Assembly: GCA_008632985.1 (NCBI GenBank)
Contig: QPGO01000017.1
Span: 62,001-126,000, forward strand
Direction of reading: 5' to 3'
Length of the DNA: 64,000 bases
Source: Psammoneis japonica
Lineage: Eukaryota
Part shown: piece by piece, positions 1 to 64,000 of the stretch
Position numbering within the stretch: the first letter of the stretch is position 1
How the letters are laid out: each line of letters opens with the position of its first letter
The notes under the pieces: generated by a model
Database searches by the model: none
What the model was told of the DNA's origin: nothing
What the model saw: only the letters and a program-made list of their open reading frames with translations
Position numbers and translations under genes: made by a program

Positions 1-729
1 AGTTACTTCGAGCCACACTATACCGGTAGTTTTCTGTCAAACGAAAAAACGATGAACTTACCGGTACGTCTTGAAGCGATTGAGACTCAGATCTCCAATC
101 AGTCTCCTCTGAAGAGGATTCCATCATGTTGAAAGTAAACGTACTAGCCCGATCTTCTCTCAATCAACGCAAAACAAAACAGTACGGTAGCGGGCAGCGG
201 CAATTCCTTCACTTCTCATTGTAGCCTTTGGCAATCAAGGAAATGGAATATTATTTGTCGGCCAGCAAATAGATACCCATTAAAATAACATATAAAAATA
301 TATTTGTATTCATGCATTGATTGACATAACCATATTATTTTATTAATAAATTAATATTTTATATACATATTTTAAACGAGCAACATGATATTTTCTGTTG
401 CAATAAATTCATAGATATCCATGTACAAGACAAAACATAAAAAGATATCGATCCCCCCACCACCACCCCAAAGAAGGAAGAATAGAAGGACCCTCTCCCG
501 GCTTGGGAGAAGGACTTGAGGACCCAAAAGGTGGTGGAAAGCCCCAAAGGGTATTCATACAGTACTCTAGTAGGGCCCTACTGTAGAGTTTCTCTCCATT
601 TCGGTATTCCTAGGCCCCCTACCGGTAGTACTCGCACCAACCATGAACCTTGAGGAGGAGGTGACACTTCTAGGTAACCATACGGTATATTGGATTGACT
701 TGTAATTCAGGCTGGTGATAATTTTGCTC

Positions 730-1929
730 CTATTTAAGTGGTATCGATTCGAAATTAAGCTCGTTGTCCGAATTCAACGTGACCATGACTGCTTCGCCTG
801 GGCGGTTAAGTCCAAAGTCCTTGACATTGTCTACCGTGGTAAACGTGTCTCCAATGCAAACTAATTCAGCATCAAAACTAGTTGCAAATATCCTTGCCGC
901 TTCCGTTTCTTCGCCAGCTACCAAACCAGCCAATGCCCTACCACGCAAGTTTCCAAAAATGAATATATCTCTGTCCGCAAGAACCTCTCCTCCAGAGCTA
1001 ACAGAACCAATGATAACCAATGACTGGTTCCTCTCAGCTGCAATCTGCTGCCCTGATCGAACATTCCCATGGAATACTCTGGTACCGCCGACCACTTTCT
1101 CCACATATCTGTCCGAATCTTCCGTGACGCTGTTCATGGCAGGAACGTTCTCAGTTCCTTCGTCAATTTCTTCACAAGACGAACATTGATCAGTGGTGCA
1201 GCCGTTAAGCTCTTCTGCTTCTTCGCTTTCTTCCACCAAACTGACAGGACTTGTTTCGTTCTTGTTCTCTTCTTCCGAAACCCTATTCAGTATTAATTGA
1301 ACAACATCTTTAATTGCAAAGGTCGTATCCCTCTGACGATCCAGTGCGCGACTTTTTGACAAGATTGACGGCAAGCCCAATCGATTGACAGCGTCATGCT
1401 CCAGTTCTGGTGGAGCGTTTGTCACCCCCACAACGGAAATACCAAAGTCACCAAGTGCAGCTACAACTTCAGTCAAGAGTCCTTCATCCGGAGGGACATG
1501 GTGGGGCGATCCATCAGGAACAAGAGCGCCGAGATCTAAAACGATGGGAGCGCTCCATCTAACCTTGCTGTCCTTTGTTTCTTTGCCTCGAAGCATTGAC
1601 CGTATGACTGTTGATGACGGTGATGTTGGGCACTCCTGTATAGCCAGAGAAATGCGCTTCGAGATGGATTCAGCCGTATCGTTCCGCTCTAGCCTCAATG
1701 TGGGCATAATATACGACGAGCCACTAAGGAGTAACGGAGATACGTGTTTTTGAGCACTGTGACTGGGACGAGATGGTCGAGAGGGATTAGCATTCTGAGT
1801 GTTATTTTTCGGTGTTGCCGATCCGACCCAGGTATCGAGGTATTTTTGAACGTTATGAGCATTAGATGACGTTTGACGGCAGAGGATCCGGACACGCTGC
1901 GCAAATGGCAATCGACTTAAGCAAGACAT
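730..1929 (-). CDS. minC: Septum site-determining protein MinC homologue, probably mitochondrion-targeted (399 aa, single exon)
   Basis: C-terminal MinC beta-helix motifs: VFHGNVRSGQQI...SLVIIGSVSSGGEVLADRDIFIFGNLRGRALAG...ARIFATSFDAELVCIG. The N-domain has APIVLDL and ISVVGV motifs. The first ATG at 1929 gives an Arg/Ser/Leu-rich, acid-free N-terminus (MSCLSRLPFAQRVRILCRQTSS) resembling a mitochondrial presequence. Confidence 0.85.
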   Translation of the reverse strand: MSCLSRLPFAQRVRILCRQTSSNAHNVQKYLDTWVGSATPKNNTQNANPSRPSRPSHSAQKHVSPLLLSGSSYIMPTLRLERNDTAESISKRISLAIQECPTSPSSTVIRSMLRGKETKDSKVRWSAPIVLDLGALVPDGSPHHVPPDEGLLTEVVAALGDFGISVVGVTNAPPELEHDAVNRLGLPSILSKSRALDRQRDTTFAIKDVVQLILNRVSEEENKNETSPVSLVEESEEAEELNGCTTDQCSSCEEIDEGTENVPAMNSVTEDSDRYVEKVVGGTRVFHGNVRSGQQIAAERNQSLVIIGSVSSGGEVLADRDIFIFGNLRGRALAGLVAGEETEAARIFATSFDAELVCIGDTFTTVDNVKDFGLNRPGEAVMVTLNSDNELNFESIPLK

Positions 1930-2503
1930 TCTGTTGTAAGTAACGATAACCTTTGATAGCTTGCTGAGATGAAGGTACGGTGGTGTTGCCAGTGGGCGTC
2001 CATTGTGGATCGTGATGAAATAACAACGCAACGCGAGACTGCACTACTGCGAGCCGAAGAAATTCAAATTTGCGCGATGATGACTGCGCTGGTATCAAAC
2101 TTCCGTATGTAGGATTTATACTGGAACTTACGTAACCGTCTGAACTTGAACGGCGCGCCGTTGACCGCGCGAAGGCGACAGCAATGCTGCGGCGGGCGCA
2201 ACAATCAAAAATGGCGGTGAGTGCCTCTCATCTCTCATCACAATCGCACCTACCCAGCGCCACCAACCATCACAATTGCACGTTGACCTCTTGCTACTAT
2301 CATCAGTCAGACTCGCCCTGTCAGTAGGCCTGCAGATTGAAAATAACCTTTCGCGATCAAACGGAGTGTGGTTCTTATCGCGTCGCGGGAGGATACATAC
2401 GGTTGATCATTTTTTGTAAGCGTGTCCGTGCCCGTTGAAAGCAACAACGTCCAGCATACAGCATACGGTCCTTCGACTCGTCACTCAGCAGAGCGCAGCA
2501 CCA

Positions 2504-5500
2504 ATGGAGTCCATACACGATGCATCTGGATCGCAAATGGAGCTCCAGCAGCTTTTTGACGAGATTGTGATGCTGATCAGAGAAACTCCGGTTACGCCCG
2601 AATTACATACCTCAGACGATGAAAGACTGCGCATGTACGGGCTGTATAAACACATCACCTCTGGTCCTTGCGATGGAAAAGACCCACCGTCAATATTCAA
2701 TGTTGTGGCGCGAGCCAAGTACAACGCGTGGGCTCAATGTCGAGGTCAGACAGAACAACAGGCGCAGCTCGCATACGTCGAGTTGGCCGCTTCGCACGAC
2801 AACTGGTTGAGTCACAAGTGCCGCGACATGTTGAATCAATTCAAGGAAAAGCGCTCGACACCAACAACAGAGAGTTGTGACACTTTGAAAGCTCCTGCAC
2901 AAATGCCTGCCTCTGCACGGGCAGTCTCATCTATTGCGCAGGATAAACAAAGCCACTCGCGTGTGGCCGGTTTCTTGGAAAAGCACCTGGGCATTACACC
3001 GCTTATTCCCCGGGGGCAGCTGGATATTTCATATCTAGACTTGGCCTTTGCGGCAGCTCAGTGTCTTCGTCCCGGAGCATCGTCGCTGCATCGATACGCC
3101 CAGTTGGAACGCAAAGTTGCGCAACGTTGGCTCAAGCATTCGCGACAACGTAGGAACGCGACCGATGGGGAAGAGTCAGTTCTTGTTGGGTTATCGGTGA
3201 GGTCCCTCCTAGACTTGTACGTAACTTCGAGGGCATATCCACCAGACTCTGAGATGGTGGTTGTCCCGCCGATAAACATTCCGGGGATGATGGATGTACT
3301 CATATTTCACAACCTCAAGATCGTTGCCGTCGACATCCCGTCATCGCCAGAGGGGTCGATGGACATTCGCGTCGATGTAGATGCGGTGGCAAACGCAATC
3401 ACTGACAAGACGGTAGCGGTAATGGTGGTGCATCCCTTTGGAACTATTTGGACAACACAAGACGATATGCAACGACTACGAGAACTAGCGCAAGTTCGAA
3501 ACTTTGACATTATTGAAGATTGCGCTGAATGTTACACTGGTCTTGAGCCTGACGCATACCTTGGTTCTCCGTGTGCCGACGTGTCACTTTTTTCCTTTGG
3601 AACAATCAAAACAGCTACAGCGTTAGGAGGCGGTGTAGCAGTGCTTCGAAGAAACGAAGGAGCGCTTTGCGGTCAACTGACAAGGATACAGAACACACTT
3701 TATCGACAACAGACGACTTCTGAGTATCTCTGGAAAGTTGTTTTGTTCATGATAGCGAAGTTCGTGTCGGACCATCCTATGCTTTACGGTGTCATTGCCC
3801 AGTGCTGTCATTGTTTTGGAATCAACTTCGACCGCTTGGTGGTTTCTGTGACTAGAGCCTTCGTTGGGCATGCATCGGGTCTTTCAGAGAAAAGAGATCC
3901 GCACCGCGTCAATGACATTCGTCGTTGCAATCTCATGATGCAAATACGGAGGAGGCCGTCCGTTCCATTGCTTTCTCTTCTCAATCGGCGTCTCAGCCAG
4001 CATGAAACGACTGCTAATGCCGTGCGTCTGCGAATTGCAAGATGTCGACAAATGTCGGAGCTCCTACAGGACGCGTCGTCTCATGTCGCCACGCTCAGAG
4101 AGCAGCAGTGCGGGGCTCAAAATTTGTACTGGCTATACCCAATAAAAGTGATGGACCCAGAGAAGGTGTGTCGTTTTCTAAGGGGAAATGGATTCGATGT
4201 GACTCGGGGCACCTCTCAGCTGGGCTGCGTTTCTTCACGCGTCGGTGATTGCCCTAACACAGACCAATTGTTCGGCGGCATCCTTTACCTACCGGTCGCA
4301 AGTCGATTGTCTTCGATCAACGAGATGAAAAGAATAGCTAGTCTATTGCACTTCGGAACTCAGGGCAGTGTTTCAAAGACTGTTAGTGAAGCTTCGCTTG
4401 CAGCAGGTGGTGGAACGAAAGCGGCCTTGCCAATGACAAGATTGATTGGCTTCAAGTCCTTCATCCTGATAGTACTAGTTTTTTGGGATGCTTATTCCTT
4501 CCGTTGCCGCTTTCTTCGCTTGGCGCTACTCACCTCGTTTGCAGTCCTTCCGGCGGTTGCATTCGCATTGAGGCTCTGCATCGCAAATTTCTACATTGAA
4601 TCATCGAAGGCTTTTGCAAAATATAATTTCATGCTCCAGACGAAAGGAGGGGTGCAAGAAAGTCCGCCAACGAGATCGCATCTGGAAAATGGACACAATC
4701 AGTCACGACTCTTGTCCTGCATGCCTGCACTGAGCGTTCCTCAGGTATCGCTTCCAATCCAAAATGATACGACACCAGAAGAGTTTCTCCAGGATCGCCG
4801 TGTGTTTCTAACTGGAGCAACAGGGTTCCTTGGATCTTTGCTGCTTCGTGACATCTTGCTCAACCGAGGTCGTCTAGCGATACCAGCCGGAGTCGTTGTT
4901 CTGTGCCGCTCAAAACACAAGAAGAGCGCTGCCACCAGGGTGTCGGAATTACTCGACGACCCGATGTTCTCATTCTTATCTTCCGATGAAAAGGCAGCTC
5001 TTGTAGTTGTTGTCGAGGGTGACGTGGCGTTGCCCAACCTTGGAATGTCTTCGGACGACATGAGTCTCGTATGCAACGAAATGAACATATCTCACGTTTT
5101 CCATTGTGCAGCTTCCGTAAGCTTTACGCAGAGCCTTCACGATGCTGCAATAACAAATATCTCATCCTCTTTGAAGCTTCAATCTCTGACAAAGAAATTG
5201 AAGAACGTAAGTGCAAAATATGTGTACATCAGCACCGCCTTCGTTCATGGCGCCACAACAGGAACATCTTCGCAGCCTTTGTCCGAAGAGTTGTATCCGC
5301 TTCACCCTTATGATCCTGTCGAGCTCTACCAGTCGATGATGGAAACTGAGTCCTATGCGAGCACTGCGATGCATTCTCTTGGTTTCCCTAACACTTACAC
5401 TTTCAGTAAGTGCGTCTGTGAGCACCTTCTCCTACGGAACCGTGGCGTAAACACGATAATTATCAGACCAAGTATTATCGGACCCGCTGTCCAAGAACCG

Positions 5501-8500
5501 CACGAAGGCTGGGCAGGGAGTAAACCATCTACGATTGTTGCTGCAGCATGCCTGTACTTGAGCTATCAATGGAATTTGTGGTCGTTTGGGAAACAGCGTG
5601 TTCCCTTTATCCCTGTTGATGTCGTCAGTAGATTCGTCTTGTCGGAAGCTTTTTGCGACGGTAATTCTGAAAACGGCGACAGAAAAGCCGTCGACTCCAA
5701 TCCAAATTCGTCGTCACTCTCTTCGGATGATGAGTTCGAAAGAATAAGTAATTGGAGCGGGTCGTCGTTCGGTTCTGAAAGTGTTAGACCGGCTGGCGGT
5801 ATTGCGACCGAAAACGAAGGATACGAGGCCAGCACTATCCACAATGCTGCATTCGACTCGTCTTCTCCTAATTCCGCTTCCTTTTGCTGGATCGATTACG
5901 CCGTCGCGGTTACACACGTAGGTTCCGTCAATGGGTATTTCCAGCGCACAACAGCGTATGTTGGATTATTTTTCACTGTAAAGTTGGTGCCTTATATGGA
6001 GATGAGCATTGAAACATACGAGAGAATACATTACCTATTTGTTTCGCTTCCAGTAGCGACGATTCTGGCTTTTTTCAGATGGATGCGTTGGACTCCCAAG
6101 GTGATACAACGTCTGTCGAAATTGAGCGTCGTCCTGGACCTTCCTCTATTGTTCTTTCCGTTCATGAACAAGACTTTCGCTTTTCAGTCGGATTTAGCGC
6201 TTCCCGATAACTTCAGTGGGGAGAGGTATATGTTTACCTGTGTAGCAGCTGCGGAGCGCTTCATCTCACGAATGCGTTCAAGCGAAGCACCAAGAAAAGG
6301 CAGATTTCACGGGTCAATGCGAGACTCTGTCGCCGTTGTTGGGGGGCAGTCGCAATCGCCGCCGCCGTCGGATCTGTGGTGGGCATGTACTCAACCTCGA
6401 GGCAACTGTGTAATCCGAATTGCAGCCTGGTGTTTTATCAAGATCCTTCGAATGGTTGCTGACGAGGTGACAGTCGATGTAGCTTCTTTCTGTCGTTTAG
6501 CTCAAGCATTCCATGATATAAAGAAAGAGTCTAACGGAGAAACGGCAGATGGTCTCCATATTATCCTCGCGCCCACCCATCGGTCTTTTTTCGATTTCCT
6601 TCTCATAAGCTACGTTTTATTCTCGCTACCAGAGCTAGGCATAGTTTTGCCTTATATCGCTGCCTCTGAAGAATTTGGTCGACTTCCAATACTGGGACTC
6701 TTCGCTCGTTTTGCTGGAGCATTCTTTCTCAAACGTGGTGTTGGTAGTGCTGACCCGTCTCTACAGGTAAAAATAACTTCGCTGAAAGCCAGAGAGGTCA
6801 GTAAGGGCACGGCATGCTTCGAGGTGTTCATCGAAGGACAAAGAAGTAGAGATCGCAGGTTTGTCTCGCCGAAAACAGGATTCTTGCGGTAAGTGTCGTG
6901 GAATGCCCTTTTAAAATGTGGGTTCTATCGCCATTTGATCTCAGCAACGGGCCTATGTCTTGGCTACCTTAGGTGCCTCACAGATACCGGTGGCAATCAT
7001 TTGGTCGTTCCGATCACTATCAACTATGAGCGAATCCCGGAGCAAAGCTCATTGGTGCTCGAAGCTCAAGAAGGAAAACGGCTTACACTGAGCAACCTGA
7101 AGTTGATTCATTGGCTAAAGGTGAGACAGGAACCGTTTGCCAAAGTCAGAACGCTTCTGAGCTTACGCTAGTTGTTCCGATTTCTCTTGTTCCGCTGTCT
7201 AAAAGCGAGTTGCTTCCAACGAGGTCAATCTTGGTCGAATCCACGTTGTCGCCTCACCACCTATCCAGATGAATGCTTCAACAACTTCCAAGGTGACTAA
7301 GGTAGCCCATGAGATTCAGACCCGGCAGAAAGACAAAGTGTACATTTCCGACTTTCACATTAGGGCTGCCTCGATTGTCCTCGATTTGAACTTTGAAAGA
7401 GTTCGTAGAGCCTTGGTTGCAATCGGCTGCAACTTATGGCCTGGAAGCCTCTCGTACACTTTACGTGATGATGATCCCACCGGTATGCTAGAAGAATCGG
7501 TGCTCTGGACGGCAGCTCTTCAGTTTGGACATCATTTGGCGCCTCTTTTTTTGACTTCACACCCGTCTTGGTGTCGATGGCTAAGTCCAAGTCCTGTCGA
7601 GCCCGTTCAACCTAAGGACTATCGAGACAATCTTGATGTATGTGCTGTCAAACACTCACTTTCCACGATGTTCGACAAAGCCGATGCCGCAGTGGACTCC
7701 GCTTTACAGCTGTTAACATCAAAAGGGTTCGCTAACCCCACAGGTACCCACCTTTTTCAGTTCGCATGTTACCAAAACTCCGAAGTACCTTCAATTTTTC
7801 TAAGATCAGCGGCGTGTATGAGGGTGTCATCAGAATCAGACGCCGGTCCATTGCTTGAGGAGGCGTCGCTTTCACGTCTTTCGGAGCAGAATAGTGTGGC
7901 GCATCATCCACATTTGAATTTGAAAGATTTGGAGGCTCTTGGCTCGTGGGGTTTCAAAGATTCGTGTTTCGTTCTAAGTACCTCCCGAGACGGTTCAAGA
8001 AGTGTGACAATGAATGGAGAGAGGTATGATATATGTGGCAAAAGGCTCTCGAATCTCATACCGTTCATTGAACGTGAGACGAAGGTGCCTATTGTCAATA
8101 TGAAAACTGCGCTTCCTTTGACGGTGGCCGAGCCTCCGAATACCTCCTGCGACCTTTCTGCTGAAGATCTGGATGCATTAGAAGAGGCGGTATCGCGGGT
8201 TTCTGTTCATGCATTAGATCGAGCGCGAAATGGCTTTGGTCATTCTCAAGCCGATATATTCTGTCTTCGGAGTGGTTCCTTTTTTCACATGAGGATTCCT
8301 GATGCTGTTGCTTGGCCTTCTTGCGAAAGCGAAGTTATGCGCCTTGCAGAGCTGGCCGTGGACAAGAACTGGTGCCTGATCCCTTGTGGTGGCGGTACAA
8401 ATGTGTCAAACGCCACCCGATGCCCATGCAAAGAAGTCGAACCCCGGCCAATCATTTCTCTCGATATGAAACTAATGAATAAAGTCCTCTGGATAAACGA

Positions 8501-9692
8501 AGAGGACTGCTTGGCTCATGTGGAAGGAGGAATAGTCGGGCGTGACTTAGTTCGAGAACTCGAGAAGCGTGGCTACACGATTGGACACGAACCTGACAGT
8601 ATTGAATTTAGTACGCTCGGTGGTTGGATTGCAACAAAGGCCAGCGGTATGAAGCGAAACAAGTATGGGAATATCGAGGATATTGTGAAAGCTGTGCGCG
8701 TTGCTGGATCAAAAGGAATTCTTTGGCAAGACTCAGGATCTGAACACGGTGCCTTCGGCAGAGAGTCCAGAGGAATTGATCTATGCTCCCTTATCATTGG
8801 ATCTGAGGGATGCTTTGGCGTCGTAACGAGTGCCGTCGTAAGAATCTGGCCGCTCTCAGACTGTCGGCAGTTCGAGAGCGTCATCCTTCCGGACCTAGAA
8901 CATGGCTTGCGATTCGTTAGAGACATCGCAAAGCTTGGACAATCCATGCCTGCTAGTGTCCGACTGTTAGACAACGATCACTTTCGGTTGGGCCAGGCGC
9001 TTGTTGATGACAGCTCTATTCTCAAAACAGTCATGCAAAACATATCACGAATGGCCATGCGAGTAGCCACAAGTTTTTCCTCAGATTCCGTTGTTTGTGC
9101 GACCATCGCGTATGAAGGGAGCAAGTGTGAAGTCTCGCAGCAACGGCAAGCAGTAAAACGCTTATGTACCTTGAACGGAGGGGTACTTGCGGGATCAAGA
9201 ACCGGCCGAGCTGGATATGAGCTGACGTTTGTCATTGCATACTTGCGTGATTTTGCGCTGACTCACTACCTTCTCTCCGAGTCATTCGAAACGTTTGCTC
9301 CATGGTCAAAGTTGGAGGTCATAATCTCTGCGACGAAACGACGCATCAGGGACGAGCACAAGAAGCGTTGTCTTCCTGGATCTCCGTTTATTGGTTGTCG
9401 AGTGACTCAACTGTACCATGAAGGAGCTTGCTTGTATTTCTACTTCTGTATGAACTATGAGAATGTGAAGAATCCTAGCAGCGTTTTTGCTGAGATCGAG
9501 CATTGCGCACGAAATGAAATACTGGAAAGGGGCGGCTCGCTCAGTCACCATCACGGCATTGGGAAGCTTCGTGCACCTTTTCTCTCCGAGATGGATTCCA
9601 GTCCTCTCCAAGACTTACGCCAGTCTTTGAAGGAGACTGTTGACCCTAAGAACATTTTTGGGGCAGGAAATGGTCCTTATTTTCAAGGGTAG
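2504..9692 (+). CDS. Five-domain fusion: acyl-CoA-binding domain / DegT-DnrJ-EryC1-StrS PLP enzyme / fatty acyl-CoA reductase / DHAP(glycerol-3-P) acyltransferase / alkyl-DHAP synthase; join(2504..6888,6973..7120,7206..9692), 2339 aa
   Basis: ACBP: LRMYGLYKHITSGPC...ARAKYNAW. PLP domain: VVHPFG, IIEDCAE, SFGTIKTATALGGG. FAR: VFLTGATGFLG, FHCAASVSF, YISTAFV, NTYTFSK, IIRPSII. Acyltransferase: PTHRSFFD, GAFFLKR, FIEGQRSR, VVPITINYERIPE, LGRIHV. AGPS: IPCGGGTNVS, GHEPDSIEFSTLGGWIATKASGMKRNKYGNIED, GSEG, GGSLSHHHGIGK. Introns 6889-6972 (GTAAGT..TTAG) and 7121-7205 (GTGAGA..AAAG) join three ORFs in frame; total 7020 nt. Confidence 0.88.
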
Positions 9693-9920
9693 TAGATGAG
9701 GTAGCTATGTTGTACCGGTAGGAAGAGCCTGTCACCGGAGTTGGTAAACGGATTCGTGTATCCAAATTTTCAATTCAATTTGCAAGACTACACGCAAGTG
9801 AACATCTGTGTGTCTTCTAGCTAGCAGACAGCAATACAAACTGTAGCTAGAGTGTTCCGCAGTCGTCTTGGCTTCCCTTCGTGTTGGCAGTGCACATCGG
9901 GTTCTGTCGGGACACAACTG

Positions 9921-11236
9921 ACTTCTGTGTCGAGGACGGCCTCTGCTAGCTCCTAATGTAGAGATGGGTTCTGTAACCTGCCTGCTGTTCTTTAGAGTGC
10001 AGTCTACTGGGACCGTACATTACTTGCTACAAAAAATTAGAAAAAACCATGTGGTGCCGGGCGGAGAGTGCGTAAATTTCTAGAGCAGTGTGGACATGCG
10101 AGCAGAGCAGCACAGCCAGGTCCCTGGCAAGGATTTGGTCCCTCTGTTGGAGACATCTTGTGTCCCTGGCAGAGCTCACCAACCCGCAATGAGTTGCAGG
10201 GGGTCTCGGTGTCACTCCAACTCCCATCTTCAACAATGGACGGTGCCTTGCAGATGAAAAACTGCTGGATGTGTCTCCATTTCAAACAACAAGAACAACA
10301 CATTGATGAAACCCCCACTTCCAGTCAGAAAAGAAAAGGATGGTGCTTTTGATGATGACAAAGATTGCCTTTCTGAATTCTGTGATTTGGCAAGTTGGTC
10401 ACAGCACATGCATCTGGTCAGACAGTGAAGAAATTCTTCCCTTGACCACTTCCCAACAACAGCACAAATCATGTGTTGAACTCTGTGATCCAGCAAGTTG
10501 GTCATGACCAACTGATTCTTTTCAGCTGGTTGCCTCACAATGGTGGATCTTGGCACATCAGGGTCACCTCTTTTCAAGCAGTGGAGTTCTTCAGCTGATC
10601 CATCAAGTTGCTGCAAATTGTCAAACCAGAAACCCCACTCAACCCCATTGCAAGTTGCTGTCCTGCTTGAGAGTGCAGCCAAACCCCCTTGCTTGAAAAT
10701 GTGACAATGCCAAATGTGAGCAGACTCTGCCACAGGGTGAATTTTGGCTGACTGCTGTTTGCTGTGTTTTGCAGGAAGAGCCCATGACCATTTTTGAGAG
10801 AGGAGCTGGCTGGTGGTGTGCACGGGGACTCGTGTGCCCAAATTTTCCACACTCAATTTGCAGCGCTGTCCTCCCCAAACCCGTGCACAGGAGAGGCAAG
10901 CAAGCACCCATCTTTCAGCAGACAGCTGTGCAGTCTGCAGCTGGAGAGCATTCTAAGGTCACCTTGGCTTCCCTTCTTGTGTGTGTTGGGAGCACACATC
11001 AGGTTTTGACCTGTCGATGATCCCCCTGCTGTGATGGTGGTGGTGGTGACTGGCTGGAGTGGCTGCAACTTCTGTGTCTCGAGGATGTCCAAACTGCGGC
11101 TGGCCCCACGCAGTCAGGGTGGGCTCTGCAACCTGCCACGCTGCTCTAGCTACTAGCTAGAGCAGAGCACCTCTAAGTTACTTTGAAGCCAGTGGCTCTG
11201 GGGCCCAGCAGGGGCACTGCATGTACTTGCTGTACA
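9921..11236. mobile_element. Degraded ~1.2 kb repeat/TE relic bounded by degenerate direct repeats
   Basis: No TpA between 10083 and 10953 and few CpG. The flanks 9921-10031 and 11068-11236 share blocks such as ACTTCTGTGT(CT)CGAGGA and TGGG(T/C)TCTG(T/C)AACCTGCC. No credible ORF. Confidence 0.55.
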
Positions 11237-11491
11237 GTGCGGTGGCGGGGCGCCTGCCACAAAAAGTCGCGCGAGCAGTTTTCTTTCGCGCGAATTCGAT
11301 TGAACGCGAAGGAAACGCGCAGAATCGCGCAGAAGCCGAATCTTTTCCGTTGTCCTACGCAAGGATTGTACTGGAAAAGTGTATGTGGAAATATACTACA
11401 TTTCTGTACTGGTATTGGACTTCAACAAAAAGAAGCGTCACATCATGTGTGGCTGGAAAAAGGTCACAAAATTGCTTCCACAGCAGTCACC

Positions 11492-12802
11492 ATGAAATAC
11501 GTTCTTGCCGTTGCTGCCGCTATCGGCACGTCTGTTGCCTCGGCCTTTGTGCCCACGGCACCACGGGTGGCGTTTGCGCCTGCCAAGACTACTACTGCAG
11601 TGCGCATGGCCGAAGAAATTTTCGATCAAGAAGCTTTCATCCAAGAATCCAAGGATATGCGCCTGAAACATTTGGAGGAACAAGCAATGTTCGCCCTCAA
11701 GATTGCTTGCGAGAACTACGGTAATGCCGTCTTTCCCAACGCGATGATCGCTGGAGACTGTGTGATCACCCACCTTTTGCACCGAATGGGATACCTTAAG
11801 GACGGAAAGTGCAAGGTCATGGTTGTCGACACTTTTCACCTCTTCCCCGAGACGATGGAGTTTCTGAAGGAAATCGAAGATGCCTACGATTTCAAAGCTG
11901 AGGTATTTTGCGCTGAGGGCGTGCCGATTGGTGACAGGGACGCCTTTGATGCCAAATACGGAGCAAACCTTTGGAAGGAGGATATCGACGAGTACGACCG
12001 CGTCTGCAAGGTCGAGCCGTTCCAACGCGGGCTCAAGACGCTCGAAACCGACTGCATGATCAATGGACGAACCAGGTGGCAAGGCATTGAACGTGCATGG
12101 ATTGATATGTTTGAGAACGCGCCAATCGGGGGTGGGCTTGCTAAGTGCAATCCAATTGCATACTGGACGCTCGAAGATACTTTTGATTACATTGCCAAGT
12201 ACAATGTTCCTCACCACCCGCTTCACGCCAAGGGATACCCATCCATTGGAGACGCTAAGGACACGATTCCCATCCCTGAAGATGGCTCTGTTCGCTTTGT
12301 TGACTTCAAATTTGAAGGAGACAAGACAGCTTGGCTCGACTATGCTCAGGAACGAAAGGGGCGCTTTGTTGGCCTCGTCAATAAGGACGGATCAACCAAG
12401 TCTGAGTGCGGTATCCACGTTGCTGGTGCCGAAAAAACATGGGACCGGGATCTCTGGGAGGATGGCAGTGCTGTCAAGAAGGTTGAAACCAAAGAAGATG
12501 CTCTTGCCATTAAAACCTCTGGCAAGCCGTCCGTAATGGTTGTGTACGCTCCTTGGTGCCAATACTCGCAGGCCATGGAAGAAGAGTTTGAGAAGTTCGC
12601 CGCATCGACTGATCTCGATGTGTACAGCTTCCGTGGAGACGAAGTGCGCGACTTTGTCACCGCTGAGCTAAATACAAACTCCTTCCCGACTGTGAACGTC
12701 ATCAAGCCTGATGGATCTGCTGTCAAGTACGAATCGGAAGACCGCACGGTTGCTGACTTCAAAGCCTTTGCTGATGAAACTCTTGGTGCAGCTGTAGAGT
12801 AA
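11492..12802 (+). CDS. APR: Plastid-targeted APS reductase of the APR-B (Fe-S-less, PAPS-reductase-like) type with C-terminal thioredoxin-like domain, 436 aa
   Basis: Signal peptide plus ASA-FVP cleavage motif (MKYVLAVAAAIGTSVASAFVP). PAPS/APS reductase motifs VDTFHLFPET, KVEPFQRGL, NPIAYWT, HPLHAKGYPSIG, KSECGIH. YDRVCKVEP stands where Fe-S-binding enzymes have a CC pair. The Trx-like tail contains YAPWCQYS. Confidence 0.9.
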   Translation: MKYVLAVAAAIGTSVASAFVPTAPRVAFAPAKTTTAVRMAEEIFDQEAFIQESKDMRLKHLEEQAMFALKIACENYGNAVFPNAMIAGDCVITHLLHRMGYLKDGKCKVMVVDTFHLFPETMEFLKEIEDAYDFKAEVFCAEGVPIGDRDAFDAKYGANLWKEDIDEYDRVCKVEPFQRGLKTLETDCMINGRTRWQGIERAWIDMFENAPIGGGLAKCNPIAYWTLEDTFDYIAKYNVPHHPLHAKGYPSIGDAKDTIPIPEDGSVRFVDFKFEGDKTAWLDYAQERKGRFVGLVNKDGSTKSECGIHVAGAEKTWDRDLWEDGSAVKKVETKEDALAIKTSGKPSVMVVYAPWCQYSQAMEEEFEKFAASTDLDVYSFRGDEVRDFVTAELNTNSFPTVNVIKPDGSAVKYESEDRTVADFKAFADETLGAAVE

Positions 12803-12867
12803 ATTTCGTGGTTGTTATTCATATTTCAGTACTTGTGAAGCGAATGTGGTTTTAAAACTACTTTAAA

Positions 12868-14679
12868 CTACTTTACAATTTCTTTCAAATAGGTTCGCAT
12901 TGTTATTATCCCCATTTCGATTTCTTCTTGGACAGAGAAGCCGCATGTTTTGTACAATTCGTTTGCAGCGGTAAGCATTGCAGGAGTTGAAGCCACCAAT
13001 TTGTAGCTTGCATCTTTTTTTGCAACCACTGTCGCAAAACGAACAGCGGCTAGCAGAAGATTCTTTCCAATGCCCCGCCCACGGCGACTCGGGTCTACTG
13101 CAAGTCTGTGTAATTCAAAGGAATTCTTTCCAAAGCCTCTCACATCTGATTCTTTTGTTTTTTCGAACGGACGAACACCAACGCATCCCACCACAGAAGA
13201 TTGCTCCATTGCCACAATGAAAATTCCTCCCCAGCTACAGTACCTACATCCGATAGTCGATGAATCATCACCTACGACATCGACAAGAGCCGCTTCTCTT
13301 CGAACGCTAAGATCTGTCTTGAGAGCTGTTTTGACCATTTTCTTGACAGGAGGGTATGCTTCACCCAATTCTTCGTAGGTCTGTTGAAACAGAGCGCGAA
13401 CTTGGTCTTGGTGTGCAGCTTGAATAGGTCGCAAGGTTATGCCGCTCTCTGTCTCAAATGAAACCGCGTTTTGTTTCGCCAATGGTTGGGACCACGGACA
13501 CATTTTCAATTGAAATGTAAGTGTCGAACCGCTGGAAAAGGCATGGGCAACTACATAACTCTGGAGATGCAACGCTAATGCGGCGTGCTCATCAAACAGC
13601 TCCGGAGGCGACAACATTGTACAGGCATTGGCTGCGGCCGTTCCTGCCAAACAAGCATGGCAAGAACCGAACCCTTGAGCCCGCAGGCGTTTCTCCACGT
13701 GGGCGCAATTTGTACCCAATGTATGGTAAACATCTGTATCATCCTGTGCGCTTGGCTTGGCATTGCCGCGCTCCAACGTAGAAACGAACAGTGAGGTGTA
13801 CGTTTGATTGTAACCCTCCGCCACAGAAACACTTTGTGAATCGCGCGTTGCTTCTGATCCCAAGGGTTCGTACGCAACCAAGACACTGTTAGGCTCAATA
13901 CACAGTCTTGTGGAGCAATACTGAAGCAAGGCATCCGAATTGTCTTTTCCGAGATATGCCAAAACAAGTTCTGTCAGCACCAAGGTTGGTCGCGACTTGT
14001 GGATTTTGGAAGCCAAGCATTCCAAAGAAGGCAATTCTCGTAGATCAGCCGACAGCAAATGATAGTTTGGAATCGATAGAGAAGAAGAGTCGCGTGGCTT
14101 TTGCGAGTCACGGTCGACAATACCTTCTATGCGAATAGCATCTGGTTTGTCCGAGTCGGCTTGCACGATTCTCAGCAGTCCTGACGACGCAAGAGCATCT
14201 CGTTTGGCTAGACAAATCTCCAGACAATCCACTTCATAGACTGTTATGTTCTTACGCGCAAGTGAATGACACCACACGCCCAGAATGTCGAAACCACACC
14301 CCAACATGACAACTTGCGGTTCCTGGTGAAACGACAGAAATCGCTCGAGTGCGGCTGTGATGGATGCAATACGAGCGGCATACCCAGCATTAACTAGCGG
14401 TGTTTGTCGTTTCGAACTATTGGTCGTCAAGGAAGCGATTCGTTGTAGCGAGTTCTGATATTCTTGAAAACATGTTGCTACAGGTTTGTGTCCTGCACTA
14501 ATGGCGGAGCACTACGGTATGTCGATTGCGTGACGTTGCACAATAAAATCACATGGGAGACAAAAATAACTTGAAAATTCTTGCTCATTTCGTAGCAATT
14601 AACAATCGTCCTGATGACTCACCTTCGCCAATACTGCATCTGATGCTGTCCTTGTCACCGACGACTGGACACTGCTCAT
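12868..14679 (-). CDS. Leucine carboxyl methyltransferase (LCMT/PPM family) fused to a C-terminal GNAT acetyltransferase; join(14679..14623,14511..12868), 566 aa
   Basis: The spliced N-terminus VTRTASDAVLAK|CSAISAGH matches the LCMT start. Other LCMT motifs: TPLVNAGYAAR, QVVMLGCGFD, YHLLSADLR, PTLVLTELVLAYL, ELFDE. GNAT motifs: VVGCVGV, ELHRLAVDPSRRGRGIGKNLL, ANELYKTCGF. Intron 14512-14622 (GTGAGT..GTAG) is in frame. Confidence 0.85.
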
Positions 14680-16543
14680 GACGGAGAAGGAAGCTCAAAG
14701 TACAGTACTTCTACTTTCATACCATAGAACATTAACATTACATCACAACATTTTCCCAAAATCGCACTCTAAGCTCACACGACCGACTAGTCATGCCACA
14801 ACATGCCAGCCTAGTAGCACATGTGTCAGCGAGACAGGAACAAAGCGAATATAGAATAACGACCTTTCTCGTCGCGGTAGATAGAGTGTCTGTGTTGCGT
14901 GTGGTGTTGTTGTGTTGTGTTGAGTGTGTTGAGCCTCTTTTTCTGTGTTTCAATGTGATCGTACTCAAGTGCCCTAAATGTTGATGACGCGTAAAACGTC
15001 ATGACTCGCCATAGATATGACGGGTACGCGTCATACAGTACTGTACTGTGCGTCGATCGCCAAAATTGTACACGGTACATGATGTGTTCATGCACACCGA
15101 TTTAGACCTCTCGTGCTTTTCCCCCGCCGAGCTTGAATCGGACTGACGGCATAAATCTTACAGTTAACACTTAGGTTGTTCCTCCCCGAAAGCAAAAAAG
15201 CGCCAAGTTCAACCGTTCTTATCGAAGCTGACATGCAAACATTGGGTGTTTGTGGCGGGAAAACTTGCACAGCTTCTACGCGTGTGCACTGTGGGCGATG
15301 CACTGAGCAGGTTTCTGTGTCTTTTCCACGTGTGAAATCGCTGTAATTGCCCGGATTTGCTTCCCTCACCCAGAAATGTTTCTAGACAAAACCCAACATC
15401 TGTTTTTAAGGTGCTGTTGTGCTTCCGCCCAGCAACTCCGGCAACAAGCTGACCCACACTCCTGGCGCACACATGCGCAGTGCAGCACGGTTGGAAGTTT
15501 TCGCACCTTGTTGTCGTGTTGTTGTTGCGTGCTTTCCAAGTGGCAGTCAATGAAACAATTGTTGGAGGACAAGCTGAGCCAATCAAACCCCAGAAAAACA
15601 GCACAAAGCACACGTCAAGTGCAGCAGAAGACGAGGACGTGCTGACATTTGTTGACAGAGGCTCTTGAAGAGACAAGTTTTAGCGACGAAGCAGTGCCAA
15701 AAAAGACATCACGTGCATCGCCCACGATGCACATCAGCGATTTTGGCAATTTTCTGAATTTTGCATGTGCATTGTGCATGATGCACACCGGGAGCGGGGT
15801 TGAGGATGAATGCTGCATTCCACCCAAAATTTGTGTTGCATCAAGGGACAAATGACGTGTGTTTCTATGTGGATTGTGCACAAGCGCACTGGGTGTTGAT
15901 GATGCGCACAACCTCATGACTTGCCACAGATGTGACAAGGTGCATGTCACAGTGCACATTGCCAAAATTGCATGCAGAGGTAAAGCGCTAAAGACAAAAA
16001 TTCCATCCCAAAATTTGATTTTGTTTTGTGAGGAATGAGTGTCAAAATTGACACTTCTCCGACCCGCATTCTCAAAATCTGGATTGTTTTTGCTGCATGA
16101 AGACAAACATTTTTTTTCAATCAAAGAAGAAGAGCCAATTCATGCAGTGCATGCATGCAGCCACGAGGACATGTGGGAATGGCAGCGCTCCTCATCTTGG
16201 CTGAGGTTGTGCCGCCTGAGACAGAAAGATGTTTGTTGGTGGCAGTTGATTTGATGGTTCTGAAGGGACAAGCCTGTGCCATCTTCCTGCATGGGATGGC
16301 GTCGGCTCATCTGGCTGACATTCTTTCTAAAATTTGTTTTTGTTTTGCATCACAAGGTGTCACACAAAGATTCGTGTGCTGTTGTTCATGGCCACAGCCC
16401 GCAGCACTGATTCTGCGATGAGTGGACTGAGCGGAGCAAAGATTTTCAGTGGCAACTGTTTTGTCAACATGTCGAGCATCACAGAGAAAGAAGCATCAAA
16501 GTGTCTCAAACACATGCGGGGGAAGAAGGTTTGGGAGGTCAAG

Positions 16544-16660
16544 CTGCATCTCACACCACCAACGTGTCCAAAGACATCACAAGATTGCCTCTAAATCACA
16601 AACCAGAAAGAGTTGGATTTCAAGTTGTGGTGTCTTTGGACATGATGGTGTGAGATGCAG
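16544..16660. repeat. Imperfect inverted repeat (36-39 bp arms, ~42 nt loop)
   Basis: CTGCATCTCACACCACCAACGTGTCCAAAGACATCACAA (16544-16582) pairs with TTGTGGTGTCTTTGGACATGATGGTGTGAGATGCAG (16625-16660). Confidence 0.8.
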
Positions 16661-17537
16661 TTTGGCTGCTGCAGTCAACGTCTGCATGTTTTGTTGGTCT
16701 CACAAAGAGACATCATCATCACCCAGCTCCTCCAAGTCATGCTTGGTGTCAAGTCCCAGGAAAATCAGTTCAAGAATTTCTGTGGGATTCACCCACTCTA
16801 CAGTGTTTGGGAGTGCAGAGGTCTGCACATGTGAAGACAATTTTTTGTCACATAGAAATCCATGCAATGAGTGCATGGCATGTTTCCATGTCCGACCTCC
16901 AACTCCCTGCCAGATTTCAAGATGCTTTTGGTTGATTCAAGCCGGCTTAAAATGCTTTTTGCAAAAAGATCAAAAAAACAACAAAATTCGTGCACCGCTG
17001 CGCAACTTGGCACCTGGCGTTGACGTCATGGCGATGCAACCAACAGCCAAAACTTGCACATGCAGACCTTGGCACTAAATTTTGTGCATGTAAAATGCAT
17101 CAGCTTCTGACCATTTTCTTTCTTCTGAATGCTGGGGAGTGGGGGCTCACTGCACCCAAACAAAAATCTTGCCACGGGTTTGGGTCGCGCACGAGTGTGG
17201 TGATTTTGCACATTTTCTGCACAATGACCTCTGGCGCCCAATTTGCACTGCTTGCTCTGTGTCAATCCTCTGTGCAGCATGCAAGTCTTTGCATGACACC
17301 TCAAGCAACTTCAAACTGGCATGGCAGGCACACTCCGGATGAGTGCACAGACCATCACTGCAGCGACAAGCCAACCATCTGTCGCAGAACATGACTCAAG
17401 CGGGACTCAAGTGATTGGGTCCCAGTCACGAGTGAAGGGTCGTGCCACCGATGACCACAGAAATCGGAGCCGACCACGAATGCCGCAATCGATCTTGAGG
17501 AACAAGATGTCAATGAATTGAATGGCTGAGGAGTGGC

Positions 17538-17579
17538 GATTTGACAAGATTGATTTGGCAAGATTGATTTGACAAGATT
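17538..17579. repeat. 14-bp tandem repeat, 3 copies
   Basis: GATTTGACAAGATT GATTTGGCAAGATT GATTTGACAAGATT. Confidence 0.85.
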
Positions 17580-19735
17580 GAAGTCCAGAAGAAGCAGAAA
17601 AGTGGATCATAATTTGGCGAGAGTGAGAAAAGTGAAGACTGTCAATTTTGGTTTTGTGTGCTGCTGATGAGGTGTCAGCGGCATCGGCATCTGGTTGTCC
17701 AACAACCATTGCTGAAACTGACACGGAGAACTTGCAAAAAAACTGCCGGAGCCAATGATGGCATTGACACGGCAGACAAGGTGTCTGGACATTGGTCATT
17801 TTTTGGACCATTGCAACAGAAGCTTCATCAGACCCTCATCAACACACAGTTGTGACCATCCATTCGGAGACGCACATTGTGATGCCACGCTGCATGCAGA
17901 CAATGCATCAACTGACCATTTTCCGGATTTTCAGCACCCACTGAGTTAAAGTCCAAGTTTGTAAAAAGGCAAGTAAATTGAAAATCAAAATGGTGCTGTC
18001 AATGTGTCGAAGGCTCTCACCAATTGTTGTCTCACTCAACTTTCTCTTGCCGTTGCAGCCACATCAGAGGCAGCAACACAGTGGTTTTCAATTTTCTGCG
18101 TGCAAATGTTGCCAATTGCAGCCAATTTTGTTGTGCCTTTAATTGTCATTTTCGCACATAAATTGAAACAACACACTCAACTTGTTAAATCCGTTTTATG
18201 CCGACATTTGTTGTCCATTTGTGTTTGATCATTCTTGACAATTTAATTTGATTTTCGCTTTCATTGGATTTTGTAAATTTCCATTTGATCTTAATGTTGC
18301 ATTTGCACTGAACCAACATCTTTGATTTTGGTTTTTAACATCTCCACATCATGCACACCCCACCGTGTTGACTGGCACATCCTCTGCTGTTCGGTGTGCT
18401 CCAGTCTCCCCCATGCACATTTCCAGTGTCATTTTTCCAGCACCTCCCGGAATTTCTGTGCATGTGTCTCTGCCCTGCTTCGGGCACTCATTCTACATGC
18501 GCAATCATCTGCGCAATTCATGACAGCACATCCTCTCCCCAAACTGCTTTCCACCTGAGCATGTGCTGTTGTCATCCACGCACCTTCTACACGAATCACA
18601 ACTGACCTCTTGCCATGGCGGTCAATGACTTTACCCCGTCTCACGACAAGGTCGACCCGATCCTTCCTTCCAATTTCCTGATGAATGTGATTTTGATGAC
18701 ATGGAATGTTTTGCCAATGGTTTTGGAATGGAGTTGTTTGGTCCCAAGCTCAAAAGCACAGCTTCAATGCGTGCATCCAAAAAGCAGTTTTTGGAATCAA
18801 CGAAATGGACTCCCTCTCCACAATTTCTCGCTCTTCCCTTCCTTTGCCACAAGCCAAAGTCACGTCGAATTCCACATGTCGCGGAAGTTGTCCGCGCCAA
18901 CAATGTCATCAGGAAAACTCTTGGATGCCCTGACGTTTGGTCTTGCATCAAGACTCGTGGTTGGTCCCTGAAGAAATCCCGCTCGCTGAAAGGTCAACAC
19001 TGCCTTCATTGTCGAAATTTGGACAAAGCTCTCTGTTTCTCCAAAACACCCAGAGAGACAGTTAAACAAGAAGAGCACCGTGTGAATCTTCACTGCAACA
19101 TCAAAGCCATGGTGGAATTTGTCCACACGATTGTTGCCAGTGACGACCCAAATGATCCCGTTTCCGGCAAGCCTTGTTTCTGGTTTCTAAAGGAAGACAA
19201 TCTCAAAAAAACTGATCAACGACCGTGCACAAGACCTTCACGGTGCATTTTTTGTCACCGAAATCGCAACGCGTCACGTTCAGCACAAACAAAATGACTT
19301 CGACTGCTGGTTCATGCAGATTTTTTGCCATGTCCAATCGCAAAAGGAGTGGCGCCTGTTCGTCAACAGCTTTCTTGTGCCATGCGATTCTAATGACCCG
19401 GGCTCTCAGGTGGGTGACATTGAGGAATGCCTCACTCCAGACCAAATCGGCAACACAAAGAACAAAGTGACAATGGCTGGTGATTCCCTTGCCCATCGGG
19501 AGGTGCACGAAGAAAAAACAAATTCCATGTTGAACCAAGAATTTGGGAAGCGCTGTCCCAAGGAACAACCCGGCACATGACCCAAGTGCAGCAAGTTGCT
19601 CACAATCCTTCGATGCAGAATGCGTGATCAGAGGGCTGACTGCATGGATGATGACAACAAACGAGAGCATCAATCCAAAACCAAACGCAAAATTGGGAGG
19701 ACCCGCAAAGACGGCACCTGTTTGTACGATGGTGC

Positions 19736-22700
19736 ATGCCCCCCCCCCCTCCTTGTTGCCGCATGTTTCTTGTGCATCCGTCTTCTCACATGTCCACATT
19801 TTATCCTGTTGTTCACATTCGCCGCGTAAGAGCCTTCCTTGACCGTCCCCAACAAGAAGCCAAAGACTGCATCACGCTCTGCCAAGGCACATCCTCCTGC
19901 GTCTGCCGACCTGCCGTCGTCACAGGAGGCAAACCGCACTCTCACCGCCGACCTTCCCACTCTGTCGGAAACCATGGATTCCCACAAACCTTCCTCTTCA
20001 CTGGAAGGTCCTCCCGCCCAGCTGCCAGCACCACGAAAGGCCCGGTTGCGTCGTCTCCCCCACTGGACCCCAATGACATGTCGTGGTTGGACAAGTCTAC
20101 ACTCCGACAGCGCTTTGACCCGCCCAAGTGTCGATCTGTTACCTCAGACGAAGTTGCTGCTCATGTGTCACGCCTTCACATCATTGACAAGGCAACTGAC
20201 ATGGAGCATGTGCTTCACCATTCCGCTGCCAACTTTTACCTTGCCGACAACCTCAGGGAAAACTGGCACATCTTCTCAAACAAAACCCCCATCAGCGACC
20301 CAACTGCCGCATCTCGTGTGAGAGCCGAGTGTCCTCCTGACCTCGATCACTGCTCAGACGAACTCTCTGTTGCCCGTCATGCAAACTCTCTTTACAAAGG
20401 GCACTTTGGTTGCCTTCGTGTGTGCATTCCTGCCCTTTTGCTTTTCATTTTGTTGAAGGGAGAGTCAGATCTCAAACGTGATGGATCGCTGGCAGTTGAC
20501 AAGGAAGACAGACAAAGGATCAAGATTGGCTGTGCTGGTCGGTCACATCATCCGAAGGAGCCTGGCTCTACAAAATCAGCCAAACCCAAGGCCACACACG
20601 GTCTTCATGTTTTTGATCCTGATGAAAACTTCGACGCGAAAGAGTCTTCCAAAATCAAGGCCATGGTCGCTGACATTCTTGACTCGATTCAGCTTTGCGA
20701 AAACGGCGTCGAGCTTTGGAAGCTTTGCAACCCCCCACCGTTCAACTGGTCGCTTTGGTGCGAAGAGCACTCCAAAACATTTTGTGATGAAATGGGTTGT
20801 CTACATTTCCGTCGTGAGGACGTCACCCTGCAGGGATTGTGCATGTCCCGTGGTCAATTTTGTGAAGGACACCGTGACGTAAAAAACTGCACCTGGCTTC
20901 GACATCGGAAAACAGCCGCTGGTTGTTTCTTTGTCATGGATGCCTTTGGCGATGCATGGTCCTTCAAGGCAGTCACCAACAGCAGAAGCCCCATTGGTCA
21001 ATGCTGCGACGACAAGTGCGACATGAACCCGATGTTGACTCGGATGCACCACAACCGAGCTCAGCTGGACTTTGCACTTAAAGACATGGATCTCCAACAT
21101 GATGGTCCCACCCATCCTGACTCTGTCCCAACCGCACGTGCATTCAAAAAACTCTCGCTGGATGACAGCCGGCCATGGAGCAATGTTGTCATCAGCGGAG
21201 GCGGTGTCATGGGAATTCCCCATGTGCACATGGATCGGCTTGAGTTCCCAACATTCCCTGTGAGGGACTTTCACCTGTCTGCCCCAAGCACAGTTCTGTT
21301 CCATTTCAAGAACATCATGTGCAGATCGGGGCCAGATCCGAAGCGAGTGATGCGGTTGGCCATTCATGCTGGTCATCTGACAGGGCATCACCAATTCTAC
21401 CATGTCGGTGACAAGTGCCTGCCTGAGCCATGTTGCCGAGGCATCGACCCATTTCTACAATTTGCCGATTGCTTGATGAGTGAGTTTGGCGTTTTGTTTG
21501 GTGATCCACAGGCAGGCAGGATTGGGCCAACCAATTTGACCTGCGACAAGTTTGCTGAGGTTTTCATTGACGACAGGCACATTGGCACCGCCAATGACCT
21601 GGTCAACCTGATGGTCAATGAAATCTGTGCAGTGCTGCTTTGGCTCAACGACAATGTCACCACCAATGAGTTCTGTTCCAATTAAATGGAACAACGCTGC
21701 AAGGCTGCCTGCGATGTTTGGGCACACAGGGGAGCAGATTTTAGCGAGATTTGTCTCATGTCAGTGCTGCATCGTCTCGCTCTGTCCGGTGTTGTGGTGA
21801 AGGACCACCCGCGTCTGAACGACATGGTGCATCCTGTGTTCAATTCTGGAGCGGCCGCTCAACTGGCCCACATTAACCCAGACGAACGACCGCTCATTCA
21901 CCAACGTATGTCATCAGAGACCGGGACCGAGGAGCACGGTTGGAACGGTGCAGAGCACAAACTCTGTGAGAACTCAGACAATCGCTGCACGTGCACATTC
22001 GATTGTGTGTTCCATGGTCCATGTTCCGGACAAGATCTCTTCACATTTTCTCCAACAGGCAAGCGATTGCGCAAACCCTGTGGATCAGTGGATTGTCAAA
22101 TTGTGGAGTGCGTTGACTCAGACCCTCACCTTTATGACCAAAAAGATGCGACGGTTCACGGTGGAATTGCGGCTGACCTTGGCGATGAATCCTTGTTGGG
22201 TGATGGAGTGGCTGCTGACAATGAATTAAACTCATTGTCCGGATCATCCGACCAGGATGAATCCTTGACGGAAGAATCCTCCGATGACGAAGACAGCGCG
22301 GGATTAATTTCTTGCGCATCGGACAACAACGAATCATTGGCACTGGACGGAGTTGTGGCAGACAACGAGCTTGGCTCCTTGCATGATGAGTCCTCCGACG
22401 ACGAAGAATGTGCGGGATCATTTTCTGGCGCATCGGACAAGAACGAATCATTGACTCTGGATGGAGTTGTGGCAGACAACGAACTCAGCTCCTCTGACGA
22501 CAAAGACAGTGTTTTGGAATGCGGCCCACCTGTCATTGCTCTCGAGGATGAGGAGAGTTTGGTCGACACCACCGACGACCGTGCAAATCCACCAGACCTT
22601 TCACAAAATCCCACTGTGGACGTGGACGAATGCATGGCGGCAACTTTGGCGCAAGTCTCACACCTTCTCCTGTGAGACTTGAGTGTGAATTGCTGTTGTG

Positions 22701-23873
22701 GCTCATGTGTGACTCTTTCTTCCCTGCTTTTTAACAATGCACAGTCGCGACGGCAGCGCCAAAATCCTGTGGCTGTGCATGACCAGGCCTGCAAATGCCG
22801 GACAGCTGTCCTTCGACGAGCTTTGTTCTGACCATGGGGTGCAGGCCGTGGCTAACACTCAGCATCGAAGAGACGAGGCCAGGTGTCAAGTTGCAGAAAA
22901 CCTGTGCACGAACACCAGCGTTGAGGCATGCACCGTCTCTCTGCAGGACGGAAGTGCCACGCACCACCTCAATTGCAACATTTCTGCAAAGGATTTTGTG
23001 TCTCGTGTGAAGTCACAATCCGGCGGTGAAATTGATTTTAAGAACAGTGGATTCATCCAGATTTGCATGGACTGTCACTGGATGCAACGCGGCGAGTGGA
23101 ACATGACGTCTTTTGGCAATCGCTTCTTCTGCGAAAACCCAAAAGAGATGATGCTGTCCTTGTTGCATCCCAAGTTTGAAAGGTGTCGCATCACAGTCCC
23201 GCGCAACCTGTGGTCCCTCTCCCAAGTCGTGCGCAACTTGGAGCACATAGAAGAATGCGTGCTGATGCAATTGATGACTCACGAAACGGCGTTGGACGAA
23301 ATTACGACACACCAAACGTTGCTCGAAATCGCAGAACAGGACAGGGGGGATTGGCCAGGAAAACCATCCGACCAGGAAGCCATGCATTCAGGAGTCACGG
23401 AACAGGAAATTCGGGAAACACTTCCAGAAACAGAAAGGGACAAGGTCTTAGACTTCACAAGAGAAGTCAAGAGTTGCGATCCGAAAAAATCCATGGAAGT
23501 TTTTTTTCTTTCTAAAGAAGCGTGCCAAATTGGCAGACCTGCCTCGACCCGTGGCCCCAGTGGTTTCTGGACCCGCACATCGATGAATGAAGCTGACTCC
23601 TTCAATTCTTGTGGCCTTGTCAACTGCACAAATTGGGTGAGTGCTGATGGTTTTGTTGTCTGTTTCCGAAATTGCACATGTTCCAACAATGGCATGCTCC
23701 AACACTGTTTTGAAATGCAAAGCAATGTTTGCAGTTGCCAATTGTTGATTGTGTCCATCAACCGCTGTTGTGAAATGCGATGGAAGAATTGGGTTGGAGA
23801 TCGTTTTTGGCACCGTGTTTCTGTTGGAGTGTGCATGGAGCATGGGTGCAAACTTCTGACCTGTGGTGATTGA
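19736..23873 (+). pseudogene. Large TE-borne gene relic (>1,300 codons) of unknown family; true start probably further upstream (frameshifted pieces from ~18.6 kb)
   Basis: ORFs 19736-21685 and 21686-22675 are contiguous in one frame across a single TAA. A GT-AG intron at 22672-22744 joins them in frame to ORF 22737-23873. Contains an HRDVKN motif at 20870 and three acidic DGV(A/V)ADNEL repeats at ~22200-22500. Confidence 0.6.
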
Positions 23874-24223
23874 TGTTCATGCATGATTCTGTGTGATTGA
23901 AAGTTTCAAATGCAATGATCCAGTCACATGTCAAAATCATCATCAACATTTAATTGTGCAATTCAAATTGAATGGTCGGTCACTTGAACTGAAACAAACA
24001 CAACCAAGCATGTGGTTTTCAAAGTCAAATGACAAAAATCACCAACCATGATGATTTGGGAAAGATTTGACAGTTGACAATGCACAAGGATGGGGAAGCA
24101 GTGTCACCATAAAGTGTTGGGAACAGGTTTGAAATTTTGCAAAGACAATTTTCCTCAGAAGAGCTTTTGCACTGCACGATTGCAGACAGGAGGAACTGAC
24201 AGTGACACAATGAGTCGAGGGCG

Positions 24224-25417
24224 ATGGGAAGGAGGAAGAAAGCAGCTAAGACGGATGCTGCAGGGGCAGAGGGAGCGCCCCACAGCCCGAGGCTTGTGGT
24301 GGCATTGCAGCAGATGGGGGCTGTGGTGGATCACAAGTCACCAAAGAGAGAGGTGGAAGAGGTGGCACGGAGAGAGCTGTTCCCAAAGGCGAAATTCCTT
24401 GTGAAGGCGGACGTGGCGAGTGGTGGCAAGGTGTCATGGCCAATGCGCAAAAACACAGCAGATGGCAAGTTCGGCAAGTGCGAATGGGCAGGATCATGGG
24501 AGGACTGGGCTAAAAAGAGCGTGCTCAATGCGATCAATGCAAAAAGAAACACCGTGTGTCAGACAACAATGAGGAGTGCGATGAGTGGCAAGTGAGGAGG
24601 AGTGGAGCATTTCCGAAGCGAGAATAGAAAGTGGTGCCACCAATGAATTGCTCATTTTTCTAAAGTCGTTGTGACAGAAAAACAAGCAGAGGAAATCCGA
24701 GAAAAAAAAAAGAAAGAAGCAAGGAAGAAGAGATCCGTAAAAAAGCGGAAACAGGACGAAGCTGACATTGAGGAAGAGTTCATTGCGACTTGGGAGGATG
24801 GGACAGTGGGCACAATTGTGATGGAGAAGTGAAAGGACAGAGAGGCGTGTGCATGGTTCTATGACAACGTCCTAAAATTCACGAAGAGCACTGCAATGTG
24901 GAGGAGGATGGCAGAGTCCGGAAGCACCAAGGCCACAGATCTGGCTGCTGCAAGCGACGAGGCACTGGCCCTGTTGATGATGGAAAACTGCTGGAAGGTT
25001 TGGGAGTGCAAGAAGATGCAGGAGTTAGATGAGGAAGGGAGCGAAGAGGAAAAACCAGCTACATTGCACATGGACCCGTCGCGACAGCGTGACTCTTGGA
25101 AGGATGAAGGAATGGTGCGCTTCAACGATTTGCCAAAGGAGGTAAAGGAAGACAGGGCGAGAGAGCACGGTGTGCATTTCAACACATGGCATGCAAACGA
25201 AAAGAAAAAGGAGAGCAAAGAAAAGGGAAAAAAGGCGAGAACCACTCAAGAGCCAGCGAAAACAGAGACGAGAACGCAGGCAACATTGGAGCTTTCCAGT
25301 GACGACGAGGAGGACGATGAAGCAACGGAGACACCAGGTGGCAGAGAAGATGAGGAGGAAGATGAAGCTGGCCAGGAAGACAGTGACAGAAGCAGAGGAA
25401 ATGAGAATCCAGTGTGA
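24224..25417 (+). pseudogene. TE-associated accessory gene relic (SDEALALLxxENxWxxW family); join(24224..24587,24678..25417) with one in-frame TGA
   Basis: Intron 24588-24677 (GCAAGT..ACAG) joins ORF 24224 in frame to ORF 24896. Single TGA at 24830-24832. Motifs RELFPKAKF, AINAKRN, AWFYDNVL, SDEALALLMMENCWKVW, SWKDEGMVRFNDL..DR, and an acidic tail. Confidence 0.65.
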
Positions 25418-26593
25418 GCAAATTGGAAATGTAGGACGACCAGGACTGTGGCATTGACTTGGCATTGATTGAGCGTCGATTGATGAAAAATGTTAAAAAG
25501 CTGTGGCGATGCGTCTTGGTTGATTGCAAAGAGTTGGCCAAATTCATTGTGTTCATCCCTTTAAATTGCAAAACTGTTGTGTGATGCGAAAATTGACAAT
25601 GATGTTGATTGTCAGCTGTTGCACTGAACGAAGGCACATGCTGAACGGGAAAAGAGGGGGACGTTTGCACAGTCAAGGTTTGTTCTCATGGACAAAAAGA
25701 TGTCTCTGTGGTCAAAAAAAATTAACTGTCACAGATTAAATTTTTTTACCAGCTGCACAGCTAATGAGGTTTGAAACTGTTAAAATTTTGTCTGTTGAAG
25801 AGACAAAAATCACAACGAAAAGACAAAGCAAGATCACTGTGTTGCGCCCTCTGATGCAACTCTTGTTGTCTTTCCTGGCATGAGCACATCGACGAATCCA
25901 ACGCAGTCATCACATCGTCAAACCCATTTGATCAATGGCATTGACCAGATGAATGTTTTTGAAGACTTTGACAAAGCAACTGCAGCGCATTCAGCCAACA
26001 AGTGTTCTTTCTGAATGGGAGAGAGTCGGGTGGATGATGAGAGTGAAAATGAAGGATGTGAAGTTGGTGCACAGTTCAAGAAAAAAGCAGTCAAACAATG
26101 TGGACAAAACACTCTGATGCTGTCATCATAGAATGACAAAGAACAGTGAATGGAGCTCCTCCCTGGCTGCTTGCACATGCTCCAGCTGGGACGGAAAGCT
26201 GTGTTTGTCACTTTTTCAATTTTTTCTTTTTTGGATTGACAAAGTGCGGATTTTTGCTCTTATTCGCATCTAAATGTCTTCCGTTTGAGCAGAAATTCAT
26301 TGCTTCTGCGAAAACGAAGGAAACGAAAGGGAAATCAGGTTACATTGAATCAATCCCGAATCATCGAGTCCCGCATACTGTAGTGTCCAGACAGTCAGTC
26401 AGACAGTTATTCCCTGCCTCCATTCCTTGCTGGCCACGACACACCCAAAGCGAAACTTCTGCTCGCCAAAATCACAGCCAGAAAGAAGCGAGGTGAAAGC
26501 ATCCGAAGATCGCGTAGTGCTCCACATCACGGCAAATACCGGTACGTAGACGACTACCGCAACAAATACTGTAGCATCAAAGCAGCAACAACC

Positions 26594-28015
26594 ATGGCGC
26601 TCGAATCGTGTATGATCTTGTTGGACAACTCCGAGTACATGCGGAATGGAGACTACATCCCGACCCGTTTAGAGGCGCAGCAAGACGCGGCGAATCTGTT
26701 GGTGGGTGCCAAGACGCAGAGCAATCCCGAAACAACCGTGGGCGTGTCTGCCGGTACCGAGCTGCTTGTAAGTCCGACGGACAATGTAGGTCTGATTCTG
26801 GGAGCCCTACGAGGACTGGAGTATCGCTCGAGTGATACAGACGTGGCTGCAAGTATGCAGGTTGCTTCGTTGGCGCTCAAGCATCGTCGCAACAAGAACG
26901 GAGCGCAGAGGATTGTGCTCTTTGTCGGGTCTCCGCTGAGCCACGTCGAGACACGAGTTCTGACGAGGGCGGGCCGACAACTCAAGAAGAACAATGTATC
27001 GATCGACGTGGTGGCCATGGGAGAACTCGAGGAGAACGAGGAGAAACTGAGAGAGCTCGTTGACGCAGCCAACGGACGAGCAGATGACGGAGGAGAGCGC
27101 ACGTGTCACCTGGTGTCAATTCCAACTGGGGTCTTGCCCAGTGACGTGCTTGCGTCGTCGCCTATTATTCACGGCGGTGCAGGAGGTGGAGGTGCCTTTG
27201 CAGCGGCTGCTGCGGTTGGCGCCGCGGATACAGGAGGAGAAGGTGGCGGGGGATTTGCGGAATACGGAGGAGTTGATCCCAACATGGATCCGGAGCTCGC
27301 CATGGCTCTTCGAGTCAGTATGGAAGAAGAGCGGGCAAGACAGGAACGTGCCGCCGCCGCCGCTGCGAATGAAGCATCTCAAGAGACAAAGACGGAGGAT
27401 GCAGAAATGGAAGAGGCTTCCAGCACTGATGATGCTGCAGCCAAGGAGGATGAAACTCCGACTACCGCAGATGCTGCACAAGCTGCTCCTGCTATGGATT
27501 TGGGGCTAAGCGAGGAGGAGGCGCTCTTGCAACAAGCCCTTGCCATGTCCATGAACGAAAACGAACCAGCCACAGAGGGAGACGAGGAACAGAACGAAGC
27601 AGAGGAAGAGGCCAAACCTTCTGCTACCGCTGATGAACAAATGGATATGAATGAGGACGAGGAGGCTGCTATGCAGATGGCGCTGCAAATGTCCATGCAG
27701 ACGGATACAACTAGTAGTGAGGAGGCCACAACTGATCAGCCGCAGTTCCAAGATCCGGCCTTTGTTAACCAGGTAAGTTCTCTGACTACTGTGGCCTTTG
27801 TTGCCAAAAGCAGTGTATGATCTCACACTTGGCCTTCGTCGCCTCTCCAATACGCTTTTTCCCAACAATAGTTGCTGGGATCCCTCCCTGGTGTAAACCC
27901 CAATGACCCAGCCATTCAGAACGCGCTCTCGAATCTCAACGAATCCTCGGGAGAAAACAAGGACGAATCGTCGAAGAAGAAGAAGGACGATGATTCCGAC
28001 AAGAACAAGGAATAG
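26594..28015 (+). CDS. RPN10: 26S proteasome non-ATPase regulatory subunit 4 (Rpn10/PSMD4); join(26594..27772,27872..28015), 440 aa
   Basis: vWA start MALESCMILLDNSEYMRNGDYIPTRLEAQQDA, ALKHR, QRIVLFVGSP. UIMs GVDPNMDPELAMALRVSMEEER, EEALLQQALAMSM, EEAAMQMALQMSM. C-terminal LLGSLPGVNPND follows intron 27773-27871 (GTAAGT..ATAG). Confidence 0.95.
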
Positions 28016-28320
28016 AGGGAGAATCTCTACTTTTTAGTTTCGTTCTACCAAGAGATCGACTGTAACAAATAGCCTCCAGATGGTACCTACTTTCCCTCTT
28101 GTCCGTGCTGCGCACTTGAATACTCCACAAGGACATCGTTTCTAGTGCGCATGGTATCTACGAACTATACACACACTCTACAAATCCGAGACTGTTTCGT
28201 TTGTTGGTATATGAAAGCTACTATGCATGTATTCTTTATAATATGGAAAGAATGAATCAGTCTACAGCAGTCCTCACTTGGACTGCGATTCAAGAAGTAA
28301 TCTAATTTTCATGGACAAAC

Positions 28321-31300
28321 TCACGGCGAAGCATTTCCTCCGCGCAAGTTACGATTCGGTGGTCTCTGCAAGAATTTCGTTCCGCCATTGTCAATCAAGA
28401 ATTGGCGGAGTGCAAGAGAGATACCTTGACAGTCTGTTGGCGCCAAACTCAGACTCGGCATGGTACTCGGGACCATGCTTGGCTCCGGACTAGCGCTCGG
28501 GGAGGAACTAGGACTGAGACTGGGAGCAGGACTAGATGACGGAGCACGTGACGGAGCGTCACTGGGGGCAGGACTTTCGGATGGCATGCCACTAGGAGCA
28601 TCACTTGGGGCGGGGCTGCGGCTTGGCATACTGCTTGGAGCACGACTTGGAGCGGGACTGGAACTAGGGCTCGTGCTTGGGAATTCACTGGGAGCTGGGC
28701 TGGCGGACGGAGCGAAACTGACACTCGGAGCCGCGCTGGGAGAAGTACTTGGTGCCGGACTCGAACTTGGAGCTTGAGATGGCATCAATGTGGGAGCTCG
28801 GGTTGGCATTGGTCTCGTGATTATCTCCTCTTCGTCTGTGTCTTCGCAGGGTTCACGGCTCGATTTGGTTATCGCTCCCACTATGGCCTTGATAGTGTAC
28901 GTATTGGCAATGCAAACATCAATTTCAAATGGAACCGTTGCATTTGTAATGTCACCACCCAAAAGCATTGTTTCAATTTGATCCAGAACACTGGTTATTG
29001 TCTCCGCGAATGGGTCGTCCCTTGTTAAGATATGATTAGCTTTGGTGATCTGCAGAGCTGCCGTGCCATTGTTTTCAATTTCCATTATTGAATTTACAAT
29101 GTAAAGGCATTGGTTTGGGTCGTTGTCAGGATCACCGTCGCAGCCCTTGAGTGTCAGGCTACCAAGTTGGTCGTTCAGCATTAGGTTGGCAGTATCTGTC
29201 ACAAACTGCACTTGCTGGTACACAGAGTCTACATCGGTTGCTTCTTTAATGAAACAAACGACAACGCTTGGGACGTTGATTAGTTCAATCGTCTCGCCGG
29301 GACTAACGGTTTCGTTGAAGATTACTCCATTTGGTCCAGTGCACGTGATAAGGACATCGTCGAAGATACCTGGTGGCATGACATCAGGGAAATCTTGACA
29401 TTCACAGTGTTTGCCTTGGGAGTTCACAGTTTCGTTACAGGGTCGCCACCCGTATTTGAAGGTCAAGTTTGGATATCCTTGGCATTCAGGATCGGGCATC
29501 GGAATATCGTTGCAGTCTGTTCTGTTTTCATCTTGGGCTTCGCATCTCAAATCAACCTACAAAAGTACGAGTTAGTAATGAAGGTTGTTCAAAACGAGAG
29601 AGAAAGAGTCAAAGAAGAACGAACGTACCTCGATATCGCAGAACTCTCGTGCGGTTGGTTCTTGACTCGGGGCGTCGCTAGGAACCGGGCTGCTACTTGG
29701 TGAAGAAGAAGGAGCTACACTCGGCGCTGGACTTGCACTCGGAATCGCGGATGGACTGCTGCTAGGTTCTGGGCTGTTGCTCGGTGTCGCGGATGGCGAA
29801 TTGCTCGGAGCAGGGCTGGCACTAGGTGATCCGCTTGGCACATTACTTGGAGCTGGACTGCTACTTGGAGCTGCACTGGGTGAAGCACTCGGTGCTGGAC
29901 TTGAACTTGGAGGCGGCGTCGTGTGCGTTGGTACATTACTCGGTGCTTGACTTGCGCTGGGAGCATTACTAGGCGCGGAACTCGGAGCAGAACTTGCGCT
30001 AGGGGATCCACTTGGTGCATCGCTAGGAGCTGGACTGCTACTTGGTGATCTACTTGGAGCATCGCTTGGTGCCGGACTCAAACTTGGAGGCGGTGTTGCG
30101 CGTGATGGTGCGTTACTCGGTGCTTGACTTGCGCTGGGAGCATTGCTCGGCGCAGAACTCGGGACAGGACTTGCGCTTGGTGATTCACTCGGCGAATCAC
30201 TTGGCGCCGGGCTACTACTTGGAGCTGCACTGGGAGACTCACTCGGTGCAGGACTACGACTTGGTGGTGGAGTCGTGTGAGTTGGCTCGTTACTCGGTGC
30301 TGGACTTGCGCTGGGAACATTGCTAGGCACAGAACTCGGGGCAGGACTTGCGCTTGGTGACTCACTCGGCGAATCACTTGGCGCCGGGCTACTACTTGGA
30401 GCTGCACTGGGAGACTCACTCGGTGCAGGACTACGACTTGGTGGTGGAGTCGTGTGAGTTGGCTCGTTACTCGGTGCTGGACTTGCGCTAGGAGCATTGC
30501 TAGGCACAGAACTCGGGGCAGGACTTGCGCTTGGTGACTCACTTGGCGAATCACTTGGCGCAGGACTATTACTTGGAGATACACTGGGAGTCTCACTTGG
30601 TGCAGGACTACGACTCGGTGGTGGGGTCGTGTGAGTTGGTTCGTTGCTCGGAGCCGGGCTAGCTGATGGTTTTTGACTTGGAGTTGAGCTTGGCGCTGGA
30701 CTTTTGCTCGGAGAGTCGCTTGGTGTCGAGCTGGGGGCAGGGCTTGTACTCGGTGTTCTACTCGGAGCTTCACTTGGAGCAGGACTGCTTGATGGAGCAC
30801 TCGTTGGAGGAGCTGGGGGTATACGTGGCATAACTGTCGGTGTAGTACTCGGAGCTGGACTGCTGCTTGGTTCTGCTGATGGCAAGTCACTGGGCGCTGG
30901 ACTGGTACTTGGTTGAGATGATGGTGTTGAACTTGGTGCCGGGCTGCTGCTTGGGGCTGAACTGGGTGTTTCGCTGGGAGCCGGGCTCACACTTGGTGGC
31001 GGCGTCGTATGCGTTGGTGAGGTGCTTGGGGCAGAGCTTGCGGTAGGCGATGCACTCGGCGAATCACTCGGTGCAGGACTGCTACTAGGTCGAGAGGATG
31101 GTGATGAACTTGGTGCCGGGCTACTACTTGGGGCTGAACTGGGTGTTTCGCTGGGAGCCGGGCTCACACTTGGTGGCGGCGTCGTATGGGTTGGTGAGGT
31201 GCTTGGGACAGAGCTTGCGGTAGGCGATGCACTCGGCGAATCACTCGGTGCAGGACTGCTACTAGGTCGAGAGGATGGTGATGAGCTTGGTGCCGGGCTG

Positions 31301-34300
31301 CTACTTGGGGCTGAACTGGGTGTTTCGCTGGGAGCCGGGCTCACACTTGGTGGTGGCGTCGTATGCGTTGGTGAGGTGCTTGGGGCAAGGCTTGCGGTAG
31401 GCGATGCACTCGGTGAATCACTCGGCGCTGGACTGCTACTAGGTTGATAAGATGGTGATGCACTCGGCAAAAAACTCTTGCTCGGAATTGCAGTTATGTG
31501 CGTCGGCGAGTTGCTCGGAGCAGGGCTAGCAGAAGGTTCTTGACTCGGAGTTGCGCTTGGTCCTGGACTTGCGCTAGGAGAAGCGCTTGGTGTCGAACTG
31601 GGAGCAGGGCTTGTACTCGGTGTTCTACTCGGAGCTTCACTTGGAACAGGACTGCTTGATGGAGCACTCGTTGGAGGAGCTGGGGGTATACGTGGCATAA
31701 CTGTCGGTGTAGTGCTTGGAGCTGGACTGCTGCTTGGTTCTGCTGATGGCAAGTCACTAGGCGCTGGGCTGCTACTGGGCTCTACCGAAGGCGACACACT
31801 CGGAGCTGGACTGCCACTCGGGGAACTACTGGGAGACTCGCTGGGTGCAGGGCTGCGACTCGGCTGATTTGTCGAGTGTGATGGTCTACCACTCGGCACC
31901 TGACTTGCACTTGGTGCATGGGAAGGAGACTCACTTGGAACCGGGCTACTACTTGGTGCCTGGGACGGTGCCGGCGTAGGCTCTGGAGTTACTTTCTCAT
32001 CTGTCTCGAACATGTCCGTGTCCTCGTCTTCGCATGTGATGCCAGTTGAAACCGTCTCACCCTTGACATACGCCGTGACTATATACTTTGCGTCGACACA
32101 GATATCGATTTCATACGAGACGTTAACCATTCGAGTGTCCCCTGCGATTATCACTGATGGGTCAATCTCTCCAAGAAAGTTTGTGACTGATTGCGTAACA
32201 TTATCTTTCGTCACAGTGTGCAGAGCCTCCGTGATGTTGATATTTGTGGGTCCGTCGTTGGTGATTAAGACTTTCGACAAGACCATTTGAAGACAGTTGT
32301 TCGAATTGGTGCCGTCGTCACAGTTCTCGAGTGTCAGGCTGCCAAACTCATCCTTGAGCATTAAATCGGCATCGTCGGTTAAGAATTGTATCCTCTGATA
32401 CACAAAGTCCAGGTCGTCGGCTTTTGCGATGAAACAGACAACAATGCCTTGTGCTCCGCTGATATCGATTTTGTCCCCGCTGCTCACCGTACCACTGAAC
32501 AGAGTGTCATTGGTGGGACTTGCGTCGGAGCAGCTAATGTGGACAGTTTCATCTCCGGCAGGAGGCGTTGCGTTTTTCTCAAGATACACATCCCTGCATT
32601 CACAATTTGCACCTTGTGAATGTGTCGAGTTTTCACAAGGTCTCCAGTTGTACGTAAACGTCAGATTGGAGTATCCTCTGCATTGACAATCCGGATGTGG
32701 AATTTCCCCGCATTGGGTGCCGTTGTTATCTACGCACTCCAACAATTCAACCTGTGTGGCCGCGTTTCGGGAGCAGAACATACATTATTGAGCTGGGGAC
32801 AATACCATAGCACATGCAGTAAAACAAAGAAACGTTGCAAAGCTTACTTCTAGGTCGCAAACATCTTGTGTTGGCGCCGTTGATGGTGACTGACTTGGAG
32901 AGGGACTCTTGCTTGGAGCCGTGCTAGGCGATAAGCTTGGGGCCGGGCTTGCGCTTGGAGCTGCACTGGGAGTTTCGCTGGGAGCAGGACTCACACTTGG
33001 TGGCGGCGTCGTATCCGTTGGCGAGTTGCTTGGGGCGGGGCTTGCACTGGGCTGTTCACTCGGCGAGTTACTTGGCGCCGGACTATTACTTGGAGATACA
33101 CTGGGAGTCTCACTCGGTGCAGGACTACGACTTGGTGGTGGGGTCGTGTGAGTTGGTTCGTTGCTCGGAGCCGGGCTAGCTGATGGTTCTTGACTTGGAG
33201 TTGAGCTTGGTGCTGGACTTTTGCTGGGAGAGTCGCTTGGTGCCGAGCTGGGGACAGGGCTTGTACTCGGTGTTCTACTCGGAGCTTCACTTGGAGCAGG
33301 ACTGCTTGATGGAGCACTCGTTGGAGGAGCTGGGGGTATACGTGGCATAACTGTCGGTGTAGTACTAGGAGCTGGACTGCTGCTTGGTTTTGCTGATGGC
33401 AAGTCACTGGGCGCTGGACTGGTACTAGGTTGAGATGATGGTGTTGAACTTGGTGCCGGGCTGCTGCTTGGGGCTGAACTGGGTGTTTCGCTGGGAGCCG
33501 GGCTCAAACTTGGTGGCGGCGTCGTATGCGTTGGTGAGGTGCTTGGAGCAGAGCTTGCGGTAGGCGATGCACTCGGCGAATCACTCGGTGCAGGACTGCT
33601 ACTAGGTCGAGAGGATGGTGATGAACTTGGTGCCGGGCTGCTACTTGGGGCTGAACTGGGTGTTTCGCTGGGAGCCGGGCTCACACTTGGTGGCGGCGTC
33701 GTATGCGTTGGTGAGGTGCTTGGGGCAGAGCTTGCGGTAGGCGATGCACTCGGCGAATCACTCGGTGCAGGACTGCTACTAGGTCGAGAGGATGGTGATG
33801 AGCTTGGTGCCGGGCTGCTACTTGGGGCTGAACTGGGTGTTTCGCTGGGAGCCGGGCTCACACTTGGTGGTGGCGTCGTATGCGTTGGTGAGGTGCTTGG
33901 GGCAAGGCTTGCGGTAGGCGATGTACTCGGCGAATCACTCGGCGCTGGACTGCTACTAGGTTGATAAGATGGTGATGCACTCGGCAAAAAACTCTTGCTC
34001 GGAATTGCAGTTATGTGCGTCGGCGAGTTGCTCGGAGCAGGGCTAGCAGAAGGTTCTTGACTCGGAGTTGCGCTTGGTCCTGGACTTGCGCTAGGAGAAG
34101 CGCTTGGTGTCGAACTGGGAGCAGGGCTTGTACTTGGTGTTCTACTCGGAGCTTCACTTGGAACAGGACTGCTTGATGGAGCACTCGTTGGAGGAGCTGG
34201 GGGTATACGTGGCATAACTGTCGGTGTAGTGCTTGGAGCTGGACTGCTGCTTGGTTCTGCTGATGGCAAGTCACTAGGCGCTGGGCTGCTACTGGGCTCT

Positions 34301-37300
34301 ACCGAAGGCGACACACTTGGAGCTGAACTACCACTCGGGGAACTACTGGGAGACTCGCTGGGTGCAGGGCTGCGACTCGGCTGATTTGTCGAGTGTGATG
34401 GTCTACCACTCGGCACCTGACTTGCACTTGGTGCGTGGGAAGGAGATTCACTTGGAACCGGGCTACTACTTGGTGCCTGGGACGGTGCCGGCGTAGGCTC
34501 TGGAGTTACTTTCTCATCTGTCTCGAACATGTCCGTGTCCTCGTCTTCGCATGTGATGCCAGTTGAAACCGTCTCACCCTTGACATACGCCGTGACTATA
34601 TACTTTGCGTCGACACAGATATCGATTTCATACGAGACGTTAACCATTCGAGTGTCCCCTGCGATTATCACTGATGGGTCAATCTCTCCAAGAAAGTTTG
34701 TGACTGATTGCGTAACATTATCTTTCGTCACAGTGTGCAGAGCCTCCGTGATGTTGATATTTGTGGGTCCGTCGTTGGTGATTAAGACTTTCGACAAGAC
34801 CATTTGAAGACAGTTGTTCGAATTGGTGCCGTCGTCACAGTTCTCGAGTGTCAGGCTGCCAAACTCATCCTTGAGCATCAAATCGGCATCGTCGGTTAAG
34901 AATTGTATCCTCTGATACACAAAGTCCAGGTCGTCGGCTTTTGCGATGAAACAGACAACAATGCCTTGTGCTCCGCTGATATCGATTTTGTCCCCGCTGC
35001 TCACCGTACCACTGAACAGAGTGTCATTGGTGGGACTTGCGTCGGAGCAGCTAATGTGGACAGTTTCATCTCCGGCAGGAGGCGTTGCGTTTTTCTCAAG
35101 ATACACATCCCTGCATTCACAATTTGCACCTTGTGAATGTGTCGAGTTTTCACAAGGTCTCCAGTTGTACGTAAACGTCAGATTGGAGTATCCTCTGCAT
35201 TGACAATCCGGATGTGGAATTTCCCCGCATTGGGTGCCGTTGTTATCTACGCACTCCAACAATTCAACCTGTGTGGCCGCGTTTCGGGAGCAGAACATAC
35301 ATTAATGAGCTGGGTACAATACCATGGCACATGCAGTAAAACAAAGAAACGTTGCAAAGCTTACTTCTAGGTCGCAAACATCTTGTGTTGGCGCCGTTGA
35401 TGGTGACTGACTAGGAGAGGGACTCTTACTTGGAGCCGTGCTAGGCGATAAGCTTGGGGCCGGGCTTACGCTTGGGGATGCACTGGGAGATTCGCTGGGA
35501 GCAGGACTCACACTTGGTGGCGGCGTCGTATCCGTTGGCAAGTTGCTTGGAGCGGGGCTTGCACTGGGCTGTTCACTCGGCGAGTTACTTGGCGCCGGAC
35601 TATTACTTGGAGATACACTGGGAGTCTCACTCGGTGCAGGACTACGACTTGGTGGTGGGGTCGTGTGAGTTGGTTCGTTGCTCGGAGCCGGGCTAGTTGA
35701 TGGTTCTTGACTTGGAGTTGAGCTTGGTGCTGGACTTTTGCTGGGAGAGTCGCTTGGTGCCGAGCTGGGGACAGGGCTTGTACTCGGTGTTCTACTCGGA
35801 GCTTCACTTGGAGCAGGACTGCTTGATGGAGCACTCGTTGGAGGAGCTGGGGGTATACGTGGCATAACTGTCGGTGTAGTACTAGGAGCTGGACTGCTGC
35901 TTGGTTTTGCTGATGGGAAGTCACTGGGCGCTGGACTGGTACTAGGTTGAGATGACGGTGTTGAGCTTGGTGCCGGGCTGCTGCTTGGGGCTGAACTGGG
36001 TGTTTCGCTGGGAGCCGGGCTCACACTTGGTGGCGGCGTCGTATGCGTTGGTGAGGTGCTTGGGGCAGAGCTTGCGGTAGGCGATGCACTCGGCGAATCA
36101 CTTGGTGCAGGACTGCTACTAGGTCGAGAGGATGGTGAAGGACTTGGTGCCGGGCTGCTACTTGGGGCTGAACTGGGTGTTTCGCTGGGAGCCGGGCTCA
36201 CACTTGGTGGTGGCGTCGTATGCGTTGGTGAGGTGCTTGGGGCAAGGCTTGCGGTAGGCGATGCACTCGGCGAATCACTCGGTGCAGGACTGCTACTAGG
36301 TTGATAAGATGGTGATGCACTCGGCAAAAAACTCTTGCTCGGAATTGCAGTTATGTGCGTCGGCGAGTTGCTCGGAGCAGGGCTAGCAGAAGGTTCTTGA
36401 CTCGGAGTTGCGCTTGGTCCTGGACTTGCGCTAGGAGAAGCGCTTGGTGTCGAACTGGGGGCAGGGCTTGTACTTGGTGTTCTACTCGGAGCTTCACTTG
36501 GAACAGGACTGCTTGATGGAGCACTCGTTGGAGGAGCTGGGGGTGTACGTGGCATAACTGTCGGTGTAGTGCTTGGAGCTGGACTGCTGCTTGGTTCTGC
36601 TGATGGCAAGTCACTAGGCGCTGGGCTGCTACTGGGCTCTACCGAAGGCGACACACTTGGAGCTGGACTGCCACTCGGGGAACTACTGGGAGACTCGCTG
36701 GGTGCAGGGCTGCGACTCGGCTGATTTGTCGAGTGTGATGGTCTACCACTCGGCACCTGACTTGCACTTGGTGCATGGGAAGGAGACTCACTTGGAACCG
36801 GGCTGCTACTTGGTGCATGAGACGGTGCCGGCGTAGGCTTTGGAGTTACTTTCTCATCTGTCTCGAACATGTCCGTGTCCTCGTCTTCGCATGTGATGCC
36901 AGTTGAAACCGTCTCACCCTTGACATACGCCGTGACTAAATACTTTGCGTCGACACAGATATCGATTTCATACGAGACGTTAACCATTCGAGTGTCCCCT
37001 GCGATTATCACTGATGGGTCAATCTCTCCAAGAAAGTTTGTGACTGATTGCGTAACATTATCTTTCGTCACAGTGTGCAGAGCCTCCGTGATGTTGATAT
37101 TTGTGGGTCCGTCGTTGGTGATTAAGACTTTCGACAAGACCATTTGAAGACAGTTGTTCGAATTGGTGCCGTCGTCACAGTTCTCGAGTGTCAGGCTGCC
37201 AAACTCATCCTTGAGCATTAAATCGGCATCGTCGGTTAAGAATTGTATCCTCTGATACACAAAGTCCAGGTCGTCGGCTTTTGCGATGAAACAGACAACA

Positions 37301-40300
37301 ATGCTTGTGCTCCGCTGATATCGATTTTGTCCCCGCTGCTCACCGTACCACTGAACAGAGTGTCATTGGTGGGACTTGCGTCGGAGCAGCTAATGTGGAC
37401 AGTTTCATCTCCGGCAGGAGGCGTTGCGTTTTTCTCAAGATACACATCCCTGCATTCACAATTTGCACCTTGTGAATGTGTCGAGTTTTCACAAGGTCTC
37501 CAGCTGTACGTAAACGTCAGATTGGAGTATCCTCTGCATTGACAATCCGGATGTGGAATTTCCCCGCATTGGGTGCCGTTGTTATCTACGCACTCCAACA
37601 ATTCAACCTGTGTGGCCGCGTTTCGGGAGCAGAACATACATTAATGAGCTGGGTACAATACCATGGCACATGCAGTAAAACAAGAAACGTTGCAAAGCTT
37701 ACTTCTAGGTCGCAAACATCTTGTGTTGGCGCCGTTGATGGTGACTGACTAGGAGAGGGACTCTTACTTGGAGCCGTGCTAGGCGATAAGCTTGGGGCCG
37801 GGCTTACGCTTGGGGATGCACTGGGAGATTCGCTGGGAGCAGGACTCACACTTGGTGGCGGCGTCGTATCCGTTGGCAAGTTGCTTGGGGCGGGGCTTGC
37901 ACTGGGCTGTTCACTCGGCGAGTTACTTGGCGCCGGACTATTACTTGGAGATACACTGGGAGTCTCACTCGGTGTAGGACTACGACTTGGTGGTGGAGTC
38001 GTGTGAGTTGGTTCGTTGCTCGGAGCCGGGCTAGCTGATGGTTCTTGACTTGGAGTTGAGCTTGGTGCTGGACTTTTGCTGGGAGAGTCGCTTGGTGCCG
38101 AGCTGGGGGCAGGGCTTGTACTCGGTGTTCTACTCGGAGCTTTACTTGGAGCAGGACTGCTTGATGGAGCACTCGTTGGAGGAGCTGGGGGTATACGTGG
38201 CATAACTGTCGGTGTAGTACTAGGAGCTGGACTGCTGCTTGGTTTTGCTGATGGCATGTCACTGGGTGCAGGGCTGCTACTGGGTTCTACCGAAGGCGAT
38301 GCGCTTGGCGCTGGACTGCCACTCGGGGAACTACTCGGAGACTTACTCGGTGCTGGGCTGCTACTCGGTGGAGTAGTGGAGTGTGATGGACTACCACTGG
38401 GGGCCAGACTTGCACTTGGTAGCTCAGAGGGCGTGGTACTTGGTACTGGACTCGCACTTGGCGATTGTGAAGGTACTGGCGTTGGAGACGGTGTCGGTAT
38501 GGCATCTGTGACGATCACATATCCGTCTTCGGCCGTACACGTAAATTCATTAGAGACTGTTTCAGCTTCGAGTTCAGCGCTCACGATGTAATTTGCTTCA
38601 ATGCAAACATCAATTGTGTATGGAACTTCAATCGTGCGCATTTCACCAGCCACCATTTCCGTCGGATCAATCAAATCAAGAAAACTTGTGAGACTGGAAG
38701 AGCCGAGGGGGGCTTGCGTCACATTTTGCACCGCTTTGGTAACGTTCAGTGTTGTACTTCCGGCATTAGTTATGTCAATGACGGATTTCACCTGTTGAAG
38801 GCATTGTTTCGAGTCTCCTTGGCCATTGCTGCCGTTCTCCAGGACCAAGCTTCCAAACTCGTCTTTGAGCAAGAAGTTTTCACTGTTTGTCACGAACTTA
38901 ATCGTTTGATACACTACATCCTGATCCATGTCGCGGAATATGATGCACTCGACACTTTCGACAGTTCCATTCAACTCAAATATATCGCCACTGTCAACTG
39001 TGCTGTTATAGAGTGTCTCATTGCTCAAACCCTTACATGTTATGAAGACACTTTCGTTAGCAGCTGGAGGATCGACACCATTGAGATCATATACGTCGAT
39101 ACACTCGCTGGAATCCCCTTGAGAGTTTACAGCTTCAGCGCAGGACTTCCAATAATATGAAAATGTGAAGCTAGTGTATCCGCTGACCTGGGGGTCTGGG
39201 TGCTCAATGTCAGAGCACGCAGTACTTCCGTCATCGCTGAGACATTCCATTTCAACCTGTAACAATGACAACAAGCGAGAGACACGCGTCAGCCTTTGCA
39301 AAATTTCACATTTTATGCTAACAGTTTTTGAATATACTTACATCAAGTGTGCAGTTGATTGGCTGAGATGGAGCTGTACTTGGATAAGAGCTTGGCGCTG
39401 GGCTACTACTGGGAGTCGTACTGGGTGTGCCGCTTGGTACAGGACTACGACTTGGTGGTGGTGTCGTGTGAGTTGGTTCGTTGCTCGGAGCCGGGCTAGC
39501 TGATGGTTCTTGACTCGGTAACGAGCTTGGAGCTGGACTGCTACTTGGAATGGCGCTAGGTGTCTGGCTGGGTGCAGGACTTGCGCTCGGCTCGGAACTT
39601 GGCGTTTCACTTGGAGCAGGACTGCTTGATGGAACACTAGTCGGAGGAGCAGGTGGAGCCAGAGGTAGCTCTGTTGGTGTTAACGATGGAAGTGACGTTG
39701 GCAAAGGCGTCGGGTCTGGCGTAGGTGGTCCTGTTGGCTCCGGAGTTGGTCGCGCCGTCGGAACGGGAGTAGGAGGAGATGACGGTGGCAAAGTAGGAAG
39801 AGGCGACGGAGGCAGGGTAGGTGGGCCACTCGGCTCTGGAGTAGGCAAAGGTGTCGGGTTTGGTGTAGGATTAGGTGTAGGTGGTCCTGTAGGCTCCGGA
39901 GTTGGCCGCACTGTCGGAACGGGTGTAGGAGGAGTTGACGGCGGTGGAGTGGGGGGGGCACTTGGTTGTGGAGTAGGCAGAGGCGTCGGGTTTGGTGTAG
40001 GATTAGGTGTAGGTGGTCCTGTTGGCTCTGGAGTGGGCCGCACCGTCGGAACGGGTGTAGGAGGAGTTGACGGAGGCGGGGTAGGTGGGCCACTCGGTTC
40101 TGGAGTAGGCAAAGGTGTCGGGTTTGGTGTAGGATTTGGAGTAGGTGGTCCTGTTGGCTCCGGAGTTGGCCGCACCGTCGGAACGGGTGTAGGAGGAGTT
40201 GACGGCGGTGGAGTAGGTGGGCCACTCGGTTGTGGAGTAGGAGGAGGTGTCGGGTTTGGTGTAGGATTAGGTGTAGGTGGTCCTGTTGGCTCTGGAGTGG

Positions 40301-41999
40301 GCCGCACCGTCGGAACGGGTGTAGGAGGAGTTGACGGAGGCGGGGTAGGTGGGCCACTCGGTTCTGGAGTAGGCAAAGGTGTCGGGTTTGGTGTAGGATT
40401 AGGTGTAGGTGGTCCTGTAGGCTCCGGAGTTGGCCGCACTGTCGGAACGGGTGTAGGAGGAGTTGACGGCGGTGGAGTGGGGGGGGCACTTGGTTGTGGA
40501 GTAGGCAGAGGCGTCGGGTTTGGTGTAGGATTAGGTGTAGGTGGTCCTGTTGGCTCCGGAGTCGGCCGCACCGTCGGAACGGGTGTAGGAGGAGTTGAGG
40601 GTGGTGGGCTGGGTGGGGCACTTGGCTCTGGAGTAGGTAAAGGTGTCGGATTTGGTGTAGGATTAGGTGTAGGTGGTCCTGTTGGCTCCGGAGTGGGCCG
40701 CACCGTCGGAACGGGTGAAGGAGGAGGTGACGGTGGCGGGGTAGGAAGAGGAGTTGGAGCCGGTGTAGGCGGTGTCACCGGTGGCAATTCTGGTATTTCT
40801 GTTGGGGCAGATGAAGGTGGAGGGGTCGGTGGCATTGTTGGCGACGGCGTGGGAGGCGGAGTAGGTTGAGCTACTGGCGGAAGACCTGGAACTGCTGTTG
40901 GTGCCGACGTTGACGGTGGTGGTGTAGGGTTGGGTGTCGGTGAAGGTGTAGGCTCGCAACGTGATGGTGGAGGGAAAGGCCTTGAAGGTGGAGGAAACGG
41001 CTTGCCAGGTATAAACTTTGGTGGTCTAAACTTTGCTGGTCTCTTTTTCTTGCCATTGCCACCAAACTTTGCTTTTCGACCTTTCTTGCCCTTCTTCCGG
41101 ACTTTCTTCCCTCCCCTTTTCTTGAATCCTTTTCTAGCATCAAACAGACCTTTTCGAGGGCCTTTCTTCTTCTTCTTTTGGAATGGCATGGGCGCTGGAA
41201 AAACTGCGGGTTTCTTTCGAAGAGGCTTTTGGGGTGTTTCGACACACTCACAGCGAGGATGATCGCGGTGTAGAAACACGGCCACTTTGGCACCCTTCCA
41301 ACCGGACCCCTTTTGACCATACGTGCTTTTTCGTGAAGGGCACACGTAAACACCATGTGGAACTTCGTCACCTGGACATAGCCAAATAACGTTCTTGCAC
41401 CAGGACTTCTTCACTGGACTGAACTCATCCGGTTCATTGAAGGCCCTCTTAGAATCACGGGTGTCGAATCCGCTGGAATCTTCATCAAGTCTTCGCTTCC
41501 AACCATTACCTCGCTTTCTGAACACTTTCTTCTTCACAGGTCCAGGCTTACCCCATACTGGTCCTGGTGTACCCGGAATCGGACAAAAGCACTCAGCGGG
41601 CACGTTTGCTTGCGAGTACAAGCCAAGGTTGCGAGAATCGGAGGCGGGATGAGAAGCCTCCTGATCAACCTTTTCATTTTGCATTACGTGGGAAGAAGCT
41701 TCCGTCGATTCAGTCTGAAGGTTCGAATAAGACTCAGTAGAAGCACTTTCGGAACGACGCTCCGAGAATATGCTTCCGAGCATGCTTTGCCATTCAGTGT
41801 GCCCTACGGCGCCTGAAGTTTCGGTTTCTTCTAGTCCCGGAGTCTCGTCCATTTTCATGGGAGCTGTTCCAGTGCTATCTTCCGTGACTTTATGGAAGCT
41901 GAAACCTGATGGCCAACCACGCGCCTCGCCAACCGTGACGGTGCATCCGCTGAGAACCAGCAACAAACACAAACCAGTCGCAGCAGCACTGCAGCGCAT
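28321..41999 (-). CDS. Giant secreted mucin/extensin-like protein (~4,410 aa) with five Cys-containing globular modules separated by Pro/Ser/Thr repeats; exons 41999-39342, 39256-37703, 37607-35365, 35268-32848, 32751-29629, 29556-28321; 1-bp frameshift near 37304
   Basis: Signal peptide [26 protein letters not shown]. Five phase-0 GT-AG introns (72-96 nt) sit at the equivalent position CxL(D/E)|V(E/D). All exon lengths are multiples of 3 except exon 3 (2243 nt), which lacks one C present in the two sister copies (ATGCCTTG vs ATGCTTG). Confidence 0.85.
29629..38290. repeat. Three near-identical exon+intron modules in tandem (~2.3-3.2 kb each), plus a shared 3' part of exon 2
   Basis: The module [32 protein letters not shown]...FETDEKVTP recurs at 37607, 35268 and 32751 with nearly identical DNA, including the introns (37608-37702, 35269-35364, 32752-32847). 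Confidence 0.95.
39720..40740. repeat. 132-bp (44-aa) coding tandem repeat, Pro/Thr-rich, ~7-8 copies
   Basis: GCCGCA anchor recurs at 39905, 40037, 40169, 40301, 40433, 40565 and 40697. Encodes [27 protein letters not shown]... Confidence 0.9.
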
Positions 42000-42746
42000 C
42001 TTGCTTCCTTCCCTGGGAGGCATCGAGTGCATCTTGAAAGACGTACACACAAACGGTTCTTCAAAGGTTGCGAATCAATATTTCGGTTTCGCGGTGAGAA
42101 AAAATTGTGAGACTCTTAGTGGGTTTGGTGAGGCGAAAAAAGTGAGAGCAGATCGAATTTTGAAATCAAATTCCATTCACAAGACTCGAGAGTGTTTTCG
42201 TTTATCCATACTTTAGAGCTATCATTCAAGATCAAAATTTCAAAATAGAAATGAAACACTATGTATCTGAATATTATTACAATCTATGCTATCCAATATT
42301 TTTCAAATTTTTATTATTCGGAAATGGATGCTGGTAATTTCATAATAAGATTTTCATCTTGAGTAAAACGAAATAGTTCTATCCAGGTATCGTAGAACAG
42401 TGCGACAAAAATTCTCCGGGCCCGCAGAAGGCTCCTCGAGAGCAACTTTTGGTTTGCAGTATGGCCTACCGGTATTGTAAAATAGTACGTAAGGTTTTAG
42501 CCACAGAGAGAAGGATTGAGTCCATCAAAGCGCTCTACTAGAGCTAGAGAGAAGGCAAAGAAAAAATCGAAGAACATATCTCACTGTATGGAAGAAAAAG
42601 TTGGAACAAGAACTAGATGCTGGTGGTTGCGTCAACCATTAATACCATTTAAAACTAGAAGAGTTACAATTACGGGGTTGAAAAGTCAGATTTATTGAGA
42701 GACTTCGGATCAATCAAATGAAGTCATTATACTACAGAGTATCTTT

Positions 42747-44501
42747 CTAACAGTTTCTAGCGCAGAATTTGAGTCGAGCGAGTAGGACCATAAATGCCAA
42801 TGATCCACAGGATGCAATAGCACACACGGTTGTAATGACTGTCAAGTTTTTCCAGTCGTTTTCTCGAGATGTGCCCATGGCAGTGACAAGTGACATTGAC
42901 AACCAGGGACTAATTTGACCCCCGAAATCTATACAAGATATCAGGAACCCGTACTCCAACCCCGCATGATATCTCGTCGTCACATGTTCATTTTCGTCGG
43001 CTCGTCGATCATCTCTTGCAGAATGTAGTGGTTTTCTAGCCACAGTGTTGGTGGCAAGAATTACACTAGGTAAGAAGCCCCACTCTGTCGCAAGAGTTGC
43101 GACAAAATGAACAGCAATCGTCAATGGAACAATGTAAGAAGAATCTTGAAACTTGACAATTGCAATGTCGCCGAGAGAAGCCACCGAGACAAACACGGTT
43201 GTAGCACCAATAACCACAAGCAGCTGTCGCCCGACACTATGCCTTGCAAAGAAATGTCTGAACGACATTGAAGCAATTGTAATTGCTCCCGTAGACGCAA
43301 GAGACAAAATCTGCAGCATCATCGGGTCGGAACGAAAGAGCCAATACACAAATGATTCCATTGGGTAACTTGAGTTTGGAACTGAATGTTTCAATAGGAG
43401 GTAGAGTCCGACTCGATGGGAGTATCTCCAATTTAGTTTGAACAAAAGCCACAATAGAGCACTTAATAAGAGTGACAGGATGATTACCCAAGCTGTTGGT
43501 GTCGTGAGCTTGACCAATGGACTTCGCATCGCAAACACAACGACTGCCACCTGGAAAATCACTCCACACAGAATCTCGATTTCCTGAAAGTTTCGGTGAT
43601 TAGTAGCAATTCCAGTACTAGTTACTGTAGTACTACCACCTCCGATGGCCCCAACGTCTTGTCCTTGTAAATCACTGTCTGTGTCCTCCTCCCGGTTGTC
43701 GCAGTCCGGATAACTTGGGTGATTGAGAAACAAAGTTGTCGAGGACTGAGCATCGCCATTGATCGAATCTTGAGTCGGTCCGGTGTCCTTTTGTTGATGG
43801 AGCCCCACCTTATACCATACTGAAACTACAGCACCGGCCGCTGCCATAACTCCAGCAGCCACCAGTAACACCACCACAACCGAGTCGTTGAGTTCGGTAT
43901 CATTCTTGAGAACCAAATGTCGATATGCAAAGAGCACAAACGCAATCAAATTTGCCACCAAGGAACCAAGATTGCGAGCGGTTGCTGCTTCTGATTGAAA
44001 CTCAGCAGCAGCCTGCTCAAACGGCTCTTGCTGTGCTGCTTGATCAACAAGCTCGAGTCCCAGAAGAAATTCTGGCCAGGCTGAAGTGACTCCTCTCGCA
44101 AAAGCCATCAAAAAGCAACACACGACGTCTCCTTTTGGAACAAGCGCAGTGGAGGCAATGGAGATTCCACTTAAAGTTAATAGAACTGGTAAAAGTGCCT
44201 CACGACGAAACCATTGGCTGCAAAAAGCGTAAAACGGCTTGAGCGAACATGGGACGAAGGATGTTGCGATATAGACACCGAGAAGGTTCAGCGGCACCGA
44301 AGCTCGGGTATTAACAATGTATAGTAGAGCTGTAGACGGAAGAGAAAGGGTCGCTCCATTCATAGCGAATAAAAGTCGCAGCGATAGCGGCAACGACAAG
44401 GGCTCGGTACTTTCGACGACGGCAGGCAATTGCTGCAAGAGGGGTGTCGTTTGATCATCATCACTTTCTCTATCCTCTGTTTCTTGGAGGAGGTCGTTCA
44501 T
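42747..44501 (-). CDS. Multi-pass membrane transporter, BT1 (folate/biopterin)/MFS-like, 584 aa
   Basis: About 12-14 hydrophobic segments with a central hydrophilic loop. VPCSLKPFYAFCSQ resembles the BT1 PWxxKPxxGxxSD motif, and GLEYGFLISCIDFGGQIS lies near the C-terminus. Confidence 0.65.
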   Translation of the reverse strand: MNDLLQETEDRESDDDQTTPLLQQLPAVVESTEPLSLPLSLRLLFAMNGATLSLPSTALLYIVNTRASVPLNLLGVYIATSFVPCSLKPFYAFCSQWFRREALLPVLLTLSGISIASTALVPKGDVVCCFLMAFARGVTSAWPEFLLGLELVDQAAQQEPFEQAAAEFQSEAATARNLGSLVANLIAFVLFAYRHLVLKNDTELNDSVVVVLLVAAGVMAAAGAVVSVWYKVGLHQQKDTGPTQDSINGDAQSSTTLFLNHPSYPDCDNREEDTDSDLQGQDVGAIGGGSTTVTSTGIATNHRNFQEIEILCGVIFQVAVVVFAMRSPLVKLTTPTAWVIILSLLLSALLWLLFKLNWRYSHRVGLYLLLKHSVPNSSYPMESFVYWLFRSDPMMLQILSLASTGAITIASMSFRHFFARHSVGRQLLVVIGATTVFVSVASLGDIAIVKFQDSSYIVPLTIAVHFVATLATEWGFLPSVILATNTVARKPLHSARDDRRADENEHVTTRYHAGLEYGFLISCIDFGGQISPWLSMSLVTAMGTSRENDWKNLTVITTVCAIASCGSLAFMVLLARLKFCARNC

Positions 44502-46505
44502 CTCCTTCCTTCAGCTACCACGAGAGCCTCTATACACCATGCTCCGCCTCCTAATATTGCCCCAACCTCACAATTCGTTGCACAGTCAGCAGTCAGCTCT
44601 CAGTTCCTTCGTCCATACAAGTACATACCATCTTCATCTTGATACTGTAGCCTGCTGTTTTCCTGTTTTGGCTTTTCAGGACTAGCGACGGAGCGAGCGA
44701 CGGACGGACCGGACTTCGAATCCTGCTTTCGTCTGTGCGGCGTTCACCATCCGTCCTCATGCCGCCATCAGCGGCCAGCGGCGCAATGGACCAGGGACTG
44801 GCGGCGGATTTTCGCAAAGCCCGTGTCGCAAGGTTGCACCCTTACGACTTACGACCATGACAAAGAAGTTGCGTAGTGGGTCAACGGGATCTTCGTCAGT
44901 ACAAAGATTGGTCTCATGGGGAAGTCATGCTTTATCTTTACTCAAAGTGGTTGGATCTGGCTCGCGATGACAGATGACAAGGTGGCAGAAACTGTATCTG
45001 TTGGGGAGTCAAGCGAGAAGCTTCGGCATGGTGTTCGAACCAATAAATCAAAATGCACAGAGGCACTGCGATGTGAGTAGTTTGTAGAGCAGGAAATCCT
45101 ATGATTGAAAGTGTCAATGCTACATTGATTGGCTCAGGACTCAGGAGGAGTGACGTTCAAAATGGACGGGCTTTTTGCAGCACAACTCTAACTTGCACGT
45201 ACTCTCAGACCGCCCCCTTCAAATGGGTTTGGCGTCGGTTCCGCATTATCGAGTTAGACACCTCCTCCATGTTAAGAGCAACTGGATTTCTCCCTGACTG
45301 GGCCACTACGCTTGCAAAACCGACAACCGACAGAGAGCTGCGCTTTTGGATGCGCTCAAACAAGCAAATCCGTGGGACCTACAGGTGCACCACAATATCA
45401 GATCAGCAGACGCTGAAACAATCGAAGTCAACGGCTGACCTCCAATGATTGTCATGATTTTGTTCAACTCGTTTCTACTGTCGTCCCCGCTGTTTCCTTG
45501 TTGATTTCCTTCAACAGCGGTGGGGCGGGTGCAAGTGAGAACCATGTTCACTGTCACGTGTGACTGTCTCCTCCATTCCGCTTTTGTCGACGGAGACTGT
45601 TGTTGATGGTTGGAACTATTATGCTATTTCCAAGGTGGCCGAGATGCACGAATAGTTTTCTTTATATCATTTAGCAGTACGCATTTCATTTCTCAACTAC
45701 CGGCATACAATTTTGGATAAGATTGGAGATGCACCGCACAATGCCCAAGGAGTCCATGTCTACGTTTTCTGTCGACGCGCTGAACGATCATTGCGACTGG
45801 CTCCAACGCTCAAACTGGGTTCCAGCGAAATCATGAGAGTCTTTGATGCACAGACTTTGGATGAAATTCAGAAACTAGGCATTGCGAGACGTGTCCTGCA
45901 AGTCGCAGGAAGCCATGTGGAACATAATAATGGCAAACGTACTAAAGAACAGATAGCTGATGTGCGTTATTTCAGTAGTTGTTGTACCACCTTCACAGCG
46001 TGCGTCTTCGAGTTCTTCGTCTGCCGTACAAGTATAGAATTATTGGGAATAACCTTTCGAGTCCTAAAGCGATAGAGTGATCTCATCTCAACCACATGGC
46101 GCGTGATATGGACGGAATATTGGGGCACCATAGCAAGACACTGCGTATGCTCTTGTTCTTCAATCCGCGAGTACTGAATTTTGTATGGTCGTTTCCTCAG
46201 TTTGTTCGATTTTGCACCCAAGCCCAGACATCGATATTGCCATGTTTAAATGAAGAGACGGGTCTTATGGAAGCATCAGTACCGCCCAGCTCTTGAACCA
46301 AATCAGGGAAGCTGCAGTCTCGACACAGTCCCACGCTATATAATTCCAAACCGATCGAGGCCGAAGGATTCGCTGGACTATCATCATCGTTAAACCACAC
46401 AAGAATGGGAGAATACTGTATTATCTTGGCCATCCGGAAGGGACTGTAACGGACTCAATCCATGCACAAGAGCGCGATGGGTCGGAACAAAGGTTTACGG
46501 AGAAA

Positions 46506-47832
46506 TCATGGCCACTGGTGATTGGGATACAGAGCTGTTCCATCCTCCAAATCCTCGTATACCTTGACCGCCTTCTGATACAACATCTGCTCTTCTTCTT
46601 GCATGACTTGATTATCTGTCAACACATCTGAAAGGTACTCTGTACTGTTGTTATGTACGAGCATAAAGTCAACAAATCCTTTTATCGCCCCGGCATTGAC
46701 GTTCATTCGAGGCAATCCGCAGGTTTCCGATAACTGCATTTGGATCCTTGTCATTTCAGAAACAGGGTCTTCTAGAAGCGTCCTGTGGCTGAGAAGTAAA
46801 CAGAACATGCCAATTGGTATCTTTACGACTAGATTCAACATCGCAACGACGCAAAACGTACCTCGACATTACTCGGCACAAGTGTCTGGAATGGCGAACC
46901 GCTAGTTTGTTGTACGAGATCCAGAGTTTGAATCCATGGGCTCTACTTATATTTTCTCGCTTTTTCAGTGACTCTGCCACCTCCCACGGGTGTCTAAAAG
47001 TGAAAATGACAGCAGGAGTACCCTCGAGTACCTTGAGCCAATTGGGAAGAGTAAAGCAAAGCCGCGGATCCTTTAAAACCCAAGGTCTGTTTCGTGCCAT
47101 GTTGTAATGGAGAAGGGCTTTATTCAAGTGCTGTCGTGTTTCCAAGGGACAAGCTTGTGGTGGAAGACACGATTTTGTCACGTCGAAGGCGTCTGGGGAA
47201 CTATCCCATGAAACGTGCTGTTGTTGTAGCCACGCGTCATTTTGCATGACAACGTTGATATTCTCAAAATACCCACTGGGGTTGGAAGCATCCCGCTCGA
47301 GTTGGGATCCTGGACATTTAAAAGACATGCCCTTGACCAGCAAACCAGCCAAGAGAGACGATCCAGAACGGTGCATGCTCAAAACAACCACGCCGGGGAC
47401 CATGTCATGTTTGGATGCTGACTTTGTATTGTTGTAGGACGTGAATTCAAAGGCGTCTGACAATTTCTTTTCAGCCTGAACAACTCTGGAAGATGTAGAA
47501 GCCATATTATTCGTGCTAGACTTCATCGAAAGTACTGTTTGTTCCTTTTGTATGTCGATGGGCGACTGACAAAGTACAGGAAAGAATTACAAGTGATGAG
47601 ATGTAAGGAATGAGGCGACAGAATCTCTCGTTCAGCGACATGGTAAACTTCATGAAAAAAAAAAAGAGTATACACTCACCTTAATGAATCTCGGTACAAT
47701 CCAAATCAAAGCAAGGTAATTACCAAGGGCAACACTCCAGAGAAACAGAATCAAAACTACGCCGATCCAACACTTCTTACTTGCTGGTTTGGGTTGACGT
47801 CGAAGTCGGTCTATTCTTTCACGTTGTCTCAT
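46506..47832 (-). CDS. Type II membrane (Golgi-type) sulfotransferase-family protein; join(47832..47680,47565..46862,46788..46506), 379 aa
   Basis: N-terminal basic tail plus TM helix. PAPS-binding loop VVLSMHRSGSSLLAGLL; NPSGYFEN, WVLKDPRLCFTLPNW, FRHPWEVAESL. Introns 47566-47679 and 46789-46861 are GT-AG and restore the frame. Confidence 0.85.
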
Positions 47833-48096
47833 GGTATGACGTTAGTGTTCTGGAATATGGCAACAACGGTTCAAGAAAGGGCATTGCGTTGCCTTAGACT
47901 AGAGATGTACTCCGCTTTCTGTGGATAAGGACGAGCGGCCGACTTGGACTCGTCATGGCAGAGGATACAGTGTAGTGATTGCTAAAAAGATAAGGCTAAC
48001 CTTATTTTTTTCGAGCTAGCGTGCGAGGGAGCACGCACGATGGGAAACCATACCGTCCGTCCTTCTCCTGCGTCATGACGTCATTGGACCAGGAAT

Positions 48097-48146
48097 AGGA
48101 ACCCGGATCCAACATTTTTTCGAAAAAATGTTGGATCCGGGTTCCT
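48097..48146. repeat. Perfect 50-bp palindrome; a second copy at 48198-48238 continues at 54942-54949, split by the transposon
   Basis: AGGAACCCGGATCCAACATTTTTT-CG-AAAAAATGTTGGATCCGGGTTCCT is its own reverse complement. Confidence 0.95.
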
Positions 48147-48557
48147 GAGTCATAAGTAGAATTGTATATATTTTTTATACACTTGATTTTTTAGGTAAGG
48201 AACCCGGATCCAACATTTTTTTGAAAAAATGTTGGATCTGTTACGACGATTCTGCAGAATCTGAGATTCTGCTGAATCCTGGCATGGAATCTTGTGAAAA
48301 TGAATTCTGTGGAATCAGACCTCGTGCCCATGTTTTGATTCTTGTGAATGATGGATTTTGAAGAATCCGTCTTGCCCACTCACCAGAATTCCTGTTTCTT
48401 GCAGTTGCCGGATTCTGAAGAATTTTGGCTGCTGGCTCAAGACGTGGCACCCTTGTCTCTCAGCCTCTGTTGCTCTTTTGCAGCACCTTTCTTGTTGTGA
48501 TTCTGTTGAGTTTCTTGGTCAAGAGGAGAGTCTCTTTGTGTTGCTTTTGCTGCCATC

Positions 48558-51500
48558 ATGTCAGTTGCCCTTCCCCCCTCCTGCCCTGATGCCACTGCTG
48601 TGACTTCTCCCGAGAAGGTCAGGAACATCTTCATGGAGACCAAGCACTGAGATGCCTTCAACAAGGCTGCATTTGGCGTTGAGAATGATGACTTTGCCAG
48701 TGCTGTCATCCCGCCAAAGTCCAAGCTCCTGCTTCGATCTGAGTGGGAGAAGAGGGTTCGGGCAGCGAAGTTCTGGAACACGGGAGCTGATGGGCTCAGT
48801 GCAAAAGAGTTTCGCAAGCTTTTCACCCACCAAGCTCATGTGTGGCAGAAGGTTTTTTTGGTGAAGACAAGTGACCTTGGCCATGACACGCTTTTCCAGA
48901 TCAAGAAAGGCGCAGATGGATCTGTGACATCCAAGCTCATTGTTCTCTACATTGAGCAGGTTTTTGATGTTGTGGCACAGCACCATGGACAAACAGGTGG
49001 TCATCTCAAATTGGGTCGCACGTTCAATGACATCAAGAAAAAGTTTTACAATGTCACAGAATTGCTGGTTTCTCACTTCATTGACCTTTGCCCCACTTGC
49101 AGCAAGGCGCAGCCTTCTGTGTCAAGAGTTGAGGGGGCTCGAGTCCCCATCATGAGCAGAAGTTTCCGGGACCATTTCCAGATTGACTTGGTGGATTGCT
49201 GAAAGGACCCTTGCCAGTTCCACCCAGGGGACCCCAACTCCCCAGTCATGAAGTGGCTCATGGTTTTGAAAGATCACTGCACCAGGTTGCTCTGGACCAC
49301 TGCCATTCCCTCCAAGGAAGCAAAATGGGTTGCCAAGGAGTTCTGCCACATTTGTTCTTTGATCGGCTACCCCCTTGTAAGCCACACAGACAATGGGAAG
49401 GAGTTCACAGCAGAGCAAGTGACTGAAGCCATCCAGGAGCTAAACCCATGCTGCAGCACTGTCCACGGTGGTGCCAGAATGCCTTGGCATCAGGGATCTG
49501 TTGAGCGCTCCAACCACCCAATCAAAACAGCCATTGCTTTGCTGGTGGAAGAGGAGCGCTGCCGAGGGAATTCAAATGCATCTTGGGTCACTGAGCACCC
49601 CAAAGCGATGGCATCTCTCAATGCAACTGCCAACAAGGGCAAAAATGAGCACTCATCTTGCTTCCATGTGTTTGGCATGGACTTCAATGAGCTCCTGACC
49701 ACGACTCCTCTTGCAAAGCTCAACAGCTCCAAGACTGTGGCTGAGCAATGCGCCATCATTGGAGGAGACTACAATGGGAAGATGCTTCTGATGGGTGAGG
49801 TGACTGAGGAAGAGATTTCAGAGGTTGTCTCTCGAGTGAACCCGCCACCCACTCTCCCCGGTGCAGAGGTTGAGGAGCCCGGGCCTGTGACTCCTCCTGC
49901 ACCTCCTGGCATCAAGGATCCACACCCTGCTTCTGAGACGGCAGCATGTGATGGCTTGGGTGACCTCAGCTTGGACTTTCAGGCCGAAGGGTCCTCGCTG
50001 CAAGCCAACATGAAAGGTCCTCATGCCGCTGCAACCAGTGGGGCCCTTGCTTTGTTTTCTCCAATCAAGCCCAATGCTGACATCAGATTGATGCGGCCAA
50101 CTGACCCAAGCTGTGGTGCAGTGGAGCCACCAAAAGAGGCCAAGCATGTGTCCAAGGGGATGAAGCGGGGCAACAGCACAGCCCAGACAATTCCTCCAAA
50201 GAAGAGAAAAGTGGGTCTTTTGGGACACCCCAAAAATTCAAAGCAAGAGCAGGAGCCCAATCCATCGAGTCCAGGGCCAGGTCTGCAACTCAAGCTGTGG
50301 CCAAACAAGACAAAGCCAAGCCAGCCAGCACCTCTGCCAAGTGAGCCAGAGCCTGCAAAGCAAAAGCTGGCCAAGCCACAGAAAAAGACAGAGCACCAGG
50401 TGATGAAACAGGAGCCCAAGCACACACCACCGAAGCTTCCAGAGCTAAAGCTGCGAGTGTCAGACCCAAAGTTCTGGTCAAAGTTTCCACTGCAACGAAG
50501 TGTTGACCTGTCCAAAACAACTCACCGAGAGTCCCTGGATGACTGCACCACACCAAAGTGTGTTTGTCCTGTGCTGCAATGCAGCAGGTGCATTGTGACT
50601 GGCCAGCCATTCAAGATCAGCTGCTACGATGATGACTGCGTCAGAATCAACAAAGCCACCAACCGCTGGTTTGACACAAAATTTGTGTCCTCCTTCTGCC
50701 AGCTGATTGCTCATGAGGGTCATTTGGACCATGTGAGACTGGTCCATGCTCAGTTTGGGTCTGTGTCACTCATTCATCTAAAGGAACAGTTGATGACAAA
50801 GCCAGTGGATTTGCCACAAACAGTCCAAATGCTCCTCTCCATTGCACACAAGTCCTCGCATCATGCCGTGCTTGAGTTTTTGCTGTCTCAAAACACCGTG
50901 AAAGTTTTTGATGGTCTTGGCTTCAAACTCAGCATTTGGAATGACGAAATCATGCATGTTCTCAAAAGGTGTGGCTTGGTTGACCCAGATGCTCAAGCAA
51001 GGCAGGTTTTAGAACACGAGAAAAGTGGGGCACCTCCTGCTGCAAAAAATTGCCGTTGCAGCGGATCCACCCAAACTTGGAAAGTCACAAGGGGAGATGC
51101 CCTTGTTCCTCAGAAGGACAGCTTCAGTTGTGGGCCTCAAGCTTGTGTTTTGATGTGGAGTTTCCTTTGTCCGAAGAGCACGCCCATCCCCCTTGAGCTC
51201 ATTTCTCCAGAAAATTACAGAGAGATGGTGATGAACAAATGTTTGGAGTTGCTGAAGAACCCCTTTAAAGAATTGCATTTCTGCCACAAAGTTCATGGAG
51301 TGTCCATCGACTTGGATGATGACAAGATCCAAAAAATTCCCAGAAACCTTGTCATTGACATTGAGAAAAAACAATTGTCTTTGAAAAATTGTCAAATGGA
51401 TGACAAGCTTCCCCAACACTTGTGTTGTGGATTTTGCCTTGACAAGACGCTCAGAGTTGACACAGGACTTTCTTGCTGCGGACAGCCAGTGCACTTGCAC

Positions 51501-52895
51501 TGTGCACTTGGCTGCATTGAGTCATCTGGGCAGTGCCCATTCTGCAACTCTAGCATGAATGAGAGTCAACTGGAGACATTGGGCGAGGATGACGTTGAGT
51601 CACTTCATGATGAATCAGAAGTTGTTGGCACGATGACGCTGCATGACTCAAGCTCCTCTTCACCCAAGAGGGACACAAAAAACCCATCTGTTCAGAAGAA
51701 AAACAAGCAGCACTCCAATCTGTTGGCATGCCATGTCCCTGAAGACGAAGATGAGGAGCCAGAGGCCAAGCTGAGTGAATCTCCTTTTTATGATGCCAAG
51801 AAAAATCCTGGAGGATTTTTTCTCAGAACTGGAACAAAAATCAGGTTCAAGTGTGGAGGCGATGGTTGGTCACAGAGGAGAGGAACTGTGGCGGGATTCA
51901 AGAGGAACACTGTGATCACGTCCTCTGGCGAATGGCTTTGCTTCAACAGCCAGAAAGAGGAAAAGGACATGCTGGAGGAATGGGAAGAATTTGATGGGGT
52001 TTTTGACCCATTGGTGGCTGTGGAGCCAGAAGAGAATGACGAGCCTGTTTTCATGGAGTTGCGCAAGTGGCATGTTTCCACTGATGACAGGTTGCAGAAG
52101 TGGTTGCTGGAGTTCCGCAAGTCACAAGAATGAATGATGTGTGACCAACTTGTCGAGAGAATCACCCAACAACTTGGTGAGGGCAGTGCTCAGTCTGTGG
52201 CTGGGCCAACCGGAGTGGCTGCCATGCGCAAATCTGCTGCAAAGACGAAGGACTTTGGGCCCATGCCAGCTCCAAATGGTGCACCCCCTTGCAAGATTTG
52301 GGTGATTGATGGTGGCACCCCAACCACTGACTTGCTTGGCAACCCCAAGCATCAGAGCCAAAGACACAAGAAAAATCGCTGTGACAAAGAAGCCCGACTC
52401 AGGCAAGAGCGCAGTGCAAAAAAAATGAAGGCGAGGTTCAATGACAGCCGCATCATCTCACCCGGCACATTGGCTCAGCTGAAGGTGGACAAAAGGGACC
52501 GGAAACATGGAAGCTGCCTTGGGGTCATTGGCGTTGCTTACAAGCAAAACAAAGACAGCATGTCAGCGAAGGTTGTGACAGAAACAGGTGTGATTTCTAC
52601 AGGAAAAAAGCCAAGAAACATTCAAGCCAGAAATTACAGCCCGCTGAAGAACCAGGAAGTGCCGGTGTCAGAGAGTCTAGACAAGTGGTGCAAGCAGGTG
52701 ATGAGCGGAAAGTTTGACAAAAATGAGTGTCCAAAAGTCAGCTTGAAACAGGCGCACTCTGTCTCTGCCAGAGGCGTGCTTTGGCAAACTTGTCTGTTTG
52801 GCGATTTGCAGAAACAGGTGGGAGAATTGAGCAAACAGCACAACAACCCCAGCGGCAAACATGCAGTCGCAACAGCTCATCAGCTCCAGCTCTAG
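48558..52895 (+). pseudogene. Integrase-like transposase polyprotein (HHCC Zn finger + DDE core + Ulp1/C48-like peptidase + RING-like finger), ~1,445 codons with three in-frame TGA stops
   Basis: One frame from ATG 48558, with TGA at 48648, 49200 and 52131. HHCC: HHGQTGGH...IDLCPTC. DDE: FQIDLVD, VLKDHCTR, SHTDNGKEF, QGSVERSN. Peptidase: SHHAVL..VFDGL..PQKDSFSCG. RING-like: CGFC..CCGQPVHLHCALGC..CPFC. Confidence 0.85.
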
Positions 52896-53267
52896 AGAGA
52901 AAGCTAAAAAGTTCAATCGTGGTGCAGATGGCAGTCGATCAAAAGAGTCTTGCTGGCAAAAAGTTGCAGCTCTTGGTCTCTTCGAAGACCGTTGAATCGT
53001 TCCTGCAAGTGTCCGAGTTCCTCATTGATGTGTGGCCTCTTGTCCTCCTAAACTCCCTCGCTAAAACGAATTGCGACGTGCAAGCTTCCAAGAGATTGCA
53101 CGGTGTCCAGAGATCTTTGTCTTGGTTGCATGGCGGCCAAAGTCCTCGGGTTGTCACAGAAACATCGTCTCTTTCAAACATTCGCAAGAGGAGCTCTTTG
53201 TCCGTTTTTGACACTTTTGCACCTCTTTTGAATGCAGCACAAACAACTCGACTGTCTTCATCCATGC

Positions 53268-53429
53268 AATCATGTTGGTCGTGGTTGGCACACAATGACG
53301 TCATTCAGAGAGAGGTTTTCAATTTTCCAAAGCAGTTTTGGAGGGGTTGGGACCGGAAATCATGTCGGTCGTGGTTGGCACACAATGACGTCATTTAGAG
53401 AGAGGTTTTCAATTTTCCAAAGCAGTTTT
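53268..53429. repeat. 72-bp direct repeat, 2 copies (90-bp period) in the 3' noncoding part of the Ginger-like element
   Basis: 53268-53339 and 53358-53429 differ at only two positions (53276/53366 and 53306/53396). Confidence 0.9.
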
Positions 53430-55029
53430 CATCGTGACGTGTGTGGTGGACAGTAAAAAGTTACATCGTGACGTGTGTGGCAGTCAACTTGCCACACCGT
53501 GCCACCCGTGACGCACGCAGTGGCCAGCCATCTGTGACGTAGGGGCCCCACGCAGCAGCACGCAGTGTCGGCAGCAAAAAAGTGCACGCGGGTTCGAACC
53601 TCCGCGCGATTCACACGGACGTAGAGACAGCTAAAAAAGTCTAATCACTCCCAAATTGGGAGCGATTGGACTTTTTTAGCTTTCTCTGCCATGGTGTAAA
53701 TCGCACGAAATACACGCGCAACATCACCGATGACCCCCCAAAATCGAAGACAGAAAAGAGACCAGGCCTGCGGGGAGCATTGACCACTTGTCTTTCACTT
53801 TTGTGGGCGGGTGTGTGCCGTTGCATGCTGCACTGTCTGTGCGTGCACAGGGCCCCAGGGCCCTGCCGCCGGGGCCAGCATTGTGGCGGCTGAGTGGCGT
53901 GGCCACCGCACCGGTGATGCGGATGACCATTGTGTTTGATGTCTCATGCCATTTTTGGGGCTGCAGCGAGGTGCACGGACACTCTTTTTTTCCAATTTAT
54001 TGCCATGACAGCGCATCGCACAAACTCACTTGTTGTTCGATGTGTTTTCCCAAATGTGGCTGTTTCGTGCAGAATTCGCGATTGATCATCTTTGTTTGCA
54101 GCTGAGCGCATTTTTGAACATGCCACGCCGGCAATCCCAACTTTACAGCACTTTCGAGCTCTCCTGAAAAACCGTGCCACGCACCCGTCGCAGGGAATTT
54201 ATCGATTTTTTAGGATGTCCCCACGACCTCTCATGTCCTCAATGATCATTCCGCGAATCCGAAGAGTTCATCTGCACCAAACAACCCATCCCGCTCCAAA
54301 ATCCGAGGGGCACACTTTCAAATTCAGACGGACAACCCGACTGCCCGACCCCCCGACTGCCCGACCCCCCGACTGCCCAACTGCCCGACTGCCGGACCGA
54401 CACGAAAAAGTCTGCAATCACCAACCACCGAGTGGTCAATGAAATCACGTTCTGCCACCATGGGCTGGTTGCTGGCTTCACCCCTTGCAGCATGACAACT
54501 GCAGTGACAGCTTCCTTTTTTAATCAACACCACCAGTGGCTTTACAACACTGCAAACTCTATGGGTGCGGGCCCTTGTTCTGGCGTTGTCTTCTTCTGAG
54601 TGGTGCACATCGGTCGGTGTGGGTTCTTCTTGCGGTGCTGTGAGTACAGCACAGACGGTTCGTACTGCACCGCAGGCAATTCAGTTACCCACGTCGTGAC
54701 ACATCTATTCAACTTATAAATATATTCATCAAATAAATATTTTTATGTTCCACGATTCTTATGAAAATAATACTAACGGCATTCTGAGGAACGGACACGA
54801 AATTCTATAGAATCGAGGACGTTGATTCTAGATAATCGCGCAAGACGAGCTCGAATTTTTTGCTGGACGGGACCAGAATTCATAAGAATCGGAATCCGGA
54901 TTCTGTAGAAACGGAATTCTCTAGAATCGTCGTGACAGATCCGGGTTCCATGTTGGGTATGCATGACCGAGCGCGCGCGCGCAATGCTGCAGGAATCTTT
55001 CGAAAATGACCCGTGACGTAGGTACCGTA

Positions 55030-56825
55030 AGGACTGAGGCGAGCGCGCGGCTGCATGAAGTTAGGCGGGACTCATTCAGTCACGTATGCGCACACACTCT
55101 CCGAACGCCACTCACCATGAGAATCGGAACGGCATTTCATGCTATTGTAAAACCTTTTCAACAACAGCAGTGCTTTAGAATAGTTTCTACCATCTTATAG
55201 AAACTATTTTCATCGCTTGTTTGAAGGTAATTGCTCAATCGAAAGGTCAAAAAATGGATTTTGTAATTGCACCACCATCCGCTGCTCTTTTTCGTGTGCT
55301 GTCGCGATGCAATCGCACTGCGCTTTCGTGTCACTGACTCGTTCTTTTTATTTGATGCGCTCGTTTCATACACTTATATAGGGAGCATTTCGACCATGTT
55401 AAAAGCCCCAACGAGGAACACTGGCTCTTAGTTTCATGTCGACATTTGAGCCATTTGTCTGCGGCCGACATTTCTGCATCAATCGAAATGGGGCTGTTGC
55501 GTGTCATGCACAGTCTTTTGGATCAAGCCAAGCAACGGATGGTCGATTTCATTGATAATGTGGATTATGGTGTGCGTCATTTGATGGCAGACAACGGCAA
55601 GTGTATGATTTGTGGAGCTCACAACTTGCTGCCGCGAGAAATGATGACACTCACCTCGAACGCAAGCAACCAACGACACTTTCTTGCTGTTTTGCATTTT
55701 TCTTGCTCATTGTTGAAAGCTTTGGGTGCTTGTCGCTTCACTGCGGTTCACGCCGGCTCAGTTGGCACACTTTCCAAAGGCCTGTCCAATCGAACAACTT
55801 CGAGAGCAGGTCAATGCGTTCGTAGATTGCCGTTCGGACGTGACCGCTTGGAATGTTGAGAAACTTGCGAGCCACCTCAGACTCCAGTGCGTCAACCCTT
55901 TGCGACTTGTTGCTCTCACCTCCTCCTCTTTCTTCTTCTTCTTCTTGTCCTCCTTCATTCACAGGTTGGCGTTGAGTGGATTGGGCAGCTTGGGACTCGG
56001 CAACACCGGATTGGCGTTGAGTGGATTGGGCAGATTTGGCAGCTTGGGACTCGGCAATGCAGGATTCATGTGCACGAGTGCTGTCATCTCCTCCCCCTTC
56101 TTCTCCATTCACAGGTTGGCATTGAGCAGATTGGGCAGCTTGGGACTTGGTGTCACCGGATTGGCGTGTGCGAGTGCTGACACAGAGCCAATCTTTCTCG
56201 CATGTTTGCTGCCAAGAATGCCGCGGGATTTCACACGGCAATTTGACCAACGATTTGTGCAGGGACACAAATTAAAAGAGATGCTGAGCATTGGAGATGC
56301 AGTTGCTTTTCTTGTTCTTGATCTTGACGCTTTTCAATGCACTCATGACACGCACCTCGGCACCGGGTCATGGAGCTTCTAGATGGGGTCCATGTTCGGG
56401 ATGCTTTTTTCAATTCGGCATTCATTTGTGTTGCCTTGACATCTTTGTCCACACCCCGGAGCTTCAACTCCGTCAACCAAGCATCGGCGCTGACCCAATG
56501 CCCAACAAAAGACGACGTTTTCCATGGCTTTGTCGCGTCGTCGAACGCTGCGTGGATCGTTCTTTGTTTTGGCGCCATTTCATCAAATCAGCTGCACCCT
56601 GCACCTGATGCACAAAGTGGACCAGCTGGGCATGGGTGGTTCACAAACACTGGTTGGGTGCAGTGAATGTTGTTGCCAGCAAAAGTCATTTGCACCGGCA
56701 TGCCATTGTCGCACCCGTCATCATTTTTTCCCGCGGTGGCACCGCGGTGTCCAGATGGAAGTGTTGACAAGTCCCGAGCAGGCAGGACTCAAAACTTCAT
56801 GCAGCCGCGCGCTCGCCTCAGTCCT
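55030..56825 (-). mobile_element. Non-autonomous TIR DNA transposon, 1,796 bp, 33-bp perfect TIRs, TA target duplication (Tc1/mariner-like geometry)
   Basis: AGGACTGAGGCGAGCGCGCGGCTGCATGAAGTT (55030-55062) and its exact reverse complement at 56793-56825. TA at 55028-55029 and 56826-56827. A broken minus-strand ORF starts MAPKQRT at 56578, with internal short repeats at 55957-56167. Confidence 0.8.
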
Positions 56826-58276
56826 TAAAAAGCACAAAACAATTGTGGACGCCTGTAGAATCTGCATGTTTTTGTGCTGAAACTGTTGTGTTCACACAAT
56901 TTGTGCAAAAATGGACTTGACTGTTGTCGGGTCAGGTGCATTTTTGCAAATGTGTTGAAGAAAAATGTGCCTGATCAGAAAACAGTCAAGTCCATTTTTC
57001 GCAAAGTTAAAATTCACTGAGAACAGACAGATGGACTTTTCAACAATTGTCTTGGCACTGTTCCACACATTTCTGTGCAAATGACTCCACAGCATGAAAG
57101 ATTGCTGTTGAGGTCATGCTTTTTTCGTCTGCCCGTGTGTCTTTGCTTTCACCGTGCCCCCCCCCCCCCCCCACGCAGCATGAAATCCTCAATCCGTGGC
57201 CATCGGAGTCGCACAAATGCACATCATCAACAATGACCCGCTCGCTGTGGTCACCGTTTGTGTGGTGTGGCACTTTCATTGGTGTGGTCGCATCCTCAAT
57301 TGTCTGAAACAACTCGTGACATGTGTTGGCTGACTGCAGACATTGCACGTGCAAGGTGTTGACATTTCTGCATGTTTGGATCTGCTTTCTGGCAGAAGAG
57401 TGCAGCTGGCTGGTGGGTGCAGCACTCTTGTGACAATTGCATGCATGTGGTGGTTTGGGATGAAAAGCACCAGGACTCCATTCACCCATTGTTTTGAGCT
57501 CTGAAAAAGACCAAGGTTTGGCTGCACACAATTTTTCGTGCAAAAGAAACAGGATCTCTGCCGTGCTTGTGCATTGTTTGAAGATGTTCTTGCGCATGTG
57601 AGAGAGCAAGAACAGCCCTCATCAAATGACCCATTTTGCTGTGTTGAGTGGAGTTTAAAGCTCTGCCCTTTTCTTCCCATTGTTGGGCTGTTCATGCTGG
57701 TTGATGGTTGTCAGCTTGCACAGCAGTGCATGCGCAGCACAACAACAGACTTTGCTTTGGTTCACACTGATGCACTTTGGCCCCAACTTCAGACTCAAAG
57801 AGCTGCTGCATTCATCAGAGGCCCGTTTCCATGAGTTGTCTTGTGGTTGGACCAATGGACAATGTTGCAGCCAGCATGTGTGAGTGTCAGCACATGGGTT
57901 CATTTGTGATGATGATGAATCACTGCCATTCAACACAAATCACACCTGTTTGCCACAAATGGGTGTGATTAAAAACAAAAAAATGTCCGTGCAAACCAAC
58001 AAATGTCCAGAGACATCAACAAACAGCCATCAATCCCAACAAGTGAGCTGCAACTCAATCAGTTTGCAATGCCGAACAAGCTGCTTTGCGGGATTTTGCT
58101 TGGCTCATTGTCGCCGACCAGGTGACAACCAAATGCAGTGCTGGGATTTGTTTTCAATCTTTGCTGTCAAAGTCAATTGGTTGACTTGTGTGTTCAAACA
58201 ATTGTCTCCATTGTCCCATCTCCATTCATTGCATGTGTTGCTGCTGCAATCAATTGTCAACGAATGTGAGTGCAAG

Positions 58277-59250
58277 TCATTGCCACTGAGCCAATCTCAA
58301 CTGAACTGCCATCAATTCCAGTTTCCAGATTTTGGCACAGTTGACATGGCGGTCATCTTCATCATCCAAGCCTTCTTGTGCTTCTTCTGCCACCCATCGA
58401 TCTTGCTCAGTTGCAACGGCTCTGTAGAGCTCTTCCCACTGGCCAAGGCATCTGCTCACAACATCTTGCTTGGTGTTTGTGACCATGTCAACAAAGAACT
58501 TGTTGGTCTTTGGTGACCACCCTTTGCTCTTCCTTGGTGTCTTGAGGTTTCCTTGGTCCCGCATTTCCGTCTGTGTCTTTTGACTCTGCTGCCATGAAAT
58601 GCTTGAGTGTCCTGACAACCTTTCTCTTCTTGCTGGGTGCATCCTCATCATCTCTGATCTTCTTGACCATCATGCCCAGTTTTGTGATGGACTCTTCCCT
58701 TGCATCCTTGAACTTCTGTTTCAGTTCTTGAGCAGGCACACCTTCCTCCAACGGCTTTTGTGGATCTTTCTGGAGCAGCACAAACATGCTCTTGTCCTGG
58801 TCATCCTTCTCCTTTGCTGTTGCAAGGTCTGGCATGATGATCTTGCACAGGTCCTTGCTTCCCTCTTGGTCTGTCAGGCCTCCATCATCAACCAACTCCA
58901 CATCGTAATCCGACATCAAAGACCCATCCTTGTTTTGGCTTTTGCAGTCAGCATGCCATGCATTGCAGTTGTTCTTGAGGAGCATGTGGGCAAATGCCTT
59001 GGTGCACACTGTGCTCATCCTCTTGTCCTTGAAGGCGCACGTTTTCCAGCATGTGTCTCTGACAATTGGGTGCAGCATGCAGTTGCAGAACATTGTTTGC
59101 AAAGCTGGGTTTCCCAAGCAATCTTGGAATCTTTCCATGGATGGCAAGATGCAGTTGTTGTCATCACCGCATGCACAGAGAGCTTCACTTGTTGCAACAG
59201 GGAAAGCAAGTGACAACACTGTCAGCAATTGCAACGGCTGCTTTTGTTGC
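58277..59250 (-). pseudogene. Frameshifted relic of the same TE-associated protein family as 24224-25417
   Basis: MFCNCMLHPIVRDTCWK..TVCTKAFAHMLLKNNCNAW, followed in another frame by KGWSPKTNKFFVDM..KQD. These parallel WFYDNVLKF..W, SDEALALLMMENCWKVW and SWKDEGMVRFNDL..KED. Confidence 0.55.
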
Positions 59251-62200
59251 ACCCTCCATTCAAGATGGTGAAAATAAATGAAAATGTTTGCTCCCAATGA
59301 GTCAATGTTGATTTCAATCTGGAAGGGGGTTGACGAATGTTTGCACGCATGCGCACACCATGAGATGGCGGGGTTTGATGACCTGTGACTCAACGCCTTT
59401 TCTGTGGGTCTCTGATGTTCCATGGCATGTGCCACAGCCAGAGCCAACTCTGCCTCTCTGCCCAGCATGCCCATCATCAGCCAATGTTTGAGCCTCTGAG
59501 GAGCCAGCACATGGCTGGCTGCCGGCAGAGCTGAGCATGCTGCAGAGCAGCAACTCTTCATGTGACACAAGTTGGCCTGTTTGTGCTGTTTTGATCCTGT
59601 CATCTTGTGCAAGAGCAGAGTTGATGAAGCTTGCCACCTGCTGACTCTGGATGAGAGAACAATCAGCAACAACTGCTTTTCCTGCAAATTGTGTGCAATG
59701 ATGATGAAACAGGAAATTTGACAGGCTTTGCCATCAACCGTGCTTTGCAATGACTGGTGGATCTGCTGTGTGCAGCCTAGAAAAATTTTCTTCTGCTCAC
59801 AGTGCCCAAACAGAAATCAGTCCCTTTGAGTCTTCCAGCAACAGTCAACAACAGTGCAGTGACTGCAGCCAGTTTGAAGCCTTGCAGTTCTCTGATGACA
59901 GTGCAGCATCTGCAAGAAACTGAGATCTGGGTTTTGATTTCCTCTGTCAATGGAGAGAGTGCTTCTAGCCTGGAGATCTTGCACACAAAGAAAGACAGCA
60001 AAACCACTTCTGCAATGCCACAGTTTGTAATTTGGAAGCAGAGAAAACAGCCCATGCTTTGCTTTGTCAAAGACCAGTCAGGAGAGAAATGTGTTGTCTG
60101 CCAAAGGCAAACCAGAGCACATTTCCAACTTTTTGGCAGCTTGTTTTTTGGTGCATTCTTTTCCTCTTTTCCCCAAGAATCAGCTGCCCACTGTTTTTCT
60201 TTCCTTCATGTGCTCCTGTTGAGCAAACCAGTTTTGTTTGTTTCTTGCTCTTTCTTGCTTCCAGCTTTCTCTTCCTGGCCTTCTGCCATTTTTTCTTTTT
60301 CTGCTGCAGCACTCTGCAGGCACTGATGAGCCAGCACCCATGAGCAACAGGATGAAGTGACAATGAATTGTTGCTGCACCTGCAACCCAAATGGCTGAGA
60401 CAATGCCACAGGTGTGCCAAATTCAAGTGCCCAAATGTTCTGATGTTTGGGATCTAGGAACAAGGTGAAAAAGAAGATTTGACAGAGAAAGCCTGGTGTG
60501 CAAAACACACTCGCACAATGACAGCTTTTCTTTGAGTGCAAACACAATTCTGCGTTCAACACATTGTTTTAACCACTGAGATGTTTTGCCAGTGGCCTGC
60601 ACCCCACTGGGAAAGAGGAGCAAACAGGCAACAAATGCATTGCTTTAAAATGCACAATGGCTGAGCAAAGCTTTCTGATGGCATCATCCATGCCTTGAGA
60701 CAATCAGCCATGCAACTGTTTTGAGCTCTGGGCACTCCTTTCTGTTTAGCCAGTTTTGTTTGTGACTGTGCATTTTACCACCACAGCAATTGCTGGCTTG
60801 CTGTTTGCAGCAGCGCACCAAAGCCATGTCTTTTGAGATCTTGCACCCAGAGATGAGCTGTCTTGAGACAAATTTGCCTGCCACCACAGTTGAAACAACT
60901 CTCAAGCTGTGCTGGACATGCTCCAGTTTGTGCACAATCACAGCTTTTGCAAGTCATCCAAGAAGTTTTGTGGAACCCACTCTGCACAGCTGTCAGTGAT
61001 CTGTTTGTCATTGCAACAACAAAAAACACAGTGCCAAGAAACAGCAAAAACTCACATGCATTGCAACTCAAGCTTGCAGCCATGGAGCTCAATTTGTCAT
61101 TGAAAATGGGGAGAACACAGTTGCAAGAAACAGCAAAAACAATGTTGGGGCCTCTGCCAAGTCAGACACAACAACCACCTGCCAGAAAGTGCAAGGTGTG
61201 TGACTTGAGTGTCATCGTGTAAGAGACAGATGCAAAGGTGGGGTCTGGAGGTCAAAAATCTTTCATAAATTCTTCACAGGTCTTGGACATGATGCTTTCT
61301 TTTTCATTCATCAGACAATGGCACTGTGCAGAAAACTTTGAAAGTTGTTGAGTGGATTTCCCAATGTCTCACAGCAGTGGCCCACCCAGCAGTGCCAGGT
61401 GAAATCAGATTCACAGTGTGTCATCAACAGTGATGGCAGAAGAACCAGGCAGTGGGGAAGTCAGAGCAGTGTGCGTGGCACTGATCACACTGAGGGCTGG
61501 AGATGCAGCAGTGGACAGAGCCTGCCAAGCACCCCAGTCATTGACTGCTTGGCAGACTGACAAGCTTCAATCATCTGGAGATGGGCCAATCTTCAGCCAC
61601 TTGCATCTTTGAATGGGTGGCAGAGGACATGGCAACATGAGCAACAAAATTCTCGTGGTGGCTGAGATGCAGGGCAGCAAGTGTCAGTGTGTTGGATGCC
61701 ACAACAAGCTGCAGCATCATGTTGTGGCCTGCAAGAGTTGTGCCAGGCACACACAATCTTTTGCCCACAACAATTTTTTGGCCACAAACCAAATGCAGCA
61801 AGTGTTGTTTGTCAATGTGGGCACATTGTGGGACAACCAAAGCTTGTCTCACATTGCAAACAGCAGCTGGGAGGTGGTCAAAAGAGAGGAGATGAGAAAC
61901 CACAGCAGCACTGGGGTTGCACAAGGGAGGGAAGTTTTGCTCACAACTTGACAATGGCGCTTGTTTTGGAGCTGTCTGATTTCTCTCAAGCACAGTGCAA
62001 GAAAACATGCAAAATCAAAGCAAGCAGAAGGCACAGTCAGAAAGATGTGCTGTTGGGCCAGCTGGTGGCTCGCAGAGTTCAACAGGGAAAATGTCCCACA
62101 GCCACCAGAGAGTGCTGCGCAAACTGCACCAATGCCAGCATTGTTGTCTGCAATGTGTGCTGCAAGAAGCAAAACCATCAAAGACAAGGTTTTTGATCCT

Positions 62201-62424
62201 CTGCCGGAAGCAAAATGTGCACGAACAAGTGTTGCCTCCCAACAATGGCAAGCAGCAGAAGCTCAAGTGCTGTCTCTGGATGGCAGTGCTTGTCTGATTG
62301 GCAGAATTCAACACACAGCAAAACTCCCAACTTGTGCACTTGACTTGCAGCCGACAAACAGCAGTGAGCTCAGTGCAAGCAGCAGAATGACATCTGCTTC
62401 TTTGTGCTGGCAAAAAGGAAAATG

Positions 62425-63085
62425 ATGATGGAGGTGAAGAAAAATGGGATAAAGCAGAAAATGAGCCACCACAAAAATGGCACAAAAGTTGATGAAGGGT
62501 TGGGAGGCCATTTCAGAAGGTGTGGTGAACTGCTTCTTTGAATTGGCATTGTCAAAATGGTGGTCTTGGACATCTTCGTTTGCTGCTGACATGCAACCAA
62601 AGGAAGAGGCAGAAAGCAAGGGTTGTCAGAACAAAAAGCAAAGAGAAAGGGGATGCTGCAGCTGCAAAAGAGGCAGAAAGGTAAAATGCCGATGATGGAG
62701 ATGAAGAAAAAAAGGGGACAACATGGAGAATGAGCCACTGTGAAAATGGCGCAAAAGGCAAGAGAGGGTTGGGAGGCCATTTCAAGAGGTGCAGCAAAGT
62801 GCTGTTTTGATGGGGAGCCATGAACCCCGTTGGTGTTGTCAGAAGGCTGGTCTTGACACCATTGTTGTTTGCTGACAGCCATGTTCAATGATGGAGATGA
62901 AGAAAAAAAGGGGACAACATGGAGAATGAACCACTGTGAAAATGGCGCAAAAGGCAAGGGAGGTCGGGAGGCCATTTCAAGAGGTGCAGCAAAGTGCTGT
63001 TTTGATGGGGAGCAGTGAACCCCATTGGTGTTGTCAGAAGGCTGGTCTTGACACCATTGTTGTTTGCTGACAGCCATGTTTAATG
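62425..63085. repeat. ~196-bp tandem duplication (62692-62887, 62888-63085) with a more diverged third copy from 62425
   Basis: ATGATGGAGATGAAGAAAAAAAGGGGACAACATGGAGAATGA...GCTGACAGCCATGTT(C/T)AATG is repeated. Confidence 0.9.
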
Positions 63086-64000
63086 TTTGATTGTGCTTTG
63101 CTCTTTTTCTGTCATGTGCGTGTGCTTCATGACAAACTGCATTCATGCCTGGACAAACCTGTGTGTTGTCAAAGTGTTGTCAAATCAGAAAGATGCTGGT
63201 TGAGAGTGGGGAGACTCATTGACATGCCAAGTGATGTGGTGTGTGAGGCAATGATGTGGGTGCCAGCACAGGAGTGATTGGTGGAGTTGCTTTGCAGAGA
63301 GAACATTCTTGCATCTGCAAGAGTGCTTTTTTGTGCAATTGTGAAATGGAACATCGTGCGGCTGCCATTGGTGTTGGTGCTTGTGGCAAATTGTTGCTTG
63401 GCAGTCTTGTCAGGAAGCAGCAGCAGCAGTGATGTGTTTGTGGAACAACCTCCATCATCAGCGGTTCAATCACGAGTCACCAGCCCTCTCTCAACCAGAC
63501 ACCCTGGGGCTTTTGTGCTCACCCGCCATCACCATGCACATTGTTGTGGATGTTTTCTTGCCTCTGACCTTCTCCCACCAAAGAGTCACATTCACTTTCC
63601 TCTCTGTGTGGAGTGTGCACGCACTTTGCTGTGCAACACTCCATGGCTGAAAAATGAAAAAAAATGAAAAAGAGGAGCAGGCAGTTGCAAAGCAAAATGA
63701 TGACAACACAGGCATCTCAAAACTCCTTGTTTCTGTGTGTCACTGGGATGGGCTTGTTTGAGATGGAATTTGTTTTGGAAAGTTTCTCCATTTCTCTCAG
63801 CAAGCACAGCAAAAATTTTGTGAAATCAAACTGAAAAGGCACAGTCAGAAAGATGTGCTGTTGGATGAGCTGGCAGAGTTCAATGAGGAAAACATCCTGC
63901 CAGAGAATGCTGTGCTGCTGACAATGATGTTGGTGTTGTCCACAGCATGTGCCACAAGCAGCAAAGCCGTTGAAAGACAAAACAGTGTGCTGTCTCCTCA

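Follow-up and report, generated by a model that had tools for sequence, protein, structure and literature searches.

In animals, the ether-lipid enzymes GNPAT and AGPS work in the peroxisome interior and FAR on the cytosolic side of the organelle, according to the portion of PMC13012113 available to us. The same portion describes FARAT, a bifunctional FAR-GNPAT protein of Tetrahymena thermophila, Amoebozoa, Discoba, Filasterea and some fungi. Its occurrence in Tetrahymena and Amoebozoa bears out a statement made in a preliminary description of the DNA studied here, namely that FAR-acyltransferase fusions are known. In Bradyrhizobium elkanii, RtxA's N-terminal domain is a DHAP aminotransferase that forms serinol phosphate (available part of PMC3222319). 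Here we describe a gene of the diatom Psammoneis japonica whose predicted product carries, from N- to C-terminus, an ACBP domain, a DegT-type PLP domain, a putative hydrophobic hairpin, FAR, a GNPAT/PlsB-type acyltransferase and AGPS, with every catalytic motif that was checked intact. We found no paper that describes this five-domain fusion.

The gene lies in a 64,000-nucleotide stretch of contig QPGO01000017.1 (assembly GCA_008632985.1, positions 62,001 to 126,000), hereafter called the window. An ORF scan of the window revealed stop-free frames of 1,490 codons (2420-6892) and 829 codons (7203-9692) on the plus strand. The gene's earliest ATG is found at 2504, downstream of an in-frame stop at 2417-2419. 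When both introns are removed, the three exons (Table 1) form a single CDS of 7,020 nt and 2,339 codons that ends in GPYFQG, in agreement with the ~2,340-residue spliced frame of six elements proposed in the preliminary description; its two introns are canonical and its domains were matched. If intron 1 is retained, a TAA at 6890-6892 stops the frame upstream of acyltransferase motif IV, and its removal regains colinearity with homologues across the junction KTGFLR/CLTDTGGNHLVVPITINYE. Retention of intron 2 causes a frameshift, and homologues run gap-free across the second junction, WLK/RVASNEVNLGRIHVV. Splicing of the P. japonica gene is thus predicted from homology and canonical splice sites. 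Aligned to nine diatom homologues, the spliced model is colinear over ~2,200 positions at 42-45% identity; window-specific insertions reach 8 aa at most, there is one deletion of 9 aa, and both lie in the hairpin. The ORF lengths and domain E-values far exceed chance level. The gene is a diatom nuclear gene with three exons. In a tree of AGPS sequences it groups with Seminavis, Fistulifera, Amphora, Nitzschia and Cylindrotheca in a clade of 13 rows (SH-aLRT 99), which contains the pennate diatoms.

Table 1. Features of the fusion gene (positions in the window)
Feature	Position	Strand	Details
Exon 1	2504..6888	+	ATG to 5' splice site; donor GTAAGT at 6889; colinear with diatom homologues; ACBP, DegT-like domain, hydrophobic hairpin, FAR, acyltransferase motifs I-III
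Intron 1	6889..6972	+	84 nt, GTAAGT...TAG, canonical ends
Exon 2	6973..7120	+	148 nt; encodes acyltransferase motif IV
Intron 2	7121..7205	+	85 nt, GTGAGA...AAG, canonical ends
Exon 3	7206..9692	+	To stop codon; 240-aa conserved region, then AGPS
ACBP domain	2549..2785	+	Pfam PF00887, E=3e-19, P0001 residues 44-122
DegT-type fold-type-I PLP domain	2972..4414	+	~470 aa; Pfam PF01041 (DegT_DnrJ_EryC1), 9e-15
Two adjacent hydrophobic segments (putative membrane hairpin)	4427..4597	+	Model residues ~642-665 and ~671-698
FAR domain (NAD_binding_4, 'male sterility' type)	4808..5635	+	Pfam PF07993, 3.9e-46, profile 1-257 of 258
GPAT/GNPAT/PlsB-type acyltransferase	6554..7120	+	Split by intron 1; Pfam PF01553, 7.5e-14, match ends at exon end
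Exon 3 conserved region	7206..7928	+	~240 aa; kept in homologue consensus
AGPS domain	7929..9668	+	AGPS-specific N-terminal part, FAD_binding_4, FAD-oxidase_C

The architecture is conserved. Domain families were counted from the listed annotations of 91 homologues (1,452-4,145 aa). In this survey, which the preliminary description had proposed as a check, FAR, acyltransferase and FAD_binding_4 occur together in 89/91, DegT occurs in 68/91 and all five families in 54/91. Named homologues are mostly from diatoms, with others from Triparma, brown algae and one green alga. The gene is no singular find: it represents a family conserved in diatoms as well as other ochrophytes. Top matches in an exhaustive HMMER search were fused forms of 1,387-2,727 aa, and proteins of stand-alone size (~600 aa) that match just the AGPS core start near E=1e-141. 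Homologues of the fusion are already present in public protein sets, where they have been named AGPS automatically. Three full-length homologues (P0021, P0046, labelled 'type:complete', and P0071) are MMETSP transcriptome ORFs that span the whole fusion, and for this reason the fusion is very likely real as one protein. The earlier proposal that three committed ether-lipid steps share one polypeptide is likewise upheld, as the model is colinear with over 50 homologues that have all five domains, including three from transcriptomes.

The locus could also give two separate proteins, ACBP-DegT-FAR-acyltransferase and AGPS, if transcripts retained an intron or were polyadenylated near 6892 and an internal promoter served a start near 7269, but we regard this as very improbable. 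Many database entries of ~800 aa match the exon-3 part only, as such an arrangement would predict, and the available part of Dataset S5 of a 2026 survey (PMC13012113) holds Phaeodactylum AGPS only as a stand-alone 554-aa model; the latter entry is a fragment. The short entries, however, derive mostly from metagenomes and other assembly-derived sets (JGI, ENA, Logan) and cover stretches the size of an exon, which is why we interpret them as exon-sized gene calls. A protein ending at 6892 would also lose acyltransferase motif IV, and a start at 7269 would leave ~220 non-AGPS residues ahead of AGPS. Finally, relatives have full-length transcriptome ORFs, and removal of the two introns restores the frame exactly.

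Motif conservation was judged on 15 aligned homologues, using only the rows that cover each column. The motifs previously noted as intact (TGxTGFLG, YxxxK, HxxxxD and HHHGIG) are all present and conserved in the covering rows. The ACBP domain matches positions 2-75 of the 76-position PF00887 profile and also matches ACBPs in the PDB (best 1.2e-9). FAR contains TGATGFLG and YTFSK, both conserved in the covering rows, and matches a fatty acyl-CoA reductase in the PDB (7eoz, 2.5e-10). The C-terminal 'Sterile' domain PF03015 was not detected in P0001 at E<=0.01 or in 5636-6553 at E<=1. A weak PF03015 match was seen in the bacterial FAR of locus L060. FAR lies upstream of the GNPAT-type domain in one stop-free frame (P0001 residues 797-1072 and 1379-1489), which is the FARAT layout. 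In the acyltransferase, motif I (HRSFFD, His codon 6578-6580) and motif III (EGQRSRD) are encoded by exon 1 and motif IV (VPITINYE) by exon 2, and the motif set is complete only after splicing. The conserved region that follows in exon 3 had no Pfam match and no PDB sequence match.

The C-terminal domain is an AGPS, with Pfam matches to FAD_binding_4 (2.5e-30) and FAD-oxidase_C (4.6e-31). In a phmmer search of the PDB, it matched guinea-pig AGPS (4bby) at E=9e-137 over 580 C-terminal residues (query 243-822, chain 90-655) and the Dictyostelium enzyme (2uuu) at 7.7e-73; the next family, D-lactate dehydrogenase, reached only 6e-20. The HHH loop (SLSHHHGIG), a Tyr (GACLYFYF) and an Arg (PASVRLLDN) align with the guinea-pig residues. 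The Arg is present in 15/15 homologue rows, and the HHH loop and Tyr are conserved in the rows other than two truncated sequences. We take the roles of the HHH loop, catalytic Tyr and substrate Arg to be those in the guinea-pig and Dictyostelium AGPS structures.

The acyltransferase sequence itself does not separate the domain from a G3P acyltransferase. Its best PDB relatives are GPATs (9vuq, 4e-11; 8e4y, 1e-5), its match to NCBIfam PlsB (1.7e-18) is well under that model's cut-off, and the one DHAPAT-specific lead is a weak Atlas score (0.75) to a 'DHAP acyltransferase-like' cluster. The GPAT and PlsB matches would suit a protein that uses glycerol-3-phosphate and is mainly a GPAT/wax-type lipid enzyme, with the AGPS-like domain serving another flavoenzyme function. 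We consider this quite improbable: the AGPS domain is far closer to true AGPS than to D-lactate dehydrogenase, it retains the N-terminal part specific to AGPS along with the Arg, Tyr and HHH positions, and a FAR-acyltransferase fusion beside AGPS is a known ether-lipid signature (available portion of PMC13012113). The fusion to FAR and AGPS also points to DHAP as the acceptor, which we infer in place of G3P.

Hydrophobic segments were identified by Kyte-Doolittle hydropathy (19-residue window, mean >=1.6), and the hairpin between the PLP domain and FAR is a prediction from hydropathy only. Among the 66 homologues that have both flanking motifs, 54 show a similar hydrophobic stretch, 36 aa or longer. 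The fusion protein has no signal peptide, with ACBP beginning ~15 residues past the first Met. As stated in the preliminary description, it has no C-terminal PTS1, ending in FQG; a canonical PTS1 was found in 0/80 homologues with a complete C-terminus, one of which ends in ANI (relaxed pattern). The hairpin would place both halves of the protein on the same side of the membrane. Since signal peptide and PTS1 are absent and the hairpin would keep the halves together, all domains are probably at the cytosolic face of a membrane, and not in the peroxisomal matrix as are animal GNPAT and AGPS.

Taken together, we think it likely that this one chain carries out a five-step ether-lipid mechanism at that face. 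Long-chain acyl-CoA would be captured by the N-terminal ACBP, and one acyl-CoA would be reduced to a fatty alcohol by FAR. A second acyl chain would be placed onto DHAP by the acyltransferase, after which the FAD-dependent AGPS domain would exchange the acyl group of acyl-DHAP for the fatty alcohol, giving 1-O-alkyl-DHAP. The PLP domain would then work on a carbonyl of the pathway.

The classical pathway includes no role for the PLP domain, which the preliminary description left unexplained, and therefore the true product may differ from that expected of the three other catalytic domains. The putative PLP Lys (codon 3608-3610) lies in the motif SFGTIKTATALGG, and the Asp lies within IEDCAEC. 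Only profile positions 65-189 of 360 are matched by PF01041, as is also the case in the scanned members of a bacterial DegT subfamily, to which the domain belongs. An AlphaFold2 model (pLDDT 87.9, pTM 0.90) had as its top Foldseek matches the sugar aminotransferases WecE, PseC, ArnB and perosamine synthase (E ~1e-14, TM by target 0.70-0.78). K213 and D183 do not vary across 51 eukaryotic sequences or 28 bacterial relatives, and the motif FSFGxIKTxTALGGG around the Lys is strictly conserved from bacteria to diatoms. The domain is missing in some fused homologues, namely those of Pycnococcus and Seminavis paralogues B and C, and the core function can therefore do without it.

Fold-type-I enzymes are obligate dimers, and AGPS is dimeric in crystal structures. 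The PLP fold could therefore be a dimerisation or regulatory scaffold, or a sensor, attached to a protein that makes ordinary alkyl-DHAP. The match of PF01041 to the N-terminal half only, and the paralogues and green-algal form that lack the domain, would fit such a role. We nevertheless judge it unlikely: the strict conservation of Lys, Asp and surrounding motif would be unusual for a dead scaffold, and free-standing bacterial members of the subfamily (~400 aa) resemble complete enzymes.

Gene neighbourhoods of the bacterial subfamily were compared at 80 loci. In 9/80 the DegT gene is fused or adjacent to a VAO-type (PF01565) flavoenzyme: fused in L029 and L071, upstream on the same strand in L002, L010 and L034, and divergent in L067. 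The partner is a true AGPS at 3/80 loci (L060, L062 and L037). In L062 (Opitutaceae), FAR, acyltransferase, AGPS and DegT are consecutive on the same strand; in L060, acyltransferase, AGPS and DegT have overlapping gene ends and FAR is convergent; and in L037, AGPS and DegT lie at a contig end. No SDR ketoreductase was found among the ORFs scanned in L062 and L060, and GNAT genes occur near the L062 and L037 clusters. Fusions of DegT to a PF01553 acyltransferase were found in P0438, P0446 and P0449, and the two are adjacent in L009. The DegT sequences of eukaryotes do not form a sister group to those of Verrucomicrobiota, so the AGPS-DegT link is present in two separate lineages. We found no description of the verrucomicrobial clusters in print. 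Given this bacterial ancestry and the genomic link to AGPS and other flavoenzymes, the product of the fusion protein may not be a classical ether lipid.

This kinship and context suggest, rather than prove, that the keto group of alkyl-DHAP is aminated. In such a scheme, the PLP domain would transaminate the C2 keto group of 1-O-alkyl-DHAP (or of acyl-DHAP or DHAP) and replace the acyl/alkyl-DHAP ketoreductase, yielding a 2-amino ether backbone (O-alkyl-serinol phosphate) that is later N-acylated, in place of classical alkyl-glycerolipids. The invariant Lys and Asp, the fused or neighbouring flavoenzymes and acyltransferases, the apparent lack of an SDR in two clusters, the nearby GNAT genes and the double occurrence of the AGPS-DegT link all speak for it, and RtxA provides a precedent for transamination of the DHAP keto group (PMC3222319, available part). 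Against it, most of the 80 bacterial loci have unrelated neighbours without lipid genes; the operon evidence comes from three loci, as the subfamily was found in only 1/301 sampled Verrucomicrobiota genomes; the domain is absent from the homologues named above; and its substrate cannot be read from sequence. To our knowledge, no 2-amino ether lipid of the O-alkyl-serinol type is known from diatoms, and our literature search found none; nor did it find a report of 1-O-alkyl lipids in diatoms. We hold transamination to be possible but unlikely. That diatoms and a few Verrucomicrobiota carrying these four genes aminate the C2 keto group of alkyl-DHAP through a DegT-type domain instead of reducing alkyl-DHAP is, as a general claim, unlikely. 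If true, the five-domain protein would be a self-contained factory for 1-O-alkyl-2-amino-2-deoxyglycerol-3-phosphate at the cytosolic membrane face. Its backbone would be a so far undescribed ether-linked, sphingoid-like 'alkyl-serinol', and a new lipid class would be present in a main group of ocean primary producers.

Among known systems, FARAT resembles the diatom protein in that FAR is N-terminal to a GNPAT-type acyltransferase (PF07993 and PF01553) in one chain. FARAT works with AGPS in making ether lipids, whereas in the diatom protein AGPS is fused, and ACBP, the PLP domain and the hydrophobic hairpin are additionally present upstream (2,339 aa, compared with 1,140 aa in FARAT of Tetrahymena). 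The activities of FARAT are reported to be peroxisomal, and the diatom family lacks PTS1 (comparisons with the available portion of PMC13012113). Animal FAR1, GNPAT and AGPS comprise the same three catalytic domains but are encoded by three genes; the diatom fusion is one chain without PTS1, with a predicted internal-hairpin membrane anchor. In Myxococcus xanthus, the same enzyme set lies side by side in an operon of AGPS, a FAR-GNPAT fusion (MXAN_1675) and an NAD-dependent reductase (same portion of PMC13012113). That operon, as given there, includes a ketoreductase gene and no PLP enzyme, in contrast to the one fused protein of the diatom. In the verrucomicrobial loci L062, L060 and L037, the same four predicted catalytic modules are found as in the diatom protein, and their DegT belongs to the same subfamily, with the motif FSFGPIKTATALGGG. 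However, theirs are separate genes without ACBP, and the eukaryotic DegT proteins have closer relatives than theirs. WecE, PseC, ArnB and perosamine synthase share the fold and the PLP Lys and Asp with the diatom domain, although identity is only 12-17% and its C-terminal half has no PF01041 match; DegT/DnrJ/EryC1/StrS enzymes occur with nucleotide-sugar genes, whereas the diatom domain occurs among lipid enzymes. RtxA, as described in the available part of PMC3222319, performs PLP-dependent amination at the keto group of the DHAP skeleton, as would the proposed diatom step, but it belongs to another aminotransferase family and acts on a non-lipid substrate, and thus offers a mechanistic analogy only.

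Two long stop-free frames on the forward strand flank a short coding piece and are joined to it through two introns (see the table). The first ATG of the upstream frame lies at 2504, behind an in-frame stop at 2417-2419. When 2504-6888, 6973-7120 and 7206-9692 are joined, they give 7,020 nt and 2,339 codons, ending in GPYFQG and a stop. The predicted chain carries ACBP, a DegT-type PLP domain, a hydrophobic hairpin, fatty acyl-CoA reductase (FAR), a GNPAT/PlsB-type acyltransferase and alkyl-DHAP synthase (AGPS). Retention of intron 1 ends the frame at a TAA (6890-6892), and retention of intron 2 shifts it. In an alignment with homologues, acyltransferase motif IV (VVPITINYE) is encoded by exon 2, so that a polypeptide stopping at 6892 would have a crippled acyltransferase.

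The AGPS part matched guinea-pig AGPS (4bby) at E=9e-137 across 580 residues and Dictyostelium AGPS at 7.7e-73, with the next family, D-lactate dehydrogenase, at 6e-20. For the acyltransferase part, the closest solved structures are GPATs (9vuq, 4e-11; 8e4y, 1e-5) and the NCBIfam match is PlsB, far under its cut-off; for its assignment as GNPAT or GPAT, the Atlas gives a weak lead. The stretch at 5636-6553 between domains had no Pfam match at E<=1, nor did that at 7206-7928, which also had no PDB sequence match at E<=10. The catalytic motifs that the preliminary description had called intact were all found, together with motifs III and IV of the acyltransferase, the Arg and Tyr positions of AGPS, and the Lys and Asp of the PLP domain. 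In an alignment with 15 homologues they are conserved in every row covering those columns. The observation of one spliced frame with these elements and motifs is therefore confirmed in full.

Features of the fusion gene, of its surroundings in the window and of bacterial DegT loci (L handles)
Feature	Position	Strand	Details
Stop-free frame 1	2420-6892	+	1,490 codons
Stop-free frame 2	7203-9692	+	829 codons
Exon 2 coding piece	6973-7120	+	148 nt, between the two long frames
Intron 1	6889-6972	+	84 nt, GTAAGT...TAG, canonical ends
Intron 2	7121-7205	+	85 nt, GTGAGA...AAG, canonical ends
ACBP			Pfam 3e-19
DegT_DnrJ_EryC1			Pfam 9e-15, profile positions 65-189 of 360 only
NAD_binding_4 (FAR type)			Pfam 3.9e-46, whole profile
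Acyltransferase PF01553			Pfam 7.5e-14, match cut off at exon end
FAD_binding_4			Pfam 2.5e-30
FAD-oxidase_C			Pfam 4.6e-31
Two hydrophobic segments	model residues ~642-665 and ~671-698		Between PLP domain and FAR
MinC C-terminal domain protein	730-2043	-
Plant-type APS/PAPS reductase with thioredoxin domain	11177-12802	+
Leucine carboxyl methyltransferase-GNAT fusion	12868-14511	-
VWA+UIM (Rpn10-like) protein	26384-27820	+
DegT-VAO-type FAD_binding_4 fusion	L029:9947-12577, L071:6515-9229		876-904 aa, two Acidobacteriota
Flavoenzyme directly upstream of DegT, same strand	L002, L010, L034		Three Planctomycetota
Flavoenzyme divergent to DegT	L067		Mucilaginibacter
True AGPS directly upstream of DegT	L060, L062, L037		All three Verrucomicrobiota loci, E ~1e-100 to diatom AGPS profile

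Nine diatom homologues align colinearly with the spliced model (42-45% identity over ~2,200 aligned positions), and no insertion of more than 8 residues is specific to the window relative to these nine. The domain-architecture search proposed in the preliminary description was run and found fused forms across diatoms and other algae. Restricted to proteins of 1,452-4,145 aa, the search gave 91 matches, with families counted from the match table: FAR, acyltransferase and FAD_binding_4 occur together in 89, DegT as well in 68, and all five families in 54. Named sources of the long homologues are Thalassiosira, Cyclotella, Stephanodiscus, Skeletonema, Chaetoceros, Nitzschia, Seminavis and Fistulifera; shorter fused forms come from Triparma, Ectocarpus, Phaeothamnion and the green alga Pycnococcus. 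Three full-length fusions (P0021, P0046, labelled 'type:complete', and P0071) are ORFs from MMETSP transcriptomes, and therefore one mRNA spans the whole fusion in relatives. An exhaustive HMMER search again returned fused forms as its top matches, with stand-alone-sized proteins (~600 aa) that match the AGPS core only starting near 1e-141. Many database entries of ~800 aa match exon 3 only; their sources are largely metagenome and other assembly-derived sets (JGI, ENA, Logan), and we read them as exon-sized gene calls, not stand-alone genes. Fusion proteins in public databases bear automatic names such as 'alkylglycerone-phosphate synthase'. Taken as sequence comparison, the evidence for a single polypeptide is strong, and the fusion is very probably real in Psammoneis japonica.

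A second fused form was seen in Seminavis robusta, paralogue B (P0077, 1,797 aa), with the order FAR-AT-AGPS-ACBP and no DegT domain. Its ACBP is C-terminal, so ACBP stands at either end of the enzyme among family members.

The closest database proteins are 54-57% identical (65% for one partial piece), and none reaches 90%. The window sequence is not that of Phaeodactylum tricornutum, whose AGPS starts differently (Dataset S5 of PMC13012113). When a tree was built from the AGPS part, with 33 rows, the window sequence fell inside diatoms; there it shares a clade of 13 rows (SH-aLRT 99) with Seminavis, Fistulifera, Amphora, Nitzschia and Cylindrotheca and stands next to three further sequences. 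Gene clustering around the fusion in the window was rejected, the neighbouring MinC, APS reductase-thioredoxin and leucine carboxyl methyltransferase-GNAT genes being unrelated. Elsewhere in the window, a run of long ORFs with N-terminal DUF7467 domains occupies 29572-37362 (-) within 28321-42074. Three of its ORFs, at 29572-32784, 32785-35301 and 35302-37362 (-), are contiguous in one frame with single stops between them; they could be paralogues in tandem, or else a single long frame interrupted by in-frame stops. The ORFs 19655-21685 and 21686-22675 (+) are likewise contiguous in the same frame with one stop between, both without a Pfam match, and a 976-codon ORF at 49203-52133 (+) with a weak integrase-core (rve) match is probably a retroelement remnant.

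Animal GNPAT works inside the peroxisome, and the activities of FARAT, the FAR-GNPAT fusion, are reported to be peroxisomal (PMC13012113). In the diatom fusion, ACBP starts ~15 residues past the protein start, too few to accommodate a signal or transit peptide. The chain ends in FQG and thus lacks a C-terminal PTS1, as had been claimed; among 80 fused homologues whose C-terminus is complete, none has a canonical PTS1, and one ends in ANI, which fits a relaxed pattern. Diatoms reportedly have a single matrix-targeting signal, a finding attributed to Gonzalez et al. in 2011. Of the 66 homologues that carry both flanking motifs, 54 have a hydrophobic stretch (36 residues or more) between PLP domain and FAR. 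As a hairpin brings the two halves of a protein to the same side of the membrane, we infer, as the parsimonious arrangement, that all fusion domains would sit on the cytosolic face of a membrane, be it the ER, the peroxisome surface or a lipid droplet.

In textbook biochemistry, ether-lipid synthesis is peroxisomal and is carried out by separate enzymes. To our knowledge, the only fusion described so far is the two-enzyme FARAT. That fusion is established, and a 2026 pan-eukaryote survey found AGPS, GNPAT and FAR to be patchy across SAR except in ciliates (PMC13012113). The words diatom and stramenopile are absent from the main text of that survey, and Thalassiosira and Fistulifera are absent from its AGPS dataset, as far as 12 of its 15 supplementary files extend. 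The same dataset (Dataset S5) gives Phaeodactylum tricornutum AGPS as a 554-aa protein; this model begins within the AGPS N-terminal region, which points to a truncated version of the same fusion gene. Searches of full-text literature found no description of a FAR-AT-AGPS fusion, no report of diatom alkyl lipids and no DegT enzyme in ether-lipid clusters.

For the FAR, acyltransferase and AGPS domains, the classical ether-lipid reading is the best-supported: ACBP would supply acyl-CoA, FAR would produce the fatty alcohol, the acyltransferase would form acyl-DHAP and AGPS would form alkyl-DHAP, with the PLP domain contributing an additional step. A conserved single chain that unites the three committed enzymes would lend itself well to testing whether substrates are channelled between FAR, GNPAT and AGPS. 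It adds a substrate-capturing ACBP, carries no matrix-targeting signal and would shift the pathway away from the peroxisomal matrix. Its existence would further imply unnoticed alkyl lipids in diatoms, which are major marine producers with heavily studied lipidomes. The fusion gene is conserved and ecologically widespread, and one of its modules, the PLP domain, is truly unexplained.

The AlphaFold2 model of the PLP domain (2972-4414; 50 homologues) is confident (pLDDT 87.9, pTM 0.90). Foldseek matched it best to sugar aminotransferases, namely WecE, PseC, ArnB and perosamine synthase (E ~1e-14, TM by target 0.70-0.78, identity 12-17%). Across 51 eukaryotic sequences of the domain, neither the Schiff-base Lys nor the Asp varies. 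A search limited to proteins of similar length gave 526 relatives. Among the 120 listed, three are fragments of eukaryotic fusions and most others are free-standing proteins of ~400 aa, ~28-34% identical over ~76-98% of the domain; those named are bacterial (Planctomycetota, Chloroflexota, Cyanobacteria and others), and three metagenome proteins (P0438, P0446 and P0449) are fusions with a PF01553 acyltransferase in either domain order. The motif FSFGPIKTATALGGG is common to the bacterial relatives and the diatom domain, and in the scanned bacterial members the PF01041 match is confined to the first half, as in the diatom domain.

Bacterial gene context was examined in species-representative genomes, where 600 pattern matches gave 568 confirmed DegT-subfamily loci and the best 80 were kept; all their ORFs were screened with local profiles and phmmer, and 75 chosen neighbour ORFs were compared with Pfam. 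In most of the best 80 the neighbours are unrelated, and in nine a VAO-type flavoenzyme (PF01565) is fused or adjacent. At L062 (Opitutaceae), FAR, acyltransferase, AGPS and DegT genes are consecutive on the same strand; at L060, acyltransferase, AGPS and DegT have overlapping ends and FAR is convergent. These genes lie in a larger lipid cluster (L062:4000-16200, L037:1-7700, L060:2000-7000) that also holds FAAL-ACP (AMP-binding+PP-binding), ketoacyl synthase, GNAT and myo-inositol-1-phosphate synthase genes. When Verrucomicrobiota genomes were sampled (E<=1e-60, only 6 candidates scored per genome), the subfamily appeared in one of 301, the query's own genome; it is rare in this phylum, and thus the operon evidence rests on three loci. 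Horizontal transfer of the PLP domain from AGPS-linked Verrucomicrobiota is unsupported: in a PLP-domain tree of 85 rows, built without L007 and eight loci that lacked a clean ORF, all but one of the 14 eukaryotic rows group together in a clade of their own (SH-aLRT 92) that is not sister to the verrucomicrobial trio, the remaining row (P0090) being placed elsewhere on a long branch. The AGPS-DegT association therefore occurs in two separate lineages.

The most interesting candidate for the additional step, tentative and rather unlikely in our estimation, is a PLP-domain reaction that aminates alkyl-DHAP (alternatively acyl-DHAP or DHAP) at the C2 keto group. It is suggested because the recurrent partner of bacterial DegT is a flavoenzyme, not FAR, and because DegT occupies the position expected for a ketoreductase gene; RtxA is a chemical precedent for DHAP amination (PMC3222319). 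The corresponding lipid was not found in print, however, and some fused homologues (Pycnococcus, Seminavis paralogue B) do without the PLP domain. We know of no amino-ether lipid of the predicted type. The domain's independent link to AGPS in bacterial operons offers a concrete, testable lead to a possibly new lipid of this kind. In Myxococcus, an operon pairs AGPS and FARAT with a reductase (PMC13012113), whereas the scanned ORFs of the three verrucomicrobial clusters showed no SDR-type ketoreductase, and the gene sets of L062 and L060 correspond exactly to the diatom protein's four catalytic modules.

What the first reader, a model, noticed from the sequence alone, without database searches (positions are those of the whole stretch)
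10083..64000. Transposon-restricted TpA->TpG/CpA hypermutation: a candidate 'reverse-RIP' genome defence
Seen: every TE-like block (10.1-11.1, ~15.2-26.3, 48.3-54.6, 55.4-64 kb) is almost devoid of TpA, while the flanking genes and spacers are not. By eye there is no TA at all in 10083-10953, 61268-62449 or 63083-64000, about 20 in the 4.3-kb Ginger ORF and about 18 in 57001-64000. Paired copies differ as TA versus CA/TG: CATTTAGAG/CATTCAGAG (53396/53306), ATGTTTAATG/ATGTTCAATG (63081/62886), TGTAACC/TGCAACC (9972/11127), and the Ginger termini TGTTACG/TGTCACG. Established: fungal RIP turns CpA into TpA, and 5mC deamination turns CpG into TpG/CpA; neither removes TpA. Inference: a separate process drives A:T->G:C transitions at TpA in silenced repeats. 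Candidates are DNA adenine deamination (TadA/ADAT-like enzymes favour TA), oxidised thymine (hmU/fU) mispairing with G, or an error-prone polymerase such as pol eta. I cannot verify whether this has already been reported for diatoms.
Basis: partly seen in the sequence, partly recalled or inferred. Interest (0 to 1): 0.95.

Follow-up and report, generated by a model that had tools for sequence, protein, structure and literature searches.

The report
TpA-erasing hypermutation of diatom transposons
In this stretch of a diatom-like genome the transposon-derived DNA has had nearly all of its TA steps turned into TG or CA while neighbouring genes are untouched, a mutation signature so far described only in one 2026 preprint on an unrelated alga.

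Summary
Four blocks (10082-11146, 15408-26260, 48243-54520, 55430-64000; 26.8 kb) hold 141 TpA where 1,042 are expected from the rest of the window (TpA o/e 0.02-0.11 against 0.55-0.71). TpG and CpA rise equally on both strands.

It is mutation, not native composition:
- Copies outside versus inside the blocks differ by 14 TA->TG/CA changes against 0 in reverse.
- The Ginger-like integrase carries Cys or His where relatives keep Tyr.
- 41 of 44 metagenomic relatives of that element show no such block.
- Read-derived contigs reproduce the depleted sequence at single-copy depth.

CpG decay runs in the same blocks and supplies about half of the TG/CA gain. TpA loss is 2-5 times more complete.

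Loss depends on flanks. TTAA barely falls (0.80 of normal), and ATAT, GTAC and ATAC are almost gone (0-0.02). A 96-98 % identical tandem gene array is spared, so duplication alone is not the trigger.

The same TpA->TpG/CpA signature was measured directly in Bigelowiella natans in a 2026 preprint. My ten literature searches found nothing for diatoms. The enzyme is unknown; I rank adenine deamination first and thymine oxidation second. This is a new member of a very recently described kind.

The parts
10082..11146 (.). TpA-depleted block 1, lying between the alkyl-DHAP synthase gene and the APS reductase gene. Its right part (10800-11146) is a mutated copy of 9722-9990.
   Evidence: 1 TpA (o/e 0.02), CpG o/e 0.19, TG 1.83, CA 1.70. 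The pairing with 9722-9906 scores 120 against a shuffle maximum of 39.5; it extends to 9960-9990 / 11115-11145.
9722..9990 (.). Unmutated paralogue of the right end of block 1, starting 30 bp after the stop codon of the alkyl-DHAP synthase ORF.
   Evidence: 8 TpA here against 1 in the depleted copy. There are 6 TA->TG/CA and 3 CG->TG/CA differences and none in reverse.
15408..26260 (.). TpA-depleted block 2 (10.9 kb). It fills most of the gap between the LCM-GNAT gene and the Rpn10-like gene. It holds a long frame 19655-22675 (+) with one internal stop, and 22713-23873 (+), with no recognisable family.
   Evidence: 77 TpA (o/e 0.11), CpG o/e 0.65, TG 1.63, CA 1.52. No Pfam hit, no homologue, no Atlas hit. 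Tyr is 0-0.6 % in its ORFs.
14944..15075 (.). Unmutated paralogue of 15858-15977, which lies inside block 2.
   Evidence: Alignment score 123 against a shuffle maximum of 47. 10 TpA against 1. 8 TA->TG/CA and 8 CG->TG/CA differences; in reverse, 0 for TpA and 1 for CpG.
48239..54937 (+). Ginger-like cut-and-paste DNA transposon. Terminal inverted repeats are 48239-48260 and 54916-54937 (they start TGTTACG / TGTCACG). A 4-bp GATC duplication flanks it at 48235-48238 and 54938-54941. It is inserted into a palindromic unit whose intact copy is at 48097-48146.
   Evidence: Inverted repeat I4 is 27 nt and 89 % complementary. Termini and flanks were read. The two mismatches between the termini include one TA/CA and one TA/TG.
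48558..52895 (+). Degraded integrase-bearing coding region of the Ginger-like element, with one in-frame stop at 52131-52133.
   Evidence: blastx to relatives covers 48558-51146. There is a weak Pfam rve match (E 4.6e-5, 24 bits, below the 32.6-bit cut-off). 919 homologues at E<=0.001; the close ones carry PF00665, some also PF17921. Tyr is 0.52 % against a median of 2.9 % in 150 hits.
48243..54520 (.). TpA-depleted block 3, the mutated part of the Ginger-like element. It begins within 5 bp of the left terminus and stops about 420 bp before the right terminus.
   Evidence: 36 TpA (o/e 0.09), CpG o/e 0.47. There are 40 TpA in the 712 bp upstream and none from 48243 to 48947.
54521..55429 (.). 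Unmutated island inside repeated DNA. It comprises the right end of the Ginger-like element, 80 bp of spacer, and the left 410 bp of the 1.8-kb element.
   Evidence: 47 TpA (o/e 0.71), CpG o/e 1.30. It contains the most susceptible contexts (ATAT, GTAC, ATAC, ATAG), so context alone does not protect it. Read depth is about 800-900 against about 70 in genes.
55018..56826 (.). 1.8-kb element with perfect 35-bp terminal inverted repeats (55028-55062 and 56793-56827), inserted into another repeat.
   Evidence: The inverted repeat is 100 % identical over 35 nt. Read-derived contigs join 55017/55018 to 56826/56827, skipping 1,807-1,808 bp, which is the empty site in other copies. At 6 listed places other copies read TA where the window reads TG or CA.
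55430..64000 (.). TpA-depleted block 4, which runs off the end of the window. From about 59.3 kb it is at single-copy read depth and is the most decayed part.
   Evidence: 27 TpA (o/e 0.05), CpG o/e 0.30, TG 1.75, CA 1.84. Read-derived contigs are identical to the window over 59205-62721, 63051-64000 and 57191-57865, at depth 66-77.
28321..42050 (-). Negative control: tandem array of DUF7467 genes with 96-98 % identical repeats of 2.4-3.3 kb. It is not TpA-depleted.
   Evidence: Repeats at 98.1 %, 96.9 % and 96.5 % identity. TpA o/e is 0.38-1.06 in its 1-kb bins. Only 8 of 63, 13 of 75 and 13 of 83 substitutions between copies are TA/TG or TA/CA.

Best explanation
Transposon-derived DNA in this genome has undergone a context-specific point-mutation process after it arose. 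The genome is a diatom's, judged from the named relatives of one host gene. The process turns the palindromic step TpA into TpG or CpA, which is an A:T->G:C transition on either strand.

What is shown:
- The process acts on delimited blocks, not on genes, unique spacers or duplicated genes.
- It runs 2-5 times further than the CpG decay seen in the same blocks.
- It spares TpA flanked by T on the 5' side and A on the 3' side.
- It has destroyed the transposon proteins (Tyr to Cys/His).

What is inferred:
- An enzyme recruited to marked, probably methylated and silent, chromatin modifies a base at TpA. The modified base is then copied as the other transition partner.
- I rank adenine deamination to hypoxanthine first (about 0.35). 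This is the mechanism proposed for the same signature in Bigelowiella natans.
- Thymine oxidation ranks second (see rivals).
- The net effect is irreversible inactivation of mobile DNA. It is functionally like fungal RIP but chemically the reverse.

The confidence given below is for the mutational process itself, not for the enzyme.
For: Pattern:
- 141 TpA observed against 1,042 expected in four blocks.
- TG and CA counts are nearly equal in every block: 125/110, 1078/1051, 598/606, 1002/916.
- Dinucleotide budget per kb relative to the rest of the window: TA -33.7, CG -29.2, TG+CA +58.1. Every other dinucleotide is within 8 %, except AA/TT at +21 %.

Polarity:
1. Two sequence pairs with one copy outside and one inside a block show 14 TA->TG/CA changes against 0 in reverse, and 11 CG->TG/CA against 1.
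2. Where homologues of the Ginger-like protein have Tyr (1,029 aligned pairs), the window has Cys 18 %, His 9 % and Tyr 11 %. Five control homologues keep Tyr in 27-38 %, and Cys is not among their seven commonest residues.
3. By position, of 7 Tyr-consensus sites the window has 2 Cys (TGC), 1 His (CAT), 2 Phe and 2 Tyr. Eight controls show 0 Cys and 3 His at 102 such sites.
4. In 44 metagenomic loci encoding relatives of the integrase, TpA o/e near the gene is 0.27-0.81. None is as low as the window's 0.09, and 41 of 44 have no depleted 1-kb window.
5. Of the 40 read-versus-window differences listed (1,466 more were not shown), 8 are TA against TG/CA. In 7 of those the window has TG/CA and other copies have TA.

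Independent hits on either strand: 14 TG-against-CA doublets in 745 aligned nt of repeats inside the blocks, against a column-shuffle mean of 0.91 (0 of 2,000 shuffles reach 14).

Not an assembly-only artefact: read-derived contigs match the window with 0 differences over 59205-62721, 63051-64000 and 57191-57865, at the same depth as genes.

Context rule, as survival relative to the rest of the window:
- TTAA 0.80
- CTAA 0.43
- GTAA 0.24
- ATAA 0.12
- CTAC 0.10
- CTAG 0.09
- ATAG 0.07
- ATAC 0.018
- GTAC 0.011
- ATAT 0 (0 against 204 strand-symmetrised counts)
Of the 141 survivors, 104 have a TAA/TTA flank.

Precedent: TpA->TpG/CpA changes at about 1,000 times the background rate in integrated viral DNA of B. 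natans, with TpA-poor CDS enriched for DDE and reverse-transcriptase domains (preprint Results).
Against: - No enzyme, chromatin mark, DNA modification or de novo event was observed. No whole genome was available, and no RNA run was listed.
- The only reads come from one sample, are kept as contigs, and may be the data the assembly was made from. Platform independence is therefore not shown.
- The baseline for the context rule is host DNA, not the ancestral transposon sequence. AA/TT is 21 % richer in the blocks, which inflates the apparent survival of TTAA somewhat.
- Targeting is not understood. The left edge of block 3 coincides with the transposon terminus, but the right edge lies 420 bp inside it. 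A 0.9-kb repeated island is untouched.
- The position-level Tyr test rests on only 7 sites.
- The 3'-flank order found here (T >= C > G >> A) does not match what I recall of ADAR (3' G preferred) or the mixed 3' bases of ADAT targets. These preferences are recalled and were not tested.
Confidence: 0.85

Rival explanations
1. Thymine, not adenine, is the modified base. A TET/JBP-type dioxygenase oxidises T at TpA in silenced repeats to 5-hydroxymethyl- or 5-formyl-uracil, and the product sometimes pairs with G, giving T->C. Because TpA is palindromic, this gives the same symmetric TG/CA outcome.
For: The outcome is strand-symmetric, so sequence alone cannot tell it from adenine deamination. In dinoflagellates a TET/JBP enzyme makes 5hmU, most 5hmU sits on repeats and helps silence transposons, and older work found T replaced preferentially in TA and TC dinucleotides (PMC11572971; passages seen only). 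Mispairing of formyl-uracil with G is recalled, not from a call.
Against: TpC is not depleted here: TC o/e is 1.04 against 1.09, and CC is unchanged. 5hmU is not known to me from diatoms (recalled). No modification data exist for this organism.
Confidence: 0.2
2. The changes are a by-product of repairing methylated DNA. Deamination of 5mC makes T:G mismatches, patch repair recruits an error-prone polymerase of the pol eta type, and that polymerase mis-copies T next to A, as in the A:T phase of antibody hypermutation.
For: TpA loss and CpG loss coincide. Spearman correlation is 0.63 over 128 bins of 500 bp, and no bin with normal TpA has CpG o/e below 0.5.
Against: - The pol eta hotspot is WA (recalled), so ApA should fall too, but AA/TT is higher in the blocks (o/e 1.26 against 1.11).
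- TpA loss is 2-5 times more complete than CpG loss, and 7 of 52 low-TpA bins keep CpG o/e at or above 0.8. The supposed trigger is therefore rarer than its by-product.
- No excess of transversions at TpA is evident. The dinucleotide budget closes with TG+CA alone.
Confidence: 0.07
3. The elements are natively TpA-poor, either through selection on the transposons or because they come from a TpA-poor source. No host mutation process is involved.
For: TpA is mildly under-represented everywhere (0.55-0.71 in host DNA). An earlier finding of this scan on a phage island judged a local TpA-poor, CA/TG-rich state to be a maintained bias.
Against: - Relatives of the same integrase family have ordinary TpA; 41 of 44 loci have no depleted window.
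- Conserved Tyr is replaced by Cys/His, and the frame is broken.
- Copies of one sequence differ by 14 to 0 according to position.
- At least four unrelated sequences share the state.
Confidence: 0.03
4. Sequencing or assembly artefact: a heavily modified base at TpA in repeats is misread as the other transition partner.
For: Only one sample is available, and it may be the source of the assembly.
Against: - Contigs built from the reads agree exactly with the window at normal depth over more than 5 kb of the most depleted DNA.
- The depleted copies also carry indels, transversions and CpG decay relative to their unmutated paralogues.
- An artefact would need near-complete modification and misreading at every site.
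Confidence: 0.03
5. ADAR-like editing of double-stranded transposon RNA, fixed in DNA by reverse transcription.
For: ADAR favours U before the edited A (as stated in the preprint's Discussion).
Against: - The best-defined element is a cut-and-paste DNA transposon with inverted termini and a 4-bp duplication.
- Non-coding relics and a duplicated gene flank are also hit.
- Both strands are hit equally.
- Copies differ by genomic position, not by lineage.
Confidence: 0.02

Closest known systems
   Same: - The same dinucleotide target and the same two products, on both strands.
- Confined to foreign or mobile DNA.
[quoted passage not shown] - In the preprint, TpA-poor CDS are enriched in DDE and reverse-transcriptase domains.
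   Different: - The host here is a diatom-like stramenopile, not a rhizarian.
- The targets here are transposon relics, and depletion is near saturation (o/e 0.02-0.11). The preprint's giant-virus region has Rho 0.45, and its virophage region is not depleted at all.
- CpG decay coincides here. The preprint text holds no mention of flanking context (term search).
- No de novo rate could be measured here.
Repeat-induced point mutation (RIP) of ascomycete fungi
   Same: Irreversible point-mutational inactivation of mobile DNA in blocks, leaving a dinucleotide signature and wrecked reading frames.
   Different: - The chemistry is opposite. RIP makes TpA from CpA, whereas here TpA is removed and GC content is unchanged (0.48-0.51 in blocks).
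- RIP is triggered by duplication. Here a 96-98 % identical tandem gene array is spared, and a now single-copy relic is the most mutated.
CpG decay by deamination of 5-methylcytosine in methylated transposons
   Same: It is present in the same blocks and yields the same products (TG/CA). It explains 29.2 of the roughly 58-63 per kb change.
   Different: It cannot remove TpA. TpA loss goes further than CpG loss in every block.
Deaminase editing of retroelements and viruses in animals (ADAR on dsRNA, APOBEC3 on cDNA)
   Same: Hypermutation of parasitic nucleic acid with a neighbour-base preference. ADAR prefers U before the A (preprint Discussion).
   Different: Those enzymes act on RNA or on single-stranded replication intermediates and leave strand-biased changes. 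Here resident chromosomal DNA of a cut-and-paste transposon is hit symmetrically.
5-hydroxymethyluracil marking of transposons in dinoflagellates (PMC11572971; passages only)
   Same: A relative within the same eukaryote supergroup marks repeats by modifying T, reportedly with a TA/TC preference, and this helps silence transposons.
   Different: That is an epigenetic mark, not a reported mutation signature. TpC is unaffected here.

Membership tests
TpA-targeted A:T->G:C hypermutation of foreign DNA (as defined in B. natans, 2026 preprint) | Changes are transitions at TpA only, giving TpG or CpA | tested here: met
   14 TA->TG/CA against 0 in reverse in polarised copy pairs. The dinucleotide budget closes with TA, CG, TG and CA alone.
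TpA-targeted A:T->G:C hypermutation of foreign DNA (as defined in B. natans, 2026 preprint) | [quoted passage not shown] | tested here: met
   Blocks have TpA o/e 0.02-0.11, against 0.70 in unique spacers and 0.60 in host ORFs. This was tested within one 64-kb window only.
TpA-targeted A:T->G:C hypermutation of foreign DNA (as defined in B. natans, 2026 preprint) | [quoted passage not shown] | tested here: met
   1-kb bins 16-26 kb, 49-53 kb and 56-64 kb all pass. The cut-offs were read.
TpA-targeted A:T->G:C hypermutation of foreign DNA (as defined in B. natans, 2026 preprint) | Directly measured de novo rate about 1,000 times background, in some lines only | not testable with these tools
   Needs mutation-accumulation lines or pedigrees. 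Only one sample's contigs were available.
Fungal RIP | C:G->T:A transitions that create TpA (CpA->TpA) | tested here: not met
   TpA is removed and CpA/TpG gained.
Fungal RIP | Any duplicated sequence above a few hundred bp is mutated | tested here: not met
   The tandem gene repeats of 2.4-3.3 kb at 96-98 % identity keep TpA o/e 0.38-1.06.
Pol eta type (WA-motif) mutagenesis | A->G at both TpA and ApA (motif recalled, not from a call) | tested here: not met
   AA/TT o/e is 1.26 in the blocks against 1.11 outside.
RNA editing fixed through retrotransposition | An RNA intermediate and a strand bias relative to the transcript | tested here: not met
   TG and CA counts are 598 and 606 in the Ginger-like element. 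The element has inverted termini and a 4-bp duplication.
Ginger1 DNA transposons (features recalled from Bao, Kapitonov and Jurka 2010; paper not seen here) | Inverted termini beginning TGTNR and a 4-bp target duplication | tested here: met
   TGTTACG and TGTCACG termini. GATC lies on both sides, and the intact target palindrome is nearby. Because GATC is palindromic, it could instead be read as part of the inverted repeat.
Ginger1 DNA transposons (features recalled from Bao, Kapitonov and Jurka 2010; paper not seen here) | Retroviral-type DDE integrase with an H2C2 zinc finger and no reverse transcriptase | tested here: inconclusive
   The rve match is below Pfam's cut-off in the mutated copy (24 against 32.6 bits). 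Relatives carry PF00665, and 3 of 9 also carry PF17921. No reverse-transcriptase match was found.

The most novel reading that the evidence does not exclude
Diatoms and chlorarachniophytes share an old, enzyme-driven genome defence that edits resident double-stranded DNA at TpA. The editing is adenine deamination or thymine oxidation, with a preference for TpA not flanked by 5' T or 3' A. It is aimed at chromatin domains rather than at sequence repeats, and it outruns 5mC decay. That would be a natural chromosomal A:T->G:C editor and a second invention of 'mutate the parasite' besides RIP, possibly spread across the stramenopile-alveolate-rhizarian supergroup. The block-wise signature in an unrelated microbial-mat contig (L022) hints that it is not confined to one species.
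Probability: 0.3. Interest if true: 0.92.

Novelty: new member of a known kind. Interest (0 to 1): 0.7.

Why it matters
**Breadth.** If this is the same process as in Bigelowiella natans, TpA-directed hypermutation of mobile DNA is not a curiosity of one alga. It would be a genome defence of major marine phytoplankton lineages.

**What this window adds to the preprint:**
- Near-saturated targets.
- A flank rule.
- Copy pairs that differ only by position.
- A clear separation from duplication-triggered RIP and from CpG decay.

**Base editing.** An enzyme that makes A:T->G:C changes in chromosomal DNA with a two-base motif would interest that field.

**Annotation.** TAA and TAG both contain TpA, so mutated relics keep almost only TGA stops. 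They show long false ORFs on both strands. Their proteins escape Pfam, so such genomes will be mis-annotated unless this is recognised.

Tried and rejected
**Whole-genome analysis.** No genome is held for this window. Genome-wide profiles and a search for deaminase, TET/JBP or polymerase genes could not be done.

**Expression.** No RNA holder was listed.

**Second platform.** Only three runs of one sample exist, all kept as contigs. Run X3 laid nothing.

**Identity of blocks 1, 2 and 4.**
- No Pfam family at E<=5, apart from chance-level hits.
- No homologue for 19736-21685 among 4,742 candidates.
- No Atlas hit.
- No blastx hit to the Ginger-like relatives.

**Close paralogues of the Ginger-like protein.** The best of 9 hits was 40 % identical, so no protein-level family alignment was possible.

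**Other attempts.**
- The Atlas search with the APS reductase showed only that the host is a eukaryote with plant- and alga-like relatives.
- A multiple alignment of 35 long proteins was too gappy (3,666 columns) to be more than a rough check. Pairwise tallies replaced it.
- Splitting TG/CA gains by flank, to decide which strand's A is hit, was too noisy. CpG and TpA feed the same products, and the baseline is host DNA.

**GC-biased gene conversion.** Rejected, because GC content is unchanged and only TpA and CpG change.

**Earlier findings of this scan.** Nothing for this genome or sequence, and only phage cases under 'TpA depletion'.

**Literature.** Ten searches and term look-ups in two diatom transposon papers (PMC2806351 and 10.1101/2025.10.24.684338) found no report of TpA loss in diatom transposons. 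The library is lexical and lacks most subscription journals, so this does not prove that no such report exists.

Full report
**What is there**

The window has 1,595 TpA. In 1-kb bins, TpA observed/expected (o/e) falls to 0.01-0.16 in 10-11, 16-26, 49-53 and 56-64 kb. Over the same bins the mean o/e of TpG and CpA rises to 1.5-1.97. Bins over genes give 0.4-1.06 and 0.9-1.3.

A two-state segmentation on TpA positions gives four depleted blocks:

| Block | TpA count | TpA o/e |
|---|---|---|
| 10082-11146 | 1 | 0.02 |
| 15408-26260 | 77 | 0.11 |
| 48243-54520 | 36 | 0.09 |
| 55430-64000 | 27 | 0.05 |

Four normal segments have o/e 0.55-0.71. At the density of the normal segments, 1,042 TpA are expected in the blocks and 141 are seen (log10 P about -270). 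Unique spacers have o/e 0.70 and long host ORFs 0.60. So the depletion is not a property of non-coding DNA.

**What the host and the elements are**

The host genes are:
- MinC
- an ACBP-aminotransferase-fatty-acyl-reductase-acyltransferase fusion
- an alkyl-DHAP synthase
- APS reductase-thioredoxin
- an LCM-GNAT protein
- an Rpn10-like protein
- a tandem DUF7467 array
- a sulfotransferase (all)

These are long uninterrupted ORFs. Of the 120 listed homologues of the alkyl-DHAP synthase, the four that carry an organism name are all diatoms: Attheya, Cylindrotheca, Amphora and a Bacillariaceae MAG, at 46-50 % identity. The best unnamed hit is 56 % identical. I therefore treat the host as a diatom without a close sequenced relative in that collection. 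It is not Bigelowiella.

Block 3 is a Ginger-like cut-and-paste transposon spanning 48239-54937.
- Its 27-nt inverted termini begin TGTTACG and TGTCACG.
- GATC lies on both sides.
- It sits in a palindromic unit whose intact copy is 100 bp upstream.
- Its 4.3-kb coding region (48558-52895) has 919 homologues. The closer ones carry the rve integrase domain, and some also the H2C2 finger.

The Ginger features are recalled from Bao, Kapitonov and Jurka 2010, which I did not see here.

A 1.8-kb element with perfect 35-bp inverted termini lies at 55018-56826. Read-derived contigs join its two flanks directly, which shows empty sites in other copies. Blocks 1, 2 and most of block 4 match no known family.

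**It is mutation, and the direction is TA to TG/CA**

Five lines of evidence agree.

1. *Copy pairs across a block boundary.* Two sequence pairs have one copy outside a block and one inside: 14944-15075 with 15858-15977, and 9722-9906 with 10800-11008. Together they show 14 sites with TA outside and TG/CA inside, and none the other way. They also show 11 CpG-to-TG/CA sites against 1 in reverse. The outside copies hold 18 TpA and the inside copies 2.
2. *Tyrosine loss.* Transposon ORFs have 0-0.8 % Tyr against 1.0-3.1 % in host ORFs, with raised Cys and His.
   - Where homologues of the Ginger-like protein have Tyr (1,029 aligned pairs), the window has Cys 18 %, His 9 % and Tyr 11 %. Five control homologues keep Tyr at 27-38 %, and Cys is not among their seven commonest residues.
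   - By position the sample is small. Of 7 Tyr-consensus sites the window has 2 TGC, 1 CAT, 2 Phe and 2 Tyr. Eight controls have 0 Cys and 3 His at 102 sites.
   - One of these sites is the conserved Pro-Tyr of the integrase core.
3. *The family is not natively TpA-poor.* 44 metagenomic loci encoding relatives have TpA o/e 0.27-0.81 around the gene, and 41 of 44 have no depleted 1-kb window.
4. *Differences between the window and other copies in the reads.* Of the 40 such differences that the tool listed (1,466 more were not shown), 8 are TA against TG/CA, and in 7 of these the window is the mutated one. 11 are CpG against TG/CA.
5. *Doublets in repeats inside the blocks.* These differ by TG-against-CA doublets 14 times in 745 aligned nt, which is 28 of 108 mismatches. 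Column shuffles give 0.91 on average and never reach 14 in 2,000 tries. This is what independent hits on either strand of one ancestral palindromic step would leave, although CpG can produce the same doublets.

**It is in the reads**

Contigs built from the one available sample match the window without a single difference over 59205-62721, 63051-64000 and 57191-57865. Their depth is 66-77, the same as gene regions. The sample may be the source of the assembly, and only contigs are kept, so this excludes an assembly error but not a platform-wide misreading. I rate the latter as very unlikely, because the mutated copies also carry indels and transversions relative to their partners.

**Anatomy of the process**

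*Strand symmetry.* The process is strand-symmetric. TG/CA counts in the four blocks are 125/110, 1078/1051, 598/606 and 1002/916.

*Dinucleotide budget.* Per kb, relative to the rest of the window:

| Dinucleotide | Change per kb |
|---|---|
| TA | -33.7 |
| CG | -29.2 |
| TG+CA | +58.1 |

All other dinucleotides change by less than 8 %, except AA/TT at +21 %. So two processes converge on TG/CA, and TpA loss supplies a little over half.

*Relation to CpG decay.* TpA and CpG depletion are correlated (Spearman 0.63). No 500-bp bin with normal TpA has CpG o/e below 0.5, but 7 of 52 TpA-poor bins keep CpG at 0.8 or more. From the block values, TpA loss on a log scale is about 2-5 times CpG loss. 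That factor is my inference from those values.

*Flank dependence.* Loss depends strongly on the flanking bases. Survival relative to normal DNA:

| Context | Survival |
|---|---|
| TTAA | 0.80 |
| CTAA | 0.43 |
| GTAA | 0.24 |
| ATAA | 0.12 |
| CTAC | 0.10 |
| CTAG | 0.09 |
| ATAG | 0.07 |
| ATAC | 0.018 |
| GTAC | 0.011 |
| ATAT | 0 |

Of the 141 surviving TpA, 104 have a TAA/TTA flank. The 2:1 excess of Tyr-to-Cys over Tyr-to-His fits a preference for a pyrimidine 3' of the changed A; this is inference. The baseline is host DNA, so the absolute values are rough, but the range from 0.8 to 0 is not.

**Targeting**

Duplication is not the trigger. The DUF7467 array has 2.4-3.3-kb repeats at 96-98 % identity and ordinary TpA. 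The most decayed DNA (59-64 kb) is now at single-copy depth.

Transposon identity is not the whole story either.
- Block 3 begins within 5 bp of the left terminus. There are 40 TpA in the 712 bp before it and none in the first 700 bp inside.
- It ends 420 bp short of the right terminus.
- A 0.9-kb island of repeated DNA (54521-55429) keeps TpA o/e 0.71 and CpG o/e 1.30, although it contains ATAT, GTAC and ATAC.

Together with the two position-dependent copy pairs, this points to a mark on the chromatin or DNA of a domain, probably the one that also carries 5mC. That is inference; no mark was measured.

**Mechanism**

*Shown:* a TpA-specific, strand-symmetric, block-limited A:T->G:C process that inactivates transposon genes.

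*Inferred:* an enzyme modifies one base of TpA.
- Adenine deamination to hypoxanthine, which is read as G, is the simplest fit. It is what the B. natans authors propose, with an ADAT2 homologue as their candidate. I give it about 0.35.
- Thymine oxidation by a TET/JBP enzyme is indistinguishable from sequence. It has a precedent in dinoflagellate 5hmU on repeats with a TA/TC preference (PMC11572971; passages only). But TpC is unaffected here. I give it about 0.2.
- Pol eta-type repair synthesis predicts ApA loss, which is not seen.
- RNA editing with retro-copying is excluded for a cut-and-paste element hit on both strands.
- Native composition is contradicted.

**Comparison with what is known**

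The closest match is the 2026 preprint on B. natans. In it, 230 of 231 new single-nucleotide mutations in two integrated viral regions were A->G or T->C, and all of these fell on TpA. The rate was about 1,000 times background. TpA-poor CDS were enriched for DDE and reverse-transcriptase domains.

This window meets every sequence-level criterion of that phenomenon. It adds a different supergroup member, near-saturation, coincidence with CpG decay, a flank rule and position-dependent copy pairs.

It works like RIP in effect but fails both defining features of RIP. My ten searches and two term look-ups found no report for diatoms.

**Verdict**

It is untested as to enzyme, silencing and defence.
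- This is a new member of a kind described once, very recently.

Noticed in passing
L022:801-6200, L021:1-2600, L002:1501-2500 (metagenome loci): Contigs from microbial-mat metagenomes that encode a 37-43 % identical integrase show the same block pattern. TpA o/e is 0.10-0.31 and TG/CA 1.45-1.75, with no ATAT, GTAC or ATAC, next to normal flanks (L022:6601-8438 has TpA 0.54-0.64). A related group (L002, L004, L007) has lost ATAT almost alone (2 counts, o/e 0.02). The signature may therefore occur in at least one other organism.
   Followed up: partly
window 54521-55429: A 0.9-kb island of repeated DNA between two depleted blocks has normal TpA (0.71) and high CpG (o/e 1.30). It spans the facing ends of two transposons and may be an unmethylated, protected region such as promoters.
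   Followed up: partly
window 9700-26600 and the other depleted blocks: TAA and TAG both contain TpA, so depleted DNA keeps almost only TGA stops. 39 stop-to-stop frames of 120 aa or more overlap this stretch, on both strands. The real transposon proteins escape Pfam. Gene callers are likely to over-predict and mis-annotate here.
   Followed up: partly
window 2435-9692: A 1,485-aa fusion (acyl-CoA-binding, aminotransferase, fatty-acyl reductase and acyltransferase domains) sits next to an alkyl-DHAP synthase. Some homologues of the synthase are themselves fused to the reductase and/or acyltransferase domains (e.g. P0202, P0175). This looks like an ether-lipid gene pair.
   Followed up: no
window 28321-42050: A tandem array of at least five DUF7467 genes on the minus strand. 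It has internal 177-nt periodic repeats, 96-98 % identical 2.4-3.3-kb units, GC up to 0.61 and strong GC skew.
   Followed up: no
window 53339-54672: Read depth is 4,300-8,300 against about 70 in genes. The stretch includes an 8-nt tandem repeat at 54323-54402. So the right part of the Ginger-like element is either a very high-copy sequence or a simple repeat that inflates depth.
   Followed up: no
window 48097-48238: Two copies of a 50-nt perfect palindrome unit form the insertion target of the Ginger-like element.
   Followed up: no
window 45832-45845: Three clustered differences are carried by about half of the read depth (59.9 of 113) in a non-transposon region. This is consistent with two alleles in the sample.
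   Followed up: no

Follow-up and report, generated by a model that had tools for sequence, protein, structure and literature searches.

The stretch under study, positions 19736-23873 of a 64,000-nucleotide window (the whole stretch of DNA that was analysed), is the cargo of a PlavakaB transposon at 18062-25856 in the genome of the diatom Psammoneis japonica (Table 1). The segment 20000-21500 has 46 matches in the genome, and the extent of the element is backed by ends common to its copies as well as by empty-site contigs, which link 18045 to 25857 and carry a single CA at the insertion point. The window element is flanked by a CA target duplication (18060-18061 upstream, 25857-25858 downstream), and 2-bp duplications were seen in six of the seven two-ended copies (CA, CT, TT, AT, TT and CA), with one mismatch. 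The start of the left end was identical in 10 of the 11 left ends listed, one old copy having TG for CA. The element thus has both the hallmark termini of PlavakaB (5'-CATCA..TGATG-3') and its 2- or 3-bp target site duplication (here 2 bp). The window copy lacks a transposase; at its deletion joint the sister copies hold additional DNA that includes a minus-strand Plavaka-like transposase gene. None of the five pieces of this mutated sister-copy ORF had a direct Pfam match, and PF18759 was found in two of six homologues (36-42% identity) at 28.4 and 24.6 bits, for a cut-off of 26.3. The termini, the 2-bp duplication and the Plavaka-like transposase of full-length copies resemble PlavakaB of the CMCT clade as described in the available text of PMC12730594, where the elements are fungal and can bear TET/JBP genes, whereas the present one resides in a diatom and carries cargo ORFs of an unnamed family with no TET/JBP match.

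Table 1 Coordinates of the element, its parts and the regions used for comparison.
Feature	Position	Strand	Basis or remark
Wider TpA-poor domain enclosing the nested element	15250..26250	.	250-bp TA and CG counts; 1-kb o/e profile
PlavakaB-type DNA transposon, internally deleted, without transposase	18062..25856	+	Copy matches, shared ends, empty site, composition
Left terminal inverted repeat, starts CATCAGAGG	18062..18085	+	Comparison of the copies' left ends
Large cargo ORF, first piece (unnamed family)	19655..21685	+	4 Tyr/676 codons; in-frame stop at end
Same large cargo ORF, second in-frame piece, acidic repeat tail	21686..22675	+	1 Tyr
Second cargo ORF relic	22713..23873	+	0 Tyr/386 codons; crosses deletion joint
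Deletion joint	23775..23776	.	Sister copies hold 0.85 kb to >5 kb at joint
Third cargo ORF region, broken, close to right end	24206..25417	+	No Pfam family
Right terminal inverted repeat, ends TGATG	25833..25856	-	21/24 bases match left repeat
Tandem host DUF7467 gene array (control)	29572..38400	-	98% identical over 3.3 kb; TpA o/e 0.68
Comparison block, end state, both dinucleotides lost	57000..64000	.	TpA 0.04, CpG 0.18

In two sister copies the large cargo ORF reads through without interruption, over 953 and 966 codons, and it has 198 relatives at E<=0.001. No informative Pfam family was found in the 29 relatives that were scanned (27 had no match, and the matches of the other two were low-complexity and below cut-off), a word-index search with the ORF gave 0 of 5515 candidates, the Atlas yielded no usable match, and the AlphaFold model (pLDDT 28) was unusable. 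A TET/JBP identity, hinted at by an H-M-D motif and by the existence of TET+ PlavakaB elements, was rejected: the window ORFs, the sister-copy ORFs and the 29 relatives gave no TET/JBP Pfam match, and the His of the H-x-D look-alike occupies a former Tyr column, which varies between His and Cys across copies.

TpA occurs 26 times in 19736-23873 (o/e 0.11), where DNA with the o/e of host genes, 0.53, would have ~130 (Poisson P 1e-28), while the 205 CpG (o/e 0.75) compare with 281 expected at the host-gene level (o/e 1.02, P 1e-6). Tyr accounts for 5 of the 1,364 codons in the three frames (4+1+0), against 2.4% in host genes. A preliminary description of this DNA had put the count at about four in more than 1,300 codons, and was also right that CpG-rich patches persist at 19820-20160 and 22140-22640 (o/e 0.79 and 1.04) and that 57-64 kb is depleted in both dinucleotides, at a CpG level far below that of the studied stretch (0.18 vs 0.75). 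The pattern that it had located in the relic gene is present there but extends over the whole element (TpA o/e 0.12, CpG o/e 0.70) and the enclosing domain, whose edges are sharp against the host genes. The 57-64 kb block is a mosaic that we regard as old, because even its closest counterparts elsewhere are short pieces of 73-87% identity; no full-length copies that would date it were found, the matches being such short old pieces.

Tyrosine ancestry of the lost sites was traced in two ways. In columns with a CA/TG swap at codon positions 1-2, the third base was a pyrimidine in all 31 resolvable cases, as it was in 12/12 columns where TA is still visible, compared with 40/75 for CG columns (Fisher P 3e-9). 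Positions that are Tyr in homologues align in the copies to His (25%), Cys (24%) and Tyr (5%), while Trp remains Trp in 66%, and the homologue test on the transposase gave a like result for Tyr. Both tests show that real Tyr codons stood at the lost steps.

When the window copy was compared with 10 sister copies in alignment, 77 of its 100 former TA sites in 19736-23873 were found to be lost, as were 75 of the 267 former CG sites (28%), nearly all of them to TG or CA. The initial reading of TpA loss without CpG loss hence stands for TpA, while CpG has been lost as well. Pooled losses were 1413/1826 TA and 619/2742 CG in subfamily B (9 copies), and 1465/1745 TA and 1253/3627 CG in subfamily A (11 copies), with ~77-84% of TA lost per copy vs 0.4-0.5% at other A. 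In a young copia family, of which 7 of at least 40 copies were sampled, 137/272 TA, 42/1057 CG and 31/11354 other sites had changed, a relative TA rate ~250x that of other sites (k 0.70 vs 0.0027). The TA:CG rate ratio was 3.4-8 per copy in the two Plavaka subfamilies and ~17 in this younger family. TpA erosion had been suspected to be faster or earlier; it is faster, and since CG decay already runs at ~15x background in the youngest family, no earlier start has to be assumed. TA and CG columns were distinct, with both seen in only 1/98 and 2/71 TA-bearing columns, and per-copy TA loss correlated weakly and not significantly with CG loss within the subfamilies (rho 0.35 and 0.33).

The columns that trace to TA numbered 208 and 179 per 5.7 kb, and their TG or CA outcome was independent in each copy (direction agreement between copies of 0.44-0.61 in subfamily B, near chance), which means that TA loss postdates insertion. 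Several copy pairs of subfamily A agree at 0.60-0.67, so that some of the loss in A may have been inherited from a common ancestor. It could be argued that no local process is needed, the element having arrived TpA-poor through inherited composition, codon bias or loss in a single ancestor, or the pattern being an assembly artefact, given that none of the 30 copies examined is intact or has a TpA o/e above 0.15 and that the young copia family had only 39 TA sites in 2.0 kb at its outset. This has next to no probability in our estimation: for most of the loss, the independent TG/CA choice, resolved copy by copy, and the codon test refute it, with the homologue test likewise indicating Tyr ancestry; as to an artefact, the same letters recur in contigs from a public run (perhaps of the same sample), 697 of 1658 being >=99% alike.

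The A:T>G:C transitions affect both strands and are restricted to TpA, as in the hypermutation of Bigelowiella natans discussed below, and they depend on the following base: the fraction of TA kept was 0.44 and 0.33 where neither strand reads TAY, and 0.07 and 0.02 where both do. Off-target changes in subfamily B were 66/16317 for non-TpA A>G vs 12/14031 for non-CpG G>A, with NAY changed ~4x as often as NAR in both subfamilies. CA>CG (0.60%) was no higher than AA>AG (0.61%), AA was not raised above CA or GA, NAC was hit as often as NAT, and TG>TA reached only 0.19-0.24%. A polymerase-eta WA signature was rejected since AA is not raised, and 6mA at ApT on the spectrum, NAC being as frequent as NAT. 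UV photoproducts at TA are expected to give transversions, of which there were 0 in 604 opportunities at TA in subfamily B, and were rejected too.

In the sequence, an attack on A looks the same as one on the T paired with it. Because oxidised thymines can pair wrongly with G, a TET/JBP-type oxidase, for example, might alter T in R-T-A, the altered base pairing with G and giving T>C; the double-stranded spectrum would be the same, 5mCpG and TpA would then both be methyl-pyrimidine palindromes, and fungal PlavakaB can bear TET/JBP genes (PMC12730594, available text). We nevertheless judge an attack on thymine unlikely, as T in TpG is changed no more often than background (0.60%) and neither the cargo ORF, with its look-alike motif in a former Tyr column, nor the 29 relatives scanned match TET/JBP.

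Across 30 distance bins in two subfamilies, no strand coordination or clustering of TA with CG changes was found. In B, z rose to 2.9 in two bins, which did not recur in A; a 'both mutated' excess of ~0.003 (z up to 6.6) was flat with distance and reflects per-copy differences; TA-TA strand agreement was 0.43-0.51 at every distance, and TA loss showed no clear dependence on distance to CpG. These data bear on an indirect route, in which the T:G mismatch left by 5mC deamination draws error-prone patch repair (polymerase-eta-like, WA motif) that mutates nearby TA. CpG loss is strictly nested inside TpA loss, CG and TA changes in the 11-30 bp bin of B lie on the same strand at 0.545 vs 0.496 (z 2.9), TA at up to 4 bp from a CpG survives a little less often in B (0.18 vs 0.23-0.27), and in A survival is a little higher beyond 20 bp (0.27 of 90), all of which would suit such a route. 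However, that bin is one of 30 and gives z -0.8 in A, and the TA-TA strand agreement, the unraised AA, the lack of transversions in B and a per-site TA rate 4-17x that of CG speak against it, so that we consider it largely refuted and very improbable. Since TA is lost so much faster, with a TAY preference and no strand or proximity link to CG, its loss does not arise as a by-product of 5mC deamination, as the preliminary description had proposed and as the separate column classes also indicate.

In the RIP of ascomycetes, C>T transitions make TpA from CpA in transposons, destroy coding capacity and leave one-strand runs. Our pattern is likewise a transition-only, dinucleotide-targeted change of transposon DNA that destroys coding capacity, but it destroys TpA (the reverse direction), forms no strand runs and spares a near-identical tandem array. 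Pairing of repeats might still trigger the TA changes, as it does C>T in fungi: every affected DNA examined was a repeat or transposon-like, both strands are affected and the genome has several C5 methyltransferases. We regard this as improbable given that one-strand runs are absent, that the host array keeps 104 of 107 TA common to two units (one array, for which selection or recent origin could account), and that the hypermutated region of B. natans is single-copy (bioRxiv 10.64898/2026.01.13.699255, main text).

In a sample of 387 windows of 1 kb (387 kb), composition was bimodal and TpA was near saturation in 144 windows (~37%). TpA was below 0.2 in all 90 windows with CpG<0.5 and in none of them as high as 0.35, from which it follows that both kinds of loss act in the same domains, giving a nested, L-shaped plot. 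The suggestion that the two are uncoupled is accordingly not supported as regards space.

Taking the observed spectrum, direction, post-insertion timing, relative rates, context, co-location and absence of strand coupling together, we think it probable that two separate mutation processes of different speeds, an A-to-G mutator and CpG decay, act in the same silenced transposon domains of the diatom. The mutator would make TpA-specific A:T to G:C changes on either strand at random, at isolated single sites and in each copy after insertion, turning TA into TG or CA with T-A-pyrimidine favoured and a weak leak to other A-pyrimidine steps, and CpG would decay to TG/CA about 4-17x more slowly. Because TA decays faster, a young-to-middle-aged insertion like the window element would have TpA near its floor at a CpG of 0.7, and old DNA such as 57-64 kb would have lost both. 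The slow process may be deamination of DNMT5-type 5mCpG, and the fast one the work of an enzyme, probably a TadA/ADAT-like deaminase, that converts adenine in DNA to hypoxanthine, which is read as G; the same silent chromatin would direct both, possibly with a role in genome defence. Adenine as the target, 5mC and the common targeting mark in P. japonica are what we infer from patterns in the DNA.

The genome has several intact C5 methyltransferase genes together with TadA/ADAT-like genes, including a TadA-like (L112) and an ADAT2-like (L115) gene, so labelled by sequence reading and of universal kinds. The 9 PF00383 matches (5 scanned) appear housekeeping-like, and no dedicated DNA deaminase was found among them. 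In Phaeodactylum, DNMT5a methylates CG in transposons (PMC9998398, available text), and the CpG decay linked to it in diatoms would explain the slow CG to TG/CA part, restricted to transposons; it cannot remove TpA, and methylation in P. japonica is presumed. Engineered TadA-derived base editors, in the available text of PMC10188366 and PMC12528748, also make A>G changes in DNA and prefer YAY over YAR, but they are Cas9-guided and accept CA, which is not favoured here. None of the strand-coordinated runs expected of a processive enzyme on single-stranded DNA were seen, which also counts against the deaminase reading.

The closest known system is the TpA-restricted hypermutation of B. natans (Mettrop et al., bioRxiv 10.64898/2026.01.13.699255), which in its main text shares TpA to TpG/CpA change on both strands, silent foreign DNA and sharp local limits with our data; here, too, depletion was confined to foreign or silent DNA, the silence itself being predicted, and host genes were spared. 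According to the same text, the de novo rate is ~1000x background and active in some lines only, TpA-poor coding sequences are enriched for transposon domains, and an ADAT2-like deaminase is proposed. That system was measured in mutation-accumulation lines of a rhizarian, on viral DNA that had integrated into its genome and is far from saturated (TpA rho 0.45), whereas ours is read from transposon copies of a diatom near saturation in ~37% of windows. The terms 'CpG' and 'diatom' do not occur in the preprint's main text, and the rate relative to CpG decay, the TAY preference and the non-TpA leak go beyond it. Our literature search, with most subscription papers outside its scope, returned no report of such TpA loss in diatoms.

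If this reading is right, a natural A-to-G DNA mutator rewrote ~1/3 of a diatom genome, and stramenopile transposons join the single rhizarian in which such a process has been measured to date. More speculatively, and with chances that we place a little short of even, diatoms and perhaps SAR protists widely may possess a natural adenine editor of DNA that is guided by chromatin. Brought to transposons that have just been silenced, it would remove TpA, beginning with TAY, before background divergence exceeds a fraction of a percent, and would so destroy Tyr codons long before the decay of methyl-CpG carries any weight; such a defence would run opposite to RIP, need no repeat pairing, have its address in common with DNMT5 methylation and select for TA-poor transposon lineages. 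The numbers (4-17x CpG decay, TAY, isolated hits, the same domains, spared tandem host genes) make the enzyme question testable and yield predictions for the effect of knocking out DNMT5 or ADAT/TadA.

The two kinds of loss also differ as clocks. CG>TG/CA occurs on both strands and rises with age, as expected of 5mCpG decay, and CpG o/e falls with divergence over the 30 copies (Spearman -0.71, P 1e-5). The CpG:TpA ratio, which had been put forward as a measure of age, carries no such signal over the same copies (Spearman 0.03, P 0.89), but a two-stage clock does work, with the fraction of TA lost for very young copies and CpG o/e for older ones. Dating by divergence overestimates the age of transposons in P. 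japonica if TA, CG, CA and TG columns are left unmasked, and the conversion of Tyr to His or Cys conceals transposases from Pfam.

The interval 19736-23873, first described as a relic gene, is part of a repeat matched at least 46 times across the 91-Mb genome, with 40 of 69 candidates scored; its copies share their ends (18062 and 25856 in the window), a 24-bp inverted repeat at these ends (CATCAGAGG..CCTCTGATG) and, in six of the seven copies having both ends, 2-bp target duplications. In contigs of a public run (X1), 18045 is joined directly to 25857 and CA occurs once, as expected for an empty site, and two empty-site variants were seen in that run. The published definition of PlavakaB comprises the termini CATCA..TGATG and 2-3-bp duplications (PMC12730594). 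A segment present at 23775 in other copies is missing from that of the window; it holds a minus-strand ORF, two of whose six homologues carry the Plavaka transposase family. Judged from the shared termini, the duplications and the missing segment, the supposed gene is cargo of a non-autonomous PlavakaB copy. In two other copies the large cargo ORF runs uninterrupted over 953 and 966 codons; it has 198 relatives, and no named family was found for it, with 29 of the relatives scanned. The left end of an old copy (O016, in stretch L069) starts TGTCAGAGG versus CATCAGAGG in the others, a CA-to-TG swap at the terminus that possibly passed through a TA or CG intermediate.

Features of the window, with positions and observations
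Feature	Position	Strand	Observation
MinC C-terminal domain gene	730-2043	-	Nuclear gene; bacterial or plastid division protein family
1,490-codon frame	2420-9692		ACBP, DegT-like aminotransferase, fatty acyl-CoA reductase (NAD_binding_4) and acyltransferase domains; adjoins FAD-linked oxidase; resembles a fusion of reductase and acyltransferase next to alkyl-DHAP synthase, presumably a gene pair for ether lipids
Small old insertion at end state	10251-10750		500 bp between two host genes; zero TA, zero CG
PAPS-reductase gene	11177-12799		Host gene; close homologues with full organism name are diatoms, as is the host
Wider TpA-poor block	15030-18061, 26377-26386		Ends in CACTA-like terminus (..ACTGTAGTG), which suggests an older element hosting the Plavaka insertion
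PlavakaB-type copy	18062-25856	+	
Tandem DUF7467 gene array	28321-39337	-	Control array; internal 177-bp repeats, units 96-98% identical
Retrotransposon relic with integrase	49203-52895		TpA 0.05-0.10, CpG 0.24-0.46; intermediate stage

The interval contains 26 TpA (observed/expected, o/e, 0.11) and 205 CpG (o/e 0.75), compared with o/e values of 0.53 and 1.02 in host genes (five window stretches), at which 130 TpA (Poisson P = 1e-28) and 281 CpG (P = 1e-6) would be expected. The contrast drawn in the preliminary description, TpA rare and CpG kept, is real, but CpG is reduced rather than intact. Its estimate of about four Tyr in more than 1,300 codons compares well with the five counted in the 1,364 codons of the three frames, and 57-64 kb has indeed lost both dinucleotides (TpA o/e 0.04, CpG o/e 0.18).

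Former TA sites were identified in a 5.7-kb alignment of two young Plavaka subfamilies, A (11 copies, including that of the window) and B (9 copies). Pyrimidine-purine columns fell into two classes, one with CG mostly retained and scattered TG/CA, the other divided between CA and TG at intermediate frequencies, some of its columns still holding TA. TA occurred together with CG in just 1 of 98 and 2 of 71 TA-bearing columns. Columns of CA and TG alone were taken as former TA when the minor count was at least 2, and singleton swaps (30 in B, 44 in A) were excluded. At codon positions 1-2, the third base was a pyrimidine in all 31 resolvable swap columns (2 unresolved) versus 40 of 75 CG columns (P = 3e-9, 12 TA-bearing columns included), which indicates TAY ancestry, since an open frame requires a pyrimidine after TA. 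Tyr of 15 outside homologues pairs with His (25%), Cys (24%) and Tyr (5%) over 5,943 pairs, and transposase columns with conserved Tyr are His/Cys mosaics in the copies; that the scarcity of TpA is inherited composition or an artefact is hardly credible. Pairs of B copies that both lost a TA agreed in direction at 0.44-0.61, so each copy lost its TAs separately. Some A pairs reached 0.60-0.67, and part of the loss in A may be common by descent. One duplicated pair with identical flank agreed at 0.85, with ~97/176 TA losses versus ~34/368 CG losses in common (same minus opposite direction). Because columns where all copies changed alike go unscored, TA loss is if anything underestimated.

Of the former sites in the whole alignment, the window copy has lost 143 of 179 TA and 121 of 374 CG (77 of 100 and 75 of 267 within the interval). 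Per copy, the TA rate exceeded the CG rate by factors of 4.2-8.0 (B) and 3.4-5.4 (A). A younger family of copia type (98-99% identical; 7 copies sampled out of at least 40) had changed at 137 of 272 TA, 42 of 1,057 CG and 31 of 11,354 other sites, a TA:CG ratio of ~17 with CG decay already ~15 times background. Together with the losses shared by the duplicated pair, these ratios show, in line with the earlier suggestion, that TpA loss is the faster, both processes starting early; in older copies the ratio is lower, since the contexts that resist loss are left over. The copia-type family (L085:200-2200 and L103:200-2200, two other genome stretches) is very young (at least 40 copies, 97-99% identical), and its 2.0 kb contained just 39 TA sites ahead of the current losses; its active lineage may be TA-poor already.

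The CpG:TpA ratio had been proposed as an age clock, a use that failed. Among the best 30 of 46 copies, nearest-neighbour transversion distance correlated at rho -0.71 with CpG o/e and at rho -0.63 with TpA o/e (range 0.01-0.15) and not with their ratio (rho 0.03, P = 0.89), which is based on 1-12 TA counts per copy and must rise and then fall with age. Within a subfamily, neither TA nor CG loss followed transversions.

TA was kept at 0.44 (B) and 0.33 (A) of sites with no TAY strand, at 0.22 and 0.19 of those with one TAY strand, and at 0.07 and 0.02 of those where both strands read TAY. ATAT was kept at 0/125 and 0/152, TTAA at 71/123 and 77/181, and at mixed sites mutation fell more often on the TAY strand (468:279 and 299:207). 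Away from TpA, A>G singletons stood at 66/16317 versus 12/14031 for non-CpG G>A in B and at 66/12567 versus 30/10566 in A (7 copies each; two B copies were left out for high transversions, and four A copies were left out), A before a pyrimidine exceeding A before a purine about fourfold (P = 3e-7 and 7e-7). This looks like a single activity directed at A that strongly prefers a 5' T and, to a lesser degree, a 3' pyrimidine, and an attack centred on thymine seems unlikely. The engineered TadA editors described in PMC10188366 and PMC12528748 prefer YAY and also take CA, whereas CA is without preference in the element's losses. TTAA is nearly absent from the host coding DNA at 2420-9692 (4 counts on both strands; ATAT 50); it is the commonest surviving TA context in 16001-25500 (34/132).

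Host genes in a tandem array with 98% identity over 3.3 kb retained 104 of 107 TA, which speaks against repetition as the sole trigger, although selection or a recent origin could also explain it. RIP-like pairing is improbable. We lean towards an A>G process specific to TpA, in which a TadA/ADAT-like enzyme probably deaminates adenine, with methylated CpG deaminating more slowly and a shared mark that would restrict both to transposon chromatin that is silenced. Intact C5 methyltransferases are encoded in the genome, as are housekeeping-type deaminases, and DNMT5a is described as methylating CG in diatom transposons (PMC9998398).

TA and CG loss are separate chemically and event by event. Shuffling within columns gave neighbouring TA-TA, CG-CG and TA-CG changes on one strand as often as was observed (z reached 2.9 in 2 of 30 bins in B, neither of which recurred in A), and TA retention hardly changed with distance to CpG (0.18-0.27 in B, 0.14-0.27 in A); we give scant credence to error-prone repair following 5mC deamination. 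In space, the losses are nested: in a non-random sample of 387 1-kb windows from 39 fixed 10-kb stretches, TpA o/e was below 0.2 in 144, which included all 90 windows with CpG below 0.5 and 39 with CpG still at least 0.6, and none of the 219 windows with TpA of at least 0.35 had CpG below 0.5. The plot is thus L-shaped and lacks the tight proportionality named as contrary to the preliminary description, although "uncoupled" overstates the case, holding for chemistry and events and not for location, as 90 of 90 CpG-poor windows are TpA-poor.

Hypermutation of TpA to TpG/CpA has been measured in integrated viral DNA in Bigelowiella natans (bioRxiv 10.64898/2026.01.13.699255), in a report with no mention of CpG or diatoms in its main text, the supplements of which could hold flanking contexts; a literature search of partial coverage found no report in diatoms. 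New here is measurement over many copies, which gives the relative rates and shows that copies changed independently, that strands are not coupled and that the losses are nested; it also yields the TAY rule, the leak outside TpA and the failing ratio clock. Elsewhere in the genome (stretches L124, L125 and L126; G000 C301, C297), C5 DNA methyltransferase domains lie in TpA-stripped DNA with 0-1 Tyr per frame, and are probably transposon-borne and themselves mutated. A further stretch (L114:313-1785, minus strand) holds one open frame in which a 2OG-Fe(II) dioxygenase occurs together with a zinc-deaminase-like segment, a putative fusion.

Follow-up and report, generated by a model that had tools for sequence, protein, structure and literature searches.

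Flanking bases and the survival of TpA in TA-depleted blocks of a diatom-like algal genome

The dinucleotide TpA has been largely erased from four blocks of the window, the whole 64,000-nucleotide stretch analysed here, and its survival in them depends on the two bases on either side. In this depleted DNA the hexamer YYTARR (Y, pyrimidine; R, purine) is essentially untouched, with 28 occurrences against 28.6 expected, and RRTAYY has disappeared, with 0 against 69.3 expected and at 0/355 YR steps. The loss depends on context, has a multiplicative, strand-wise form, runs in one direction and is restricted to an A with a 5' T. The blocks are probably transposon-derived DNA that has been hit by a flank-dependent TpA mutator working strand by strand on DNA.

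Survival of TpA by flanking context

The blocks were set by the observed/expected ratio (o/e) of TA alone, in 500-bp steps. They comprise 26.5 kb, and the remaining 37.5 kb is referred to as normal DNA. The blocks and the survivors discussed below are as follows, the mixed class being RTAR and YTAY.

10001..11000, no strand: short TA-depleted block flanked by two host genes, TA o/e 0.20 and 0.03; 8 TpA (1 RTAY at the block edge, 4 mixed, 3 YTAR)
15501..26500, no strand: largest of the four TA-depleted blocks; 83 TpA (3 RTAY, 41 mixed, 39 YTAR)
18140..18340, no strand: cluster of eight surviving TpA, all at junctions of a T-run and an A-run (TTAA five times, ATAA, TTAT, GTAA); 0 RTAY
19724..19727, no strand: RTAY survivor GTAC, one of two in a block core
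21906..21909, no strand: RTAY survivor GTAT, the second of the two in a block core
48501..54500, no strand: TA-depleted block that includes the open reading frame (ORF) region of the sequence-only reading; 36 TpA (1 RTAY, 19 mixed, 16 YTAR)
55501..64000, no strand: most eroded TA-depleted block, without a credible coding frame; 27 TpA (1 RTAY, 13 mixed, 13 YTAR)

T is followed by A with a probability of 0.054 in depleted DNA and of 0.342 in normal DNA. TG and CA are both raised (TG/CA o/e 1.63 versus 1.18), and AA, GA and the other steps are the same or higher in depleted DNA. Per 500 bp, TA o/e is 0.00-0.34 in block 48501..54500, with a CG o/e of 0.2-0.99 and high TG/CA; in block 55501..64000 TA o/e is 0.00-0.13 and CG o/e 0.00-0.84. 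The genes of the window with Pfam domains sit in DNA with a TA o/e of 0.3-0.9. Pfam searches of all open frames gave 0 matches in block 15501..26500 and just two sub-threshold ones (DUF6535 and TgpA_N) in block 55501..64000, and no deaminase domain was found among the ORFs of the window. The families in the depleted blocks are multi-copy, as 2113 contigs of run X1 align to the window; BLAST of the window against itself found no paralogous transposon pairs within the blocks, and 12 short matches only.

The sequence-only reading, made by eye, had reported about 38 surviving TpA in two regions, none of them RTAY and about half YTAR. Exact counting bears this out with 39 TpA, of which 0/39 are RTAY (binomial p = 2e-5 versus a share of 0.25) and 19/39 are YTAR: region 48558-52910 holds 20 TpA (0 RTAY, 9 YTAR, 11 mixed) and region 57001-64000 holds 19 (0, 10 and 9, respectively). 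The few RTAY that it had noticed in the 15-26 kb block are three out of 83, namely GTAC (T at 19725), GTAT (21907) and ATAC (26376). Its expectation that a quarter of TpA would be RTAY without any preference was too low, the baseline being about a third both in normal DNA, which is mostly coding (461 RTAY out of 1441 TpA, 32%, with 721 mixed and 259 YTAR), and in 25 unmutated metagenome relatives (53.9 kb) of an integrase-type transposon of the window, which represent one transposon family (785 RTAY out of 2345 TpA, 33.5%, and 357 YTAR).

Taken together, the depleted blocks contain 154 TpA, with 6 RTAY, 77 mixed and 71 YTAR (RTAY in depleted versus normal DNA: Fisher odds ratio 0.047, p 8e-23). 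A first-order Markov expectation for the same DNA is 29.8 RTAY and 48.3 YTAR. Moreover, YTAR exceeds RTAY in 4/4 depleted blocks and the opposite holds in 5/5 normal sub-blocks; among 500-bp segments YTAR prevails in 36/53 depleted ones (the reverse in 2) and in 13/75 normal ones (the reverse in 52). Four of the six RTAY survivors (10016, 26376, 53711 and 55604) are located at the edge of a block or where depletion is weak. Since both ongoing processes are transitions, which conserve the purine/pyrimidine class, ancestral contexts could be estimated from composition, conditioned on the purine/pyrimidine pattern. The estimated survival of TpA is 1.9% for RTAY, 14.5% for the mixed class and 43.7% for YTAR, and the rate per strand at TAY is 4.7 times that at TAR (95% interval 3.4-7.3, segment bootstrap).

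The flank rule is wider than the tetranucleotide, with position +2 (the second base 3' of the A) adding strongly, and RTAY is the four-base shadow of a six-base rule. A model in which the strands are attacked independently fits the counts (Pearson chi2 7.1 on 6 df), with hazards per strand, by the two bases 3' of the A, of about 0 for RR, 0.93 for RY, 1.31 for YR and 2.32 for YY. The likelihood ratio is 183 versus a context-free model, and 72.4 on 2 df for the addition of position +2. YYTARR occurs at 0.085, 0.069 and 0.067 per YR step in three blocks versus 0.080 in normal DNA, the most eroded block contributing 6/89 YR steps. At +1 purines protect (survivor enrichment A 2.44, G 1.04, C 0.64, T 0.34), and at +2 the strongest protection comes from A. 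At +1, T and C are equally mutable, with 10 TATY survivors versus 416 in normal DNA and 15 TACY versus 476, and the survival of TACR half-sites is about 3.4 times that of TACY, with a TACG count blurred by CpG decay. The loss of CpG in the same blocks follows no such flank trend. Hexamer classes are in this way told apart more than a hundredfold, a sharpness about that of a recognition site.

As to direction, the changed base is, by the product counts, the A of 5'-TAYY or, equivalently, the T of RRTA. In the class YY-yr-YY / RR-yr-RR the gain of TGYY from TAYY is 0.107 and that of the opposite product 0.022 with the normal-DNA baseline (z 2.3 only), and 0.193 versus -0.012 with the relatives baseline (z 6.1); with either baseline 3/3 blocks agree in sign. 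In columns of the relatives where Tyr is the majority, the window has three TAY-to-TGY products (cTGCg, tTGCt, aTGTt) and no CAY. The target proposed from the letters alone, A in TAY or T in RTA, agrees with the survival order (YTAR > mixed > RTAY), with the independent-strand fit and with these product counts. Two other measures were set aside: the tetranucleotide product asymmetry, which is uneven across blocks (57:43, 48:52, 100:0) with a baseline spread as large as the effect, and Cys/His codon counts by preceding base, which are confounded by CGY decay and doubtful frames. Among the 40 differing places listed out of 1342 between run X1 copies and the window, 7 are TA versus TG/CA; the window is mutated at 4 RTAY, 1 YTAY and 1 YTAR and has kept 1 YTAR, numbers too few for a test.

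The integrase-type transposon

The third depleted block carries a transposon for which relatives are available.

48651-49199, 49203-52130 and 52134-52892, + strand: transposon, three frames in one reading phase; Pfam Integrase_H2C2 and rve, with a long C-terminal part

From the relatives about 185 TpA are predicted for this element (48651..52892) and 18 are present; expected and observed numbers are 61.8 and 0 for RTAY, 41.5 and 1 for RTAR, 53.2 and 10 for YTAY, and 28.1 and 7 for YTAR. A metagenome scan with the ORF alone as query gave no relative. The protein homologue search returned 8 distant relatives (P0001-P0008), aligned over 15-23% of the query with 34-46% identity, and no close paralogues. 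Metagenome relatives that form close pairs, 84-99.9% identical, show differences that are not dominated by TA versus TG/CA, and they yielded no polarised events.

Selection also shapes the survivors in this ORF, so the region alone is not a clean read-out of the mutator. In fact, 9/10 of its surviving YTAY belong to Tyr codons in frame (p 1.4e-4 versus 0.30). Of the seven surviving Tyr codons that can be aligned to relatives, five stand at Tyr positions, two of these at highly conserved columns. Two surviving TpA (21683 and 52893) are ORF stop codons. When the Tyr codons are set aside, the ORF still has 0 RTAY against 61.8 expected, 2 mixed against 94.7 and 7 YTAR against 28.1.

Alternative explanations

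The same flank rule could arise from thymine chemistry, the T of 5'-RRTA being modified (for instance hydroxylated, as in the 5-hydroxymethyluracil/base J pathways), with C as the outcome of later reading or repair. Every count fits both readings, for the T of RRTA is paired with the A of TAYY; furthermore, base J and 5-hydroxymethyluracil occur in some protists at T preceding A, which speaks in favour of such a pathway. Nothing in the sequence favours it over deamination, however, and the sole described parallel, that of Bigelowiella natans, is read by its authors, in the text of the preprint compared here, as A deamination (Mettrop et al., bioRxiv 10.64898/2026.01.13.699255). We regard a thymine pathway as unlikely.

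A different proposal is that the remaining TpA are new, having arisen from the abundant CA and TG by C-to-T changes favoured after a pyrimidine (YpC, as in UV damage), so that the bias would belong to back-mutation. If 5.6% of YC and 0.47% of RC precursors change, the class counts are reproduced (mixed 74.6 predicted, 77 seen) about as well as by the survivor model, and a photosynthetic cell is exposed to light. On the other hand, non-CpG C-to-T changes between tandem gene copies of the window number 9 at YC and 11 at RC, which is incompatible with a 12-fold YC preference (P ~7e-8), in a small (n = 20), coding sample in which 9 events belong to copy C and are unrooted (the polarised events of copies A and B give 4 YC and 7 RC, n = 11). 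YYTARR stands at its normal level in three blocks, as predicted by a survival ceiling of 100% and not by re-creation; the most decayed block has the fewest TpA, and the alignable Tyr codons mostly match Tyr in the relatives. Re-creation is accordingly judged quite improbable, and the remaining TpA appear to be old survivors rather than newly made.

That the bias merely reflects inherited composition or selection (on stop codons, Tyr codons or codon usage), and not a mutational preference, is very improbable. The Tyr and stop codons described above lend it some support, but it is largely refuted because the block at 55.5-64 kb, which has no credible frame, follows the same rule (1 RTAY, 13 YTAR). 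The ORF also keeps the rule without its Tyr codons, and RTAY outnumbers YTAR by 785:357 in the unmutated relatives. Least credible of all is that A-to-G changes came from repair synthesis by polymerase eta at WA, or from ADAR/ADAT editing of RNA followed by reverse transcription: both yield A-to-G after a 5' T or U, but the +1 preferences of ADAR and fungal ADAT2/3 are, as far as PMC9600606 describes them, opposite to the rule found here, the changes fall on both strands, and a reverse transcriptase is lacking from one of the affected elements. For polymerase eta, which the sequence-only reading had wished to discriminate, AA should be depleted and is instead enriched, the probability of A after A within purine triplets being 0.570 in depleted versus 0.501 in normal DNA.

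Known systems and the proposed mechanism

TpA-restricted hypermutation of integrated viral and transposon-like DNA has been reported in Bigelowiella natans (Mettrop et al., bioRxiv 10.64898/2026.01.13.699255). According to the portions of that preprint considered here, TpA alone is changed there, to TpG and CpA, in foreign or repeat DNA only, TA-poor, CA- and TG-rich clusters carry transposon domains, and the de novo rate is raised in mutation-accumulation lines. The depleted blocks of the window likewise show a change restricted to TpA that gives TpG and CpA; it affects only foreign or repeat DNA, namely multi-copy sequence and the integrase element, and spares host genes. Bigelowiella is a chlorarachniophyte, whereas the DNA studied here is from a diatom-like alga; its depletion, as given for the viral region, is mild (rho 0.45 versus 0.02-0.16 here), and CpG is lost alongside TpA here, unlike in the Bigelowiella account. 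In its main text the preprint does not go beyond the dinucleotide (0 occurrences of 'context', 'tetranucleotide' and 'trinucleotide'), and its Table S2, with 231 de novo mutations, contains mutated sites. A full-text literature search for TpA erasure in diatoms, or for its flank rule, found no description other than this preprint. TpA hypermutation is known from the 2026 Bigelowiella preprint, without flank contexts in its main text, and the flank rule was not found in the literature searched.

Repeat-induced point mutation (RIP) of ascomycetes, in the descriptions compared, is similar in that dinucleotide-specific transitions are confined to repeats, leave a compositional index and kill transposons. 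The two processes run in opposite directions, RIP turning CpA into TpA and the present one removing TpA. The affected DNA shows no sign of C-to-T at CpA with TpA excess, TpA o/e being 0.09 and CpA/TpG o/e 1.63. APOBEC3 is a host deaminase whose flank preference was read from mutated retroviral DNA, as is done here; it differs in deaminating cytosine on single-stranded cDNA, which leaves a one-strand G-to-A signature.

Among adenine deaminases, TadA has the motif UACG, of which TadA-8e keeps 'UA' only (PMC12296453). The strong need of TadA for U/T 5' of the edited A, as that paper presents it, is shared by the depleted blocks, where T directly precedes the changed A. A resemblance to TadA had been suggested from the TAY preference, but it turns out to be weak: C at +1 and G at +2 are not what the blocks favour, as a pyrimidine is favoured at +1 with T equal to C, G is not favoured at +2, and TAC-purine survives better than TAC-pyrimidine, against the native UACG described in PMC12296453. 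In addition, purines at +1 and +2 protect here, and the substrate is chromosomal DNA on both strands, unlike what is described for TadA. ADAR and fungal ADAT2/3 (Tad2/Tad3) also convert A to I, the 5' neighbour mattering most and being U in fungi; within the scope of PMC9600606, they act on RNA, ADAR with a slight preference for G or A at +1 and fungal ADAT2/3 with G preferred and C disfavoured, the reverse of the TAY preference found here, where purines 3' of the A protect.

The mutator would convert T:A to C:G at the A of TpA, giving TG from TA when one strand is attacked and CA when it is the other. The two strands would be attacked independently, at a rate set by the dinucleotide that follows the A under attack (YY > YR > RY >> RR). 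A TpA would then survive only with purines after the A on both strands, that is as YYTARR, mostly where a T-run meets an A-run, and RRTAYY would be wholly erased. Such an enzyme, reading 5'-T-A-Y-Y on the attacked strand, would most simply be a polynucleotide adenine deaminase, with A converted to inosine and read as G. It would act on DNA and not on an RNA intermediate, as suggested by the rise of both TG and CA and by the integrase of the element at 48.6-52.9 kb and its relatives, in none of which was a reverse transcriptase found.

Tentatively, diatom-like algae might defend their genomes with an enzyme that edits each strand of duplex chromosomal DNA separately at 5'-T-A-Y-Y, a natural sequence-reading editor of A:T to G:C, and transposon lineages might evolve under it, purging TA and keeping only essential Tyr codons, only behind a pyrimidine. 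If this is true, the substrate pocket of the enzyme would have left its direct footprint in the six-base immunity of YYTARR, and a natural deaminase on chromosomal DNA would deserve attention as a base editor. The search for the enzyme is narrowed, since the rule excludes +1 preferences like those of ADAR and ADAT2/3 and agrees with native TadA only in part. From a practical perspective, flank-weighted TA loss may serve as an annotation index for affected DNA, like the RIP index in fungi; ancestral repeat sequences could be inferred with a known bias, and the TpA that mutate first could be predicted for mutation accumulation. The Tyr-codon pattern suggests an adaptation of transposons to the mutator, which would be a host-parasite interaction not yet described for TpA erasure, and a metagenome contig from a microbial mat that bears this footprint would indicate that the system is not limited to one species.

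TA-poor blocks of the window

The window is eukaryotic DNA with few introns, divided sharply in two by its dinucleotide profiles. Host genes recognised with Pfam comprise MinC_C, a PAPS reductase with thioredoxin, an FAD oxidase and a tandem DUF7467 array. Since the borders of the depleted, probably transposon-derived blocks were drawn from TA density only, the flank analysis is not circular.

Depleted blocks, from the observed/expected ratio (o/e) of TA
10001-11000, depleted block
15501-26500, depleted block
48501-54500, depleted block
55501-64000, depleted block

These blocks total 26.5 kb, with a TA o/e mostly of 0.00-0.23 per 500 bp (maximum 0.34, at 53.5-54.0 kb), compared with ~0.62 across the other 37.5 kb (normal DNA); CG is also lowered and TG/CA o/e is 1.5-1.9. 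The only Pfam domains within them are Integrase_H2C2 and rve, at 48651-49440, and the depleted stretches are multi-copy in the contigs of a public sequencing run (X1). Near-complete TA loss is common to all blocks, unlike CpG loss, which is very uneven (CG o/e ~0.65 in 15.5-26.5 kb vs ~0.15 in 57-64 kb), and the two processes therefore seem independent in rate.

The 1 kb separating two of the blocks (54501-55500) is high-copy in run X1, yet its TA is near normal (o/e 0.6-0.7). In other contigs of this run 55017/55018 is joined straight to 56826/56827, so that ~1808 bp (55018-56826) represent an insertion that other copies lack. The DUF7467 array (28321-42050, minus strand) consists of large genes in tandem with normal TA content, internal 177-bp and 132-bp repeats, ~2.5 kb units that are 96-98% identical, and a strong GC skew.

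Flanking bases of the remaining TpA

The sequence-only reading had stated that surviving TpA avoid RTAY, and its tally was right: by exact count, 39 TpA are present in 48558-52910 and 57001-64000, with RTAY accounting for 0/39 and YTAR for 19/39, and the RTAY survivors it named elsewhere are found at 19725 and 21907. All depleted DNA holds 154 TpA, a partly clustered set, divided into 6 RTAY (Markov expectation 29.8), 71 YTAR and 77 mixed (RTAR/YTAY), while the 1441 TpA of normal DNA comprise 461 RTAY, 259 YTAR and 721 mixed (RTAY:YTAR odds ratio 0.047, Fisher p = 8e-23). The RTAY-poor pattern recurs in every depleted block and is reversed in every normal sub-block, with sign counts by segment of 36:2 and 13:52, respectively; therefore the bias is not due to one cluster.

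The ancestor's purine/pyrimidine pattern is still readable because TA->TG/CA and CG->TG/CA are both transitions. Ancestral contexts were inferred from composition with two baselines, both imperfect; in the first, the YR steps of each flank class in depleted DNA were multiplied by the TA share of that class in normal DNA, giving expected counts of 308.7 RTAY, 530.6 mixed and 162.4 YTAR, and hence TpA survival of 1.9%, 14.5% and 43.7%. By bootstrap over 500-bp segments, the YTAR/RTAY survival ratio is 21 (95% 11-57) and the TAY/TAR rate ratio per strand is 4.7 (95% 3.4-7.3). For the second baseline, which is independent of the first, metagenomes were scanned with an alignment of distant relatives of the integrase element (frames at 48651-52892, plus strand), yielding 54 loci; in 25 unmutated ones (L001-L027 minus the near-duplicates L019 and L024; 53.9 kb), RTAY makes up 33.5% and YTAR 15.2% of the TpA within the matched coding sections. 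On this baseline the seen/expected counts in the integrase element are RTAY 0/61.8, RTAR 1/41.5, YTAY 10/53.2 and YTAR 7/28.1. The proposed RTAY preference is upheld, corrected RTAY and YTAR survival being clearly unequal.

Changed base and extent of the flank rule

As survivors alone cannot separate "A then Y" from "A of R-T-A", a product test was used. On tetranucleotides it is uneven from block to block; direction was tested in the class YY-yr-YY and its complement, where the strand model predicts near-total one-sidedness. The TA-derived gain for TAYY->TGYY is 0.107 on the normal-DNA baseline (reverse product 0.022, z 2.3) and 0.193 on that of the relatives (reverse product -0.012, z 6.1), with an identical sign in 3/3 large blocks on either baseline. 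Moreover, the three clean cases of a Tyr conserved in relatives and lost in the window are all TGY (two after Y, one after R), with 0 CAY. The change is therefore placed on the A of 5'-TAYY, whose pairing partner on the opposite strand is the T of 5'-RRTA, in agreement with the target suggested earlier (A in TAY or T in RTA).

The rule spans six bases. In the half-sites of survivors (the two bases 3' of A, taken per strand), A is enriched 2.44-fold at +1 and 2.23-fold at +2, and T at +1 falls to 0.34-fold; TAAA (5.7-fold) and TAGA (2.7-fold) are enriched, TACT, TATC and TAGT are scarce (0.15-0.18-fold) and TATA is at 0. A Poisson model with independent hazards from the two strands fits well (Pearson chi2 7.1, 6 df), with fitted hazards of ~0 for TA-RR, 0.93 for TA-RY, 1.31 for TA-YR and 2.32 for TA-YY; adding position +2 to a +1-only model yields a likelihood-ratio gain of 72.4 (2 df). 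YYTARR is seen 28 times vs 28.6 expected, its share in each large block (0.085, 0.069, 0.067) being near the normal 0.080, and RRTAYY is found at 0/355 YR steps. CpG loss has no trend across the same flank classes and blocks, and the flank effect is thus a property of the TpA process.

The most serious rival, in which TpA form anew from the abundant CA and TG via C-to-T at YpC, reproduces the class counts arithmetically, but is improbable: among the tandem gene copies of the window, C-to-T changes outside CpG number 9 YC and 11 RC (n=20, including 9 unrooted copy-C events) or, in polarised copies only, 4 YC and 7 RC (n=11), YYTARR stands at its normal ceiling in three blocks, TpA are fewest in the most decayed block, and relatives have Tyr at 5/7 alignable surviving Tyr codons. 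Selection on codons is real in 48558-52910, where in-frame Tyr codons make up 9/10 YTAY survivors vs 30% in host genes (p 1.4e-4), but it cannot explain the non-coding block; without those Tyr codons this ORF has RTAY at 0%, mixed at ~2% and YTAR at 25%, and fits independent strands again, at a rate ratio of about 4.6. Edited RNA that is then reverse-transcribed is an unlikely source of the changes, as TG and CA are both up, and the integrase element (48.6-52.9 kb) and its relatives possess an integrase and no reverse transcriptase. Their domain set, with a weak Ulp1-protease match in one relative, is presumably that of Ginger-type DNA transposons. The pol-eta WA signature, also raised by the sequence-only reading, fails, AA not being depleted (P(A after A) within purine triplets 0.570 in depleted vs 0.501 in normal DNA).

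Known systems, other organisms and the integrase element

A preprint on Bigelowiella natans, whose main text does not give flank context, reports that foreign DNA is hypermutated at TpA only (bioRxiv 10.64898/2026.01.13.699255); full-text literature searching found no such process described in diatoms. Native TadA is described as UACG-dependent and TadA-8e as requiring UA only (PMC12296453), fungal ADAT2/3 editing as having U at -1 and G rather than C at +1, and ADAR as slightly preferring G or A at +1 (PMC9600606). The suggested likeness to TadA is weak and holds only in part: the 5' T is common to the TadA/ADAT fold and C at +1 to bacterial TadA, the only such system, whereas none of TadA, ADAT2/3 and ADAR agrees with the present rule at +2.

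TA erasure and flank bias seem to be present in another organism too. Two microbial-mat metagenome contigs carry a relative of the integrase element together with TA-erased stretches, namely L016 (1-1250; TA o/e 0-0.11, TG/CA o/e 1.6-2.1; five TpA, RTAY 0) and L012 (3751-4750; 19 TpA, RTAY 1).

Mixed survivors are strand-skewed, with RTAR 8 vs YTAY 1 in 57-64 kb and YTAY 10 vs RTAR 1 in the ORF region, where the YTAY excess is due to Tyr-codon selection; in the self-complementary class RyrY of 60-64 kb, TG is 0.58 vs 0.38 for CA. The skew in the non-coding 57-64 kb may arise from unequal action of the mutator on the two strands.

The sole stop separating frames 48651-49199 and 49203-52130 is a TGA at 49200-49202, and six other run X1 contigs have C at 49200 (CGA); therefore the window copy was broken by a CpG-to-TpG change, and the other copies are open at 49200. 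A 976-codon frame is still open in the integrase element (48651-52892, plus strand) though ~90% of the expected TpA are lost, all 9 in-frame Tyr YTAY survivors sit after a pyrimidine, and Phe occupies three conserved Tyr columns. The integrase element seems to come from a transposon lineage that was still under selection as it evolved in the presence of the mutator, and not to be a product of post-mortem decay alone.
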